Below the pieces are notes generated by a model. It searched no databases and was not told where the DNA came from. It saw only the letters and a list, made by a program, of their open reading frames with translations. DNA of 64,000 bases from Amoebophrya sp. A120 (lineage: Eukaryota > Protista > Dinoflagellata): positions 6,848,358 to 6,912,357 of the forward strand of contig CAJINV010000004.1 in NCBI GenBank assembly GCA_905178155.1, in the 5' to 3' direction. This document shows, one piece after another, positions 1-64,000 of the stretch. The position numbers and the translations under genes were made by a program. How positions within the stretch are numbered: position 1 is the stretch's first letter; each line of letters begins with the position of its first letter.

Positions 1-1058
1 GCTGGACACAAAGCAGATTATCACGGCCGACGTAGACTATCTGGATGAGGGAGGATCCTTAGCCGGGATCGCCCTCCCCTTCAAGCGAGTAGACTGCCGG
101 AACAAGATCGCTGATTTTAACTATCCTCTGTGCAAAAGCTGTATTGCGCTCGCACTAATTCCAGGCATGAAGCACAAATCTTGTCTTTCAGTGAAAGCCG
201 CACTACAGATTTCAGTTGTAATGCAGCTGAGAAAAGTTGTCATGCGATAGCGATTTCTACTACTAGTGAAACTGCAGCGCGATACTTTTGCAATGCATAT
301 CAACGGCATCCTGCCCCATTGCACCACCCCTGTGTTTCCCGCCACCTGGGCAAAGGACCGAAGTCTGCGGCCCAAAGAAATCCAACACGTGGACGACCTG
401 GAGTTTTGCGACTCGCCAGAGATGGCGCAGCTTCTCCTCGACGCGGCCAACATATCAAGCGTGAAAGTGTCTGGGTCTGGAAGATTCTGAGACTTGTCAT
501 TCATGTTTTGCATTGGCCATGATGTCTGTGATGCATGCCCTAGCATCACAGATTTTTTGAGGGCTTCGCGATGCCTATTTATTTTCCGCATGACAAATTC
601 CCTCTCCGCGTAGGCAATCGATAGCGGTTTTGCAGGTGCAGCCGGGTGGTAGTTAGGAAGTGGGCCGCGTCTCCACCTAGGGGTATCGGCAGAGGCTAAA
701 TCTGTTCTAACGCCCAGGTATTGGCAGAGGCTAAATCTGTTCTAACGCCGACCCGCCAGGAGTTAAATGGTACTACTACTACTACGCGTAGCAAAAATTG
801 TATTCCCTCTGCTGCTCATGCAATGCAGATTTTTTTGGAATCCAAATTCAGCATCACAAGTTGCATTCTTCCAGACCCAGACATTTTTACATTTGATACA
901 ACAACCGGAAAGACGACCAGTTCCAGGAGTGTTGCCGCATGGTCGCGGTGTGTTACCCACACGGGTGCGCGCTCCCGTCGAAAGCCGTGCCGGAAAGCGT
1001 CGCCAAAGTTGTCACGTTCGGGTATGAGACGATGGGGCCACGTATGCAAGGCAGATGA
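1..1058 (+). CDS. Hypothetical protein, 3' part, split by two introners (exons ~<1-121, 305-452, 904-1058)
   Basis: Frame LDTKQII...KIADFN joins GILPHCTT...LLDAAN joins NRKDDQFQECC...MQGR* when each introner and one 5-bp repeat are removed; TGA at 1056-1058. Confidence 0.7.
122..299. mobile_element. Introner (non-canonical intron), TAT...ATA, diverged TIR
   Basis: Left tatcctctgtgcaaaagctgtattgcgct vs reverse complement of right end tatgcattgcaaaagtatcgcgct; flanks ttaac/tcaac; removal restores frame; internal tgtcatgc. Confidence 0.75.
453..898. mobile_element. Introner family A carrying a nested SINE-like insertion
   Basis: TIR tatcaagcgtgaaagtgtctgggtctggaag / cttccagacccagacatttttacatttgata; direct repeat caaca at 448-452 and 899-903; removal restores frame. 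Confidence 0.92.
614..784 (+). mobile_element. SINE-like (or 5'-truncated LINE 3'UTR) element with (TAC)n tail, copy 1
   Basis: Interrupts the family A consensus; 7-bp duplication cgcgtag at 607-613 and 785-791; internal 35-bp tandem pair 682-751; ends in tactactactacta; near-identical copy at 15180-15321. Confidence 0.85.
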
Positions 1059-1268
1059 AATAGTCGCGTAGTTCTTCCCGATTGTTGTCGATTTCTTGTG
1101 ATGCATGAGGCGCGCAAAAAAATTAAAATATGAATTTGAAAGCTACCTCTTCTTGTTCTGTAATGCAATCGGACATTACAACACACACGACAAATCGGCT
1201 CCACGAAGATGAACACGCGGATTTCGTTTTTCCCTCCCACACCAAACCTCCACGAAGCTCGGCTCGCG

Positions 1269-2275
1269 ATGGACACCTTCCGCCGCGCGACGAACATTTA
1301 CGGGCAGTTAGCCATTGCAGTGACCGACGAGAACGGAAACGAAATCATCAAAAACTACCGCGGGACGAAAAATTACATCCGGTCAGACAAGTCCAAAAAC
1401 GACTTCGCCAGAATCATCGAAATTACGAAGAAAAAACTCGGCCCGAACTTCAAGGAGAAGAAGGACGTCGTGGGCTCCTGCCCCAACAAAGAGGATTGCG
1501 AAGCGTATCCGCTCCACGTCTACGACTGGATGTTTGAACTGCACGGCTTCAGCGATTGCTCCCGGAAAGCGCAACTCCAGGAGGGGAACGTCCGGATTAC
1601 TTGGATGACCGAACAAGCGGGTGGAGAAGCAGAAGCAGGCGGTGGTACTGCTGCTGCTGTTGTCAACACCGAGATGAACGACAAGAAGAACGCCGAACAA
1701 GAAGAAGCAGGAGCTGGTCCTGCACCTCCTGCTGCCCCGACATCAACTACTACAAAGATGAAAACGAAAAAGGCGGACCGTACCGGGAAGGAGGAGCGCG
1801 AGGCGTCCAAGCGACATGGGCGAGGAAACCTGCGGCACCTAGAAGGCCGAACGTTGACCTGGGTGAAGGGCCGGGAGTTGTGGGGGAAGGGGGAGAGGAG
1901 CTACGGAAAACTGGGTTTCCTGCCCTTCCGAGACTGGCCCAAGCACTGGTGGTATCAACTGCAAAAATGTGTGGGTCTCGAAGAATCCGAACTTGTGATG
2001 CTGCATTTGGATTCCGAAAAAACCTGTAAGTATTGCATAAGCAGCAAAGGGAATGCAATTTTGGCTACGCGGAGAGGGCATTTGTCATGCGGAATAGGTA
2101 TCACGAAGCCCTCAAGAAGTCTGTGATGCTGGGGCATGCATCACAGACATCATGGCCCATGCAAAACGTGCATGACAAGTCCCAGAATCTTGATCTTCCA
2201 GACCCAGACACTTTTGCATTTCATAGCTGGTTTTTGAAAGAGCAGGACGTACAGCCGTATGTGGATTTGTTGGAG
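1269..2275 (+). CDS. Hypothetical protein with one introner; start (1209 or 1269) and 3' end uncertain
   Basis: Long ORF to ...DWPKHWW continues as FLKEQDVQPYVDLLE after removing 1953-2225; possible GT donor at 2276. Confidence 0.6.
1953..2225. mobile_element. Introner family A
   Basis: TIR tatcaactgcaaaaatgtgtgggtctcgaag / cttccagacccagacacttttgcatttcata; flanks ggtgg/gctgg; frame restored. Confidence 0.9.
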
Positions 2276-2508
2276 GTACATAGTACTTATTCCCCAAAAT
2301 TTTTTCTCTACTACGTCTACGACTACGTGAACGGTTTAGAAGTATTGTCTTGTTGAAATCAACTACCTGTACCTGCTTCGTTTCACGACCGACGAAGATG
2401 AAGAACTGAATTTCTACCATGCTGTTGCTGACACGACGCACATGGCTCCTTCGTGCATCAATGCACCAACTTCCAGCTCTTATTGCTAAGAAGCGAGCCG
2501 AAAAAAAA

Positions 2509-3691
2509 ATGTCGGAAGATAACTACTTACTTACAATCTTTCATACCTCTACATACCAGGTCATGTTCGGCGTCGTGAACCAGAAAGAATACGAAGCAGC
2601 GTTGCAAACCGGACTCTCCAAGGATGACGCCCTGCAAAAAGCCAGCTGGTTGAAGGAGCCGTGTACCCTGAGAATTAGTAACACGTCGCTGGATATCTAC
2701 GCGACCCCGCGGTTTGATAAAAAAGCAAAAGACGTGATCCACATCAAAATGTCCGCCCGGAAAACGGACGACTACCGATACACCAACGACCACGCGACGG
2801 GGCACTGGGGGGAGTTTGAGGAGAAAGTTAATGCGGACTTCAAAATTATGGAAGTGTCAGAAACGAAATCGTCAAAGTTGAAATAGTTTGTCATGCATAA
2901 GATGCAAGGCATGGAGTGCCTGTCTTGCCGGGATGGCAAGTGAGGCAGATTGTGAGCTTATTTAGGGTTTGGGATAGAGCTGCTGAAGGAGCATGACAAA
3001 AAAAGTCTTCTGTGCCCAAACAGCATGACAAATGGGATTCCGGTCGTGCTCCGAAAATTTGTCATGCGCCGTTTGAAAATTGGGCTTCCAACTGGTATCC
3101 ATTTTATGCATGACAAATCATTTCAACTTTGACGATTTCAATCCTGACAGATCCATAAAAATGGTCATGTCCGACGAGCAGCGGTTGCAGCAAGAGGCCC
3201 TGCAGAAGATGAAGCAACAGCTGAAAGACGAGCGTATTCTTGCACAGAAAAAAGAGTTATCCCAGAGAAAAAAGCTGGCAGGGCATGTTTGTCATGCAAA
3301 AATAGATACACAGAAAAATCTGTCATGGGCGGACTCATAGCATGCTATTTAGGATAATACGCAATACAAGTTTTTTTGTCAATTTATTTTTGCATTACAA
3401 AGAAATGTGACCTGCCAGCTTTTTTCTGTGTGATAAGAGCAAGAGGAGGAACAAGGCAAGAAGATGAACAACGGGAAAAATAGCAAAACGTCCAAGAGTA
3501 GTACCGCGTCTGGCGCACTAAACGTAAAGAAGAATCAAGAGGAAAAAGAAAAAAAGGTGAATCCGAACAAGGCGAAGGACAAACAATCAGCTTCTACGAC
3601 GACGAAAGCCAACAAGCGCAAGAAGACTGAGGAGACGGATGGAAGTAAAGAAAAACCCGATCCGGCGTCAAAAAAGCAGAAGAAAAAGTGA
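2509..3691 (+). CDS. Hypothetical protein with coiled-coil and Lys-rich C-terminus, two introners
   Basis: MSEDNYLL...VNADFK + MVMSDEQ...AQKKE + QEEEQGKKMNN...KKQKKK* join in frame after removing both introners; A-rich start context. Confidence 0.75.
2847..3157. mobile_element. Introner with ~54-bp TIR
   Basis: tatggaagtgtcagaaacgaaatcgtcaaagttgaaatagtttgtcatgcataa mirrored at the right end; direct repeat aaaat (2842-2846, 3158-3162). Confidence 0.9.
3258..3435. mobile_element. Introner
   Basis: TIR tatcccagagaaaaaagctggcagg / cctgccagcttttttctgtgtgata; flanks agagt/agagc. Confidence 0.9.
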
Positions 3692-4269
3692 GGGTTACTA
3701 CCTCATACATGAGCTGATCTTCTTGTTATGGGATTTGGTACAATTTCAATTTCATCATCCGTGTCCGACCTTCTTAGATGTTGCCAACGAACGTGCTATT
3801 TACGTAGATTTTTGTTGAAATCGTATTCCTACTTTCAATTGTGCTGCTGCACTGGAGCAAAGACTCCAAATCCATCAGCGACCGTTCTTGTGCCGTCCCG
3901 CCTTCTCCGTCGAATATATTCCACCTCTCTGTACTAGTGTGAGTAACAGAATGGACGTTGACGCTAGTCGAGTCTTTTGCTTTTTGTTTGTTCTTCTATG
4001 TTGTTGTACTGACCAAATACACTTACGCAGCGGTGAAAAGTCTCATGTTTGAACCGAAACAAAGGAACTCGGTCATGCCTGCTGCGGTGATTTTTTTCAA
4101 CGCATGGATTGAATTGTCGCTAACGAAACTAGGTTCTGGACACTTTTATGCGCATTGCTTCTGATTGTCGATTCCTTATTGACATCCATCGTCATCGTCT
4201 GAATGAACAAGGTAGTAGTAGTAGTATTACCCATCAAAACGGGGTAAAACGATAAATAAAAGAGTCTAT

Positions 4270-7200
4270 CTATTTATTATCGTTAGTATTGCAGCTGCCG
4301 GAGCCGCTATCGCTGCCTTCTTCTATTTCAGGTTCGTCTTTTTTCTTCTTCTTCCCCCGCGCGGGCTTGTTCTTACATTTGTCTTGGTGTTTCCGCATCC
4401 TCCCGACGTACCAGTTTAGTGCTCTATTCTGGCAGTGCCACTCCTGATCGTTGTGGTCGTATCGTAGCTTGTAAGTCCTGCAGTGCCTGCACCTCAAGTA
4501 CTGCTCTCCTGATCTACTCGTGAACATGTTATCGGTGGGAACACAAATCTTCCACGCCTTGCCTTGGCCTCCATATGTGTACCTGCCTGTTGCGCTGCAC
4601 CAGTAGTGATACTCTGTTCTACACACACTGGGAGGATTCTGTGACCCATGCGGCCTTTTATCCAGCGAAGAATTATAGCCCACCTTTATGAAGTTCCCGC
4701 TCCTGTGGTCCTCAGCATGCTTTTCCATGGCGCCCGCCGACTCCACAAAAGTAAGGCCGCATGGTATGCATCGAATTTTCTTGTGTGCGTGCTTTCCTCC
4801 TCCCTTTTTCAGTTCGCGAATTTCCGGATTCCGCTGCAGTATATTCGTCTTGACTTTTTGATCTAGCAAGGCGTCTTGATGCTGGTTCACTTCCAATATT
4901 CGCTGTAGCATGGGGTCATCAGCAACAGGGTAGCGGGCAGGATGCTGTTGCTCCAGGTGCTCGAGAAGGGGCGCAGGCATGCCACAGGAGGGGTGATTCT
5001 CGGCCAATTCGTCAAAATACTCTCTGCGATCAACTTCCGCCTGCGAGTCCAGTCCCATGAAACCAATGATGCTGCGCGAACACCAAAAGCACTCCTCACT
5101 GTGAAAAACTTGCTCCGGGGCGCCGTCAGGAATCTTCATCATCTGTTGCAGCTCTTCCGCCACGGCGTCGTCGTCCCAGCCCAGCTCTTCGCCCTCTTTA
5201 CGAATTTCGTCTTTCATTTTCTCGAGCGGTGACGAAGAAAAATACTTCGCCGCCAACTCAATCTTTAGCAATTGGTCACCATCAGCCCAGTCTTCTGCCG
5301 TCTGCCGGATGAAGGCCCATCGAGTCAAACAGAAATAAACCTTTTTGTTGACTTTGTAGCACGACAGCTCATTTTCTGCAGGTGGTGGTCTCCTCGTGTC
5401 CGCCTCCGCCATGGGCTCCCACAGCAGCTGAAGAGCCTCCGGGCCCAATTTGCATTCTTTGCGAAGGAACTCCAGCGCGTCACCAAAAAAGTCAGGAATT
5501 TTCTTCTCCCGCGCCTCTACCTCTTTCAGATCCTGCGCCGATCTGTAGTAGTCATGCAGGCATAGCCGCGGAACTCCCAAGGCATCTGCTTCCGCTGGTG
5601 GGCTGGCTCGCGGATAAAATTTGCCGATCAGGGCCGCTCGTACCAAGTCGTTTTTTGGTTTCCGCATAGTATGCGCGATCGTCTTCAGCTGTAGGTACCT
5701 GACTTGAGCACGAATGGGAGGGATCTTCATTCTGCGCCGCAGGCTGCGCGAGCTGGCCTGGTTTTGGTCGTGTACCCATAACGGTATCCCCAAGAACATC
5801 TTCATCATTTTTGTTTCCGCCGTTTGTAACAGGTTGGAGTGGTCCTCCCCGACGAATCGGACCTGTAGGCCGTAGATCATGATGGAGCGGACCACGATGA
5901 TCAGCAGTTCCCCCTTGCGCTGCTGTGTCAGGCCGGTTAACCCGGAAACTGTCGACTTTAGTGCATGAAACGCCGACCAAGCCTTTGAGATTTTTATGCG
6001 GATATCTGCGTCGTCGTTCGTGTTCACGCCGAGGCTTCGCGTTTGAATTTTTGTGATGTCGTCCATGATTCTCTTGCTCATGTTCTCACTCATCCCGCAC
6101 TGGTTCAAGACATTGCTCATCAGCTCGGTCAGTTCGTTGTTGAGTGGCTCGAGCTTCTTCTTGATTCGCTCGCTATTGTCCTCCACCTGCTTCAGCACCT
6201 CAGCAGCCTGCCCCTGCGAGAATAGGGTGGCGTCGTCGGCAAAGAGAAGGCGGCCCAGCAAGAATTTTATTAGCGTGTCGTCTTGATTTTCACCGAGCAG
6301 TGCTCTCTTTCCCGCTTTCGCCAGCTCGTGAATTTTTTCTTTTCTTTCCCAGTGTCGCGCCTTGTCCATTGCACTCAAACTAACGCCCCAGGCTTCTTCC
6401 GGTAACTTCCGCCGCTCTAACTGAAAAATCCGCATTACAGCCGAATAGCAGACCAAGAACAAAAGGGGAGAAGATACACAGCCTTCCTTTGTTCCGTTTT
6501 TTACGGTAAGTGGTATGCTGTCTTCAAACATATGCGCCGCCGATCGATGTGAGCACCTTATCACCTGCCAGCATCTTGATTCTCCCAACCCGAGTTCTCG
6601 AAACACGCCTTCCATCAATCTCTCATCGAGGCTAGGGAATGCCTTGCGTAAGTCGATGAGCGTCGCCACTAATCGGTAAAAGGTTGGGGACTTAGAGAAG
6701 TGTCGGAAGTCTTCGCGTATTCGATTGAACACCAAAAGGCTGTCCAGCGTTCCTACTCCCGCCCGGAATCCAAACTGCTCGGCGTTGAAGTAACCCACGG
6801 CCTCGAGAGCCTTGTATAGGCGGTCCGAATAGATTTTCGTAACCAGTTTCATGAGTAACGGACTGATTACCAAAAATCTATAGTTATCGGCTGAACTTCT
6901 TGCGCCTTTGCCCTTGTGCAACGGAATGTCGCGACACAAATGAAATTTTTCTCCCAATTCCGAGAGGGGCCTCGTGTCCATCTCGGTGCTGATAATTCCC
7001 GCGATCACTTCCACCGAATCATCACTGAAGTGCTTCAGGATTTGCGGGGTGAGTCCGTGCACGTCTTTGGCCTTGCCTCCTTGCGCCATGTGACGAATCG
7101 CCTGCGCAAGCTCCTCTGCCTCCACCGGTGCGTCCAGCTCCGCGACTGTTTCCGGCCGGAGCTTCGTCACTACTTCTTTCAACCTGCTGTCGATCGGAAG

Positions 7201-10200
7201 CGGTTGGTCTTTGTGAAGGGGCGAATTCCCCACCGCATTGTACTGGGCGCGGGACTGTGCGGGGGTTATATGACACGCGCGGTCGCTCTTTCTTACTTTT
7301 TCTTCTCTAAAAAGTTGCCACATTCGCGCCTTCGACTTGGCAGATTCGAGCAGCTGTTCCGACGTAGCGCGCGGAATTGTTCTTCTCGTTTTCCCGGTAA
7401 GCATAGGCGCGATCTCGATTAGATAGTCCTGCAGCTGCTCCAAGTTACTTATTTTGCCCGCGCTGTGACGCCGCTGCAAGCACTTGTTGACGTGGTCCCT
7501 TGTTTCGCCCGGAATCTCATTGAGGATGCCCTTAGTTAGTGCCTTCCTCGCTACCCCTTCCTCACGCAGCCTCTGAAAGGATTTCACATCGCAGGCAATC
7601 TCGATAGCGGAGTGGTCGAAAGATACTGGAGCAAAAGGCGCAGCGTCGTCCCGGTTGCGACCCCCAAGTGAGAATCTTCGATGCGATCGAATTTTTTCCG
7701 CCTGCTTTCCCAATGTCAGCCAGTGATCGATTTCTGTTTTCCCTCGGTAGGTGTGGTAGTTGTCCGCCTTGAACCATGAGCCGGCAAGCACTAAATTCAT
7801 GGAAACCAAGTTTGCGGCAACTTGATGCCCCCTCTGCGAGGTAACCTTGCTCCCGAAGCCGCCACTAATGCAGGAGCTTGCATACTCGTCGGATCCTGCT
7901 CCAATGTGTGCATTGAGGTCGCCACCCATCAACAACATCTTCCACTTTTCTTTCTTCATTTTTTTGAAGTCCTTCGCCGTGTTTGCGAGGCTGCGGTCGA
8001 AGGCCTTCACTGCATGCGGCTTCGATCCCGATGTCGGCGCATAGTAGGCAGAGAGGACGATCTCCGGGAAAGCTACTGCCACTACTCGCTCTCTAGCGCG
8101 TACCAGGTTCGCTGGAATTGGGCCCCTGCCAAGTTGCTTTCTCAATGTAATTCCGGTGATGAGGATACCAGCTCCATTTATCCACAGCAAATCAAAATCC
8201 TTTTTCCGAAGCCATCGATGCTTCTCGCTGCTGTCGCCGGAGTTCTCGCGCCCACCTGGAACAAGATCCGCATCGTCTTCCGGAATGTCGTCATCAGTCA
8301 TCTCTTCAACGCGATCGCCCTGGTCAAGGTCAGCAACACCATAGTCAGAGTCATCCTCCACGGGGGCATCTCCTATCCCGTCGCCAACAGCATAGGAATC
8401 CTGCTCGTTTCGCTTTGTAAGTTCGGTGGCAACAGCTTCCCCGCGCGTTCTGGAAGAATGAAGCGACTTCTTGTGGTACTCAAATTCACTGAGCATGATA
8501 GCATCGTAGCGCCGAATGCTCGCAACACGCAGACAATGCCTAAGCCTGTCACTATCCCTGCCAGCGCCACACATGTTTATGCGTGCGAACTTCATTCTTC
8601 CGTGCCCGACCAGCGGCGGCGGGTCGTACACACTTTCGGCGAGTTCAGGGAACGGCTCCCAGTCAATTTCGGACTTTTGCTGCTCTTCCCATTCCTTAAG
8701 AAGCCTCGCCCTATCCTGTTCGATTTGCTTCATTGCATTTCTGTGGCCTTGAATTTGCGGGTCAGCGTTACCTCCTCCGTCTCCGCCAGTTGCTGTTATT
8801 GCCTGCGGCCGCACTGACGTGGAAGCTTTCATATTGACAGGCCCCACGTGAAGCGCAACACTACTGCCCTCAGGCCCTGCAGGCTGCTCTCCATGCTCTG
8901 GCAGTTCAGGTTCAGATGGCGCCGTAGTAGTGCTGTCCGCCGACGAAGCATAGTCTTTTGCTGATACTTGGTCAGCAGCAACGCAGCTATGCTCTGTGCT
9001 GTTCTGGCCTCTGCACGACGGGGCTGCAAGATCAACGCGGTTAACACCCAATCCCGTCTCCGCAAGTATACCGTCGTGGGTGGACAGCTGAGAACTATTT
9101 CCACGATGGCCTGTGGCCCTACTGCAGGTAGTTCGCGAGGACTCCATAAAGGAAGAAGAAGATCCTGAATATACTGCAGGAACCGTGTCTCCATCTGTTA
9201 GCGTGGTCCGTTGTCCTGTTATTTGTGGTGATTGCAAGTGATGTTGATTGGCGCCGCGCCAAACAATGCTTCGCCCTTGCTGCTCGTCAGTAGTTGTTGG
9301 GCTAATGCTCGCCAGTGGTTGCGCTTCTGTCTCGCAAGGAAGATGAGCCGGCTGCAGAAATCTGTAATGCGCAGCGGCGCGCTTGGGCGGCAATGCCGCA
9401 GCTTGTTCTGAGCCCCAGGTGACCGTAACGCCCAGCGCTGGTTTCTCCCATATGTCATGCGCAGCGGCACTCGTGGGCAGCCGTTCCACTGCTTGTTCTG
9501 CGCCCCGTTTAACGTCCGACAAAGGTTTCCCGAATCTGTGATGCGCAACGGCACACGTGGGCGGCAATTCACCTCTCTGCTCTGCTTCCCGGATGGCGCT
9601 CGACGAGGCTGCTTTCTCACGACTGAGAACAAACTCGGCGACAGGCTGCAGTAGCTCACCGTCCTGCTGCGAGGCACTTCTGTTAGCGGCGAGCGGCGAA
9701 GAAGGATGGATATCCGGACAATGGCACTTTTGAACGCAAACATCGCAATGCCCGGACTCAGCTCCTGTTTCGTCACTCTTGCATCCCAAAGAAAAGCAGC
9801 CAGGCCCTGTGTCAAGTTCATCCCCAAGCTGCAGTAAGTCACCATCTCGAGCCGGCGAAGAAGAAAGTAACTCTCGTCGCTGAACTTCCATTGTGTCGCA
9901 GGCCGAGGTTGCTGTAACAGGGTCCACAGTATTATTGAACGCGGCCCCAACAAGCTCAGGAGCTGGCTTCTCAAAACTGTCACGTGCTGCAGCGAGCGCG
10001 GGCAACAACTCCACTGCTTGTTTTGTTTCCCGGATAGCGCCCCCGGCTGTTTTATTGAGTTTGTAATGCGCAGTGGCGCGCGTGGGCAGCAGTTCCCCTG
10101 TTTTATCGACTCCCCAATTTGTCATGCGCAACAGCTTCGGCTCCTCCAATTTGTCATGCGCAACAGCCTTCGCGGGCAGCAGCTCCACCGCTTGTTCTGT

Positions 10201-10410
10201 TCCACTGATGGCGCCCCCGGCTGTTTTGTCGAGTTTGTCGCTAGCAGTGGCGCGCGTGGGCAGCAATTCCTCTGTTTTCTCGGGTCTCCAATTTGTGATG
10301 CGCAGCACCTTCGATAAGGCGAAGTAAAAACTAAAACACGTACCAGCGAACGCACATGCAACGAGGAGTTGCGTTGATGGATACAATGGCCAGCCTACTA
10401 TTGCCATCAT
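4270..10410 (-). CDS. LINE polyprotein: N-terminal repeats, apurinic-like (EEP) endonuclease, reverse transcriptase, C-terminal C2H2-like zinc fingers
   Basis: 2046-aa uninterrupted ORF. EEP motifs RINMCG, MLSE, YAP, GDLNAHIG, IDH, FDH. RT motifs IPLHKGKG..NYR, QFGFR, DLRKAF, G.KEGCVSSPLLF, LFADD. Zinc-finger-like CFWC..HLEQQH, CIPC..HAEDH, CRHC. Confidence 0.93.
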   Translation of the reverse strand: MMAIVGWPLYPSTQLLVACAFAGTCFSFYFALSKVLRITNWRPEKTEELLPTRATASDKLDKTAGGAISGTEQAVELLPAKAVAHDKLEEPKLLRMTNWGVDKTGELLPTRATAHYKLNKTAGGAIRETKQAVELLPALAAARDSFEKPAPELVGAAFNNTVDPVTATSACDTMEVQRRELLSSSPARDGDLLQLGDELDTGPGCFSLGCKSDETGAESGHCDVCVQKCHCPDIHPSSPLAANRSASQQDGELLQPVAEFVLSREKAASSSAIREAEQRGELPPTCAVAHHRFGKPLSDVKRGAEQAVERLPTSAAAHDIWEKPALGVTVTWGSEQAAALPPKRAAAHYRFLQPAHLPCETEAQPLASISPTTTDEQQGRSIVWRGANQHHLQSPQITGQRTTLTDGDTVPAVYSGSSSSFMESSRTTCSRATGHRGNSSQLSTHDGILAETGLGVNRVDLAAPSCRGQNSTEHSCVAADQVSAKDYASSADSTTTAPSEPELPEHGEQPAGPEGSSVALHVGPVNMKASTSVRPQAITATGGDGGGNADPQIQGHRNAMKQIEQDRARLLKEWEEQQKSEIDWEPFPELAESVYDPPPLVGHGRMKFARINMCGAGRDSDRLRHCLRVASIRRYDAIMLSEFEYHKKSLHSSRTRGEAVATELTKRNEQDSYAVGDGIGDAPVEDDSDYGVADLDQGDRVEEMTDDDIPEDDADLVPGGRENSGDSSEKHRWLRKKDFDLLWINGAGILITGITLRKQLGRGPIPANLVRARERVVAVAFPEIVLSAYYAPTSGSKPHAVKAFDRSLANTAKDFKKMKKEKWKMLLMGGDLNAHIGAGSDEYASSCISGGFGSKVTSQRGHQVAANLVSMNLVLAGSWFKADNYHTYRGKTEIDHWLTLGKQAEKIRSHRRFSLGGRNRDDAAPFAPVSFDHSAIEIACDVKSFQRLREEGVARKALTKGILNEIPGETRDHVNKCLQRRHSAGKISNLEQLQDYLIEIAPMLTGKTRRTIPRATSEQLLESAKSKARMWQLFREEKVRKSDRACHITPAQSRAQYNAVGNSPLHKDQPLPIDSRLKEVVTKLRPETVAELDAPVEAEELAQAIRHMAQGGKAKDVHGLTPQILKHFSDDSVEVIAGIISTEMDTRPLSELGEKFHLCRDIPLHKGKGARSSADNYRFLVISPLLMKLVTKIYSDRLYKALEAVGYFNAEQFGFRAGVGTLDSLLVFNRIREDFRHFSKSPTFYRLVATLIDLRKAFPSLDERLMEGVFRELGLGESRCWQVIRCSHRSAAHMFEDSIPLTVKNGTKEGCVSSPLLFLVCYSAVMRIFQLERRKLPEEAWGVSLSAMDKARHWERKEKIHELAKAGKRALLGENQDDTLIKFLLGRLLFADDATLFSQGQAAEVLKQVEDNSERIKKKLEPLNNELTELMSNVLNQCGMSENMSKRIMDDITKIQTRSLGVNTNDDADIRIKISKAWSAFHALKSTVSGLTGLTQQRKGELLIIVVRSIMIYGLQVRFVGEDHSNLLQTAETKMMKMFLGIPLWVHDQNQASSRSLRRRMKIPPIRAQVRYLQLKTIAHTMRKPKNDLVRAALIGKFYPRASPPAEADALGVPRLCLHDYYRSAQDLKEVEAREKKIPDFFGDALEFLRKECKLGPEALQLLWEPMAEADTRRPPPAENELSCYKVNKKVYFCLTRWAFIRQTAEDWADGDQLLKIELAAKYFSSSPLEKMKDEIRKEGEELGWDDDAVAEELQQMMKIPDGAPEQVFHSEECFWCSRSIIGFMGLDSQAEVDRREYFDELAENHPSCGMPAPLLEHLEQQHPARYPVADDPMLQRILEVNQHQDALLDQKVKTNILQRNPEIRELKKGGGKHAHKKIRCIPCGLTFVESAGAMEKHAEDHRSGNFIKVGYNSSLDKRPHGSQNPPSVCRTEYHYWCSATGRYTYGGQGKAWKICVPTDNMFTSRSGEQYLRCRHCRTYKLRYDHNDQEWHCQNRALNWYVGRMRKHQDKCKNKPARGKKKKKDEPEIEEGSDSGSGSCNTNDNK
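9350..10310 (-). repeat. Degenerate ~84-90 bp repeats in the 5' part of the LINE ORF
   Basis: Recurrent E(L/R)LP(T/A)xAxAHxK/R peptide units; each of several units carries tgt(c/g/a)atgcgca on +. Confidence 0.7.
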
Positions 10411-11167
10411 GTCGTGCTCCTAGCAGGTTGCACTCATAGGGAGATTTGCACATCTTCTACTTTATTCGGTAAATCTATCATCAATTTCAATGTCAGCCAT
10501 CCTGGCGTCGGTCGTTGTACCTCTACTATAATCTCGTTTTCGGTCGGCGTCGGATTTTTTGTCTGTCTCTTGCGGAATAAGTTTGTCTGAGTATGGTCAT
10601 ATCGGTTGTGGTGATGGTGGTTTTCGACGTCGTCGGTCGTGTGACGGAAAATCTAAATCATTTTCGGTCTCATTGTTATTTCGGTTAGGTACAGCGTGCT
10701 TTCGACTAGTTCATCCTTGGGCGTGCTGAAGCTCATTCGGTTGATGAGATTTGTTTGTCTTCTCGGTATTGCAGTCAACAGGACAACCAGCGCGATAGTC
10801 GTCGTACCACGGTGAATCTTCTGGCTCATGCATTTTTGAAGACATTTCTTCACAACGATTTTTGCGTTTGCACGACCAATGTAGAGAAACTACAAAACGC
10901 ACATGTTAAAAATTCATTATCATTACCAACAGGCTCTTAAGTCTAAAACTTTCGAAGACAAAGCAAGAAAGCACTTGAAAGTGCTGGCGCTCGCAAGTGA
11001 GACCCTGTACTAGTTTGAAACTGCACGAGCTTGAACTTTATTTTCCCCTGCTACGGAGGTGCAGGTGCAGCATTTTCATTTCGACACCGAAACTATTGAA
11101 ATAAAGAGAAAATCGAAGTTGTAAGTTTTTCCACCTTTTACTTCACTCGGCTGCGCGAACCCAGAAC

Positions 11168-12116
11168 ATGTTTCGTCCTTCTGCGTCACGACTCGTGGCC
11201 GGTGCTTGTGTGGCGGTCCCGCTGCTTGTCGGAGCCGACTCGTCGTCCCGCAGGGGGAACCTTCGCGGGGGGAAGAAAAACTACAAGCTTGATGCTTCTT
11301 CTGGCTACCAGAGCCACGACCAAGACCAGGAAAACGACGCTGCTTGTGCTTCTTCGATAGGCACTGCCAGCGTCCGCGCTTCTACTTCCACCTTGACGGC
11401 CGCGGCGGCATCTGCTCCTCCTGCGCCGTCGACTTCGCTGCTCTCCGTTGACCACGGTCACGGAAAAAAGCAAGGCCGGCACCACCACCACCGTATGGCT
11501 TGCTCAGCTGGGACAATGATCTCAACTGGTGGAGCAACTTGAATTTGAATTTGTGATGCAAAAAGAAAAACTGGTGGACGATCTGGCTACGGCTACTAGT
11601 AGCCTTATCATGCAGTCTGTACTTAGGATGACAAACACAAAGCCCTAGCACTCCAAACCGCCCTCGGAATCATTCTGCCCACTAGATTTACAATTAGCCA
11701 TGCAGAAGCAGAAATACTTGGAGTAGAGCAAGTGGAAGTGCTTTTTAGGCTCTGCCGCGCCCATTACAAAATTTCTCGTCCTGTGTAAATGGCAATAGCG
11801 CGGCGCGCTATTGCGATTTACGCAGGACGAGAAATTCCGGCCGGTTCCATTGTTCCACGACTCGAGATTTTTGTTCCAGCTTGGCATGGCATAATACACC
11901 GGCGCGCGCTACCTCCGCAACAACCGCTCGTTCCGCAGGGACCGGCGATGCCTCCGCAGCCGCAGCAACATGTTCTTGCCCAGGGACCGTCGGGGTCGTT
12001 GCAGTATGTCCCGCAAGCTGCTGTTGCACCGCAGGACCCCAGCACTGGTCCTGTTGCTCCGCTGCCCGCAGGTGGAGCTGCCCCCTCGGCGCCGACACCT
12101 CAAAAAAAGGGGTTCG
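11168..12116 (+). CDS. Hypothetical low-complexity protein with signal-peptide-like N-terminus; 3' end uncertain
   Basis: MFRPSASRLVAGACVAVPLLVGA...GRHHHHR joins RALPPQQP...KKGF after removing 11494-11896; probable GT donor at 12117. Confidence 0.65.
11494..11896. mobile_element. Introner containing an internal 67-bp palindrome
   Basis: Left tatggcttgctcagctgggacaatgatctc vs reverse complement of right end tattatgccatgccaagctggaacaaaaatctc; direct repeat caccg (11489-11493, 11897-11901); frame restored. Confidence 0.85.
11770..11836. repeat. Near-perfect palindrome (33-bp arms, 1-nt centre)
   Basis: aatttctcgtcctgtgtaaatggcaatagcgcg-g-cgcgctattgcgatttacgcaggacgagaaatt, two mismatches. Confidence 0.9.
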
Positions 12117-13025
12117 GTAAAAAGGCGATGATTCTATGAATTGCAAAAGTCATTTCGACGCACTTACTCTTGTTCTCACCAAAACGAATTGCAGTCATTG
12201 CATGACAGACCTCTCTCTTAAGGCAGATCAGCATTGCATCAACTTTTACATACTCCTCAATTTGAGAAAATTATTCGTGATGCAATTTCTACTAGAAAGC
12301 GCGTCACCGTAGCACTTTTGCAATGCATAGCATGCACAGCTCCAGAAGAGCAACCAGGGTTTCCGAGAAGACATTGACAAGCAACGAGGACCGTGCCCGA
12401 ATTGCCGCTGAGTGTCGATGTTACGAAGAGAGTGAGTGGATCCGAGCCTTCTTGATGGGTTTGTGTTTTTATGTAGAGAAAAGGGTTTATTCTGATTTGG
12501 CTTCTGCTTTGACTTCATTGTGACTTGAAAGAATGAAGGGTCCGGCGTCCTACCGAGTTCGGTTTTCATTTTGACGGAACATGCAATTTTAACATCTTCA
12601 ACGTCCTAGCACTTTCTTAAAAACTTCGCATCTACTTATGGAATTATGATCGACATACCAGTACTGACGCAGCTTCAACAAATAAGTATCATCATCGCAA
12701 ACTTGCAAATACCTAAAATAAAGTAAAAGTTCGTTTTACAATATTTTTTCGCGAATTTAACGCGCGTCCCAAGGTGGAGGACAACCGAAAGTATGAAATT
12801 ACATGATAGGAACATAATCTGCATGGAGATGGACAATGACATAGACGAGCAAAGGCAGAAAAACGCCAGTAAGTTGTCGGTGCTGAGTCACAACAACGAT
12901 GAAAGAACGCGAGAAATATTGCAGGCAAATGGCGCCTTTTATTTGCCTCCCTCAATTTGTTGCGCGACGATCGACCGGAGAACCCGCCGGCTCATGCAGG
13001 CTCATGTTCTAAATAATTTTTCCCA

Positions 13026-13060
13026 ACCTCCATACCAATAGAGTCTATTGGTATGGAGGT
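13026..13060. repeat. Perfect palindrome (17-bp arms, 1-nt centre)
   Basis: acctccataccaataga-g-tctattggtatggaggt. Confidence 0.9.
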
Positions 13061-13988
13061 GAGAAAACTAAATGACTCCATATCAGAATCTCTAGGGGGT
13101 TCGTTTGGAGATGGATCGGAATAACAGGGGCGGGGTGTTCCTGTTCAGGCTGTCCGGGGTGTTGAGGTGGTAAGAGGTGGGGCCGGGGGTTTCGCGACCA
13201 GGAGAAGGAGGACGCGGGGGCAGGTTCGGAGGCGTCCCGTTTCCGTCCGTGTCCGTGCTCGTCTCCTCGGAGTCGGATCCCGTGGCACCCTGAAGCGCGT
13301 CGCCCAGCTTCGAACGAAGGCGAGCCCCAGCGCGCTCGATGCGGCTGGCACGCGCTTCGCATTTGCGCAAAGCCTTGCGCAACTTGTGGCGGGACATTTT
13401 GGGCATCTTGTTAAGGGCTTGGCAGTGTTGAAGGAACACAGGCCACGAAATTCAAAGCAAGCCGAAAGGGGCTGAGAATGTTCAAAATCCTAGGGGGTCA
13501 GCTTCGTGACTTGTGTCCACCAGCTGCCAACGACCTGAGGGAGATGGGAAAAGCCTCAAAGGTTCGGGACCCCGCCAGCTGTAGGGCTGGCCTAAGCATT
13601 TCCATGATGGGGATCAGGTCGGGCATCATCATCATCATCAGCAAGACCCTAAGGATTCCGATCATGAGGCTCCGAAGGCCTAGGCATTGGGATCGATTTA
13701 GGTCGGTGAAGATTCTGAACATTTGCATGCATGAGCAGCTGCATAATGATCTTCGTCAACAGGATTTGAAGATATATTCGGAATATAATTGATCCGGTGA
13801 ATCAGAGTCGACTTTTTTTTCAGACAAAATAAAAGCTGCAATAAATCAACACGCTTTCAACGTAATTGTCGCGAACAAAAGAGAAGAAGAGCAGGGGGCT
13901 TTGCTTCCTTCCGCGCTCTCTGCGCGCAAGAGAGAGTAGCGGAGTTTTCATTTGATGTAGGATTGAGGATCGAGGACAAGGAAAAAAA

Positions 13989-15584
13989 ATGTCTTGTTCT
14001 CTCAGATCTTCGCCGCGTCTCCTCCACGCGATTGCCTTGTTCCTGCAGCTCAATTTTTCCACGGTAGCCGGCACGGGTTTTTTCCTGAAAAGAACGAGGA
14101 AAAACCACAGCAGGGCGGAGAACGGGCAAAAAGTTACAGCCTTCTCATCTCGCACAGCCCGTCCCGAGCCGCCCCCCTTACGCCACGACGCAGATGTCGT
14201 CTTCACAAACAGCCTGACGGACGAAGTCCTCGCGACACTGCCCGTGGAGATCCCGCGGGATTTTTCGCACTTCATGCAGGGACTGATGTTCCGGCACGAG
14301 CTGCGGTCGGCGGAAGGCGCTGCGGTGGAAGAGGAAAAACAACTTGACTCTTCTTCTTCTACTTCAGAAACAGCAGATTTTTCACAAATAACAAATCCTC
14401 GTCCCGGTAAAGACGCGGGGATGATCTTCCAGTGGGAACACGACGATAACAACAACCACGGCGCGCGTGGGTTCTGGATGAAGCAGACTTTCATCGATCT
14501 GGACATTCTGTGGTGCGACTCCAAGAATGATTTGGTCGATTTCAAACAGGCCAAAGCCGACGACTTGAACGCGGTGACGCCGAGTCGAAGCGCGAAATTT
14601 GTCGTGGAGGCCCGGAAGGGATGGGCGGCGGAGAAGCTGTTTGGGAGGATGTTGCGGAGTGGTGGTGGAGAAGATGATAGTAGAAATGATAATCCTATCA
14701 AATGAAGAAGTGTCTGGGTCTGGAAGAATGCAACTTGTGATGCTGCATTTGGATTTCAAAAAAAGCTGTATTGCGTGAGCAGCAAAGGGAATGCGATTTT
14801 TGCTACGCGGGGAGGGCGTTTGTCATGCGGAATAGGCATCAAGATGCCCTTAAAACATCTGCGATGCTAGGGCATGCATCACAGACATCGCGGCTCATGC
14901 AAAACGTGCATCACAAGGCTCAAAATCTTCCAGATCCAGACATTTTTGCATCTGATAAATCCCTCGTTCGACAACATCAAGTGCGCGATTGATTTCAAGA
15001 ACGGGGAGACATCCTTGCTGGGCGGAATGATGCGGCCGCTGGGCGGGATATCAAGTGGAAAAATGTCTGGGTCTGGAAACTTGTGATGCTGGGCGGCTTA
15101 TCATGAGGAGGCCACAAGTGCTGGCTCAGCATGAGAAGTTTCTGAGCTTCTAGGTGTTGCCTATTCTGCATGACAGACTGCCGGGTGGTAGTTAGGACGT
15201 GGACCGGGTCTCCACCTAGGGGTATCGGCAGAGGCTAAATCTGTTCTAACGCCCAGGTATTGGCAGAGGCTAAATCTGTTCTAACGCCCACCCGCCAGGA
15301 GTTAAATAGTACTGCTACTACTTGCATGACAGAAAAGTTGCGCTCTTGGGTAACGTGCATGACAGATTTGAGAGTCATGCCAGACACGCATGACAAACAT
15401 GGACTCTTCCAGACCCAGTCATTTTTACGTTTGATACGGGAATGTAGAACACGACGACCACGATGCCAAAGAAGCAGGAGAAAAACCGCAGCAGTTCTTC
15501 ATCGCCAAAGACGACCTCCCAGCGTTCGGCGCGAGTCGGGAGGATGTGGTGCTGGCGAGGGCGAGGGGGGTGCTGGATTTTTGA
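13989..15584 (+). CDS. DUF192 (COG1430)-like protein with signal-peptide-like N-terminus, two introners
   Basis: Motifs LPVEI..QGLMFR..GMIF..FWMKQTFIDLDILW..FVVE..G match DUF192 as I recall it; exons 13989-14695, 14963-15048, 15442-15584 join in frame to TGA. Confidence 0.8.
14696..14957. mobile_element. Introner family A
   Basis: TIR tatcaaatgaagaagtgtctgggtctggaag / cttccagatccagacatttttgcatctgata; direct repeat aatcc. Confidence 0.93.
15049..15436. mobile_element. Introner family B (family A TIR, different core) with nested SINE-like insertion
   Basis: TIR tatcaagtggaaaaatgtctgggtctggaa / ttccagacccagtcatttttacgtttgata; direct repeat cggga; core matches 50066-50317 in reverse complement. 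Confidence 0.92.
15180..15321 (+). mobile_element. SINE-like element with (TAC)n tail, copy 2, 5'-truncated relative to copy 1
   Basis: gccgggtggtagttagg...ggagttaaatagtactgctactac, near-identical to ~641-785; replaces about 4 nt (gttt) of the family B consensus. Confidence 0.85.
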
Positions 15585-16117
15585 ATACGCTTTTTATCCT
15601 CTCTATGCACTTTTCACGTGCACTTGAAGTTGAAGTTCTTTGACCGCGAAACACCAGGCTGATGCTCCCAAGGCACCTACAGAATCATTTTTTCCCGGTA
15701 CGTTGATGTAAAACGAATTCCAGAATTAATTTTCTTCAGTGGCATGTACTTACGGTAGTGGTGCTGCTGCGACCTAGAAAGATCCGGGAGTGTGTTTGTA
15801 GCCACCTGTGTTTGATGATATCACACAACCGCGTGGCGAGCTGTGTTGCGGTGTACTCGAAGAGACAGTAGTCAGCTCACTCTTTCTGCGTAATAATATC
15901 CGAGTCGTTCTCATACTTATTCATCTCATCTTTCTCGCAACACGTACAGAGAGATCGAATTTCTGCAAGGAAGACGGGCAGTGGTGAGGAGCTGTTGAAC
16001 AGACACATTTGTGAGCGCGTGGAAAAACGCTATAAACAGCTGCGAGGATAGAGGAAGCGCAGGTAAAGATATTGGAAACTAAAGCTCAAGTTAAAAAACA
16101 AAGAACAAACTGTCAGA

Positions 16118-19100
16118 ATGCTGCAACCCTTGCTGCGGGCCGTACAGACCGTCTGCGGTGCCTGTGGCCAGAAAGGCAGCAGCGCCAGTAGGAGCACAGA
16201 CGGGACGACAACCACCGCAGTTTCGCAGAACACCATATTATCGGGTACAGCCGCACCCATACAGAAGGATGAGGAGAGGAAAGAGCAATCACCTGCTGCT
16301 GGACGACCTATTCCACCTTCCGCGGAGGCTGCGCCCGAGTCCGTGGCTCCTGGTAGCGGTGGTGCGGAGCAAGGTTCAGGGGAAGAAGAGCCTCGTGTTG
16401 CTACTCCACCGGCGCCCACTGCTGCTGCTACAGCAACAGAACCACCCTCCGCCTTCCAACTTCACGACCGAGTGAAGATCAAAGACCTCGCAAAAAAACC
16501 GGAATACAACGGAGAAATCGGAAAAGTCATCAAGATCGTGGAAAACGAGGAAAAGGAGAAAATCCGGTACGGGGTCGAAATTTTTGCCAACAAAAAACAG
16601 CTCTCCCTCTTGGCGAAAAATTTGGAGAAACAAGAAGGTGACGGCGCGTTGAAAATAAATGCAGGCACTGGCTCTTCTATTGGGACTAGCAGCAGCAGCA
16701 GCGGTATTGCAGCAGGGAATAAAGCAAGAAGTAAAAAGCAAGATTTCGGTTCGGGGTTTTTGAAGAATCGCAAACGGATTTTTGACGACTATGACAGTGC
16801 ACAACTCCCCCTCCCCCTGATTTGTCATGCAAAGTGGCAAATCCACCCTTTGCCTCTTGGCACTGTTTGCATAGCAAGGTTTGGTAGCCCAAAAAGCACT
16901 ACAATCCAGTGTAGATTTGTCATGCAAAACCGGCATTTTTGCTGATGCTTGTATTGCCGTTCTTCATGCTATACAAATGTTGAGGGGGAGGGGGAGTTGT
17001 GCACTCTCATAACGACAAGACCGATAATAGTACTTCCGCAGGTAGCAATAGAAGCTCCTCCTCCTCCTCGTCCCAGCAACCAGTGTTGAACGATTTCCAC
17101 TCCTTACCAAAAGAAAAACAAGTCCAGATCCTCTTCGACCAAGCGGGCACTTTGTTTCACCAGAACGAGTTCCGTTTAGCCTTAACCGTCTTCCAGCAGG
17201 CCTTTCAGCTGTGTGAGACCGACGAGAAATTGCAGGGCCACGCGTACCGCTACTTAGCGAACTGCAAGGAAAAGATGCGGCTTTCCTCGGATTGCAAGGA
17301 AGCGCTGGAGTATCCAAGAAAAAAACTGTGTAAGTGTAACTTTGTGTTGCAGACGATGCAAGACAATTACACCTGTGATGCTGGACATGCATCAGAGGCT
17401 CTTTTCGTACGTGTTTCCACGTACAAGCCGCGCATGACAGGCTCTCTCTGTCATGCAGAGCAAACTTGTGATGCTATTCCTCCAAGAAAGTTACACTAAC
17501 ACAGTTTTTTTCTTGGATATGGAGGATTTGAAACAAGCTTTGCGCATAGCCCACCTCCACAGCGATTTCGTCGGTACGTTTGACTTATGCATTGCAAATA
17601 TGTCTGGGTCTGGATGAGTGTAGACGTTTGTCATGCACACTTTGCCTACGCCCTACCGGCTGTGATGCATGCCCTAGCATCACAGATTTAGTGAGAGCTT
17701 TCTGATGTTGCCCATACTGCATGAGAAATGCCCTCTACGCGTAGCAAAAACGTGACCGCTTTTCCTTTTGATGCAATACAAATTCTGTGTAGAATCCAAA
17801 GGCAGCATCACAAGTTGGCATCCTTCCGGAGGACCCAGACATATTTGCAATCCATATGACTGCTTGACCGCGTTTGGCTCCTGCTACATGTCGTTGGACG
17901 ACAGAGACGCCGCGGAAATTCACTACCGCCAAGCATTGGAGTTGAGTAAACGGGAGCTGGAGGGGCTAGACTGGCAGTTTGAAGCTAGAGCGCTGGTGAA
18001 TCTAGGTAACATATGCTTGTTGTGATATACTGTGTTTCTCTTTCTTGATGTGTGCATGGCGAATCAATCGGGACTGTTTTCTGTGCATGTCAAACACTTT
18101 CCCCAATAAAAAGCGGTTTATTTCACGCTTTACAGGTATTTCCCTGCGCCGGGATGCCGATGAAAGCGGTGTTTCCGATTACGAACGGTACGAAAACACG
18201 TTGACGCCGATATCAAAATGAGAAATCCCCCCGCCCCATATCGAAACGAACTCTGTGATGCTGGATTTGCGTACGCAAATCAGATTTGTCTTGCTGGAGA
18301 GGACTGCAGGCCCATATCAAGCCTGAGTAGCGAGGTTCTGGCCTAGGCGCGCAGCATGAGAAACGTCTGCGCTGTAGACCCAACAGTATCACAAACCGCC
18401 GACATAATGCGGCGGAGCCTGTGGAGTTGCCTTCTTGCAGGACAGGGATGAATTGTGGTCGCAAATCAGCATTGCAAATTTTCTGCGACGTACCTCTTCG
18501 ATATGGGGAGGGGGGATTTTTCCTCGCGATAGCCGACGGAACTCTATTTCAGCCAGGCGGTCGAGATTTGGGAAGCGAAGGGGCACGAATTGTTCCAACA
18601 AGTAGCTCGTGGGGGAAGTACTACGGAGAATAGTAACTACGCAGCGGGTGGTCACGCAGCTGTCGCTACTAGGAGAACAAGTGAGATAAGCCAAGAGGCG
18701 GATAGGGGACCAACAACACCCGATATCGCTCCGGCTACAACTGTCGCTACGAGTATCAACTCCTACATCGTTCTCCTCACAAACTTCGCATCTACTCACC
18801 TCGGCCGGGCGAGTTACGAGGACGAAAAGGAACAACCGGATGAGGCGAAGCTGCTGCACCATTTGCAAAAGGCGAAGCAGTTACTCAGCACCGGGCTGAC
18901 GTATTGTGAGCAGCAAAACAACCTGCGGCTGGCAAAGGTGATCAAGTTGAACTTGAACAACAACCGGGAACTTTTTGCCAAATTGGAGGCGTGGGAGGAA
19001 GGGCAAGGAGAAGCAGCGGCGGTGGCGGTGGAAGCTTTGTCTTCTTCTTCTTCATCAGCCGATGTTGGGGAAGTTCCACGAGGTGGCGCTGCAAGTATGC

Positions 19101-19126
19101 AACCAAACAACGGAAGTTACTACTGA
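16118..19126 (+). CDS. TPR-repeat protein with an N-terminal SH3/KOW-like module; four introners and one GT-AG intron (18006-18135)
   Basis: RVKIKDLAKKPEYNGEIG..RYGVE..LSLLAKNL; TPR-like helices AGTLFHQNEFRLALTVFQQAFQL, FGSCYMSLDDRDAAEIHYRQALEL, ARALVNLG; all five junctions keep the frame. Confidence 0.82.
16790..17011. mobile_element. Introner
   Basis: TIR tatgacagtgcacaactccccctccccct / agggggagggggagttgtgcactctcata; direct repeat acgac. Confidence 0.93.
17311..17519. mobile_element. Introner
   Basis: ~33-bp TIR beginning tatccaagaaaaaaactgtgtaagtgtaacttt, mirrored at the right end (...tcttggata); direct repeat tggag. Confidence 0.93.
17586..17856. mobile_element. Introner family A (same orientation as 453-898)
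   Basis: TIR tatgcattgcaaatatgtctgggtc / gacccagacatatttgcaatccata; direct repeat tgact. Confidence 0.92.
18211..18531. mobile_element. Introner
   Basis: TIR tatcaaaatgagaaatccccccgccccatatcgaa / ttcgatatggggaggggggatttttcctcgcgata; direct repeat gccga; join LTP-TELYF. Confidence 0.9.
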
Positions 19127-21351
19127 AGCGGTAGACACACGACAAGAGGTGGATACCAGCACCGTGCTTGTATCTGGTTCGAGGAAAAAATATGCGACGT
19201 ATTTTTTACCTGTTTCACACGACCGGAAAATGCATTTTTCGACGGATTTGCAATTTGAGTTTATCACGACGTCAAAGCGGAGTTTTTTTAGTATTTTGAA
19301 CCTAATAAAAGTTGTAGTTAGGTCATCAGCTGTCCAACCAAAGCATTGTCTGTTGCACTTGCATCGAAAGCGAAAGGGAAATCTGTACTTTTTCACACGA
19401 CGATGGGCCGGTAACAGAAACCGAAGCAGTTACTATCTTCCCGAAGAAGTAGAAGTAGAACAACGGCTGTTTTGGTTTTCATCGTCTCACCTTTTAACGA
19501 CGACATTTCTAGTTGCGACACTGCCGGAAAAAGTATTCCCAGAAAGTTTTTTCTATTTGACACAATGCACTCTTACTCACAGTATTCTTGTAATTTATCG
19601 ATTTCTTGTAATGGTCGTGCACCAGATATATTATAAATATATGCTGCTCGACTTGTTTTGGCTGTTCTGCAACGCTGCAAGGCATCTGGCAGTACCGGAT
19701 GCTAGCTATGGTAGGATCTTCCTCTTGGGAGCTGCAGCGGGAAGAGATAGAGATTTCGGAAAAGCAACTGTAGAACTTATTTCATGGCGCGACGACGAGA
19801 GCCAGAACAACGGGGAGCACGACCGAGGCACTATCAGTGTCGCAGCTGTTTGACGACTTAATAAAGTTGCAACTCCAAGAGCGACTACCTAGCTTTTCTT
19901 TGTCAAAAATGAGAAAATTGCGTTGCACTTCTAATAGCCGAGGCTCGTGCAGTTAGTTTGGCGAAAAATACGCAACAGGCGGAGACGATGGGAAATACGA
20001 TTCGGAGGCTTCTGGTGTATGCCAAAACTCCCTAGAGGTTTTGTGTACTACCCTCCCAGGTGGTCTCAGATAGAGAAATGATCATCATCCATTGTGCTCA
20101 TAAATGATTTTTCTGTTCAACGATCATATCGTCCCTGCACTCGCTGACCAAGCCTCAAAATCGATTCTGCAGCATGCAGGGCAATGGACCTCATTTCTGT
20201 AGTGGCTTGCATTTGCTATACTGAGAAGTGTTACTGAATTGCAACTGGCTGCGAACCTGGCAGTGCGATTCCATCAGAGCAAAGCTCTTGATGATGTTGC
20301 AGTACCGGCTGGCAGCTCATCTTTTCGAAAAAATGCCGCTTGAGACAATAGAGAAATGGCACTACTACGAGGCTTTTAACACAGTAGATGCAAATCGAAA
20401 TAAATTCATCGTGTTTCACCGACTACATGAACGAACCATTTCGACTCATTAGTGCTTGATGGTGTAATCGCCTGCTCCTTGTCGCAGACAAAACTCAAAT
20501 TGAAATCGTTCTCATATAAAAATCTAATCGTGATTTGATAGTCGTTTTGTCAGATCGCTGCCCGTCGTGGCATCGTCTCACTGCTGTTGGTGATGCGCTT
20601 TATTTCCTCGTTTGATAAAAATTCGTTTTTCATCGCTTCAGGCACGGGAAGTTGTAGTCGCGGTAATATGGTGACCATTTTTTCAGTAGATAGATATAGC
20701 CCTAGATGATTCTATGGAACTGCCTTTGAACGGCAATGTTTCTGGTTGAGTGTATGATGACTGGCACTTGGGAGTTTTTCTGTCAACACATGTTGTGCTC
20801 CTGATGATTATCAATCACAAAGGCACCACGTTGCTATCATATCCCAGTTTCATGAGTTGCAAAAGAATATTTTTTTAGATAACTAACAGCATTTTCGACC
20901 GGTTTCAGTTTCACACGACTACGTTATACATAATTCTGCGACCAGTTTTAATCTTTAGACAGGAGTTTTGCACAGTGGAACGCACAGCACGGATGGACAG
21001 TTTTCTGCCAAACCCGAGAGAAGGTTTTCGCGCGGGCAAGTTTATCGACGTCTCTGAAAGCCTTACAATCTCGTAATCCCTGGTGGAGGTCCGAAGGACA
21101 GGAATAAAAGCGGAAGAGCGCATCGGGGACGAGCAGTTTCCTGAACGAGGTCCACATCGTGCCGCATGCAGTATCGCCTCTTGTTCCCCGGAAATGGTTT
21201 CTTGGTACTACATTGTTTCGAGTAAAACAAGTTCGTAAAATATCGGCGCGACAACTACTATATCGACAGGCAGAGCAGTATCACCCCTTTATTATTACCT
21301 ACTAGCCAGTGACTGCTCCTTCTGTGGTGCGACGACCTGGAGATTTACCCT

Positions 21352-24300
21352 ATGGGCGACGACCAGCACAGCCACCATTTCGAGCAGAAAGACAATCCCC
21401 CACGACCCGTGATTCCATCTGGCCGACGTAATTTTCACCCTCACGACCATCCAGATCAGGGTAGGGCTACTAATGCCGCCGGCCGCGACTTAGCAGAGCC
21501 GGGCAATATTAGACGCTTCGAAAAAAACAATGCGCACTTCGTCCAAGAAGAGCACGATGTCCCAAGCTATCCTTTACCCGTCGCCCCAGTTCCGACACAG
21601 GCAACGTCGGCGTTGCATACTGCGACCACAGTAGACTTCGAGGCGAGAGTTTGGCCTGCACGGGGCGCAAATGGAAATACAAATGCAGGAACCGGCGTGG
21701 GACAACAAGGAGAAGGTGTTCGAGATCATGAACAGGCTGCTTACGAGTGCCAAGCTGCACGGGACGAGCAGGACGATCTGCCACAAGAGCGGGGTAATGT
21801 TCTTGTTCCGCGCGACCCTTACGCTCGAGAGCGAAACGCGATCTCCTACGACGGCGTAGAAGTGAACACCACCTTGTCCGCCGGCAATCATGGAAGCTCC
21901 TACTTTCAGGAGCAAGACGACGCCAGGAGGCCGGCTGCGACGAGTACGATTGAAGACGATGTGATAAGCAGGACAGGAGCGGCTGCCGCTGCGCGGCCCG
22001 GCCGCGGCTATGTTGATATCCGGCCGTCGACAAGAGACGATTTTTCGTCGACGGCCTACAATCCGAACAGAGAAACCGAGAGCTGTTATTCCTCGGCTCC
22101 GAGGGTGAGAAATGTTGACCATGCTGGCCTCACTGATGCGTATAGTGACAAGAAGCGCAACTACTTCCACACAGCCAGAGGGCGGCTGGAAAACAGAGAA
22201 ACCAGTTTCGATAGCAATGCCGACTACGAAAATGCCACAGCGGCAGCGCCGGCACCGCAAGAACGATATCAGCGAAATGCTGTCGAGAACGACCAGCGTC
22301 AAGGACTTCAAGACTTTATCTACCAGGCGGACCTGCCAAAGGTGGCTGTTGTGGATACATCAAACGGTGACCGCAAGCAGGGAGTGGGTTTCACGATTGA
22401 GCACCGTGAATACAACCGAGGACAGCGAACTGCGAAGCCAATGCTCCACCAGAAGCAGCAAGAAGGCCAAGGGCTCGTTGCTCAAGACGCACACCAGAAA
22501 GAAGCGCATGATCAGCATGGTCTTCAAATACATAGAAAAAATCCTCGCGACACTACTAGCTCTGGATCGAGGTGGTGCGGCGACAAGGCTGAGCAGACCC
22601 GCCACGACCCTGTTGTCCCGGAGTCCACACAGATTCCACCTCGGCGCGCGGAAAAGATTGACACTCCTCCCGCACCTAATGGCAAGCTCCAGAGGGGCAA
22701 CGACGCCCGGGATCATGATGGTGGACCCAACGGCAATCTCCCAGATGTGTGTCCTGCGAACGCGAATAAAGTGGCGAATCTGTCACCTCCTGAGCCTGTA
22801 CTTTCCACCCCCGTAGCCAGCATCCCCGTTTATGGGCGCCACAGCGCCCCTTTTATCAACTCCCCAAGCGACCTGCCCGAGTATTTCAACGACGAGGACT
22901 GCCGGACTTCGTACCAAGAAAACGACTCGCTACTCTCCACGGTTGCCTTCATTCAGCGCAAAAAAATCGACGTGACCGCCACCGCCCGCGTTGGCCCAGG
23001 AATGGTCATCTGCATGGGCGAAGAGGTGGTTGACAACCATCACGTGGACTTCAACAAGCCGACTTTATTGCTCGAAGTTGTGAAGCGGATTGGGAAGGGC
23101 GGGTCGGCAGAAGTGTTCGAGTGCCTAGATTTGCGAACTTGTGTGGTAGACGGAGGCTCAACTACTACAGCCTCGGGCAGTCGTGGCAACTACAGCTGCA
23201 ATCGTGACGCGTCGCGAAGTGGTGGCATTGGAAGCAGCGGCAACGGTCGCGACAGGGAGATGAAAGCTTCTCAGCTATCCGCCACCCGATACGCATTGAA
23301 GGTCGTCTACGCACGGGACGCGCGGCAAATGCGTTCGTTTGCCATGGAGGTAAACTGGCTGCGGGCTTTGCGGGACAAAAATCGTGCGAGCGCAGGGGGG
23401 AAGGGCAATGCTGGCCACAGCGCAGACGAGCTGCGGGTAGTGAGGATGATCGGGGAAGCGAAATTTTTTCCGAAAGACCTGGCGATCCACATTTTGCTGG
23501 AGTTCGCGGACTGTGGTATGGAAGGGAAGTGTTTCTGTTGGTTTGAATCGTACAGAAGTTGTATCTATTTTTGTGATGCGGAATAAACTTGGATAAGATG
23601 CAGCAGTGCGGGAAGCTTATTATATCTATGTCTTCCCATGTTGCGACTGAAGCCGTAGCCGGATGGAATTTGCCGTTTTTTTTTCCGCACGACAAAATAT
23701 CTGCAGTACATCAACTGGAACTGGTTGAACAACTGAAGCACCTTCTTTCCCCTCCCATACCCAATCTTCATTCCTTCCTCCGGAAAAACTACGAAATTTT
23801 CTCCATTTACGACATTCGCAACCTCTGGCGCGACATGGTCGCGGGCGTCGTGGCGATTCACAGCCTCGGGTTGATCCACTTTGATCTCAAACCGGCGAAT
23901 TTCCTCATCGTGGACAACATCGTGAAGGTCTCTGATTTCGGCCTCGCGAGAGGGATCAATAAAGACGAGGGAATCACCCACGTCTCCCGCGATCGCCAGT
24001 GCGGTACGCCCCGCTACATGCCGCCCGAGGCGTTCTACCAGCCGGATGAGGGATCGGCGAGTTTGAAGATGCGACCGGCTGCCGATGTTTGGGCGTTGGG
24101 GATCATCCTCTACCAATTATTGTACGGTCGAGCGCCGTACGAGCATTTAGAGGGGTGTGGGATGCGGGCGCAGTTCGCCGTGGCGGATTCCCGGGTCCGG
24201 ATTCTGTACTCGAAATCTCGGCGGTGGGAAGAGCAAGACGCGCAGTTATTCGGCCATCTGGTCTCTCTACTGCAGGCCACGCTGCGGTGGCGCTGGGAGC

Positions 24301-27300
24301 GGCGTTGGGACGCGCAGACGGTGTTGAAGTATTTGGAAATGGGAGACGAGCAGTACGATGCGAATGTTCAGCCATGCCAAGGGACCACCAAGACGAGAAG
24401 GAATCAAAAGCTGCTGAAAATGCCGAAAAACCTGGTCAATGAAGAAGACATAAAGGGAAAAACGACGAAATGGGAGGGCCATCGGCTGTCGGACATTTAC
24501 GAAGAGGAATTTATCGAGCAGACGTCGCTACCGTTGTTGGCGAAACAAGAGATGAACTACTCCTGCAACTCGACTTCTTTCGGTGCTACGGGTGCGGAGA
24601 AAGCGGAGCTATTGGCACGACGACAGGACGGACTTGGAAACCTGGATGATGGCGGCGGCGCTACGTGCCAAATCGAGAAGGAGGTGCTGGAGTCGGGTGG
24701 TGAAGAAAAGAAAATGAGAAGCGACAAAAATATCCGAGATCTCGCAAATGAAGTAGCAGAAGAACACGAGCCAGAGCTGGCATCGTCCTCGGAGGAAGAG
24801 CATGAGTTGGATGAAAATGCTGAGAAAGGTTTGGCATTGATGTCGCAGCAGCAGCAGCAGGCGCAAGGCGCCGCTTCCGAAGATTTTGCTTTGGAAAACA
24901 ACAAAACAGCATCGCTAACTTCTGCAACACAAACCTTCGACACCGGGCAGCGAGACACGACGCCAAGTTTTGCACGTGACGATAATGAGGAACCGTCGCA
25001 AGAAGACAAATTTCATTCCATGACAGAAGATCCCTCTTCATCATCGACATCTTCCACTCTATCTCCTTGCGCCGCTTTCCTGGCCTCATCGCTCTCAACC
25101 ATCATCATCACCATCATCGCTGTTTGTCTTTTCGCGGGCGCTACGGGCTTGGCAGTCCATATGGGCAACGTGAGCGAGGGGAACAAACAGAAAGCAGAGC
25201 TGGGATCTTCAGGGGACGGTGATGAGTATCCGTTTGGCGGCTTCGGCGGCTGGCATAAACCAAACATTTTAGTCCCGACGAGAATCTTCAACGGGGATGG
25301 AGGCGGTGGCGGGGGTGGTGGCACTTCACCTGGAGGGAACCCGAGCGGCCCACCAACAGGTCGAGGAAATGATGGTCAGAGCGGGAATGCCGGAACCACC
25401 GCTCCTTTGCAGCAACCTGTTCCTCCTGCGAGTCCTTCATCGGGCTTGTTGAGCCTCTTCCCCCCGGGACCCGTTTCCGGAGCGGAGTTTCTGGCGCCGG
25501 CGAAACCAAAACCAAAACCTGCAGCACCGACGGGTGGTGCAGCAGCGCCAAAACCAGCACCGGTCACTTCCGCTTCTGCTACTACACCGGTTGCAGCTTC
25601 TGCTGCACAGGTTGCAGCTTCTGCCTCCGCCAGCCCACCAACAGTGCTTCCCGCTGCGACGGTGCCGGCTCAAGCGGCAGTTCCTGTTGAACCGAGTGCA
25701 GCAAATCTTCCATCGCCCACAACTGCAGCTGACCCGGAAGCTCAAGCAGGTCGAGCAGCACCTGAAGTTGAGACTGCTTCGGCTGGTGCCCCGTCTGCGT
25801 CATCATCTCCTATGGGAGGTGGCCGGACAGAAAGTTCGAGTGACCCAGCAGCGCACGAAACGACCCACAGGGACGAAAACCAATCGGCACAGCCAGTGCC
25901 TGGAGGCCGCGAACGAGAGGAAACCACGCAGACTGGCACTACTCGTCAGGCGGAAGAGCAGGAGAACAGCCCTGCAGCTTCCACCCTAGCTTCACAGGAG
26001 GCCGAACATCAAAGGGAAGGGTCGCGAAGCACTGAAACGCAGCCAGGTGCAGCTGCCGGTTCTGAACCATCGTCCGCCACTGGAAGTCTCGATGTGGGAA
26101 GTGCTCGAACTGGGGACCCATCTGCAGCTGGGGGTACGGGAAGCAGCCACGATGCCGGCCATTCCGCTTCAACGTCCAATCCGAGCCGTGATGGCGGTGT
26201 GAATCGGCCGCAAGTTGCTTCAGGCACAGAGAATGGGAACCAAAATAATCCGCCGGAACAACATGAAGTCCGCGACGGTAGTTTATCCGCCACTAGTGCC
26301 AGTACGACGAGGCCGCCCCCGCCCCGTCCACCCCAGGAGGGTGACAGCAGGGATCTTCCTGAACCTGGAGCGCAAGAGGGAACTGGTGTTGAAACAAGCG
26401 GAATCGCACCGCAAATTGGCGTGTCTGGAACCGCGGCACCCAGGGGTCGAGACGTCGACCGTGAGCAGGGTACAAGACTGCCATCGCGAAGTTTGAGTCC
26501 ACCTGCGACCTCACCGAGGCCGGCCCACTCGGCCACCCCCGAAAGACGAGGAGGTACCGGACCAGGTTGGCCGACAGATGTTGGAGCTGGTTCTGCGGAA
26601 CCGAGTGGCGGAAACCAAGTGCAGCCTGGCGCAGCACAGGATGCCGGCAGTGGCACAAAAGCGGCATTTGAGGGGAGCAGCGCGCCGACTTCCGGAAGTG
26701 CGACAGCTTCTGGCGGAGGCAGTTCTAGCTCTTCATCCATTTTCGCTCTTACTGGAACAGAAATAGTGAGCAGAACAATTGGACCAGCACTAGTTCCCCC
26801 AGCGACGACAATGCTACCCGAGTTACCGGTGGCCGCGCTAGAGGAGCGCCGGCACAGCTGCGAGGACCTTTTCGTAGAGTTTTTGGCTGAGAAGCTGCAG
26901 ACTTTGGATGGTGGAAGCATGGCGGGTTTTACACCGAAGGACTTCTGGAATGCTGACGTTGATGGAGGTCGGGATCACGTTGCAGAGGCCAATGCGCAGC
27001 TCGCTCGCCATTACGCAGAAGACAAAGATGCTGGTATCCGCAACTTGCAAGGAGAAGAGAAATATCTGCACGCGAATGATTGGACGGTACAGATTATTTG
27101 ATGATGCCTTTGTCGATGAGGCTCACCCTTTGCTTGTGCTTACCAAGAAGTAAATGAGAAAGGTCCGCGGGAGCACCAGGGCAGGCTCTAGGCGCAGTTC
27201 GATTTGATTTGAAATGCGCTAGGCTACATGCTGCTACTCCTCGTACTCGGGGAGATAATATATGTGTATGATGATTCGAAATGATAAAACTATGATGATG

Positions 27301-29018
27301 AATGTGATGCGTCTGATGGGCTGCAAAGAATAAAACAAGGACTTTCATTTTAATACACTTTTCAGATCGGGATTATTATGGCCATGATGCCCTTCTGTTT
27401 GGTCAACTACGACCTGAGCAGGATGGCCGAGTATAGTCGGATGGCACAGAAATGGCCCTTAAGAGTCGTCCAGCACTACACGTCGGATCGCCTAGCAGAG
27501 GGGTGCGCACGCAAGGACCTGCTTTTCTTTTCGCAGGTGTGGGACTTCTTTCATGAGCAGAGCCATGCTGCACCTGGTGGGTCCGGCACTGGGCGAAGCA
27601 TTGTTGTTTGGCACGATCCAAAGCTGCACGGTGGTGCTTTGGCTTCGGGGTCGGAGTGGCTCCTTCCCAAGACTCAGACCGCCTACGCTAATGTTCGTGA
27701 GCACCGTTGTCGTATTGGCATGGTTGCAGAATACCTCTTCCAGGCATCGCCTGTCGTCTCCGGTTTCTCCGCCACTAGATTTCACGTCCCCCATGGTACT
27801 TAGTTTCCGAATTCAATGTCACACTGTTTTTTTGAACAACTACGACACCAATTTTCAGTCATTTTGTGCACTGACCATTGTTAGGGGCGTGGAAATAGTG
27901 TAACAGGAACAGCTTTGCTTGCATGCTGTGCACACATATCATACAACAGGTTATTGTCTCAATCCGAAGCCGGGAAACGAGATGCCGTTGTTCTGGCCAG
28001 AAGCGCAACTTTGGAAGAAGTATCGGCTTTCAGATACGAGCAGCAAAACTAGTGATATATCTATAATCAGAATCAACGAGCAATACTTGCCCAAGCGTTA
28101 GTATACGTTGCATATTTCGCTGCAAGTCCAAGTGAGTAAGCGCCGCGTTACCCTGTGAGCCCATCGCAAGGTGTAGCCGGACAACCATCGAGCAATCAGC
28201 TTTACAGCATTGCAGCAAGTAGGCGCGATGATATATCAGTTGCTTTTGGTTTCATACAGCCTGGGGACTCAGCAGTTCCGGCGCAATGGCACTATGAATT
28301 TCAAAAAGATTTTCGTATGAGGGCGAATTTCTGGCTTGAAAAGTCTGACGGAAGCAGTGCGGAGTGGAGCTATCACCACTTCAGATATATGTGGCTCCTG
28401 AACCAGTGGCGGGCACTGCCTGAGCCCACACCCGAGAACCCGCATCCAACATTTCAGATCCCCGAAGCAAAAATACACTTTCACCCCAAACCAGATCGCG
28501 GATACGATGACGGGTTGCAGGCTTGGGTATACCATGGATTTGACAACAAACTCAAAGACATCAGGATGACCTTCAAAGAGCTCTTGCATCGTATCGAAAT
28601 GCTCACAGTGCAACCTGAGCCAGAATCGTGTCCGCCAACACCCTGGTCACCCTGTCCGAGTCCGCGTGCACTATCTCCAGTTCCAAGTGAGCATGGGTCT
28701 GTTGCGAGTCCTCGTGCACTATCTCCAGTTCCAAGTGAGCAAGGGTCTGTTGCGAGTTCGCGTTCGCGTTCACGTTCAGTATCTCCAGCTCCCAGCGAAA
28801 GAGGGTCTGTTGCGAGTTCGCATTCGCGTTCACGTTCAGTATCTCCAGCTCCAAGCGAGGGAGGGTCTGCTGGGAGTCCGCGCACAGTAGCTCGTCCAGC
28901 TCGAAGTGAGAGAGGGTCTATCTTAAGTAGTGGAGCGCCGGCAAGAAATGGCGTAAGGAGGAGTTTAGCGACGTCTTCGCAATCTGCAACAGGTCCGGCC
29001 GGTCTGGGCCACGGCTAG
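21352..29018 (+). CDS. Mps1/TTK-like protein kinase followed by a transmembrane segment, a long P/A/S/T linker and an unnamed C-terminal domain (multi-exon)
   Basis: IGKGGSAEVF, YALK, HFDLKPANFL, DFG, CGTPRYMPPE, DVWALGIILYQLLYGRAPY; hydrophobic LSTIIITIIAVCLFAGATGLAV; introns ~23515-23762 (non-canonical), 27087-27365 and 27796-27949 (GT-AG), and one near 28096-28259 with an uncertain donor. Confidence 0.78.
23517..23759. mobile_element. Degenerate introner inside the kinase domain
   Basis: tatggaagggaag... / ...ttcccctcccata; internal tttgtgatgc; no intact direct repeat, but removing the element plus 5 nt gives in-frame LEFADCNLHSFL. Confidence 0.65.
28656..28920 (+). repeat. Coding tandem repeats (48- and 60-nt units; SPRALSPVPSExGSVA / SSxSRSRSVSPAPSExGS)
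   Basis: Repeated atctccag(t/c)tcc(a/c)ag(t/c)ga...gggtctg units. Confidence 0.85.
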
Positions 29019-30126
29019 GCGATGTGAAGTATTTATATATATATGAAGTACACGGACGAGAAGTGATGAAGATGAGCAAAATTTTTAGCCACAAGGCACT
29101 GCGTACTAACTGAAGGAGCGCGCTAGTGTTTATCTTCCCTCGACACGACGACTTGTTTTTGTTGCTTGCAACTGGTGCTGTTCTCACGACTCTAAATCTG
29201 TATGTGCTGGCGGCGGGGGTGGCCTCCTGGGACGCAGATCTCATAACTTCCATGCCAAGTTGTAGCTGTTGAAATCGATGCAATGCATTCTCGAAGCATG
29301 GAAACTAGGGCTGTTTCACTCTTATACGGAGAGTAGGCAGTGCTCATGGACGCTCTGGCTTCTGGTGGAAGTGGACCGAGGGGAAGTGGAATTTGATTCG
29401 ATAGCGACAGGAGGTATGCCCCTGGCTCATGGAATTCTGGAAGAGTGTCGTCTGGGAGCTCAATCATCACACGCTTGTTGGACGATCTGGTCCGATTTCG
29501 CCAAGAATTTGATCCGAGTCTCGCCATTCGCGAGGGAAAGAAAAACATAAACAATCAAGCTATTATGCAGTTCCGCTATTTAGTATTTCGAGCAGAACCG
29601 TTAGAATATAAATAAGTTGACTGTCTATGTCAATGTCGGCTCGTTATGATCCTCACTGCATTCAATAGAACCGTTCTGGTCGAAAGGATCTATTAATTTA
29701 CTTAGTTTGACAAAGCAGTGTAGGAAGAGAAGTTCTAGAAGCGCAATGGCAATTCGTTCTCTATAGCATAAGGACAAGGAGCTGCGTTATGGCGAAAAAG
29801 TGTTATTATTTATGTCGAGAAACAGGCCGATCAAATATGTTGCTGTTGATATCTTTTCCTATATCGAGGACTGCCGTACAGAAATTGTTCTTTCAGGAGC
29901 TGTTGTATTCCCTGTAGAATAGCGCGAATGATGTTGAGAAAATAAGATTTTTGTACAATAATGTGAATTCCATGTGAAATGCTGAACCGTGAGGCAACAA
30001 CTCGGCCATCAATCATATCTACCCACAAGAATAACTGTACATGGCAGGCTTTGCCATTCACTTTTGGTTTTGATAAGTTTTATTTTTTACTTTTCCTTCA
30101 CATGTAAAACTAAAATTAAGTTGAAT

Positions 30127-32397
30127 ATGCTTAAAGCCATGAATATGCCGTGGCCGTTTTCCCTAATTATGTCGCTCTACCTCTACCCACAAATCCATTT
30201 TCTTGCTGGGTCTGTGCTGGTTTTCCGCACGGCAAGTGCGGTATCAGTCGTCGAGATTAAACCAGCAGCACAGGGTTCTCCAGTTCCAAATGCCGCGATC
30301 CAGGAGGGAGGTTTCCCCTCTGACGCAGCTAGCATTTGGGTTCGATCTTCGGATGTTACGCAAGAGAAAAGCGCCTCAGAATCTTCGGACAGCGGACTGC
30401 AACGTATCAACGTCTTGTGTCAGTTTTGGTTTTATATACATAGAACTTGCGCTTTTAGCATTCGGATATGCTTGTTGAATTCTACTAAAGCAAAGAAAAG
30501 GAGACCATCATTGATTGTATGCGCAGGTAAAGAGGCGCAGGAAGATGAGACAACTGCGCCCCTTGAGACAACAGCACAAGACGCTCGCACGGTTGCAAGA
30601 AAAGATTTCGTGGACCACATACGGGGTTCCGAGGAGGCCTTACTGATGTTTGGAAGAAGCAAATTATTACGCGAAACCCAAGGGGTCCTGAGTTTTCTGG
30701 CACCGACAGATGTCGCATCTTGGTTGCAAACAAGCAAATCGAACGCGGATAGGAAAGATACGCTCAATGCCAAGGTCAGAGCGGCAGCCATTGAGCAGAA
30801 CAAGAATGACCTGCTTCTGGAAAATCGCACTGAAAGTTGTGAGGATCTTTTTCTGGAAGTTTTACGCGATCGTTTGGGGAAGAAGAAGCCTCGGGACTTC
30901 TGGAATGCGGGGGTAGATAAGGGCAAGGATTTTCTGAAAGACTATCGCAAACGCATCGAGGAAGATGACGACCCTATAGAGGAACCACAGATACTGTCTG
31001 AATCCGGCACCACATGGAGCGTACTACTGCTTTCTTTATCAGCGTCTTCATTCTTTTATATTCATTTTCATATATCTGTTCTTGTGCAAAAATAGCCTGC
31101 TGGGTGCACCAGCAAATCTGCATGAGCAGTAGCCATTTTTACGACACTTCATAAATGTTTATCTATATCATGATCTTCCATTTTGGACTCCCATTTCAGG
31201 TGCGCCTTCTAATGACGATGGCGGCGGAGACCTGCAACCCTGCGGCAGGGCATTTGCAGACGCAGAACCGCATGTTTTCCATGAGGGAGAACTACGGAAA
31301 GAGAAAGCTTTCCAAGGGGTGTCACAGGAATGACATATCATTCTTTCGTGAGGTGCTCGATTTTTTTCATGAAGACGTTCGATCGCGCCGGCCACACAAA
31401 ACATCTCTTCGACCGGATTCTGCCGCGTCCGGCGGTGTAGCTGCCGAAACGTCGTCCGCGAAGCAGCGCAAACTCGTTGTATGGAATCCGCCGCGGGCGC
31501 GTGCGTTTTACTGGGGCCGCAACACCAGACGTGCCGTAGACATGGCTTCGAACCCTCATATCAAAGTAAAACAAACGTCAGTGCCTCTCTTATTAAATTG
31601 CAAGTGAAATAATCGAAATGTAGGGTGCTCATGTCGGTTTCGGTTTGCCCCTCCAGATAGATGCATTCAGCTTGCGGGCATTACCGACTGGGATCGTCCT
31701 CATTACGACGCTTATCTATCATCCCCGGTCACCGTAGTCATGCAGTGGTAGCTGGGGCACTAATGTTGTTTTGCTTCCATACCGGACCGTGAATTACTAG
31801 ATGCTAGGTGTCGACTTGCGATGGCCACAGAGCTACTTTTTCAGAAGCACACGGAAGTTTATGAAACCCGGGACTTCCAAGTCAAAATTGGTACACTTAT
31901 TCACTTGATATCCTAGGTAGCATCGAGGCGAATATTTTTGCAGAAAGCAGTATCACGCAACTGTGTTTTGTTTCATCATTTTATGCAGGAAATCCTTCGC
32001 CAGATCCATGTATTATAGAGGCAACCGTACCAAAACCAAATCCAAAAAATGTGCAGGTTACTGCATCAACCCCTTCGTCGAATATTGGGTCGGTGCTGAA
32101 TACGAGTATGGCCTTTCTGTAGCGGAGGAGATTCGGGAGGATTGGCACCCCAATTTTCGTAAGCTATTTCGCAAATACGCCAAGCGGTGGCGCGACGGTA
32201 GTGATGGGGTCGACTTGCGCTGGTCATACGAACAGTTTCAGTGGGATTGGCGCACATTTCATGCCAAGCGGCTTCGTGACACAACTGCTTACAACAGTAA
32301 AAAGCGTGGAGGAAAACCTGTTCCGGAAATCCTAGCCGCGAATCCAGGGAGGTTCTTGGTCGTGAACCCGACAAGAATTGCCGACGATCTTTGCTAG
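30127..32397 (+). CDS. Hypothetical, probably secreted protein; stand-alone paralog of the kinase C-terminal domain (GT-AG introns)
   Basis: SCEDLF..PRDFWNAGVDKGKD, CHRNDISFF..DFFHE, LVVW, GYCINP and WSYEQFQW mirror motifs at 26850-28410; intron 31021-31199 is at the same position as 27087-27365. Confidence 0.7.
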
Positions 32398-33868
32398 AGA
32401 GAGCAGGCCGCAACGCTGTGCGCCGATTCTGAGTCTGTGCGTACAAAGTCTCTTGCCAGACCAAAAATGGAACTGTACCTAAGGACGCCAAACTCTGCAC
32501 CAGCAAAGGCCTCGTCGTCCTGGAGCTATTGAGCCATTACTGGCTGCATTGCCTCGAGCCTTGCTGCGTGTAATAGTTGCTGCTGCAAATATATAAAGAG
32601 ACCTGCAGCTGCTGCATGTCATGGATTACGTTAAGATAAAGATACTTTTTGCTCTTGCTGCAGCAAGCATCTTCGGCTGCCCTACAACCGGAAACCTATT
32701 TCTATATTTTCACTTTCGGGCTGCATGGGCACTGAATAAACTCAAATGCGACTTTGCAGTTTTTCCGCATTGAAGGTGAAGATTCGGCACCTGCTAGCCC
32801 TTCTATTTACACATCGTCGCACTACACGTACAAGCAACCGGCTGACCCATATTTAGATACATTTGTAAAATTTTGAGGTCTGTATGATTCATTGATACAA
32901 AAAGATGAGATAGCGCAGAACGTAGCGTCACTGCATTGCTAAAATACGCACTTTTCTCCTGCAGTCACAATATACACCACAAGGGGATGAAGCTGCATGA
33001 AGGCACGATACACAATCTGAATAGCGAGTAGCTTCTTCCGCAGTTGCTCGTGACAACTTGTCACCAGAGGAAGAACGCGACTCGTGAGCAACAAAAGATA
33101 TTGTTCGTATCACGGAAAGTTCATTGTCTTACTAATCCACTCATGTTTTTACGAGGGCGAAGCGAAGGTTTGTATTTATCTTGGAAAATAAAGAAAAAAC
33201 CCGCGCTGGGGAGCAAGCGCTCTGTGCGATGTAGAGAACACCGATGTTTCTCGCAAGAGTACGCTGGCGTGAGCGCGTTTGTGAGGCACCCAGTGGTCAT
33301 AGAAATCGAAATGGAAATCAGGGATCTCGATTACGAAATTGATGCAAAAACTTAGGGATGGCGTTTCCATGCAATTCTAACAGAAGGCAGCACTCGTGAT
33401 CCGTGCGTCAAATCTCGTACGGTAAAATCCATCGGATCAAGGAATAATTTTCTGTTATTAAATAGGGTCGAGGATCAAAAGACGCATTTTTCGATTTTTT
33501 CTTTTCCCTCGGGTTCAGCAAATGAGAGTTGTGTGCCTATTTTGATAATTCTAAGCTTCACATCTTGATCCAAAGTATTTTCAGTGTTGCTCGTGATTGG
33601 CAGGAAAAGTCCGAGACGACGGGAGAAGCAGCAGCCACAGCCATCCTCTTACGCCGTTTTTTGACTTCTGCATGCCTCTTCAGTTACAATTTGTACAAAA
33701 AAAAATATTTGCAAGTTACAATTTGTTTGTGATACTAGAAGCCTGGTTTTAGGACGTACTTAGAAAGTACTAATTTTCATGAAAGCTGTAGGGCCGACAT
33801 TTGTTTGTTTTGATAACTACATATTATAACTACAAGTTTTAGTCTCTTCATCGTGGGCCTTGTCAAAC

Positions 33869-36800
33869 ATGTCGATGCGCAATAGACGAGAAGGCGATGT
33901 TTTCTCCTTCGTGGTGTTGCGGTGGTTTTTCCTGCTTGTATTGTGGACGTTGCAAGTAGGCGCTTTTCAACGTCTTGCCGCCAGCAGGAGTGGACAGGCT
34001 CGGCAGCATGGTGTCGAGTCGTGGAAGGAGAGTGCGAGGAAACAACTGAAATGCGGAAGAGGGGTAGAAGACGGCTGTGACAGTGTGATCGAAGTTTTCG
34101 TTCGAATCGGCGAGGACGAGCTGAAAGAACGTCTTGGTAGTGAGTTGACAGATGTCGCTGTGAATGAAATTATGTCGCATCTCTGGGCAATTTTCGGACG
34201 GCAATTCCGAGACCTGCGGACGGATCCCAGAAGTGGCGCTCTTCTTCCAGGACGACGAACTGGAGTTGACATGGATCTTGCGTTGAAATTGATTGTGCGG
34301 AAAATTGCCGAAAGAGATGGAGAAACAGTCTTGCAGAGGCGAATCGAAAATTGGAAGCTGGATTTGGAATCGTGTTACCATCATATTTTTGGGTTTGACG
34401 AAGGGCCGGACCAAACAATTTTCGTCGAAAGTGAGCAGCTAGCGCTCGTGCCGACATGCATTCGTAAAAACATTCTATTCAGTTTTTGTGCCACGTGCCT
34501 GTAGTTTGGCAGCGTAAGTAGATTTTCTTCCGCAAGTGATATGCAATGGTACATCAATAGCAACCTTTCAGCCCTGAGTTATACTTTTCTGTTGTTATTT
34601 GATTGAAGTAGTTTACTTCGTCGTTGCATTTTTCAGAAGATGCGCGCTACCTTTTGTGACACTGACACTGCGAAGAACGCTCTTTTCATCGCACAAGTTG
34701 AAAGTTACACTCCACATCACAGGACACACATCCAGGGGCGCGCGTGCTGGCGCGTGGAAATGGAGCCAGGCTTTGTTGAAGGGTCTCGGTGACGACCAGA
34801 GTCACATTGTTTCGCACCGCGGAAAGCTACTTCGATATTGCCGGCTGATGCACGTGATGTACAGCCCCACAGGTGAAAGCGACATTGATTACACCAGCAA
34901 CACTGATGCTGCCCCACGTCGCAAAGCCAGAGCTAGTCGAAACACCGCTATTGCCCAAAACGCGGACCTTCTCAGAGATAGCGATGTCCAAGATCGCTTG
35001 GGGGAGGCAGTACATCGCTGCGCAATGCCTGGAGGTAGTGTCGTAGTCTTGTCTTTTCATCCTATTATTACGTGTCTACGCGTTAGATTCTTTGTGCAAT
35101 ACGATATTTTCATTCTACGTGAAAAGCACCATGCGCATAATGATGATTGATGATGTGACTCAAGTTAGATGCCTACTCACGCTTTGTATTTGTGGCACTG
35201 GTCTTCTATGTTCAGACACTCAGGACACAGTACACTCGGCGCTTTGCTCGTATCAAAGAGTTGCAAAGACTTACTGTCTCTGAGTGCCCCGTCGTCATCT
35301 GCTTGAGATTGGTAGTTTTTTCTAAATGTGAGGCGCATTCACTTTCGACCGTGCTGATAGTTTCGTCAACGTTCGATCCAATCCCATTTACAACAGGTGA
35401 AGAGCCAGACCTAAGTCCCAGTATTTCGTTTTTTAAGCTCGTTGTGAAACTCAGTGACGCTGACGACCCCGTCTTGATCTCCCCCGCATTGCCTGTCAGT
35501 TCGACTCACAACATGGGGACGGTACAAAGGGTAGCAGGGGCTGCAATGGATGCCTATGTCGAGAAGTATTGGAAAGACAAAAACGGCAGCAAAATTCCGT
35601 TCGGCTTCGTGGCCAGCGGTGTGTATCCCTTCTGAAAGATGCCATCGCCCGAAATCTTCATTTTGCATTTTGGTCCACATGCCTGTCCTATCTCCATCCT
35701 ATAGAGATGACATACTTACATGTATGACATAGAAGTATGTTGACATACACGTCCGTCGCGTAGCGGTGCAACAAGGCCATACAGTTTATGTTTTACCGGG
35801 GCGCGTCGATCCATCCTGATACGTACTTAATCGCCAAAGGATGACCATGTTTCTGATTTGCGTATCTATCAAACTCAGTGCAATGAAGTCTAATACAAGG
35901 CGTGGTTATCTTTGCTTCGACAGCGTGCGTGTCTCTATTGGTGGATCGGCGCCGGCGTCCGAGAGCCTCCCGACCCCGTTATTGTTTGCAGATCGGAAGG
36001 CCAGCCTGTTGGAGGGGGTGAGGCCACTCAACGCTCCGGATCGAGTTCTCTACAGCCTCACCCCCGGTCCGTATTTCAGAAAATCGCGCCGATTCATTCA
36101 AATGGAACTATTTGATGAGGACGCAGGAGAAGTCTCCGGAGGCGCCAGTACTGCAGGTACCGTTGCCTTCTTCACGTACTTCTAGTTGATTATGTGTCTC
36201 TGTATTTATTCTATTTATAGTAGTTTGGTTTTCGTTTTCTGATGCGGTTGCTAGCGTTTTTGCAGTTTTCGGACCTTTGCAAGGACTGAAGCGTGCTGCA
36301 ACTGTACCCTGCGCATAGTATGGAAAGAGGATACGGACGACGATCTTCGTGTGCTACATTGCTTTTCGTGAAGACTGCCTAGCTGCGATTTGACGCAGGG
36401 CTGACGGTGTTCCTATGCTTCTTGGCACGAGGCACGCATATCAAGATCGGTTTTTATTTTTTTTTACATTCATGTCAAACAGGTGCAGGACCACCGCAAC
36501 CTCCGCCTGGTGGTCCATCTGGTGGCTCACCTGGAGGTGGGAATAGTGATGGAAACACTTCAGGATCGCCACCGTATCACCCACACGGCGGGCAGTTCGG
36601 TGGTGGCGGCGCCAGTGGAGGTTCGTCGCCTCCATATAATCCTGGCGGGGGCGGCTTTTTTGGCGGCCACAGAAGCCCACCAGCTGGGGGCAACACGAAA
36701 AGCACAGGACTATCCTTTTTTGGCCTGCTTCGCTCTGACTCACCCACGTCTCCCGGCGAGGACGGCCAGGATGTCCAACCGATCAGGTTTTTAGGGACGT

Positions 36801-37889
36801 GGTGGAGTAGGGATCTCGGTGTTCATACCGCAATCGAGAAGGGTGCGTTCAAGAGCCGCATCACAGCAGAAATCGCAAAACTTCCAAACGATGCCTTCAG
36901 CCACCCTATGATAACGCTACCAGTCATGTTCGAAGGCACCGCCGGGCTGCAGGTATTGATGATTTCCGCAAAAATATATATGTTTTGAACGAGTACAAGA
37001 AGAATAACAGAGTATGTTATAACGCTCTATTTCTCAGATTCAGTTTCGCCCAATGTGAACGAATAAAAAGTTTTGAAGATTCGTAATTCTACAACAGACG
37101 CTCTTGCTTGTCCGGGACAGCGAGTACTCTTTTTTGACCGGCGTTGTCGCCCTGGCAGGGCCGACAGAAGACGAGCTGGCCAGCCGCTCCGCCCATGAGC
37201 AGAAACTCCAGCCTCAATGTGAGGTATCCAACTACCTGTTGCAAAAGGTTTTTGCATACGCTCGGAGGGAGTTTGAAATATCTGGGCACACACCGGACGA
37301 AGTAATGGAGGACGGGGACCTCAAGACAGAAAGACGACTTGTGGGGCCAGGCTTGCGCTTTATGGGCGATCGCTTTGAGTTGACAATTAAGTCACTGCTG
37401 CAGGAGAATCAGGTTGCCTGTCGCCAAGTGCAGATTAGGTGCGAGTTTGCTGGCGCGTCAGCATGGGGTTTCGTGCGTGATAATTTGACGCGTCAGGTGA
37501 CGGGCGCAAGTCATGAGACATTGCCACAAGAATCTGGTGAGGAACTTTTGAACGACGACGCGCAGGAGACCTCGTCCCGGGCGGCCCCCGCCACGTTCGC
37601 TACGGACGAGGCGGGTAGGGCACGAACAATTGCCCCTTGCCGTGCAGCTCCAGCACAGCAGCACGATATCGGCGGCCAACGCGTGCGCGGTCGTCTGCCT
37701 GCTCGCGCGAAGACGCCTCCTCCGAGTTTGGTACTTGCAGGCGACCCCTCCAAGCGAGAAAAAGCGCAGCTGGAGAAGCTCGTCCGATCTCTTTCGGCAG
37801 ACGGACGCGGACCTTGGAAAACTGGCAGCAAGGGTTTGCGGCGTGACAGGGAATTGCAGAAACTGTCGGAGAAGTTGGATGCCGTATGA
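33869..37889 (+). CDS. Hypothetical multi-exon protein(s) with hydrophobic N-terminus and a Gly/Pro-rich segment; exon structure unresolved
   Basis: Chain of + ORFs (33860, 34599, 35192, 35841, 36407, 37104) separated by AT-richer intron-like spacers; no recognisable domain. Confidence 0.4.
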
Positions 37890-38093
37890 AGTGCACGCAC
37901 TACTTTCCCGGCCAGGAGTCATGCGGCTTCAGAGCATTCGTCATGTCACTTTGCATTAAGGGCTACTGAGAAAAGGAATTTATACACCATTTAGTGACGC
38001 GAGTAGGTTGTTGTACTTGAAAGATTGACTTCCGGTCGCGGAATGTTTGCATCGTGATACTGGAGCACGCTCCTCCCTGGCGGGACGACCGCT

Positions 38094-39491
38094 GTGGCCT
38101 CCCCGCAAATTCTGCCGCTGTGGGAGAAGGAAATGGAAATTCGCCTTGATGCTGTTCTGCAAGCTGTCATCGACAAGAGGGAAAGTAAGCGCATCGGCAC
38201 GACGGGCTCCCAATCTGCTTTACAAGGAGGAAACAGGGACGGCGCAGCGGTGCCTGCCACGCAAGAGGTTGGAGTTATGACAGAAGCTCTGCCGGAGGTA
38301 AAAAATCAGGGTGCTGGGTGGGACGAAAGTCCGCCACAGGGTGGCAGACAGGTTTTGGAGCGCGAAGAACCTTCTTCACGCACCGTCCGTGGGCTCTTCG
38401 GAAAAATCAAGAGCGCCGTGGCAGCAAAGTTCGGCAGCCTTCGGGGGTCGTGGGGGCGTGGCCCGGCGACGCCGAAAGATGTTGTTTCCCTCCTAGCCAT
38501 CCTGGCGGCGCTGGCCGTCATGCAACGAACCTTTCCGGCCAGCACCACTCGGTTCGAGGCGCCACGAGAAGATCATGTCGGCACACAAGAAGCAGCAAGT
38601 CTCTTTCAGTACTGCTTGGAGGACGGGACGCCAGCTGCAACACATTGCGCCAGACCCAGCAGTGCGCAGACCTGCTGCAGCTTCTCGGGAGACGACCTGG
38701 CGCTGCAACAAGTTGCTAATTCTACTACCACGGACGTGAGCCCCCGGTGTGAAGAGCCGGGCACGTGGGCACGCCTGGTGGAGCTCGTTAGCGAGGAGGT
38801 GCGTCGCAATGAGAGAGACGAAGGGACCGAGAGCGCCATCACCAGTGGCGTCTTTCGCTACAACCTCTCGCCGTGCGAGGTGCGGGTCCAGGACAAGCTG
38901 TATGTCAAGGAGGCTGAGTTTTGTTCCCCACAGGGCGACCGCCTGATCGTTTCGTGCCCATCGCCCGGCCACGGTGCGTTTGCGTGCGTGCAGCGCCTGC
39001 GGGAGGTGGACCACGAGGAAGCGACGTGGCAGGAGGATAAAAAACTCAGTAGCAACTGCAGCCCCGACGAGATGAACGTCTTGGAGAGGAGGCTTTCGCG
39101 CTTGTCTATCAGCCGCCCGAAAACATGTTCAGCCGACGGAAAATTGCATGCCGACGCACAGCCAAAGAACTCCGAGCAGGAAATGCACGTCCTCGAAATG
39201 TTTCGCGAAGTGGTGGAAGACATCTACCACAGCTACATTGAGCCATGGGCCTCTGGTGCAGAGCTTTCGTTCAGTGCTCAGGAGCGGGGAGTGCATATGA
39301 CGCTTGCGCCCCGTACCCGTCGGGATGCCAGAAGCAGAACGGTTACTGGCAGGAAGAAAGCGGCAAGGGCAAAACAATCGGGAGGCAGGACCACTGCCAA
39401 GCAGCCGAAAAGCGCGCGGAGTAGCAAAAGAGGATCTACTGTTAAATCCAAGAAGAAAAGCAAGGGCGACACCATGAGGATGGAAAGATAA
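38094..39491 (+). CDS. Hypothetical protein (or last exon) with one hydrophobic segment, Cys-containing middle and basic tail
   Basis: 465-codon ORF; VVSLLAILAALAVM; no family recognised. Confidence 0.5.
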   Translation: MASPQILPLWEKEMEIRLDAVLQAVIDKRESKRIGTTGSQSALQGGNRDGAAVPATQEVGVMTEALPEVKNQGAGWDESPPQGGRQVLEREEPSSRTVRGLFGKIKSAVAAKFGSLRGSWGRGPATPKDVVSLLAILAALAVMQRTFPASTTRFEAPREDHVGTQEAASLFQYCLEDGTPAATHCARPSSAQTCCSFSGDDLALQQVANSTTTDVSPRCEEPGTWARLVELVSEEVRRNERDEGTESAITSGVFRYNLSPCEVRVQDKLYVKEAEFCSPQGDRLIVSCPSPGHGAFACVQRLREVDHEEATWQEDKKLSSNCSPDEMNVLERRLSRLSISRPKTCSADGKLHADAQPKNSEQEMHVLEMFREVVEDIYHSYIEPWASGAELSFSAQERGVHMTLAPRTRRDARSRTVTGRKKAARAKQSGGRTTAKQPKSARSSKRGSTVKSKKKSKGDTMRMER

Positions 39492-41121
39492 TATCTATGG
39501 CTAGGGCTAGGCGAGTTGAATTGATTTCGTGCATTACTTCTATCTAATGTCTTGGCGGTACGTAATGGTAATGGAAGTTTAAATACATAAACGCTTCTCG
39601 ACGTTTCCACAGAGGCAGCGTGCCCTTGGATGATGAGAACCGTAGAAAGAAAAACTAGTATTAAGCCTTGTTCCTTGGATTGGGTTGTAAGGCCTACGTC
39701 TAGCTTTGCTCAAACGTGAAGAACCTGTGCGCAGCCAGGCCGCATGCCTGTCACCGCCTTCGGAGATGTCACCCTTGGCACCTGCGAACCGGTGTTGACT
39801 GAATTTCTGCGCAGAAATGGGTCTTTTTTATCGAAGACAAATTGTCACTGTCTGTGGCATTTGTTTTGAGTATGTTTTGGAGGAAAACAAAGTGGAACAT
39901 TGATTAGATGAACACCCAGTGCAAGCAACAGCTGTGGATAAAGCACAAGCATTGTTTCTTAATCGCTACGTAGTGTATCCCTTTTCTGAAGTATGATTTT
40001 TTACCGCACTGCTTATTTACTTCTTATGAATATCTCAGATCGGCATACTACAGTACTGATTTTCAGATGGTTTTTACAACACCAAGATCAAGCGTAACAA
40101 ATTTCAAGAAACTTTTGAAGCACGAGACGAGAGTGAACTAACATGGGATAGATGAGTAAAAAAGTAAAGAATGGAAGTGATATAAGAACAGCGTAGCTAC
40201 AGCATCTAGCTGCATTAGCATATTTCCTCGGTTTCGAAGGTAGAAGGAAAAAAATGACGAAGACATGATGAAAGCATTGTACAATTTTTTCAGCAACAAA
40301 AAAGCGCGCCCCCTTGTGGCGAGAGAAGGAGTTGTAGTACACGTACATCTAGATCTAGTAGCGCTTGCCGAGCACTTGCTTCTTTTGCAGGATTGACTTC
40401 CGGATCGGAAACTCGAGAAAAGTGTTTTCTACTTGTTTTGCCGCCTTGATCAGATCTTCAGCTCGTCAACGTTGCACACGACACTGAAGCGTCCCTTCTA
40501 CTTTTCTTCTAACGGCGGTATTGCAGTTTCTCTCAGTGGTCGGTTTGATAGCGCAATAAAACACGCTCAAACAAATAAACAGAGGTGCGTGAGTACCCTA
40601 TCGTGGCGGATCGTCGATGTCGGTGAAGTCTCTATTCTAAGAAATTTAGATAGCTGCAAAAGAAAGTTTCCGTGGTGTTGTCGTGCACGTTTTCGTTTGT
40701 TCGTTTGCTTCATTTTTTTTGTCGTCCAAAAGTAGTCGTTCCCACAACTTCTCGTCATTCGTGTTTCATTTGTTCGTTCACGTGATCATTGTATCTTCCC
40801 AACAGCAGCTGCATCCTCATTCGACGTTGCATTATCTTCGTGCAGAGCTTCCACAATCCACAACAACAAATATTTTCCAGAACGGTACGCTACGCGCTGA
40901 GGCCTAGAATTATTCGTAGTAGCATCGTGATTTGGGTCAAACCTTGCGTATATACCCGGGCGTAGTACCCTCGTGGAGCGCCTTTTTTCAGGCTATGAAA
41001 ACATAGCGACTTTACTGCCCAACGCCCACCATACCATGCGGATTGGAAATTCGCGGCAGCACGGATTTCCAATCCGCTCGCTTTGCCGTTCGTCACGTCT
41101 TTCCGGGGTCCCGGAGTTTTC

Positions 41122-41531
41122 GCCTTCCGAGATTTCCCGGGAACCTGTGCAACTCGTGCAACTTTTCCACGTTTTTGCTGCGAATCGCGACGGTATGGCC
41201 GAGTTGCACGGCGGGTTGCACGGTGCAACTCGCCGTGCAACTTTCGCAGCATTTCGCGCTGAACCAGGACGGTATGGGCCTTCCGAGATGTCCCGAAAAC
41301 CTGCGCAACTCGTGCAACTTTTTCACGTTTTGCCTTGCGAATCGCGATGGTATGGCCCGAGTTGCACGGCAAGTTGCACGGTGCAACTCGCCATGCAGCT
41401 ATCCCAACACTTTGCGCCGAACCAGGGCGGTATGGGCCTTCCGAGATGTCCAGGAAACGCATGCAACCCGTGCAACAGTTGCACGCTTTGCCTTGCGCAT
41501 CGCGATGGTATGGCCCGAGTTGCACGGCAGG
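41122..41531. repeat. Tandem repeat, ~157-bp unit, ~2.6 copies
   Basis: gccttccgagat recurs at 41122, 41278 and 41436; units rich in tgcaac/gttgca. Confidence 0.85.
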
Positions 41532-42041
41532 TCGTACGGCAGGTCGCGCGCTGGCGCATGTGGGCAGTATTTCCGGCGCGCCCACGCTGGTGCGCGTGGG
41601 CGCATATGCGGGCGGTGTCCATCTTTGCGCGCGGTGGCACATGTTGGCGACTTGTCGCGCCGACGCTGGTCAAGTGCTTGGTAGTATCTTCCCCCCCCGT
41701 CTTCGCTGGTAGCTTTGTGGTTGGGGTTGTCAATATGGCGCATTGACAACCCTCCCCCGCACAAAGCGATCAGGCGTATTCCACGAAAACAAAGCTCAGG
41801 CGGTCTTCCTAACCAACACGCACACTAGTCAAAACCCATTACGGCTGTTGCCCCTAATTCTTGCAGAGGCCCCCCGCCACCTGCGCAGGCCGATCACCTC
41901 GGCACGCGCGGGCAGCACTTCCACGTCGGCGACCGCACACAGCGCGCCAGCGTGCCCAACTCTGTGCCCGCGTTCCCACCTAACCGTCGCCCTGTGTTCA
42001 GGCGTTATTCGCGGGCCTTTGCGTATGTCTGCCCTGCTCCA

Positions 42042-42168
42042 GCCGCGTACTTGTGGTTGACCCCGCGCAGAGGCCTCCTGGGCGGGCCTACTGGTTCATT
42101 TCGGCCGCGTATTTGCGGTTGACCCCGCGCAGAGGCCTAAGCGGCGCTAGTGGTTCACTTCAGCCGCA
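42042..42168. repeat. Tandem repeat, ~62-bp unit, 2 copies
   Basis: ggttgaccccgcgcagaggcct...tggttca occurs twice. Confidence 0.8.
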
Positions 42169-43502
42169 CGGGCCCCATGAATGTGTTGCCGCTTGGGACG
42201 GCAGGACACCAGGGCGAGCTCGCTGCCTGCGGCAGCGGGGCCGACTGCGCGGCGGGCCCCCGCTGCGCTTCCCCTGTTGTGGGTGTGGAGCGATGTACGC
42301 GTGCGACAGGAGGCCTTGCATGCGAGTGGGAAAAGAAGGCGGCGGACCCAGACCAACACGGAGGCCCCCCGCGGGCAGGTGAAAAAGGCCGGGGGCCCCC
42401 TGCGGGCGGGAGAGAAAGGCGGGGGGCCCCCTTGGGTGCCAAAGGTGGGGGCCGCGGGCCCCCTACGCGCGGGAGGGACTTACCGTGGAGAAGGACGGTG
42501 GGTGGCCCCGTCCGGCCTCCCGCGGGCGGCCCGGCCGGGAGAAGGCCGGGGGCCCCCTGCGGAGCCGGAAGCGCGGGGGCCCCCTGCGGAGGCGGGATGC
42601 CCAGCGGGCGAGAGGGCGGGAGGCGGGGGCCCCCTTTTTTCCCCGAGGGTATGTTGGACACAAAAATACTAACCCTCATCGTAGCGTCGTGATTAAAAGT
42701 CTAGGCCTCAACGCGTGCCGGTCTCTTTTTTTTTCTCCTGATTATCTTGATTGGATTCATGATACCGATTGAAATTTTCTCTGATAAAATGAAAGGATGA
42801 GATTCTAATGATCAAATTCGATCTTATCACTTGATAATTTTCTTTCCTGTTTTTGTTGGGTTTCATTTCTGTTCTATTTCGGGATCCATATCTCGTCTCT
42901 GTTCTCTGAATTCAATAAAAAAAAAGCATTTATCGGGTGAAATTTCTTTAAAATATTTCAATGAATTTTTCAAAGCAATGAAAATGGGGGTGATAAAATC
43001 ATAAAATCTTGTAATTTTCTTCAGATTCTATTTCGAGAATTAAGAATTACAATATGATAAGAAATCCATATGTTTCAAATAAGAATTTTCTATGAAAGTC
43101 GTTTCATTGAAGAAGAATTTTTTTCAGATTCTCAATGATTCAAATCAAATTTATGAAAGATTTTCCAAAAATTTTCAGGAAAAATTTTCGGGAAAATATC
43201 AATTTATCACATATCGATATCTTGTAAATATTCCTCATCCGATTTTTCATTTCTCCATGCACATTATTTTTCATTTTTTCAAAAAATCCTATCCAAGGAA
43301 TATTGAATAAAAAAATATTTGAAAACTTGTATTCCTGATTCCAAACAATTGAATCCATTTAATGAGAAAGATCTTGGAAATATCAACACCCAAAAATTAT
43401 TTTGAAAAATATTTCCAACTCGATATCATAGAATACAGATCCCAGATTCATTTCAGAAATTGATTATGAGTGATTTTATTTCGAAACTTTGCAACTATTC
43501 AT

Positions 43503-45251
43503 TAACGCAAACGAGCCCGGCCTAAAAATGCATTAAAAACAACTTCAAACTGATTTCAAACATTTTGAAAATCGAAGAAGTCCTGCCTTGATTTTCGGGA
43601 AAAGCGGGTCGCAAGGTGGCAGAGGAGTGCTTTTAGCTTCATTTGGTTCAACATGGGGGATGCATTCTTGCCACTACAAGTGTCTGCTTCTTTGGAGGGC
43701 GCGCGGTTCTCTTACTCAAAAAAAGGAAAGACGAAAACCCTTGCGCTCTTTACAAATCTGTTTCCAGCTTTGCATGTGGCCCGCCGCACTTGTGCGCTGA
43801 CGACTTGGGCCATTTATAGACGCGCCCCGGCGCCAAGTAGGGCAAGGCTAGCTACATGGAAGCAGACAAATCAATGATGGGCGCCGCGTTATTAATGCGG
43901 TTCATTTTCTCCATGCTTAGCCATGAGGGCGAGCGCCGCTCCGTCCAGGGTGGCCGAGTAGGCGACAGCACGGCCAAGGCACAGCAGAGGCTTGCTTTCA
44001 TCTCCTGCGCCATATAAATGCGCGCCAGCTTTTGGCGTGAGGCGGACCGCCGAGGGAGGAGGGGCAAGTAGTGTCTTGCGAACGTCCAAGCCAGCTCCCC
44101 CTGGCTTCTGCGCTTGGTCTTAATGTTGCTGCTGCTGCAAGCGGAAAGCGCAGTCGGAGAAGCCTAATCTTGCGACCCTCCGCCCCTCCAAAGGCGCAAG
44201 AGGCGGCGCGCCTGTTGGCTGCCATTGGGGCGCCGAGCGAGCGCAGGCGGCGGCGGTTGCTCTTTCTAGCAGCCGAAGACCCGCACTGCGAAAGCAGGCA
44301 GTCCAGATCAGTCCGACAGACAATCCGGCAGCAATCCAGGTCAATCCGAAAACAGTCCAAAAAAATCCGCCATGTTAGAATCCAGGCCCAGACTTTTTTG
44401 GACTGAATTTGGTTCGGACTGTGGATTGGGTTTTTCCGGTCAACTTCAAACGGCGGATTGGACTTTTCGGACCAACTTCAAACGCCGGATTGGGTTTTTC
44501 GAACCAACTTCAAACGGCGGATTGGATTTTTCGAACCAACTTCAAACGCCGGATTGCAGTCGTCTTTTTGTGAGGTCGTCCCCGCTTCTGCTGGGGCCGG
44601 CGCTTCGCGCCGGCGAATGCTGGCCACCTGACTTGAATGGAGATCAACGCCTGCTGTAGCCCGGGCGCTGAGCTCTACCTGTCGGGTTGCCCCCCGGTTG
44701 CTTGTTGTGGTCGTTGGGCCTGGGCTGCTCGCGCATTGGGGTCTGATGGGTCTGCTCGGAGGCAGCCAGGCACGGGCACATCTGTCGCGTTGCGCCGCTG
44801 TGTGTGGCATGTGCAACAACAGGCGGGGCCCCGGTGGAGGTGTTTCGAAGGTAGGGGCATGAAGGTCCCCGCGACGAGAGCCCCGGGGACCCTTTCTGCC
44901 GGCATGCAAGAGGGGTGGCAGTTGCTATTTTGGGGAATTATGTATTTCTTACGCAGGGCCGCGGGGGGCGCAGGCACTGGAATTCGGGTTCTTTGACTGG
45001 GGACATTCGTGGCGGTATGTCCTTCCAATTTAGCCTAGGGAGGACTCTATAATAGTGTGGCAGGATTGTTTGCTGGCTGAAGATTGGGCTCTCCTGCGTT
45101 CCAAAGCGGCCCCCTTTGGCGCCGTCGGTGAGGGCTTCGGAGAGCCCAAGCAGGCCGCTCACTCTTATCTGAAAAGCGCAATTTCGAAAATGTTTGAAAT
45201 GAGTTTGAAGTTGGTTTGAAATGGAATTAGGCCCCGGGCCCGTTTGATATA
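43503..45251. mobile_element. Non-autonomous TIR element 2, Mutator-like (9-bp TSD, ~70-bp TIR)
   Basis: TSD actattcat at 43494-43502 and 45252-45260; TIR caaacgagcccggcctaa...aacttcaaactgatttcaaacatttt mirrored at about 45183-45246. Confidence 0.85.
44423..44556. repeat. Tandem repeat, 32-bp unit, 4+ copies
   Basis: ggattg(g)...caacttcaaacg(c/g)c units start at 44423, 44455, 44487, 44519 and 44551 (last partial). Confidence 0.9.
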
Positions 45252-45315
45252 ACTATTCATATTCCAAATTTTCAAAAAAAAAAAAAATTCCAGACCCGGC
45301 CTGATTATATTCTTT

Positions 45316-46540
45316 CAGTTAGAAACCCCGGGGTGGTGGCGGCCGCTAATTTCCAGCTAATTTCTGCGGGATTTTTTCAAACCCCGACAAGCGGGATAAT
45401 AGTTGAAGGCCCAAGCCCGAAAAAGCGACAACGCAAGTTGCCGCGCGCGAGGTCCCAAAACAATCAGGAGAGGGGCTCCAGGACAAGAAAAACAAAACAA
45501 CGAGAAGCAGGCCGCCTTCTACACATGGAGCATGGCAACGCCGGCAATCTCGCACAGGATGAATTCCCACAAAGCAAAACCCCAAATCCCAAAACCGCCC
45601 GAAAAGCAAAGTCAACCATTGAACACCCCACCCAGTTACAGCCATACGAAACACCCCCCGCGGGCGGCTATTTTCGCTGCTAATTCTGCGGCTAATTTTG
45701 TTTCTATTTTTGGGCTTTATTTTCTATTCTAATTCTGCTTCTATTTTCGTATTCTAAATCATGTTCTATTTTCGTATTCTAAATCGTGTTCTATTTTTGG
45801 GTTCTAAATCGTATTCTATTTTGGCTTCTAAATCGTGCTTCTATTTTGCTTTCTATTTTTTGCGGGATTCGCATGTTCGAGCGGCTGCTTTTCAACTTCT
45901 AAATTCGCGCCTTGGAGGATTTCCTTTGGAAATCTCCAGTGTCGCGAAAAATAGAAGTTGAAAAGACAGCTGCCGAACACGCGAATCCCGCAGAAAAATA
46001 GAAAGCAAAACAGCGAGCACGTTTAGAAGTCCAAAATAGAATACGACCTAAAGCCCAAAAATAGAACGCTTTCGAAAAGCCCAACGACAATGGCTTTGCG
46101 AAAGAACGAAACAGGGATAGGGTGCAGGGATAGCAACATTGGCCACACGGCCCAGGTCTTCACAACCCAAGCCGAAAATCCGAGGGCCCCCATGAAAACC
46201 AGACCACGAGCGCTGCCCTCCACCTTCGGGGCCACCCGGGTACGAAAATACCAAAGAAGCCCCCGCGGCGTTCGAAATTCCGAATCCCCTGCAAACGGCC
46301 CTAATTTTTAAACTTTAATTTCCGTCGTGGCTTTTCATTGAAAAACACACGCGGGGCCAACGGGGGGATTTGAAAAAAACCCGGCCCCCCGGGCGCGGTG
46401 GAAAAGGGTGGAACCCTGCGGGCCCGGGAACCTTCAACGCCCGAGGAGGAAAACCACCGCCCGCCCTAAGGGCTTCGGGGAAATCCCGCAAAAATTAGCT
46501 GGGATTTAGTGCCTCCCGCGGCCCGCGGGCTCTCTGACTG
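45316..46540. mobile_element. Non-autonomous TIR element 3 (CAGT...ACTG ends, ~60-bp TIR, central foldback)
   Basis: cagttagaaaccccggggtgg...ctaatttccagctaatttctgcgggg vs reverse complement cagtcagagagcccgcggg...ctaaatcccagctaatttttgcggg; flanked by atattcttt (45307-45315) and atattctt (46541-46548). Confidence 0.82.
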
Positions 46541-46548
46541 ATATTCTT

Positions 46549-48801
46549 CATCCGGCGCCACGCCTTGCGGGATGGCCTTCGCCCTTTCCGGCACAGGCTT
46601 TCGCTTCTGGCTTCGCCCCGTTTTACTCTTCGTGAGTCTCTGTTGCATTGTGGCCGCCCACCTGGCGCACTTCCGGAATTGGGAGAAAGCTGGCGGGGTG
46701 TCACCCTTGTGCGCGAGACCTTTGCTGCGCTCTAATTAGCGGCCGCGTCCAAGCTCAGGCTGCCGGCCCCGGGCAAGCTGCCCGCTTTTAATTTGGTTTG
46801 GAAAAGCATTAATCTCAAAGCGGGAGGGGGGCCAAACAAATGCGCCAAAATGCCGGCGCAAATGGCCAGGGGGAAGGCGCGGCACATGGCCCAAACAGAC
46901 AGGGGGCGAACACAGGCGGTGGCTGCGGCCGCGCGAGGACAACCGGGGCCGACTGCCTGCGGGCCCATCGCGCCCAAGGCTTCTGCGCCCGATCACGAAA
47001 CGGAAGCAGGGCCCGGCAACAAAATGGGGCAAACCAAAACCCCCCACAGTCCTATGAAACAAATGCAACACAGGGGGGCAACCCTGGCATAGCTTCAAAC
47101 GGAAGCCCAAAGAAAACCCCGCAAAGGGCCAAGACAAGACACTACAGGGGCCACAAGGGTTGCGCCACAAAAACCTACTCCACAAAAACGGCGCCCAAAA
47201 ACAAAAGCCCCGGGCCACCCCGTTTGCTGTGCAAACCGCGCCCAAAACACTGCGAGTTTTCGGATTTCTCCAGTTTGCTTTTCCGCTGTGGTTATTGTTT
47301 TAGTTTGTGGTTTAAATTTTGTTTAATTTGTGGTTTAATTTTGCATTAAAATTTGCATTAATTTGTTGGGGGTGCGAAATCCCTAAGGATTCGCCTTGTT
47401 TTCAAATTAATGCAACTTTTATTGCAAATTTTATTGCAAAGGTTATTGCAAAAATTATTGCAGAGGTCTGGCCGCGAGATCTTGCGAAAAACGTCGCAAG
47501 TCCTGCCGCCGCCTCTGCAAAAACCCTCGACCCCTTCTGGCCCAGAAGGGCCCCGCTACCAGCCAAAGGCCACAGGTTGGGCCGGAATCGGCTTCCCGGT
47601 ACCGGCGGGCGACACCCTACCCCCTCGGGCCCCGTGGGGAAAAACAAGGCAAAACCCAGCCCCCGGGCCGAGAAACACAACCACGAAAACGCCACCCGAG
47701 AAGCAACCCGCCGAAACCCGTCCCCGGCGGCAGGCCGGGGGATTTCGGCAAGGCAAAGGGCAGGGCTACACCCTCGCGACGGACACAAAACCCAAACGCG
47801 GAACCCGTTGGCCTAGGGAACAAAAGAAGGGGGCGCCGGGCTCCATTAATTTCCCCCAAGGGGGAACCGCGCGGCGCCCTCCGGGAATTCCGCAAAGCAA
47901 GTCCCTGGCCAATCAATACACGAAACCAATGGGGCGAAACCCGGCGCAGCTTTTTTATTAATGCTTTTTTACGCTGATTCTATTGGCCCGAATTTGCCTG
48001 GGGCTGGCTGGCTGACCAAGCTCTTATTTTCTTGGCCCGTTTTTGTGTCTTGCTTTTTGGTCTTACTTTTTGGTCTTACTTTTCGGTCTTACTTTGTGGT
48101 CTTATTTTTTGGTCTTACTTTTTGGTCTTACTTTTGTGTCTTACTTTTAAGTCTTATTTTTTTCTCTTATTTTTTTCGCCTAAAATAACTCTTACTTTTT
48201 CTCTTATTTCCCCAACTATTGCGCGCGCGGCCACGGGCCGGGGGGTCTTATTTTTTTTCTTATTTTTTCTTTTATTTTTTTGCGCACTGAAATCGCACAC
48301 GAAATCGCAAAAAAGGCGCCCGCCAACTTTCGGGCCGTGAAAATAAGCCCGCCGATAGTGGGCGGAATAGGCGGCCTCAAGGACCCGCGGCCCGGCTCCT
48401 TGGCGCCGTCTTATTTTTCCCCGACTCTTAACTTCGCGAGGCCCGGGCGAAGGATGGCGCGTTCGCGTGGACCACGCCCCGGAACACCGCCCTGGCCCTG
48501 GGCACGCAGGGCGTGTTGCCTTTTCCCCCTTCAAGGCGGCCGCGGATTTCGCTAATTGTGTCCGGTGCCGCGCCCGCCTCTTTGTCCGGGGCGGGCGTGC
48601 CTGCCCGCTTGGCCTTTGCCGGAAAGCGGCCGTCGTTCTGCTTCGATGCCGACCCCCGGGCGGGTAGGCGCGCCTTGTGGCCAACTTTGTGGCCGCTCTC
48701 GCCATGTGATGATCCGGCTGCTTGGGTCCCGGCTTTTGGCGCGGCCCGTAAAATTTTTAGGCGTTTTTTAGCAAAAGCCCCGCAGGGCGCGGCTCCGGGT
48801 G
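46549..48801. mobile_element. Non-autonomous TIR element 4, hAT-like (8-bp TSD, CA...TG ends)
   Basis: catccggcgccacgccttgcggg vs reverse complement cacccggagccgcgccctgcggg; TSD atattctt at 46541-46548 and 48802-48809. Confidence 0.85.
48054..48157. repeat. Tandem repeat, 13-bp unit tttttggtcttac, ~8 copies
   Basis: Directly visible; degenerate tcttat/tcttac units continue to about 48270. Confidence 0.9.
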
Positions 48802-49206
48802 ATATTCTTTTTCTTTCAGACTCAATTAAGATGACACATATTCATTTCGATCGATATTCTCATCCCTGATTATCAGATAGACCACGATATCGATTCCAAA
48901 TAACACATATGAATATGAATGAGAATAAATCCATTGAAATAAAAAGCGAATTGGAGAATGTGGAAGAAAAATCTAAATCCAAATTCGATCTCCTGATTCT
49001 TTCTTTGATCTGTTTTTTCTTATGATTTCGAATGAGTATCCGATTACCTGATGATAATGGAATTGAACACGAAGAAATTAATGGCGAGATCATATCCGCC
49101 TGCGTTGAATATTTATGAGTTTGAGTCCTTCTACACCGGAAGCATTCTGTTGTTTTTCTTCGGAAACATTCTTTTGTTATGTGTGTGATAATTATCGTGT
49201 TGTCGG

Positions 49207-52196
49207 TCATTGTCGCTCAATGAAGCAGTGATGTATCGGTGGACAATCTTCGTCATCGTCAGCATCAGAAGTTGTAATATTACACGTTATCTCGTCGGTA
49301 GTTGTTGTGGTCGCATTTTTATCGATCTCCTCGATCTTCTCGCATGTTGTATTCGTTTTCGTCATCATCGGCGTGTCGAAAAGCTCGAAATCCACATGTA
49401 GAGAATCTTGTGCCGTCAAGATTTTCTTCTTCGGAAATGGGAGCCACAGGCAGTAATTTTCGTCGTGATGTAGAGCTGGGTCGACGGAGGTATCCTGTTG
49501 TTCATCGGTTTCGTCACGGTCATGATTGTCGTTTGTAAGTTTTCTCTTTTTCTTCATATTCCTCGTTTCCCGCTTTTTCATCTTCTTCAATCGTTTCGAG
49601 TGCACAAACGGAAACCCTGCCGCGTCCCTGACGTCTGCTTCTGTGAGTTTCACGTTGAATATGGATGAATTTCTATCAGCGGCGTCACAACTGCTGCCAG
49701 AGGTGCGTTCTTTAATGGGCGCCGTTATCAATGCGGGGGCCTCGGGCTCGGCGATTGTACAACTGTTCTTGCCGGCACCCCCTGGCGCACAAGAGGAAGA
49801 GCAACTTCTGCTGTCAACAATGTTTCGAAAGAAATTGGTGGGCGGAGCAGGTGGGTTCGCCTTTGCACGTGGCTGAGCAGGACGAGGACGTTCCTGTCGC
49901 TGGCCATCATCTAGCTCCTTGGTATTACAGTCAAGTGGATTTATCGCATGTCCATGTCGCGCATCAGCGTCGAAAATGTTTATTCTGTCAGCATCCCGTT
50001 CTTCTTCTTTCCATTCGTCAAACGTCGGGACTCCGCTTGGTCGCCGGCCCAGCCAGAGGTCAGCATATCAACTGTAAAAATGTCTGGGTCTGGAAGAATG
50101 TATGTTTGTCATGCTTGTCTGGCATGACTCTTAAATCTGTCATGCACGTTACCCAAGAGCTCCATTTTTCTTTGATGCAGAAACGCAGTTTGTCATGCAG
50201 AATAGGCAACACCTAGAAGCTCAGAAACTTGTCATGCTGAGCCAGCACTTGTGGCCTCATCATGAGACGCTACCCAGCATCACAAGTTTCCAGACCCAGA
50301 CATTTTTACATTTGGTACAGCATCCCGTTCTTGTTTCCACTCGCCAAACGTCGGGACATCCCTTGGTCGCCGGCCCAGCCACAGGTTCGCGAGAAACGTC
50401 ACTCTGGGGGGATCGCGGTCCAAGGACGGATTTTTCGGCGCACCAGAGCGGCCAACGTTTTTCAGATCTGTCTTCCTTGCTCCTGATCCAAACTTTTTAT
50501 TTCCAATCTTGGTTTTTTTCAGAGCGCGACCACCGCCGGTGGCATGTGCAGGTTCTTTCACAGCAAATTCGGCTGGAATACCGTGCAAAAAATTTCCGGA
50601 GAAGGCGATGTGTTTTCCTTTTCGCGGGTACGAAATCAGGCCTTTCGAGACGCCTTGTTGCGTAGTAGAAAGGGTTCTTTTCGTTGTGCTCTCATCCTGA
50701 TTTATTTTCTCCTGGTTAACGACATCAATACTCCCGTCGATGCCGTTGCCGTTCCCATCATCCGCGTTCTTGTTCTGTGTTGAGCTGTTGCTGGGGCTAG
50801 TACAACTTGTAGCTGCTCCCGATAAAAAGTGATCAAAGGGCACGGCATTCAGCACGATAGTGGGCGCAAAGCTGTTCGTCTTGCGGTTCGGCTCGGAAAG
50901 GTAGGTGACGGTGGCCAGGAAGGGGCAGTCGGTTTGTTGTTTATCGTCGCTGTTCATCTTCCCCCGGGCTCCTCGATTATTCTCAAAAAATTCTTGCGCC
51001 TCATCCCGGTCCCAATGAAAATCTTTCCCTTGGCGTTTTCTCGAATCCGCCACTTGGATCCACCACTCGACGCCCAACACATCTTCTGGTAGTTGAGTGG
51101 TGGACGCTGTTGTTGAAGCCGTCGGCGCATCATGTTGAAACACAGTGTCATCTAGCTTGAGATGCTGTTTCCAATAAGAGAACACCTTGTCCGCAAGCTC
51201 TTCGCAGGGGTTTGTCGCTGGTGCATCCACTATGCATTCCAAATACTTATGCCTGGGTCTGGAAACTTGTGACGCAAATCTACGAATTGTGGGCGCACTA
51301 CAATATGCAACCCGGCATGACAAGTTTTTGTTTTTGCGCTGCTGTGTGTTTCGTTTTTTGAATGACAAACTGCGTTTTTGCATGACAGGCAATAGGCCCT
51401 TTTCCTGCTCATGCATCACAGATTTAAAAGAAAAAGTCATGCCAGACAAGCATGACATTTTTGGACTTGCATTCTTGCAGACCCAGACATTTTTGCATTT
51501 GATATCCACCGGCTTCCACCAGGAGTGGCCGATGGGAAGGTTGGGAGAGAGGGTGGGAGCTGCTGGGGGGGAAAGAGTTCTTTCGGTGGTCTTCGTCATC
51601 TTTAGGGTTGATGTAGCATGCGTTGCAGCGGCTGCCGTTCTTGCGACACCTCCAGGTGGATCAGCATCTTTTACGTTTAGTTCGTCCGTGATAGAAGTGC
51701 CTGTAGTTCCCGTCGTCGTGCTAGAAGTATTGGCGAAAAGCATGTAGTGCGCGCGGTCGAAGAGGTCATCATCAATGACGTTTTTTACAGCTGCCGGACC
51801 ATTGGCACCTTCGCTCGGTGATGGAGCAATGCGATTCAGAAATTCCGGCGCATTTGCTTTATCGCCTTGCTGTGCCTGCTCCTGGTTCTTGGTCGCAGAT
51901 TCCCCACAAAAAGTCGCGACGTTGAAGAACTGGTCACAGATTCCCCACAAAAAATCTTTGGCCTGGTCAGCACATAATTGCGACGAAAAAGCTCGCGTGT
52001 CTGTTCTTGTCCCTGTTGCTGGTGTAGCAGTGACCGGAGAAATTTTCTCCTGTTCACGGAGCAGTAGACCCTGTTGGTCGCTTTTTTTCGACACGATGGC
52101 GCCCGCAGACGAAACTCCCGCTTGCTGGTGAGCAGCATCGCCAGCGGTTTTCTTCTTCGCGGCTTTTTTTCTCGTTTTCGATTTTTTTTTCGCCAT
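49207..52196 (-). CDS. 2OG-Fe(II) oxygenase-like protein, two introners
   Basis: GVEWWIQ..FHWDRDE..ATVTYL..PT..GKHIAFSG.FLHG..RVTFLANLW fits the HxD...H...R double-stranded beta-helix pattern; frame runs from MAKKK through both introner junctions to the stop at 49207. Confidence 0.72.
50066..50317. mobile_element. Introner family B
   Basis: TIR tatcaactgtaaaaatgtctgggtctggaa / ttccagacccagacatttttacatttggta; direct repeat cagca. Confidence 0.92.
51231..51504. mobile_element. Introner family B variant, stop-free and frame-preserving in the host ORF
   Basis: TIR tatgcattccaaatacttatgcctgggtctgg / gcagacccagacatttttgcatttgata; direct repeat tccac. Confidence 0.9.
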
Positions 52197-54291
52197 CCTC
52201 GAATTCTACTTACTCTAGTATTCGGAATATGACTTCCACTTCTCTGACTCGAATGTGCTGAACAAGGGAACGCTTGCACGATAATACTCTTAGTTCTAAA
52301 AATAGGCCTACGGGGTCAACAATAGTGCGCCAACACCAACACGTGCATGTCCTGATTCGACGAGTTACTTGTTGTACACTGAGGTGAGCAATAAAGCACA
52401 AGCAGGAACAGAAGAGCCCTTGATTTGACCTTGATGTAATACTTCCAACCGAACGATCGTGAAGAGATTTGTGATCTTGACCTATGCACAACGTGATCTT
52501 CGCAGCTCATCACAATTTCACCAACATATGATCAGAAGAGCAGAAAATAAGACCTAGAACAGGAGAATAGGAACGTTTAGGAACTTCAACATCTCGGTCG
52601 GTTGCACTTCTACGAGATGAGCTGAATTAAAACTTTTTCTTTTTTCCAGATACACCACGACTGACTTCTGGAGGATCTCACTTTATCTTTTATCACTAGA
52701 GGTTCTGTGCTGGTCGAACATCGCATCAGAGTCCACAATCACTGACTCGGTACTACTTCGCCGCACACACACACTACTTAGCTCAACAGAAGCGCAGCAG
52801 GTAACAAGGATCAACCAATGCCATCAACCACAATGCGATTGAATTCATCTTCGAAAAACATCTTCAAAAGTATTCAATCAGACCGAGCTCCTGCGCCTTC
52901 AGTAAACAGCAGCTACTGAAGATGTATGTCGCTCATCAATAGAGCTGTTGTTCCATCAACCACGAGCTTGAAGACAAGCAAGCGACTTCATTACGGTATT
53001 TTCCAGTACGGCATAATTAATGTGGATCCGAAGTGCTTAGCGACATCTAATCTATATTTTTGCAAAAATTTCGTGGAAAACAATGTAGTATTATTGTTCA
53101 CAAGTTTTTATGGTTGCCTTGCTTCATCTACAGCGTATGGTTTGATTTTTTTCTATTCTTATTTTCATCGTTGTACTTGTATCACATTTCTCATTCTGAT
53201 CTAACGGCAGGCGCTCGTCGTAGTTCATTAAGAGTCGTGTACAAAAATCGTTTTAAGATTTTTACAGTGCCTGTAGACTCAACATCAGCAGAACCTGAAC
53301 CAGATCCACACGACGCTCCATGCTGTGCCTCTGGCCGGACCTGCGGCATGGCGGCTAGAAGCACCTTGCAACACACGCTCCGGACGAAAGAGGAATATCG
53401 TACCTGGGGTATTCGTATTTCGCCTCAGATCACATGCACATACTGGCACTTAGTACAAGAAAAACTGATTGGATGTTCTCTGGAATTCTGGTTTGCAGGC
53501 GTTTTATGATCTTTTCAGACTCAGAATGAAGCTACGTGCAAAAATGAGATAAATTTACCTGAAGGGTCGCCTTCGTTCACGATCGATTGAAAACCACGTG
53601 ACTCCGGACGCTTATAATCTCCATGATGAATGCAGCACACTACGATCTTCGCGTTCCGCTAGCAATCGACACAAAATATCGGCCTTCATTTCCCGCTCCT
53701 GTGCTTCCATGTCACCGGTCATTGTTTTTGATTTTGATGCGTAGTTACAACAACCGGAGCCACCAATAGCAGCAGTGTCGATTGTTTGTGTTGGACAATA
53801 GAAATGCGTCGGGTGATGCGATGAAGAGAGCAAATTGAAATTGCTCCGCGTGTTAGAAGAGGAACTGGTGCCGCCAGCGCTAGGGCGATTGTGTACCCTG
53901 TGCTCAATACCGGTCGTCGTTGTTGTGCTTATGATTTGTTTGGAGGAAGTACTTGTTTTCTGATCTGATGAAGACATCAATGCAGGAACAACAGGAAGTA
54001 GGAATTCTTTTTGTCTTGCTGCTGGAATAGAACTGCTTGTACCCTTGCTGGTGGTGTTAAATGCGGAAAGTGCTGCACCATGGTCAAAAAGAGCGACATC
54101 CACATTGTCAAAATATTTTGAGGTGTCTACTCGTTCGCATCTCGTACTTCCCTGTTCTGTTTTTTTTTTTTTTGCGATCGAGAAGAGGATCATACTATCG
54201 AGAAGTCATTTGTATTTGATGAAGATGATCATGTGCATGCATCAACAAACTCTAAAAATCACACTGAGCCAGCACTTCTCGGATCAAATTT

Positions 54292-57200
54292 CTATACCAA
54301 AGAGGGCTGTGCCGATTCCCGCTGCGCTTTCTGTCGCCAGTCTTTCGGCTCTCGAGTCTGCCAAGGAACAAGGTCAACAGCACCGGCCTGCAGAGCAGGG
54401 TCTACTACTTGCTGCAGTTCCGACTCCTCATCCTCTTGGTGCCAATCTGCCCATTCTATCGGCGCCTCTTCGTCATCTCGTCCATCTTCTTCAAAAGTTT
54501 CATAGTATTCAGGATTTATGATGCCGTCGCGATAAAACAGACCACTGCCCGGATCCTCGTGATCTACTTCCTGCCCCATTTTTGGTAGCCGATCAGGTTG
54601 TGCCGTTGCAGCAGGGGCAACAGAAGATGTTCCATGATGAGCACGAGTAGGTCCTCCAGTTAGAACTTCCCCGGTGCTGTTACTTGCCGTTGTGGCAACG
54701 GTAAGGTTATCGCTGGTTTTGCGTCGATGTGGCGAGGACCCTGCTCCCCAGGGATTTGCCTCGGAGCCGGTCCACCAAGAATCGTTGGCTTTGTCGGCTT
54801 CCGCTTTGGCGGGGTGTACAAGTACCTGGCTGGGCGGAACACCGGTTGTTCCGTGCCAGATCTCTTGTCCTTGTGGCTGAAGAGGCGCAGTAGAAGCCGT
54901 GCTGGATTTCTTGACGAGATCTGTTTTTGGTTTCGCAGTCTTTATCTGTGGATGGGGATTGGAACGGAAACACGACGAGGAGAAAAAGTTGTGAGAGTTT
55001 TGCTATCAAAAATCGCAAACCCAAAGTCTGTCATGCGGCGACCCTGAAAAATAAACCACCAATCATAATCTCTTACGGGAGATAAAAAAGTCAAACCACG
55101 AACCTGCGACATCTGGCCCAGCCATGAAGGCGTTGACCTTTATCGAATGCAAATATGTCTGGGTCTGGAACAAGCCAGCCACTTTTCATGCGGTTTTTGC
55201 ATCTGCGCGAAGGGCTGGAAAACAAAGAAGAGCGTGACGAATTCCGCAGGAGCCTCTCCATTCCTAGTTTGCATGAGAGATTATACCTTCCCTGGAGACA
55301 AAATACCATCCACTGGAGGCGGCACATGTTTTGCTGACTCTGCAACACAGATTTTTGTTTTTCGTCGTTTCAGAATCCGCATCAGAAGTTTGCTTCTTTC
55401 CAGACCCAGACACATCTAAATTTGCAAAGCATAAGGTTCCACCTTGACGGGGATGCCTCGACGACCTCCTGCTCCTCCTCCACCAGCTCGAACGGTCGTT
55501 TGAATTGGCTCTGCCCACCCTTATTTTTACCCGGCATGTCCTCATCCTTCGGCGGCAGCGTCAAGTGGTGCTGCCCGATCGGGGCCAAAGACCCTACATT
55601 CGTTATCATTTGATGTTGTTGCACCGCCGGATAGGGCGAGGCGCGGGAAGCAGCAGCTGTTCCCGGGTAGGGCGCAGCGGAAGCGCGTAGTGGCGAAGAC
55701 GGTGCGGAGGTCGGGGCAGGTGCATTCATCGAACCGGCTCCCTTGATACCGCTCAGGAACGGCACTGAAGGAGCATGTTGGGGCGGCTGAGGGAGGTGTT
55801 GAGCATGATGAAGATGCGACAACCCAACGCCACTGCTAGTGGCAGTACTAGCACCTGCTCCCGGGGCGGGCGTCGCTGCGTGATACATATGTGCAGGCGG
55901 AGGCCCCGGGACGGAGGAGTGATAGGATTGTCCCGGCGTGAACTGTGTCGCAGCGGCGTTGAGCGAGGACGGAGAGGTCGGTGGTTCCGGTTGTTGCTGG
56001 TGTTCCACCTGATTGTCGAGGACTCCAAAAAGGTGGTTTCCATGATGCTGCTTCAACTGCTCGTGCACGACGGAATTTGTAGTTCCTGTACCAGAAATCA
56101 AACCTGGTCCGGCTGCTGCAGTGGAAGCGGAGGAAGACACCGCGACCGGAGCATCGGCATTATTTGCGATCACTTCCATCCCCAGAGCCATTTGCCGGCT
56201 CAGACTGTTGGCGTAGGCCTGTTTGAATCTTTCGTTCAAAGCGGCGTCGGATACTTTACTTTCCTTTCCGCTTGTTTGCTGCGCTTGCAGTTCCTTTTCC
56301 TTCTCCTGGTGTTCCTGCCACCAACTGCGCGCTTTTTGAATCGCCTCATTAAATTCTTGCCGCCGCTTTTCTGCCTGTTGCGCGAACTGCTGCTGTTGCT
56401 GTTGCTTTTGCTGCTGTTCCTGTTGCTGCGCACGCATGCGCTGCTCCACTTGCTCCAGCGACAGTGTTTCGTGAACCATGACAACCCCACTTGTAGAAGG
56501 GGCTGTGACACCAGCTTCGTCGTGCACCAGCTGCCCCTGATACTCCGACGAATGTTGGCCAGGAGAGGCGCCCATGACCGGTGCAGACGAGGCCGAGAAA
56601 AGTTGTTCCAGTACCTTGCTAGGCTGACTGTTGTCGGTATGTTGCACGTTTTCAGTGACAACATTGTTACCAGTAGCTGCACCTCCTTGTAGTTCTTCTT
56701 TTGGATCATTGTCAGCACAGACACAGACGTAGACCTTCGCTGCGCCGTCAATGTGCGCAAGTGCAAGGTTGGGGTCTGGGGTGTAGTCATAGTCGCCCTG
56801 CTGCTTCGCCTTCACTTGCGCATGAGCTGTTGGCGTACCACTAGTGATGCCAGCAGTTGCTAGTGGTTGTTGTTCACCAGCAGCTCCAGCTGCGGCTACT
56901 GCAGCCGCAAACAGAGGGGCCGCCGCGGCTGCGTCCGCACAGTACTGCTGCTGCTGCTGCAGCGTGAGATTGGGCGGCAGAAGCATTTGATGGGGTGCAT
57001 CAAAAGCAGCAGCTCCACTAGGTGTAGCAGTTGATGGTCCACCACCACCTCCCATGCTCTCCAGGCCGGGTGGAGCACCGGGCGGTAGAGTAGCGGTGAT
57101 CTGTGGCGAGGGCGTGGCGCTCACCGTCTGGGATAAAAGAGGCGAAAAACCAGCAACAGAGCTCGTGCCGCCCGTGCCCCCGGTGTCGGCCGGGATGAAA

Positions 57201-58060
57201 GTGCAGGACGGGGAAGCACCAGGCGACCCTGTAGGAGCGATTTGCGGTGAGCGGGAGGGGGAACTTGTAGCATGTTGATGTTGATCTTGATACAAAGCAG
57301 CATGATTTTCAAGACCCTGATGTGCGGAGGACGAGGAGGCCCCCCACGATTGCATCGGCTCCAGTCTGGTGTTCTCCACTCGTCCTCCGACCTGGTTAGC
57401 GGCTGCTGCGGCGGCCTGCTGCAGGGCGATTTGTCTGTAGCGTTCCTCGTGGTCGCGCTGCTGTTCATAGTACTGATGCACTTGCTGGCGCATGTCGGTT
57501 AGTTTCTGCAGTAACAACGCGTACTCCTTGGTTTGTCCGGGTTGCAGGTGTTGCATCGTAAACTCGAGCTGCCGGATAAATTGGATCGCGTGCTCCATGT
57601 TGCCCGCCGGGACAACTTGAGCTAGAAGTTGTTCCGCTTGTTGCTGCAGAATATATTGCTGTTGAGCAGTTGTAGAGTTGTGCAGTTGTGTTTGGTGCGC
57701 GTCGTGAAGCCGAAGGTGCGCCGCGGATAGGTGGTGAGGGCTCGTTGTTTGGTCAAAAACTGGTGCAGGATGTGGACCTCTGTGCTGATAGTCCTCTACT
57801 TGCGGCTGTTGAAAGGGAGATGCTGCCCCTCCTGTTGATGGCCGTTGCTGCTCCACGAGGACCCGCGCACTGGCATCTTGGGAGCTGCTAGCGCGACGCA
57901 GCTGCACACTGACCGCGCCGGCTGGGAGGGAACAAATTGTTGCGAAGAGGACTTTGCGGAGGCAGCTGAATGATCTCGCCTTCGTCCGATAAGATGGTGA
58001 TAAGCCGCGGGTCTTCAATGTGAGACCAGGGCTCATCGAGATGGTTGACTTCTTCGACAT
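54292..58060 (-). CDS. Large Q/A/P-rich low-complexity protein with a PAM2-like motif; one introner and one GT-AG intron (54946-55103)
   Basis: 892-codon ORF continues SPSR-STPSWLGQMSQ-IKTAKPK...QPSLV* in my preferred model; SSLNAAATQFTPG resembles PAM2. Confidence 0.62.
55141..55433. mobile_element. Introner with the family A TIR and a third core type
   Basis: tatcgaatgcaaatatgtctgggtctggaa / ttccagacccagacacatctaaatttgcaaagcata; direct repeat acctt at 55136-55140 and 55441-55445, with 7 extra nt before the second copy. Confidence 0.82.
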
Positions 58061-59419
58061 TTTGAAGTAGAATGCTGTTTTTATTTCGCCGGGTCGGTTT
58101 ATAGATATGGTTTATGGGAAAAGATTGAAGATTTTGGAAATCACAATCAGTGGTATACGTATACCAGTAGTTTTGCCAACATATAATCGATCTGAGGAAC
58201 GCTTTATGTCTTTCTTCTTCTTATTCACATATTGATCGTTTTTCGTTTTGTTTTGCTATCATTCCACGTAAGATAATGCTGATGATGGTCGTCTTCTAGC
58301 GAAGTTCGCAATCATATCAAATACAATGCGTGAAGCTTAATATTACATGCTGCAAAGTCATTCACGATGTCATCGTTCAAAATTTTCAAAAGTGTTCTTG
58401 TATTCTGGTTTTTACTCCTGCAACCATATTTGCACAGAAGAGATGTATCGTTCGCTATCGGGACGATCGCACGCTGCCGCGGCAAGAATCAAAAATGGCG
58501 TTTAAGGTATATTGAAATGTTGATTTCTTAAGAGGCAACTCAAATGTGAACTAGACATCAAGCTGAACGCGCATGCATAGCTGCGTGGATAATCATCCCT
58601 GCGGCGCAAAAAAACAAATGCAAAACGCCCAGAGCAGATCGCTTTATCGTTATGCTGAAAGAATTAAAGCATAGAAGAATGCCGCCTGAAATAAAGCAGT
58701 ATTACAGAATCTGAATCAACTACATTTAAAGACTCGTGATTCGAGTTCTCGCCATCCGACATTGTAGTACTGGTAAAGGCTCAACGCCGGAAGGAGCCGC
58801 GAACGAAAAGTATCAGCACGAGCCTCGTTCAGGAAGTGTGAGGATCTCTGTTGGTGTTGACACGATCATCAATGCGCCGAATGCAGTAAAACTAGATCTT
58901 CTGCCTTGTCGTTGGCAAGCACGCTGACACGAGGATCATCATCTTCTTCACTACGCTTGTCTACTACTCAAACAGACAATCTTACTCTTAGTCTAGATCT
59001 TCCTTCCGCTCCTCCTCGTGAAATAATACGTATAATGATGAGAAAGACAAAGAGGATCCACGGTAGTTTTCTCCATATAGGCATAGAGACAGAGCCTCTT
59101 TTTCTGGTTGGGACCCAATACGAACAGTCCGCACAGCACATCAATACAGTGCTGCAAGTCCTCCAAGCGTGGAAAACACGGCCGGGTTTTCGTTTTACAG
59201 CATCTTCGAAAGTGATCATTCTTCTATGCGGCGTCTTCAATTATGTGCTATGTCGTGTTATGTCCATGATTAGGTTTGTTCATTTTTTTTCCAGAAAAGA
59301 CTTGACTGCATGAGGAAACTTGCAAAAAAATGCTGACTGTAGTGACCGAAAAGTGGAAAATCTTTCACGTAGCAGGTATGCGCATCTTTCATGTCACTAT
59401 TGAAGGGTACATCACAACT

Positions 59420-62400
59420 TTAGGCCAACATTCTGATGTTTGACCGCAACTTGCACAGAATTTTCCCAGTTTTGTCCTCCTGCTCGTCTTCTACTCCACC
59501 AGGATCTCCATGCAGTTCCCGCAACTTTTGCATCGTCAGGTTGTGTTCCTTGGTCAGCTTCGATAGTACTGTTTCAAAAACCTGCTTCAGTTTAAGATTT
59601 CTTCCGTGGTAGTCTTCGTCATGACCCTCGTAGTTGTCCCCACTTGATGCTGTTGTGCTTCTCCGCTTTTTACTTATAATTTTGGGTGCAGCCACGACAA
59701 TGCAGGTCGTGCTGTTCATCTTGCTGCTGTCTACAACCCTTGGGTTGTAGTTTTTTTCACGTTGGACGACCGCCTTGTCGTGTTTGACTTTCTGCTCGCC
59801 CAGCAGCGAGGAACAAAAAACCACGTACGCGTCAAACAATCTTTGCACGAGCATCGCCAGCTTCTCCAGCACTACGCGGTACAGTTTCCAGTTGCCGTCC
59901 CACCGTCGAGCACAGTCCGCATTGGACAAAACCCAATCCAACAGACCGTGTTGGTTTAGGAGTTCGAGAACTTGCTTTTGGGAAGTAGAACAAGCTCCTG
60001 TAGAAGAAGGAGTACAGCCCCCATAATTATTCCCTGTTTTCTCGTCGTCCTCGTCCCTAGAAGAAACCATATGAAGCGACTCGGACGGTACCAAAGCGCT
60101 GACCGCGGCAACCACCTCGGCAAATACCGTGAACGGGCAGATTTCGCTGGACCCGGATTCCGCAAGGATTTGCTGCATCTTTTTCCCGTTTTTCAGTGGC
60201 AAGTACCCACGGTGCCCGGAGTGCTTCACTATATTGAGGAGGAAGCGCTTTTCTTCGATCGCGTGCTCTGCATCTTCCGACTTCCACAAATCTAAGACCC
60301 AGTTCAAATTTTGCGGCGTGTTTTCGTCGGTCGGGAAGTCCGGCCGGGTGTTGAACAACTTCGCCACTTTGCGAAATAAGTTGTTGCTGTGGATCAGATG
60401 GGAGGTGTTGAATGCTGTTGTACTTGTAGAAGAAGTTCCGGCATTGTTCAACACACTCGTCGTCGAGGAACCGGAAGAACTATCGTGCAGGAGAAACAAC
60501 TGAGCCGATTTCGCGAAAAACATGGCGAAAACAGGGTTGATGGGCTCGACCACGGTAGAAGTTGCTTCTGAAGTTGATGCAGACGCCAAGGGCAGCAAAG
60601 AATTGCGGACCTGGTCGAGCAGCATCGCGATCTGAATCGGGGCAGCCGCGAGGTTCTTTTCGAGGTTAGCGGAAAGCTGCGTCTTTTGCGATAGTTTCGT
60701 ATTGTCGTTTTGGATGTCATCCTCCTGTTGCTCTTCCCCGTCCACCTCCATAGCGACGTCAGCCTCTACTTCTTCTCGCGTTCTTCTTTCCATGTCGACG
60801 TCTTTGTTAACCCCTTCCAAGTCCTCCTTGTCTTTCTCCGAGGATCGTCCACCGTTAGCGGTACAAATTTTCCGAAAACTTTCCACAATCTCCGGCTGTG
60901 CGCTGTGCAGCACCGCTAAGACGTTGAGAGCCAGGCTGCGCACCGTGTCGCACCGCATGCCCAGACTTGCGAGGAGCAGCGGGAAAAGGGTCGATTGGTA
61001 CAACGGCTGGAGGTTCAAGTTGGGCTTCAGAACTCGCGTCAACTCCTCGTCGGTATCATCGCCATGTTGGAGCAGTTCCCGATACAGCGTGCGAAACAGC
61101 ACCCGGAGATCGTAGGCCGTTGCGGTGTCAAATAAAGTCTTCGAAGATGTTGAGGGGTTCAGTATTTGGTGCGCCGCGCTGCTGGTCCTGGTCATCTCAG
61201 CAGTTATTTCTGTCGTTTTTGTCGCCTGCTGATTTGCAGAATTGTACCAGTCGTCCAGGTGCGGGTAAAGGTGTTCCAAGGTGTAGCGCAGTCGGTTCGG
61301 CTCTAACACCTGCAACAGTTGCAATTCCACCGTTTGGTAGTTTTCTTGCTTTCCAAGGAAAACCTCTTTTGCCCCTCCCCACAGAGGCACCACCTGGTCG
61401 AAGGCGTGTTCGCAGAAGGCCGCCAGGTCGTACATTTCCTGGTCGGCAGTCGAGAGGGAGGCGTTGTAGGGGAGAAAGAGGTCCGAGATCTTGTTTATGT
61501 CGTTGGCGTCTGGTACTTGTTTATCAGGGAGTTGCTGGAAAAAGCTCAGGAGTTGCAGGTTCCATTCACAGGGCAGCTTTCTTTTGTCGTTGTACTTGAG
61601 AAAAGACTGCTTTTCGCACTTGCGAGTCGACGTACTTGAAATCTCTTCTGTTAAAAATCCGTTGGTTTTGTTCTTTTCGTCATTTTTTTCCCCCTTCTTT
61701 TTCTTCATCTTCTTCCTGCTCACCGGATACCAGAGCGCTGCTCTCGCCGCCCGTGCTGCGATCCTCCGCGCCTGGGGTAGGAAGTTCGAGCTTCCGACCA
61801 GGTTTTTCACGATAGTAGTTTCAGCTCGGTCCAAAACCTCCAGGCTATAATCTGTCGCTTCGCGGGAAGTTGATGAACTTGAACTATCCAGGGAAGAGGT
61901 AGTAGATTGCACGAACAGTGATGCACAAACCGGGGCTACGATTTGTTCCAAGTAGTCAAATGCCAGGGGCAGAAAAATTTCATCATCGTCGATCTTTTCG
62001 AGCACGTCCACGGTGGCAGGGGTGACGGCGAGTTGTGCTTTTTTGCTCGTTTTTTGTTCTCCTGCTCCTGTGTCAACAACATCTCCTTGTACTTCTTCTT
62101 CTTCTTCTTCCGTGCACCAGCAACTCCGCAGCACTCCGGGCAACAGGTACTGCAACCACAGGTCCGGCGGTGTGAAACGCACGCTGCGTGATCGTTCTTT
62201 TTGGAAATAAAACTCATCTGCGAGTTGTGTGTCTAGGCAGACAGAAGTCTTTATTTTTGCACCGTCTTCTTGTGCTGCTTGTTCCTTTTCCTCGTCGTGC
62301 TGCTGTTTTGCTTTATTTGGTCTGCTTTCGTCCCAATACGTCTGGTTAACAAAAGACAAGAAGCCGAAATACGCCGCCTTTTGCAGTTCAAAATCGTTTG

Positions 62401-64000
62401 TCAAAGACGCGTGGAAAAGCTTGATCTCAGGATCTTCGATCTTGCCGTGGTCCGAGGTCGTTGCCTGTTTAGTTCATGGTGTGGAAATGCTACTTATAGC
62501 TTAATTTTATCTTTTTGTATTTGTTGCGTTTCCTTTTGTTGACCTTGACCCAGCAGTTGTTAGTTGTCATGTGTTTGAAGACAACAGAAAAGAAAAACCA
62601 AAATTCTGTAGATTGTTCTTGCATAAAAAGTATAAAGCAATATTGTCAACAACATCATAATACCTCGTCGTTGCTGTTCCTATTCAGCTTGCCCACCACG
62701 TTCAGCATCGTTTCGCGTTCAATCTTTTGATCCACCGCAGACCCCTCCTGAAGGCGCAGCTGAAACCACATGCGCTGATGGAACGTTATGCATTGCAAAT
62801 ATGTCTGGGTCTGGAAGAATGCAACTTGTGATGCTATTTTTGGAACCCACAAAAATCTGTATTGCATGAGCAGCAAGAGGCGTCCAGTTTTTGCTCCGCG
62901 GAGCGGGCATTTGTCATGCGGGATAGGCATCAAGATTCCCGCAAAAAATCTGTCATGCTAGATCATGCACTACAGGCATCATAGCCCATGCGAAATATGC
63001 ATGACAAACCTGGAAATCTTCCGGACCCAGACATTTTTGCATTTGATAAACGTGCTCACTGAACCATCAAGGCCGTCGTTGAAGATTTCTTTCGGAAATA
63101 AAGATGTTTCGTCCCGGAGGTAGGCAGCGAGGAAGTTTTGCACCACTCTCGATATTATTTCCAGATCTACTTTTGGAGGAGCGTCGCTTTGTTCTTGAGC
63201 TACTACTTCCGCAATTTTGTCTGCCAGCTTTACTCCTGGAGGAGCGCCAAGGGGGCTCGTACTTCTCCGCAGCTGTTCCTTTAACTCCTCCTCAGTCCTG
63301 ACTTTTTGGCCGTTGCGGGTGGATATTTGTCCACTGCGGTCCACGTGCGGTAGGAGAAACATCAGCTTGAGGACAACCAGAAGACGCTGGTTCCTTGCAG
63401 CAGAATAAATTTTGTTCCTTGATGTTGTACATCTATTTTCCTCGACGTCGTCGTTGTCACAAAACCCGGCGATCATCCCCAGTAGCGCGGGCAAGAGGTC
63501 CCTTTTCAGAAAAGTGACATACCCCGCCAAGGACAACTTGTTTTTGGGCCAGAATCGGTTGGACGACAGTGTCACTTGTTCGTGGCCATCTTCCTCTGGC
63601 TTGCTGATGCTGTCCATGTCCATTTCCTCTCGGTGAACAACAACCTTCCTTTTTTTAGTCGCCGGCTCTACAAGTAGGTCTTGCGCTCCTGCTTCGTCAT
63701 CCTGTTGCGCTTCGTCGACGTCCAGTTTCGCTTCGTCGTCCTGTTTATCCGCTTTATCATCCTCGTCCGTGACTGGTGTTCCGTGCGGCACTGAGAGTAC
63801 GTAGGCAGTCAGGGTTTCGCACAGAGCCAATACCAACTCCTCCAACTGCTCGCTTGCGTTCTCTTTTTTCGTCATAGCTGTAATTTGCTCTTCTACAATT
63901 TCAGCAGGTCTGGTACTTCCTACACGCCGGCGGTTCCTCAGAAGGTCAGGTCTAACCAACTGGACGAGCGCGAGGTCATACGCCGGGTGCGCTTTTGGGT
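59420..64000 (-). CDS. URB1: Nucleolar pre-ribosomal-associated protein 1 (URB1/Npa1)-like, 3' part; GT-AG intron 62465-62663 and one introner
   Basis: YNASLSTADQ, AYDLRVL, LLLASLG...VRSLALNVL, MLLDQVRNSL, FAMFFAKSAQ and EKRFLLNIV follow the order of conserved blocks of the URB1 C-terminal (NopRA1) region as I recall them; exons join in frame. Confidence 0.7.
62787..63048. mobile_element. Introner family A
   Basis: TIR tatgcattgcaaatatgtctgggtctggaag / cttccggacccagacatttttgcatttgata; direct repeat aacgt; join VSTF-HQRMW. Confidence 0.93.

What the first reader, a model, noticed from the sequence alone, without database searches (positions are those of the whole stretch)
122..63048. Window-wide system of TAT...ATA hairpin introners with 5-bp target duplications (17 copies, ~9 TIR types)
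Seen: 17 elements start TAT, end ATA (one GTA), have 25-55 bp TIRs and lie inside coding frames. Twelve have a perfect 5-bp flanking repeat (one of them offset by 7 nt), four differ as noted, and removal of element plus 5 nt restores the frame without GT-AG pairs. Known: IR/DR-bounded non-canonical introns were reported for Amoebophrya A25/A120 (Farhat et al. 2021), with splicing machinery and transposase unresolved as far as I recall. Inference: one transposase making 5-bp staggered cuts mobilises all families, and a structure-guided excision removes them.
Basis: partly seen in the sequence, partly recalled or inferred. Interest (0 to 1): 0.8.

Follow-up and report, generated by a model that had tools for sequence, protein, structure and literature searches.

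The report
Amoebophrya transposon introns: one fixed cut
These are the already published hairpin-ended transposon introns of the algal parasite Amoebophrya A120; in a likely RNA sample every junction displayed lacks the element plus five bases, and the only cut that fits all readable cases lies one base before and four bases after the hairpin, likely made by a relaxed spliceosome, which would make this unexplained splicing testable.

Summary
I count 17 TAT...ATA inverted-repeat elements (11-12 with a perfect 5-bp flanking repeat), and transcripts reveal an 18th. The window is Amoebophrya sp. A120 (two proteins 100% identical), and the elements are Farhat et al.'s 2021 introner elements. In contigs of one likely-RNA sample, 9 of 9 displayed element joints skip exactly length + 5, in both orientations. 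One available GT-AG pair is ignored. Seven elements with unequal repeats (four read from RNA, three from gene models) share one cut: one base before TAT, four after ATA (chance 0.014). Introns therefore start N-TAT, like the host's GTA(T) donors, and all 18 commonest splice pairs in Farhat's Table S4 have T second. In a second assembly, 257 of 362 candidates have a 5-bp repeat, 4 a 4-bp and none a 6-bp repeat. No transposase was found, so 'one transposase' is untested. G-U versus A-C counts show no RNA-level selection on the hairpin. The scan found the same register before on other pieces of this genome. Verdict: already known system, with a useful refinement not found in print.

The parts
122..299 (+). 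Introner; flanking repeat 4/5; intron by inferred register 121-303
   Evidence: joint 118>302 skips 183 = 178+5 in 4 of 4 runs; left copy kept to position 2 or beyond
453..898 (+). Introner of the main family, perfect repeat, carries a nested insert
   Evidence: joint 447>899 skips 451
1043..1241 (+).
   Evidence: unambiguous joint 1041>1246, 204 nt, ends GT..AA; predicted fold z -2.1
1953..2225 (+). Introner of the main family in opposite orientation to 453; repeat 4/5; unused GT-AG placement
   Evidence: joint 1949>2228 skips 278; orientation and placements
2276..2559 (+). Canonical GT-AG intron (control for RNA nature of the runs)
   Evidence: joint 2273>2558 skips 284
2847..3157 (+). Introner, perfect repeat
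   Evidence: joint 2841>3158 skips 316
3258..3435 (+). Introner, repeat 4/5
   Evidence: joint 3251>3435 skips 183; right copy position 5 kept
11494..11893 (+). Introner; a perfect repeat lies 3 nt beyond the hairpin end
   Evidence: no RNA cover; gene model P0002 fits a cut after repeat position 3-4 from the hairpin end
12135..12329 (+). Degenerate introner, repeat 2/5
   Evidence: no RNA cover; P0002 fits position 3-4
14696..14957 (+). Introner of the main family in a DUF192 gene, perfect repeat
   Evidence: joint 14690>14958 skips 267 in 3 of 4 runs; Pfam
15049..15436 (+). Introner, perfect repeat, carries a nested insert
   Evidence: joint 15043>15437 skips 393; a competing joint 15048>15471 is unresolved
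16790..17011 (+). Introner, perfect repeat
   Evidence: 9-nt loose end at 17012 matches the left flank; frame 241/172 codons
17311..17519 (+). Introner, perfect repeat
   Evidence: frame 339/74 codons at length+5; joint not displayed
17586..17856 (+). Introner of the main family, perfect repeat
   Evidence: frame 359/54 codons at length+5; joint not displayed
18006..18135 (+). Canonical GT-AG intron
   Evidence: joint 18003>18134 skips 130
18211..18531 (+). Introner, perfect repeat
   Evidence: joint 18205>18532 skips 326
50066..50317 (-). Introner (sense start TAC), perfect repeat, inside a coding tandem repeat whose neighbouring unit is an empty site
51231..51504 (-). Introner, perfect repeat
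55141..55433 (-). Introner, repeat 3/5
62787..63048 (-). Introner of the main family, perfect repeat

Best explanation
These are the published non-autonomous transposon introns of Amoebophrya A120: they sit between 5-bp target duplications, are absent as element plus five bases from likely-RNA contigs, and are likely cut one base before TAT and four bases after ATA by a relaxed, likely U1-less spliceosome that the paired ends likely guide. Insertion (5-bp duplication shown; enzyme inferred): an integrase-like DDE transposase acting in trans makes a 5-bp staggered cut with no target preference. Shared TAT ends, an A-tract at positions 11-13 and a common internal motif suggest one transposase lineage. 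Removal (length shown; register well supported; machinery inferred): the intron reads N-TAT...ATA-NNNN. The element supplies donor positions +2 to +4 (U, A, U), as in the host's own GUA(U) donors; position +1 and the last four bases come from the duplication and are free. The terminal repeats would pair to bring the ends together and replace exon/intron definition, while weakly paired positions 4-7 would let the end open. Because the offsets 1 + 4 equal the duplication length, splicing restores the pre-insertion sequence, so insertions in either orientation are tolerated.
For: A120 identity: P0001 and P0002, 100%. Nine of nine displayed element joints equal length + 5, in contigs that also skip two GT-AG introns; the joined path is open for 596 codons. 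Register: RNA allows cuts after repeat position 2-5 (122), 4 only (1043), 2 or later (1953), 4 or earlier (3258); gene models allow 3-4 (11494), 3-4 (12135), 4-5 (55141). The intersection is 4, chance 0.014, and the three gene models alone also give 4. Farhat Table S4: 9 of 9 listed A120 pairs start N-T and 9 of 9 A25 pairs start TT; A25 repeats start TTA. Canonical donors seen: GTA in 10 of 11, GTAT in 5 of 11. No AG excess at the last two intron bases (14 of 121) and all four bases at +1. Elements 453 and 1953 face opposite ways in one transcript and both are removed. 5-bp repeat in 257 of 362 candidates in a second assembly; removal restores gap-free RPB1 alignments at 4 sites; internal empty site at 50066. 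A120 keeps 83 of 89 spliceosomal proteins and all snRNAs but U1.
Against: The four runs are one sample, are contigs, and are only guessed to be RNA. Three of seven register cases rest on deposited gene models, and the only unambiguous RNA case (1043) starts with a natural GT. Eight of the 17 listed elements have no RNA evidence here. G-U pairs are not favoured over A-C on the sense strand (134 vs 124), so selection for an RNA stem is not shown. Published dinucleotide counts may be biased by aligners towards GT, CT and AT. Farhat describe splice sites as variable relative to the hairpin and argue that the lack of a transposase in A120 rules out general transposase mobilisation. No lariat, branch point or transposase was seen. 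Element 50066 starts TAC on its sense strand and was not tested.
Confidence: 0.62

Rival explanations
1. Same fixed register, but a non-spliceosomal endonuclease plus ligase (euglenid-like or tRNA-splicing-like) cuts at set distances from the stem.
For: No sequence requirement at +1 or at the 3' end; orientation independence; a GT-AG pair ignored; strong predicted folds, z below -3.5 in 14 of 17; U1 not detected; euglenid precedent.
Against: The invariant U at +2 and A at +3 match canonical donors in this organism and recur in A25 with a different terminus. The cuts are asymmetric about a symmetric stem. Both intron kinds are removed from the same transcript.
Confidence: 0.22
2. The spliceosome is placed by proteins that read the terminal sequences or the internal TGT(C/G)ATGC motif; the hairpin is only a by-product of the transposon's inverted repeats.
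For: No G-U excess. The motif occurs 51 times in 4,738 nt of elements against 10 in 59,262 nt outside, and in 272 of 297 elements of the second assembly. Degenerate elements with weak folds (122, z -2.0; 1043, z -2.1) are still removed.
Against: The motif lies in both orientations, as expected of a DNA-level transposase site; 55141 has no copy yet is an intron in its gene model. At 11494 the gene model follows the paired end.
Confidence: 0.13
3. The elements are not spliced: the genes are pseudogenes, or the element-free contigs are DNA of a strain with empty sites.
For: The runs are not on record as RNA.
Against: The same contigs lack two GT-AG introns, mix left and right repeat halves and differ from the window at 0 letters over the listed pieces of record 1. 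A DNA-like run reads from flank into element. RPB1 carries such elements in conserved motifs. Farhat validated tens of thousands of such introns by RNA-seq.
Confidence: 0.03

Closest known systems
Introner elements among the non-canonical introns of Amoebophrya sp. A120 (Farhat et al. 2021, PMC7789003; sections 10, 11, 12, 16, passages and supplement text read; figures not seen)
   Same: Same organism; inverted repeats starting TAT, seven variable bases, then an A-tract; direct repeats of 3-5 nt with a 5-bp example; RNA-supported removal without GT-AG; machinery unresolved.
   Different: The paper calls splice sites variable relative to the hairpin and the border unknown, and saw no dinucleotide signature. 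Here the duplication is 5 bp throughout and one register fits all seven readable cases. I did not see the internal motif or orientation independence in the parts read.
A120 introner families in Gozashti et al. 2025 (PMC12130899; passages and all 58 A120 rows of sd07 read)
   Same: TIR DNA introners; family 38 (about 808 bp) is labelled Ginger with '5-bp TSD, TA/TA Termini' and has Copia/Gypsy-like ORFs.
   Different: Automated TSD calls for other families range from 2 to 11 bp, and no common register appears in the rows or passages read. I could not match window elements to their family numbers.
IS3EU/GingerRoot and Ginger2/TDD transposons (PMC10045372, PMC2836005; passages read)
   Same: TA..TA ends (IS3EU/GingerRoot); 5-bp TSD (TDD-4, TDD-5); integrase-like DDE enzymes.
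   Different: IS3EU/GingerRoot TSDs are usually 6 bp; Ginger ends are TGTNR. No transposase here, so no assignment.
Euglenid nonconventional introns and Fritillaria non-canonical introns (review PMC11282704; passages read)
   Same: Transposon-derived, TIR- and TSD-bounded introns lacking GT-AG; paired ends in euglenids; spliceosomal removal suggested in Fritillaria.
   Different: Euglenid pairing is usually CAG/CTG at +4 to +6 and -8 to -6; Fritillaria introns keep preferred AG-AC/AG-AT ends. Here pairing starts at +2 and -5, and only +2 to +4 are fixed.

Membership tests
Amoebophrya A120 introner elements (Farhat 2021) | Occurs in the A120 genome | tested here: met
   P0001 and P0002, 100% identical, named Amoebophrya sp. 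A120
Amoebophrya A120 introner elements (Farhat 2021) | Non-canonical intron supported by transcripts | tested here: met
   9 of 9 displayed element joints at length+5, none at GT-AG; one sample, RNA status inferred; 8 of the 17 without RNA evidence
Amoebophrya A120 introner elements (Farhat 2021) | Terminal inverted repeats starting TAT, seven variable bases, three or more As | tested here: met
   17 of 17 start TAT; A at positions 11-13 in 577, 603, 649 of 724 ends in the second assembly; A-tract not counted one by one in the window
Amoebophrya A120 introner elements (Farhat 2021) | Direct repeat of 3-5 nt at the boundaries | tested here: met
   perfect 5 bp in 11-12 of 17, 4/5 in three
Amoebophrya A120 introner elements (Farhat 2021) | Repeated in families | tested here: met
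   9 of 17 share one terminal type; 14 of 17 have relatives at E below 1e-10 in fetched loci
IS3EU/GingerRoot | TA..TA termini | tested here: met
IS3EU/GingerRoot | TSD usually 6 bp | tested here: not met
   0 of 362 candidates with a 6-bp repeat, 257 with 5 bp
Ginger2/TDD | TGTNR termini | tested here: not met
   ends are TAT
Ginger2/TDD | 4-5 bp TSD | tested here: met
   5 bp
Ginger2/TDD or IS3EU/GingerRoot | Integrase-like DDE transposase in an autonomous copy | not testable with these tools
   no genome held; none in 20 window ORFs or 122 of 150 long ORFs of the loci
Canonical U2 spliceosomal introns | GT-AG ends | tested here: not met
   1 of 18 elements offers GT-AG in any register and does not use it
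Canonical U2 spliceosomal introns | Branch point and lariat intermediate | not testable with these tools
   only contigs held the stretch; raw-read runs X7 and X8 laid 10 and 2 reads
Euglenid nonconventional introns | Ends held together by base pairing | tested here: inconclusive
   predicted folds pair the ends; no G-U bias
Euglenid nonconventional introns | CAG/CTG pairing at +4 to +6 and -8 to -6 | tested here: not met
   ends are N-TAT and ATA-NNNN

The most novel reading that the evidence does not exclude
Amoebophrya runs a second splice code on its spliceosome: N-U-A at the donor, no acceptor dinucleotide at all, and a 3' cut measured four bases from the foot of a hairpin. A single transposase lineage exploits it because its 5-bp stagger equals the two offsets (1 + 4), so any insertion, in either orientation, is born as a scarless intron; A25 reached the same N-U-A donor with TTA ends.
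Probability: 0.45. Interest if true: 0.75.

Novelty: already known. Interest (0 to 1): 0.42.

Why it matters
The elements and their removal are published, but how about two thirds of this organism's introns are cut without GT-AG is open. A fixed register turns 'variable, unknown borders' into a rule: it predicts the exact donor (N-UAU) and 3' end, says where to look for lariats or circles and for compensating changes in U5, U6, Prp8 or U2AF, and allows A120 gene models to be re-annotated. It also explains why these transposons are harmless in exons: duplication length equals the sum of the splice offsets.

Tried and rejected
No whole genome was available, so no genome-wide transposase or empty-site search was possible. 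The main terminal repeat had 0 matches in viral contigs. Long TAT...ATA pairs with a 5-bp repeat: 12 rows, none convincing; the best (L067, 6.2 kb) is two separate short elements around host genes. Pfam found no transposase or integrase in 20 window ORFs or in 122 of 150 long ORFs of the loci (28 left out for the size cap or as overlapping frames). The gene at 11.2-12.5 kb had no cover in X1-X4. My frame heuristic picked the wrong frame for 55141 and 453 and was weak for 122, 2847, 3258 and 12135; these were settled. The '7-nt offset repeat' reading of 55141 was rejected. RPB1 of the second assembly gave no register information, since its exonic elements have perfect repeats and 7 of 8 other gaps are GT-AG introns; an A120 RPB1 was not returned. 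None of 152 loci matched the window over 450 nt or more. The G-U versus A-C test was null. Candidates at 37225, 31559, 31933, 39659, 45705-46063 and 55004 were dropped as tandem repeats or as lacking a matching end or flanking repeat. Literature searches for a published register listed nothing beyond the papers cited; Roy et al. 2023 (Curr Biol) and Henriet et al. 2019 were seen only as references, and Farhat's Figs 3 and S19-S25 only as legends, so they may bear on the claim that the register is not in print.

Full report
Observation. The flanking 5-bp repeat is perfect in 11 (12 if 11494 is extended to 11896), 4/5 in three, 3/5 in one and 2/5 in one. A strict scan finds 23 end pairs in the window, 10 with a perfect repeat, against 101 pairs and no repeat in 100 shuffles. 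Terminal repeats form 8 groups; one holds 9 elements. Predicted folds pair the two ends, with z below -3.5 in 14 of 17 on 12 shuffles each.

Identity. Two exons retrieved proteins named Amoebophrya sp. A120 at 100% identity. Farhat et al. 2021 (PMC7789003; sections 10, 11, 12, 16 read) describe A120 introner elements whose repeats start TAT, then seven variable bases and at least three As, with 3-5 nt direct repeats; the legend of Fig. S19 shows a 5-bp example. They report no transposase in A120, no U1 snRNA, and splice sites 'variable' relative to the hairpin with the border unknown. So the system is published.

Removal. Runs X1-X4 are contigs of one sample and are only guessed to be RNA. They behave as transcripts: they skip GT-AG introns 2276-2559 and 18006-18135, and cover 17 of 30 bins where the DNA-like run X5 covers 30 of 30. 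Over window 1-19300, listed joints skip 183, 451, 278, 316, 183, 267, 393 and 326 nt at elements 122, 453, 1953, 2847, 3258, 14696, 15049 and 18211: each is length + 5. A ninth joint, 1041>1246 (204 nt), reveals a degenerate element 1043-1241. The path through 1-4097 is open for 596 codons. A competing joint 15048>15471 with 11 other letters shares its depth with a variant at 15503 and is likely a second gene copy; it is unresolved. Elements 453 and 1953 are 84-86% alike and face opposite ways in the same transcript; both are removed.

Register. Where the two repeat copies differ, the mRNA shows where the cut falls. Counting repeat positions kept from the left copy: 122 allows 2-5, 1953 allows 2 or more, 3258 allows up to 4, and 1043 allows only 4. 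At 1953 a GT-AG pair at position 1 is available and unused. Deposited gene models, which Farhat built from transcripts, add 3-4 at 12135, 3-4 at 11494 and 4-5 at 55141. At 11494 the model follows the end of the inverted repeat and not the perfect direct repeat 3 nt further on. The only common value is 4; independent uniform registers would share a value with probability 0.014. The intron is then N-TAT...ATA-NNNN. Published tables agree: all 9 commonest A120 non-canonical pairs in Farhat's Table S4 start N-T and all 9 of A25 start TT, where repeats start TTA. In Gozashti's sd07, N-T starts sum to 6,681 of 9,716 (family 2), 892 of 1,322 and 383 of 540 (my sums, and aligner bias towards GT, CT and AT may inflate them). 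Of 11 canonical donors seen, 10 start GTA and 5 GTAT.

Wider sample. The main terminal repeat matched 156 stretches in metagenome contigs; the 80 listed all lie on contigs JACKZZ01..., a different accession series from the A120 assembly named, origin not examined. In 152 loci, 362 distinct candidates included 257 with a perfect 5-bp repeat, 40 with 4/5, 4 with a 4-bp and 0 with a 6-bp repeat; some of the rest are internal false pairs. All five large terminal groups are mostly perfect at 5 bp. Targets show no sequence preference. In 121 strand-assigned perfect elements, +1 takes all four bases and the last two bases are AG in 14. Removal of element + 5 gives gap-free alignments to RPB1 orthologues at 4 of 6 exonic sites, a one-residue gap upstream at a fifth and a weak match at a sixth. 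In the window, the coding repeat unit before 50066 carries a single copy of the repeat: an empty site. The motif TGT(C/G)ATGC is about 60-fold denser in elements than outside (51 in 4,738 nt vs 10 in 59,262 nt) and occurs in 272 of 297 elements across groups.

Against. On the sense strand of 139 elements, G-U (134) and A-C (124) oppositions are equally common, so the repeats need not be under RNA-level selection. Stem positions 4-7 are weakly paired (60-102 of 139) against 132-134 at positions 11-13. No transposase or long coding element was found, and no genome was available.

Mechanism. Shown: 5-bp duplication, removal at length + 5, both orientations, GT-AG not needed. Well supported: the 1/4 register. 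Inferred: an integrase-like DDE transposase, since TA..TA ends mark IS3EU/GingerRoot (usually 6-bp TSD), 5-bp TSDs mark TDD-4/5, and Gozashti label A120 family 38 'Ginger, 5-bp TSD, TA/TA Termini'. Also inferred: removal by a spliceosome that keeps donor +2 to +4 and takes its 3' site from the stem. That U6 reads donor positions beyond +2 in other organisms is recalled, not from a call. The main rival is a non-spliceosomal endonuclease and ligase as suggested for euglenids.

Novelty. The class, the TAT start and a 5-bp repeat are in print. A fixed register was not found in the papers read or in searches; figures and Roy et al. 2023 were not seen. Earlier agents of this scan reported the same register and motif on other pieces of this genome; I had stated my reading before looking, and their notes are not independent evidence. 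Verdict: already known, interest 0.42 for making the splicing question directly testable.

Noticed in passing
window 607-791 and 15167-15333: The same retroposon-like insert (96% alike over 143 nt, TAC-repeat tail, internal 35-nt duplication) sits inside two different introners, each time with its own 7- or 11-bp duplication. Both hosts are still removed exactly. No match in the 152 loci.
   Followed up: partly
window 4270-10419 (-): Intron-free 2,049-codon ORF with a reverse transcriptase domain (RVT_1, E 1.5e-9) and a TAC-repeat tail near 4211-4227: likely a non-LTR retrotransposon. No cover in X1-X4. Five copies of the introner motif fall in a coding repeat at 9453-10294.
   Followed up: partly
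window about 39500-49000: Gene-poor block with alternating GC 38-60%, 14 tandem-repeat rows (periods 12-158) and long imperfect inverted repeats; no introners. Nature unknown.
   Followed up: no
window 27300-39500: About 12 kb of ORF fragments without Pfam hits in the six tested and without TAT...ATA elements, unlike the flanking genes.
   Followed up: no
window 13950-15600: Eukaryotic DUF192 gene with two introners; contigs show a second, diverged copy (12 differences in 214 nt; alternative joint 15048>15471).
   Followed up: no
L069:8540-8779: An introner nested inside a canonical GT-AG intron of RPB1.
   Followed up: no
L067:4300-8300: One host gene carries about ten introners of several terminal types within 4 kb.
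   Followed up: no

What the first reader, a model, noticed from the sequence alone, without database searches (positions are those of the whole stretch)
122..63048. Unrelated introner families share an internal TGT(C/G)ATGC motif in both orientations
Seen: cores with no other similarity carry one or more tgtcatgc/tgtgatgc or gcatgaca/gcatcaca, e.g. several each in 1953-2225, 2847-3157, 16790-17011, 17311-17519 and 50066-50317. The motif appears sparse in exons and in the GT-AG introns at 27-39 kb. Inference: this is a common protein-recognition code, either a transposase subterminal site or an RNA-binding site marking the intron for removal.
Basis: partly seen in the sequence, partly recalled or inferred. 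Interest (0 to 1): 0.72.

Follow-up and report, generated by a model that had tools for sequence, protein, structure and literature searches.

The report
Helically spaced boxes in jumping introns
Small transposon-derived introns of a marine parasite carry several copies of one short DNA word, usually paired three helix turns apart, and it likely marks where the still-unproven enzyme that moves them grips the DNA rather than a signal for splicing them out.

Summary
TGTSATGC occurs 61 times against 4.6 expected, and 53 copies lie in 19 TAT...ATA elements (5.2 kb). The elements match the published introners of Amoebophrya A120; the six tested are missing, with one 5-nt target repeat, from transcript-like contigs. 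The motif is the core of a longer asymmetric box, aYYTGTVWTGC. In 361 elements found without using the motif, boxes form same-orientation pairs 31-33 bp apart (19 pairs, 0 opposite, 12 of 13 families; null 2.1), and the first box sits about 37, 48 or 58 bp from the end. 'Unrelated' is only partly true: 8 of 13 families align in pairs, though boxes stay 99% identical against 62% around them. Two tests favour transposition over splicing. Box orientation ignores the transcript strand (97 vs 89). Box conservation is strong on lineages that kept jumping and mostly fades at the tips, where the mutation rate equals that of the target repeats. The binding protein was not identified. The elements are published; the box is not in the passages I read. 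This scan found the box and its spacing before on other pieces of this genome.

The parts
122..299 (.). TIR element, 178 nt, 1 exact motif; target repeat with 1 mismatch
   Evidence: set by eye
453..898 (.). TIR element of the commonest TIR type, 4 exact motifs, with a nested insert of about 145 nt
1023..1243 (.). degenerate element, no intact target repeat, 1 exact motif
   Evidence: set by eye; an X1 contig piece begins at 1246, no joint shown
1953..2225 (.). TIR element, 5 exact motifs, last two 32 bp apart
   Evidence: absent from X1 contig record 1 by its piece coordinates
2847..3157 (.). TIR element, family F6, 5 exact motifs, two 32-bp box pairs
   Evidence: absent from X1 record 1
3258..3435 (.). 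TIR element, family F11, 1 exact motif but four boxes in two 31-bp pairs
   Evidence: absent from X1 record 1
9336..10312 (-). 84-90 bp repeats at the 5' end of a LINE-like ORF (4270-10419) holding 7 full-context boxes, 5 exact, one pair 32 bp apart; not an introner
11494..11896 (.). TIR element, 403 nt, 1 exact motif, exact 5-nt target repeat
   Evidence: set by eye
12135..12329 (.). degenerate TIR element, target repeat lost, 1 exact motif
   Evidence: set by eye
14696..14957 (.). TIR element, family F0, 4 exact motifs; box centres at 45+, 76+, 130+, 169+, 184-, 216-
   Evidence: skip of 267 = 262+5 in X1, X3, X4
15049..15436 (.). TIR element with nested insert, 5 exact motifs
   Evidence: skip of 393 = 388+5 in X1-X4
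16790..17011 (.). TIR element, family F5, 2 exact motifs, 4 boxes
   Evidence: X1 loose ends at 16789 and 17012 read into the opposite flank
17311..17519 (.). TIR element, family F2, 4 exact motifs, 7 boxes
   Evidence: skip of 214 = 209+5 in X1-X4
17586..17856 (.). TIR element, family F0, 4 exact motifs
   Evidence: skip of 276 = 271+5 in X1-X4
18211..18531 (.). TIR element, family F3, 1 exact motif, 5 boxes with pairs at 33 and 32 bp
   Evidence: skip of 326 = 321+5 in X1-X4
23517..23759 (.). degenerate element inside a kinase-like gene, 1 exact motif
   Evidence: set by eye
50066..50317 (.). TIR element of the commonest TIR type, 5 exact motifs
51231..51504 (.). TIR element of the commonest TIR type, 4 exact motifs, exact target repeat
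   Evidence: set by eye
55141..55433 (.). older element of the commonest TIR type, no exact motif, four variant boxes
   Evidence: set by eye
62787..63048 (.). TIR element, family F0, 4 exact motifs, same six-box map as 14696

Best explanation
The motif is the core of an 11-base box repeated inside non-autonomous TIR transposons that act as introns, and it likely is the double-stranded DNA site that a transposase (or a cofactor dedicated to it) binds to assemble the complex that moves them. Shown: TAT...ATA ends, 5-bp target repeat, removal from transcript-like contigs with one repeat, several boxes per element, same-orientation pairs 31-33 bp apart, a first box about 37, 48 or 58 bp from the end, and conservation that is strong on branches that kept transposing and weak at the tips. 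Inferred: a multimeric protein would bind boxes on one face of the helix (three turns apart) and in register with the end, as the BED domains of Hermes bind its subterminal repeats; copies that lose boxes would stop jumping but still be spliced. That one enzyme serves all families, and that it is hAT-like, is untested here.
For: Enrichment: (18.7 vs 0.54 boxes/kb). Spacing: 19 same-orientation and 0 opposite pairs at 31-33 bp among 65 consensus sites, 12 of 13 families, null mean 2.1, 0 of 20,000 permutations reach it; 297 of 361 elements hold such a pair. End phasing: R = 0.64 at 10.5 bp over 25 ends, p = 5e-5. Strand: 97 vs 89 elements, 47 ties, p = 0.61; private changes in boxes 0.021 and 0.027 for the two orientations on the RNA, both under 0.045 elsewhere. 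Selection across families: 135 of 136 vs 295 of 472. Relaxation in 239 elements: shared changes 0.015 vs 0.071; private changes box/other 0.39 in small subfamilies, 0.98 in middle, 0.73 in the largest, where the box rate 0.021 equals the target-repeat mismatch rate 0.021. Precedent: Hermes subterminal repeats are asymmetric, in both orientations, and their phasing is crucial (PMC10368747, passages).
Against: No transposase was found in the window or by Pfam in 25 long ORFs of the fetched loci; Farhat et al. report none in A120. A deficit of private changes remains in the largest subfamilies (ratio 0.73, p = 0.006; youngest-quartile bootstrap 0.49-0.99), which could be weak selection after insertion. 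An earlier exact-motif count on 179 elements leaned to one RNA orientation, 257 vs 203 (sites not independent, one false merge included). Windows between paired boxes are not clearly poorer in indels: 8 of 13 above their family mean. Families are not independent (8 of 13 related), so the p-values are too small. The box also occurs in a LINE-like element, which needs no TIR transposase. Inner TIRs differ between families, which one enzyme must tolerate.
Confidence: 0.7

Rival explanations
1. A host DNA-binding protein (chromatin or transcription factor, or a domesticated transposase) reads the box; introners and a LINE have both recruited it, for mobility or to mark the DNA for co-transcriptional splicing.
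For: Seven full-context boxes in the 5' repeats of the LINE-like ORF, in two reading frames, one pair 32 bp apart; the chance that one 87-nt unit holds such a box is about 0.3%. One box is shared by families whose inner TIRs differ. All DNA-level evidence fits.
Against: The LINE boxes reduce to one or two events by duplication and are not better conserved than other parts of the repeat (5 of 7 monomers). Boxes are rare outside elements (0.54/kb in 443 kb), so it is no general promoter motif. A splicing-mark version predicts protection after insertion, which is weak.
Confidence: 0.14
2. The box is an RNA signal bound by a splicing factor, or an arm of internal hairpins, that marks the intron for removal in a lineage lacking U1 snRNA.
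For: The elements are removed exactly without GT-AG and U1 was not detected (PMC7789003). The box is pseudo-palindromic, so both strands look alike, and in 12 of 13 consensus folds boxes pair with other boxes (probability 0.23-0.80). Only 1 of 361 elements lacks a strong box. A residual constraint remains at the tips.
Against: The box is strictly asymmetric (2.18 per element against 0.04 and 0.20 for the two symmetric forms), yet elements lie either way in transcripts: family F4 has all six boxes one way and is 11 vs 7, with no box-box pairing in its fold. No extra complementarity between paired boxes. Fixed 31-33 and 10.5 spacing suits a DNA helix. Most constraint lies on internal branches.
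Confidence: 0.11
3. The boxes are neutral relics of one ancestral element built from a 32-bp repeat, shared by descent only.
For: Eight of 13 families align in pairs at 62-72% over 69-237 nt; 9 of 19 window elements are one TIR type.
Against: Box cores are 99% identical where the surrounding core is 62% (local alignments are partly anchored by the boxes, so this is inflated), and shared changes within families are nearly five times rarer in boxes. F0, F1, F7, F10 and F11 show no long alignment yet carry boxes.
Confidence: 0.05

Closest known systems
Introner elements / non-canonical introns of Amoebophrya sp. A120 (Farhat et al. 2021, PMC7789003; Gozashti et al. 2025, PMC12130899)
   Same: Ends begin with TAT, seven variable letters, then an A run; short direct repeats at the boundaries; non-GT-AG removal; similar lengths and 'TIR DNA, unknown' classing.
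   Different: The passages, section 16 and supplement text I saw describe only terminal and direct repeats, not an internal box or its spacing. Here the repeat is exactly 5 bp and sequence-free. Figures were not visible.
Subterminal repeats of hAT transposons (Hermes STRs bound by BED domains; PMC10368747) and 5-bp-TSD hAT5 families (PMC12730594)
   Same: [quoted passage not shown]
   Different: The Hermes site is a 4-mer within one element family; here an 11-base box with a 31-33 bp pair rule is shared by families with different inner TIRs and fills the whole element. No hAT transposase was seen here.
MITEs (non-autonomous TIR elements; defined in PMC7789003 section 16)
   Same: Short, non-coding, TIRs, target duplication, many diverged copies, preference for GC-rich sites.
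   Different: They sit in coding exons in either orientation and are removed from RNA with one target repeat.

Membership tests
Amoebophrya A120 introner elements | IR starting TAT, seven variable nt, then three or more A | tested here: met
   end logo, A 0.66-0.90 at positions 11-15; TAT itself was a search criterion
Amoebophrya A120 introner elements | 3-5 nt direct repeat at the exon boundary | tested here: met
   5-nt repeat, exact in 315 and one mismatch in 52 of 367 candidates (a search criterion); 'both = 5' at RNA joints
Amoebophrya A120 introner elements | removed from RNA without GT-AG | tested here: met
   6 of 6 elements in 13800-19200 (5 joints, 1 by loose ends); the same runs skip a GT-AG intron; one sample, RNA status is the tool's guess, joint sides 20-58 nt
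Amoebophrya A120 introner elements | repeated families | tested here: met
   13 clusters of 2-161 copies; X5 depth on elements far above exons
Amoebophrya A120 introner elements | host is strain A120 | not testable with these tools
   inferred from the published end rule; no genome is held; earlier notes say the same
Transposase subterminal repeats (hAT type) | several short sites near the ends, fixed relative to the TIR and each other | tested here: met
Transposase subterminal repeats (hAT type) | needed for transposition | tested here: inconclusive
   indirect only: constraint on internal branches, relaxed at tips
Transposase subterminal repeats (hAT type) | bound by the transposase DNA-binding domain | not testable with these tools
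   needs binding assays
hAT superfamily | cognate hAT transposase in an element with the same ends | tested here: inconclusive
   none among 25 long ORFs or long TIR pairs in my loci; reported only in unreviewed earlier notes
hAT superfamily | 8-bp TSD (5 bp in hAT5) | tested here: met
   5 bp fits hAT5 only; not diagnostic
RNA cis splicing signal | orientation fixed relative to the transcript | tested here: not met
   97 vs 89, p = 0.61
RNA cis splicing signal | protected from mutation after insertion | tested here: inconclusive
   ratio 0.73-0.98 in larger subfamilies; weak residual cannot be excluded

The most novel reading that the evidence does not exclude
One DNA-binding module reads a helically phased box code in every introner family, whatever its inner TIR: boxes license movement while the family-specific TIR only has to pair with itself to guide splicing.
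Probability: 0.25. Interest if true: 0.75.

Novelty: new variant of a known kind. Interest (0 to 1): 0.52.

Why it matters
Amoebophrya A120 gained tens of thousands of non-canonical introns, and the published genome paper found no transposase and left both mobilisation and splicing open. A conserved, phased box gives a DNA bait for the mobilising protein, a filter for candidate autonomous elements, and a way to separate the two jobs: mutate boxes and test jumping against splicing. The tip-relaxation result says which experiment to run first.

Tried and rejected
Whole genome not held; metagenome records not searchable by handle, so no orthologous copies and no direct allele test; no flank matches between different loci. 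Hairpin between paired boxes: complementarity outside the box flanks 0.18-0.43, no common fold; rejected. Indel constraint between paired boxes: inconclusive. Copying between left and right TIR: rare variants mirrored in 4 of 155 against about 2.6 expected; common variants covary in some families, which subfamily structure can explain. Viral source: TIR absent from viral contigs; the box-pair pattern gave 59 matches, 46 at 33 nt, one weak AT-rich TIR-like hit, and the richest locus examined is a Cys-rich coding repeat; read as chance or coding repeats. Transposase search: 25 long ORFs, no transposase family; 17 had no Pfam match; three long TIR pairs, one a 1.1-kb non-autonomous element, two not credible. 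LINE repeats do not align with any family beyond the box and have no homolog in the loci. No run on record as RNA was listed as a holder; raw-read runs X7 and X8 laid only 91 and 2 partial reads. Two of 363 elements were false merges and were dropped. Literature: Roy et al. 2023 not held; searches showed no paper on the box.

Full report
Observation. TGTSATGC matches 61 times on both strands against 4.62 +/- 1.97 in shuffles. Nineteen TIR elements cover 5,204 nt and hold 53 of the 61; twelve were found by a scan that ignored the motif (which also gave three low-score rows I discarded) and seven by eye. Of the eight outside copies, five lie in the 5' repeats of a LINE-like ORF, two in GT-AG introns and one in an exon. 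The five named cores hold 5, 5, 2, 4 and 5 copies.

What the elements are. They begin TAT and end ATA, have TIRs of about 28 nt and a 5-nt target repeat with no consensus. In contigs of runs X1-X4, five elements in 13800-19200 are skipped by exactly their length plus 5 and the sixth shows loose ends reading across. The same runs skip a GT-AG intron, so they behave as spliced RNA, though they are one sample and their RNA status is a guess. The end rule matches the description of Amoebophrya A120 introners in Farhat et al. (PMC7789003; passages, abstract, section 16 and a supplement word search). The organism is inferred, not shown.

A larger, motif-blind sample. A TIR pattern of the commonest family fetched 145 loci of 151 listed from one public metagenome assembly (about 530 estimated). 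The TIR/target-repeat scan gave 367 candidates and 363 non-overlapping elements, 11 from the window; two were false merges, leaving 361. They form 13 clusters of two or more plus singletons; F0 (161) is over-sampled by design and heterogeneous, so I weighted by family. Window elements are 80-92% identical to their best locus match (9 with a long match). 326 of 361 hold an exact motif. The trained box is aYYTGTVWTGCw, at 18.7/kb inside against 0.54/kb in 443 kb outside elements and their fragments (the model was trained on the elements). It is pseudo-palindromic but asymmetric: 2.18 per element against 0.04 and 0.20 for the symmetric forms.

Architecture. Among 65 consensus sites, 19 same-orientation pairs and no opposite pair lie 31-33 bp apart, in 12 of 13 families; random placement gives 2.1 and never more than 9 in 20,000 trials. 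First boxes cluster at 37-38, 47-49 and 57-60 bp from the end (R = 0.64 at 10.5 bp, 25 ends, p = 5e-5; the peak in period is broad). I reached the pair rule before consulting earlier notes; the end phasing was a lead from e1-10626161, tested here. Indels are not clearly rarer between paired boxes (8 of 13 windows above their family mean), and the spacer forms no common hairpin.

Are the families unrelated? Partly not. With boxes masked, 5 of 78 family pairs score z 3.9-10.1. Unmasked alignments link F3-F6, F6-F8, F8-F12, F12-F5, F5-F4, F4-F2 and F2-F9 at 62-72% over 69-237 nt. F0, F1, F7, F10 and F11 show no long alignment. In those seven alignments box cores match at 135 of 136 positions and the rest at 295 of 472 (inflated by anchoring). 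Descent supplies many boxes; selection keeps them. The p-values above overstate independence.

DNA or RNA? Host strand was called for 233 elements (codon model; 142 of 144 agree with an ORF and skew call). 97 show more boxes one way on the RNA, 89 the other, 47 tie (p = 0.61). F4, with six boxes in one orientation, lies 11 vs 7. Private changes are equally rare in both orientations (0.021, 0.027; p = 0.16). A first exact-motif tally leaned 257 vs 203. In predicted folds boxes often pair with other boxes, but not in F4.

When does selection act? In 239 elements of subfamilies with four or more members, shared differences are 0.015 in boxes against 0.071 elsewhere. Private differences give box/other ratios of 0.39 in small subfamilies (84 elements), 0.98 in middle ones (29) and 0.73 in the largest (126; p = 0.006), where the box rate, 0.021, equals the mismatch rate between the two target repeats, 0.021, which can only build up after the last insertion. 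Split-half ranking gives 0.74, 0.75, 0.58 and 0.41 from least to most diverged. Boxes are therefore guarded mainly on lineages that went on transposing and decay at about the post-insertion rate afterwards. The residual deficit could be hidden transposition steps or weak selection after insertion; the target-repeat rate is an approximate yardstick because part of it is exonic and copies with two or more mismatches were not sampled.

Mechanism. Most likely (0.7) the boxes are subterminal sites on double-stranded DNA for the transposition complex. [quoted passage not shown] The hAT lead comes from unreviewed earlier notes on 10-11 kb elements with the same ends; I could not test it, and found no transposase myself. 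The LINE's seven boxes keep a host factor open (0.14) but reduce to one or two events. An RNA signal (0.11) and descent alone (0.05) fit less well.

Known or new. The elements are published. The box was not in what I saw of PMC7789003, PMC12130899 (passages; 12 of 14 supplements searched for the organism, 22 of 58 A120 table rows), PMC9860276, PMC11282704 or PMC11453091 (passages), nor in search listings. Roy et al. 2023 is not held and figures were not visible, so print novelty is not assured. This scan noted the box and spacing at least four times on other pieces of the genome. Added here: partial homology of the families, the strand test and the tip-relaxation test. Verdict: real feature, new variant of a known kind, interest 0.52.

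Noticed in passing
window 4270-10419 (-): Intact 2,049-codon LINE-like ORF with RVT_1 between two + strand genes; its 5' 84-90 bp repeats carry seven boxes in two reading frames; no X1 cover at 4481-8960.
   Followed up: partly
window about 641-783 and 15180-15322: A nested insert of about 145 nt with an internal tandem repeat sits in two elements of the commonest TIR type (95.8% identical); 15049-15436 is still removed exactly.
   Followed up: partly
window 23517-23759: Degenerate element without target repeat in a kinase-like gene; the downstream exon seems to have a one-base frame problem near 23790, perhaps a homopolymer error.
   Followed up: no
window 54947-55103 (-): Apparent GT-AG intron holding one full-context box at 55033; may be an introner remnant.
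   Followed up: no
window 41000-49000: Non-coding stretch of GC-rich and AT-rich blocks with several internal direct and inverted repeats; few boxes (0.62/kb); no credible gene.
   Followed up: partly
window 26850-28700 and 30830-32400: Two related-looking coding segments with short GT-AG introns and no TIR elements, by eye a local duplication.
   Followed up: no
families F1, F2, F9 (window 17311-17519): A second module: three boxes 18 bp apart; weaker opposite-orientation boxes often lie 14-15 bp after a strong one, giving a loose 16-bp lattice.
   Followed up: partly
L016:505-1608: 1.1-kb element with F6-like ends, boxes near the left end and a repeat-rich non-coding-looking interior.
   Followed up: no
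L194, L199: Viral contigs with 22 exact motif copies each; L194 translates to a Cys-Asp-rich repeat.
   Followed up: partly
window 17581 and 17858: A second joint with only four shared letters appears in X1-X4 beside the five-letter joint; allele differences in target repeats could place the cut site.
   Followed up: no

Follow-up and report, generated by a model that had tools for sequence, protein, structure and literature searches.

Two nested repeats and their host introners

The window, the whole 64-kb stretch of DNA analysed here, contains two near-identical short repeats, each lying within an introner with terminal inverted repeats (TIRs), together with related introners in which the corresponding site is empty (Table 1). 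In each filled host 26 of the 30 terminal bases are complementary, and both hosts carry the traits of introners, namely terminal inverted repeats, a short target-site duplication (TSD), multiple copies and an interrupted reading frame. They fit the A120-type introners of Amoebophrya as described in the available text of PMC7789003 and PMC12130899, with inverted repeats that start with TAT and are followed by a run of A, short direct repeats, lengths of ~240-270 nt and non-canonical ends; no match to the host motifs was found in the supplement of PMC7789003. The two halves of host introner 1 align to the empty F1 hosts at 1953-2225, 14696-14957 and 62787-63048. The first-pass annotation had given both filled hosts the same TIR type, which stands, but they belong to different subfamilies whose 3' halves are 71% identical.

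Table 1. Features of the two nested repeats, their target sites and their filled and empty host introners in the window.
Feature	Positions	Strand	Remarks
Host TIR introner 1 (subfamily F1), carrying copy 1	453..898	+	5-bp TSD CAACA outside
Target motif GCATGACAAA plus 9-nt spacer before putative first nick (copy 1)	588..606	+	
Left TSD CGCGTAG of copy 1	607..613	+	7 bp; partly microhomologous with element
Element copy 1	614..784	+	subfamily A; probably final ~170 nt of a retroelement; ends in (TAC)n
35-bp tandem pair, copy 1	682..749	+	unit predicted to fold as imperfect hairpin, GGCTAAA loop
Right TSD CGCGTAG of copy 1	785..791	+	
Empty F1 host	1953..2225	-	target site unoccupied, motif at 2098; antisense to its gene
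Empty F1 host	14696..14957	-	target site unoccupied, motif at 14836; antisense to DUF192 gene
Host TIR introner 2 (subfamily F2), carrying copy 2	15049..15436	+	inside DUF192 gene; 5-bp TSD CGGGA
Target motif CCTATTCTGCATGACAGA (copy 2)	15160..15177	+	
Element copy 2	15180..15322	+	subfamily A; probably final ~142 nt of a retroelement
35-bp tandem pair, copy 2	15221..15290	+	
Empty F2 host	50066..50317	-	supplies pre-insertion sequence for copy 2
Empty F1 host	62787..63048	-	target site unoccupied, motif at 62927

The description of the repeats given in the first-pass annotation was upheld in most particulars: they align at 95.8% identity over 143 nt (E=1.6e-63), share the 35-bp tandem pair and end in simple-repeat tails, (TAC)n and TACTGCTACTACT; no third copy was found within the 64 kb. 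Copy 1 is flanked on both sides by the 7-bp duplication, whose partial microhomology with the element leaves the 5' boundary ambiguous by ~5 nt. Copy 2, as had been claimed, is 5'-truncated and associated with a small target deletion; it starts at 15180 or 15182, its 5' junction shows 2 nt of microhomology, and ~5 bp (GTTTC) are lost relative to the empty F2 host and to empty-site contigs in run X1, where the pre-insertion site reads ...CTGCGTTTC^TGCAT.... An 11-bp TSD considered for this copy was rejected, as the repeat is internal to the host itself. A stable RNA structure was unsupported by folding of copy 1 (z = +0.5, not significant) and of 12 windows of L002, the longest copy described below (z = -1.2 to +2.1).

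Truncated copies of a longer, probable retroelement

A scan of one public assembly, whose strain identity with the window is not established, recovered 12 further copies (n=14 with the window pair); since it used an exact 27-nt pattern, diverged copies elsewhere would be missed. One of these copies (L002) spans at least 1.85 kb, reaching the edge of its contig, and includes a 332-aa ORF open at its 5' end, and another (L011) measures ~850 nt with both ends seen. The copies share a fixed 3' end with a simple-repeat tail, (TAC)n, CAAAA(CGATA)n, CAAAA(CAA)n or CAAAA(CGAAA)n, and differ in 5' end, tail length and target duplication. Their nested 5' ends fall at reference positions 1017, 1512, 1585, 1647, 1668, 1703, 1731, 1740 and 1754. 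Across the eight copies with both junctions, target alterations range from -5 to +18 bp (copy 1, +7; L003, +17, with 37 extra templated nt; L005, +18; L009, +16; L011, +5; L008, +7; L012, ~0; copy 2, ~-5). Variable truncation, a simple-repeat tail, variable TSDs or small deletions, and 5' microhomology or extra templated bases are the marks of target-primed reverse transcription (TPRT), and the retrotransposition hallmarks proposed earlier from the window pair are supported. Neither LTRs nor TIRs belonging to the element itself were detected at the 3' end or in the truncated copies, the true 5' end lying outside the visible sequence. We regard it as quite probable that each repeat is the 3' end of a 5'-truncated copy of an element of at least 1.85 kb at a fixed site in TIR introners, likely a site-specific non-LTR retrotransposon using TPRT.

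The visible ORF end of L002 is charged and of low complexity (19% E, 11% R, 10% K), with no match in Pfam or Atlas and no homologue in two word searches. HMMER returned 74 matches centred on a widespread ~30-aa aromatic/glycine motif, and no reverse transcriptase was present among the 24 of these that were scanned against Pfam. Within the last 332 aa of the ORF, neither a reverse transcriptase nor an endonuclease could be linked to the element. At 850 nt, the non-coding 3' part is long by the standards of a LINE, which was counted against that reading.

The enzyme may instead come from elsewhere: the element could be a retroelement that carries an ORF but is non-autonomous and depends on a LINE for its movement in trans, perhaps on the intact APE- and RT-encoding LINE at 4212-10419 of the window, a possibility that we take seriously although we think it the less probable one. 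The absence of an enzymatic domain from the visible ORF end would be consistent with such a helper, as would the (TAC)n end of the window LINE, preceded by a similar TGG..TA, and its RT, the only one among the 22 window ORFs scanned. However, the 3' junction of this LINE lies outside introners, its ~60-nt 3' UTR has only the tail in common with the element, its C-terminus and the L002 ORF are unrelated, its A120 relative is likewise unrelated, and element subfamily B has a different tail yet occupies the same site. The 3' UTR and C-terminus led us to reject the window LINE as the parent element. Dependence on a helper concerns the source of the enzyme and is compatible with site-specific insertion.

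The first-pass annotation had also called the element SINE-like, and a true SINE of ~170 nt with an internal RNA polymerase III promoter would resemble the window copies in their shortness, simple-repeat end and TSD. We consider this very improbable: SINEs are non-coding and shorter than ~600 nt, limits that L011 and L002 both contradict, there is no shared 5' end among the copies, and 8 of the 12 outside copies reach further 5' or start with more sequence than copy 1. Within the visible 1.85 kb, no fixed 5' head or tRNA-derived region was found (ARAGORN, no tRNA in the five longest loci; Rfam, no matches), and the short copies appear to be truncations of an ORF-bearing element. A search of L002 positions 900-1900 for Rfam ribozymes, bearing on Penelope-like elements and retrozymes whose coding part would lie outside the visible sequence, gave no match at E up to 5.

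Confinement to introners and choice of site

All 14 copies, the 12 scan loci and the window pair alike, lie inside TIR introners, in agreement with the confinement claimed earlier from two copies. Both host halves and the 5-bp TSD are visible for eight copies, and one half only, ending at a contig edge, for six. Introners make up 7.6% of the window (by the spans marked here), 17.5% of the scan loci and, according to the available text of PMC7789003, 17% of the A120 genome; the expected fraction is ~8-17%, and at a share of 17% the probability of finding every copy in an introner is 0.17^14 = 1.7e-11. No copies were found in ordinary introns or between genes in the 12 scan loci and the window, and the alternative of copies scattered in proportion to non-coding space, checked on the 12 outside loci, gained no support. 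The host of one copy (L008) belongs to another TIR family and has the motif in degenerate form only. A viral collection gave no matches.

Within the introners, 12 of the 13 3' junctions that can be seen lie no more than 2 nt from a single site, across three host subfamilies and in one orientation, as in target-specific non-LTR elements, in which most 3' junctions lie at one position of a multicopy target. The site lies 9 nt downstream of the sequence GCAT[GT]A[CG]A[AG]A, the core of a motif of the type CCT[AG]T[TC]C[CT]GCAT[GT]A[CG]A[AG]A; this motif stands directly 5' of the junction in eight of the nine copies with a visible 5' junction. The first-pass annotation had rightly noted a motif nearby but put it within ~25 bp; the spacing after GCATGACAAA is constant at 9 nt. 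It had further proposed that the element either targets or survives in introners; targeting is the part retained, since survival by itself would not produce a 3' junction precise to the nucleotide.

Positional targeting, by a protein or chromatin tether on the introner (for example at the TIRs) that directs insertion to ~114 nt from the right end regardless of sequence, appears unlikely to us, even though several observations would be consistent with it. The tail end is 111-115 nt from the right end of the host in 10 of 12 cases, the bases after the nick differ among host subfamilies (CGCGTAG, TGCATCA and GATTAGG), and of the four to five GCAT[GCT]A[CG]A motifs in each empty host only one is used, the remaining GCATGACA motifs being left unoccupied. 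Against it, the distance to the right end shifts in L011 and L012 (102 and 108 nt) while that to the motif stays at 7-9 nt, left-end distances range over ~138-160 nt, and L008, whose junction is 34 nt from the end of its host, still has a degenerate motif ~10 nt upstream.

Two further explanations of the shared site seem barely tenable. Random insertion followed by purging outside introners would suit a gene-dense genome, in which exonic insertions would be harmful, and selection could also yield a strand bias; it is largely refuted by the fixed junction, since selection gives no single-nucleotide precision (for hosts of ~260 nt, the chance that 12 of 13 junctions would cluster within 2 nt of a single site is estimated at ~1e-36), and by the lack of copies in ordinary introns or between genes. 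Spread of one old composite introner by DNA transposition, with later 5' deletions, would account for the same site and orientation in related hosts, but it is refuted as the origin of these 14 copies: the last 78 nt of the element are 96-100% identical within a subfamily whereas host 3' halves are 59-90% identical (L008 pairs aside), each TSD copies the sequence of its own host, both element subfamilies occur in F1 hosts, and the nine visible 5' junctions all differ. The divergence of the hosts relative to the elements indicates independent insertions rather than spreading composites, so the further suggestion of the first-pass annotation, dispersal by introner transposition, was not sustained, and no composites with identical nested sites emerged among these nine.

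Site-specific insertion by TPRT could proceed as follows. An element-encoded endonuclease, most likely of APE type, would read the upstream motif and nick the bottom strand; reverse transcription, assisted by 1-3 nt of pairing to the target, would then start at the tail, and slippage may lengthen the tail repeat. Reverse transcription would usually stop early, and joining of the second strand by microhomology would produce the changes of -5 to +18 bp. The enlarged introner would retain its TIRs and TSD and still be spliced, and the host gene would thus survive. The enzyme may be encoded upstream of the visible L002 ORF end, which we judge to be about evenly balanced against a helper in trans.

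Related systems, host genes and splicing

The closest parallel comes from Xenopus, where the DNA transposon Tx1D harbours the non-LTR retrotransposon Tx1L, and also Tx2L (PMC1950540; PMC6719617). According to the available text, both cases involve a non-LTR element at one preferred site in a TIR-type transposon, interpreted as a safe-haven strategy. The host here differs in being an introner within coding exons, so that safety depends on splicing, in comprising several diverged subfamilies and in the gene-sense bias described below. The target-specific non-LTR elements R1, R2, Utopia, CRE and NeSL, which insert into RNA genes, microsatellites, telomeric repeats and transposons (PMC4640811), share the precise 3' junction, the variable 5' junction with target alteration and the multicopy target, and differ in that no intron-forming element is among the targets named in the available text of that paper. 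Our best reading is a likely site-specific non-LTR retroelement that recalls the Tx1L-Tx1D pair, with the intron-forming transposons of an Amoebophrya-like genome as its targets, and that hence likely aims at DNA which splicing would remove from the transcripts.

A literature search found no paper describing a retroelement aimed at introners, and a nested site-specific retroelement in Amoebophrya introners is not mentioned in the available text of PMC7789003 and PMC12130899, nor was the element core found in 12 of the 14 supplementary files of the latter (all but 13 and 14). The same paper labels some A120 introner families 'non-LTR' and reports TIR families with LINE peptide hits (fam6, fam16); nesting of the present kind could underlie some of these labels, and introner families so labelled may be TIR introners with passengers. 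If our reading is correct, a transposon would be exploiting another, intron-making one as a landing site protected by splicing, with three tiers of parasitism within coding exons, and the motif would represent a natural, position-precise endonuclease target of ~18 bp.

The filled hosts are sense to their genes in 14 of 14 cases, compared with 6 of 17 empty hosts (Fisher p = 1.5e-4), on rough strand calls from a crude 3-mer score. The call is weak for four of the 14 filled hosts, the score of L010 is slightly below zero, and two of the empty hosts lie next to training sequence. With clear calls only, the counts are 10 of 10 and 5 of 12 (p = 0.005). This bias suggests that insertion is tied to host-gene transcription, or to replication whose direction goes with that of transcription, and it makes a connection of insertion with transcription or splicing open to test. 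More speculatively, and in our opinion rather improbably, the element RNP might recognise the motif, or a factor bound to it, on the nascent sense pre-mRNA and insert co-transcriptionally into DNA that is to be spliced; the motif would then mark a cis-signal of the still unexplained non-canonical splicing of Amoebophrya, and the targeting protein of the element would provide a handle on the splicing machinery.

A presumed-RNA run contained the flanking exons and lacked the host-specific alleles, no RNA joint across either composite was present among the 15 joints listed out of 321, and the raw RNA runs X9 and X10 gave 8 and 2 matched reads, too few to inform. A 15048-15471 joint in run X3 was rejected as evidence of splicing, because it also occurs in the DNA-like run X1, with 11 other letters, and represents a paralogue without the introner. 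At both window loci the frame is open once the composite and one TSD copy are taken out, while with the composite left in place each of the three frames contains stops. This result and the presumed-RNA run lend no more than indirect support to the removal from mRNA suggested in the first-pass annotation. Introns of this non-canonical kind can probably expand internally from ~260 nt to 1.1 kb, as in L011, a tolerance that points to end-defined splicing.

Confinement to introners and a single insertion site

The first-pass annotation described two near-identical short elements with a tandem pair and a TAC tail inside introners, and this description proved accurate: self-comparison of the window gave exactly two copies, 95.8% identical over 143 nt, that share the 35-bp pair and the TAC-type tail. 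Both interrupt TIR introners (hosts 1 and 2) whose halves align along their entire length with intact relatives in the window and which match the A120-type introners described for Amoebophrya in the accessible text of PMC7789003. The small target deletion proposed for copy 2 was also confirmed, with ~5 bp missing relative to an empty host in the window and to empty-site contigs of the DNA-like read run X1.

Coordinates of the features discussed (positions without a prefix refer to the window)
Feature	Position	Strand	Detail
Element copy 1	614-784		CGCGTAG on each flank
Element copy 2	15180/15182-15322		
Host 1, TIR element broken by copy 1	453-898		5-bp TSD
Host 2, TIR element broken by copy 2	15049-15436		5-bp TSD
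Empty host, relative of host 2	50066-50317		
Intact APE+RT LINE, single ORF	4212-10419; ORF 4270-10419	minus	2049 aa stop to stop
In-frame repeats, N-terminal part of LINE ORF	9345-10313	minus	174-bp and 32-bp periods; GCAT[GCT]ACA[AG] six times
TIR element enclosing the 67-bp palindrome	11494-11893		
Near-perfect palindrome	11770-11836		67 bp
Near-perfect palindrome	13018-13067		50 bp
DUF192 gene	13956-15589	plus	two introners
Gene-poor region	40890-48760		
Long inverted repeats in that region	45788-46067 and 47337-47431		
Aromatic/glycine motif in the L002 ORF	L002:430-520	plus	~30 aa
Extra bases at the L003 5' junction	L003:2964-3000		37 bases

An exact 27-nt pattern scan recovered 12 further loci (L001-L012) from the metagenome collection, every one in a single assembly, and none from the viral collection. 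TIR elements enclose all 12, or 14 of 14 with the window; six (L003, L005, L008, L009, L011 and L012) show both host halves, five (L001, L002, L004, L007 and L010) just the right half, and one (L006) just the left. Introners occupy 7.6% of the window (spans delimited in this analysis), 17.5% of the outside loci (filled hosts counted in) and, according to the accessible text of PMC7789003, 17% of A120; even an assumed share of 40% would give p = 2.7e-6. The restriction to introners claimed in the first-pass annotation is upheld by this excess.

Empty hosts read CCTATTCCGCATGACAAA, then nine bases, then bases particular to the host subfamily (F1, CGCGTAG; F2, TGCATCA; F3, GA[CT]T[AT]GG), and the tail joins the host within 2 nt of that point in 12 of 13 visible 3' junctions, the site being deduced from the downstream flank for five copies lacking a 5' side. 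The motif lies directly upstream in eight of the nine copies with a visible 5' junction, with a small insertion in its first half at copy 1; L006, whose 3' end is missing, has its 5' junction immediately after the motif. The exception, L008, occupies a host from a different TIR family and lies close to that host's right end, ~10 nt past a degenerate motif. Each empty host carries four to five GCAT[GCT]A[CG]A motifs, a single one of which is used. Selection alone cannot explain this precision: where targeting or survival in introners had been proposed, the junctions support targeting, and survival alone does not suffice. GCAT[GCT]ACA[AG] occurs at 64 window sites, most of them within TIR elements, and these include families whose TIRs are unrelated; it may be a common signal for transposase binding or for splicing.

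Independent insertions of a longer element

Sequence comparison indicates that the 14 copies are independent insertions. Spread through introner transposition, as suggested earlier, conflicts with these data: no composite of host plus element occurs twice among the 14 copies, and the last 78 nt of the element are 96-100% identical within an element subfamily (lower in pairs with L008, a copy shorter than 78 nt) versus 59-90% for host 3' halves. Each TSD copies its own host, the target change ranges from about -5 to +18 bp, and most 5' joints show microhomology. The extra bases at L003 are copied first from part of the element and next from part of the target motif, which points to template jumps; at the L012 junction the motif is briefly duplicated. 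Two element subfamilies, ~79-84% alike, share the insertion site: A, with a (TAC)n tail (both window copies, L001, L005, L009, L010, L012 and, assigned by sequence, L006), and B, in which CAAAA leads into repeats of CGATA, CAA or CGAAA (L002, L003, L004, L007, L008, L011).

The SINE-like identity first proposed was rejected: 5' ends are nested on one reference sequence, the L011 copy is complete at ~850 nt, the L002 copy extends 1.85 kb up to the contig edge with a 332-aa ORF terminating ~850 nt upstream of the tail, and searches found no tRNA in the five longest loci and no Rfam family. The suggested extension of the 5' ends thus reached a longer, ORF-bearing element, of which the visible, acidic/basic, low-complexity ORF end has no Pfam match and no full-length homologue in protein searches. 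As the visible sequence includes no enzyme, we consider the element about equally likely to be autonomous or dependent. The L002 ORF also bears an aromatic/glycine motif, matched by no Pfam model, that is appended, often repeatedly, to otherwise unrelated proteins of algae and protists (PIH1, Utp14, SBNO, DnaJ, FKBP).

The window LINE has an RT with Pfam and PDB LINE-1/R2 matches, as well as APE-like motifs recognised by eye against the consensus. Its C-terminus carries Cys/His motifs, its 3' UTR spans ~60 nt and its tail is (TAC)n. Its single listed relative at E<=1e-20, an Amoebophrya sp. A120 protein, is 34-37% identical. The window was treated here as Amoebophrya-like. Searches for its TSD and 5' end found neither, its 3' end lies outside any introner, and the TAC tail is the sole feature shared with the element.

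Apparent strand bias, probable mechanism and putative splicing

With flanks scored by a 3-mer strand model and open-frame length, the element lies on the gene's sense strand in all 14 filled hosts versus 6 of 17 empty hosts (Fisher p = 1.5e-4; 0.002 with L010 counted against; 0.005 for clear calls only), these calls being rough and neighbouring hosts not independent. Thirteen filled-host calls came from the score and L010 from frame and neighbours; among the empty hosts, a partial one was assigned by way of its contig, and the one of the L008 type was set to plus following the BLAST list. If real, the bias would place the first nick on the template strand. It might reflect coupling to transcription, the direction of replication within unidirectional gene clusters, or selection against antisense copies.

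From the observed insertion pattern we infer, as most likely overall, a non-LTR RNP mechanism with putative enzymology and splicing: the RNP would nick 9 nt past the motif and prime on the tail with slippage, early truncation would be followed by microhomology joining, and the introner ends would stay unharmed and the entire composite be spliced out. In silico deletion of the composite with one TSD copy leaves an open frame at both window loci, the DUF192 protein continuing to 322 aa at copy 2, and retention introduces stops in all frames at both. X3, a run presumed to be RNA and devoid of depth across 4377-9846, contains exon pieces identical to the window that flank host 2 (depths 115.6 and 152.5); depth within host 2 at 15094 and 15098 belongs entirely to other copies' letters, and depth is zero within host 1 at 501. 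No joint spanning either composite was among those listed (15 of 321), from contigs that drop repeats. The exon and host depths fit composite splicing; X3 also contains a contig of another element copy (depth 21.6). Summed X1 depth at 664 is 407; unique contigs have 41-53, and host positions reach 32,000-199,000. These depths are not a copy number, but they suggest few elements among many targets. A DUF192 paralogue with the same DNA depth is missing the second introner (15049) and differs there by 11 letters; both forms are present in X3.

Relation to known systems

The finding is real and more specific than first described. The closest precedent in the accessible text of PMC1950540 and PMC6719617 is Xenopus Tx1L within the DNA transposon Tx1D, and multicopy sequences, transposons among them, are recognised targets (PMC4640811, accessible text), so the principle is already known. 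Unlike Tx1L, the element targets an intron-forming transposon within exons, uses several host subfamilies and shows an apparent strand bias. The searchable literature, which covers few subscription papers, yielded no published account of an introner-targeted retroelement, including the accessible text of PMC7789003, PMC12130899, PMC11282704 and PMC13269885. Supplementary file 8 of PMC12130899, as far as accessible, includes TIR families of A120 that match LINE peptides, a weak hint of nested passengers in those data. Elsewhere in the window, the gene-poor region holds several tandem arrays (158, 31-32, 25 and 13 bp).
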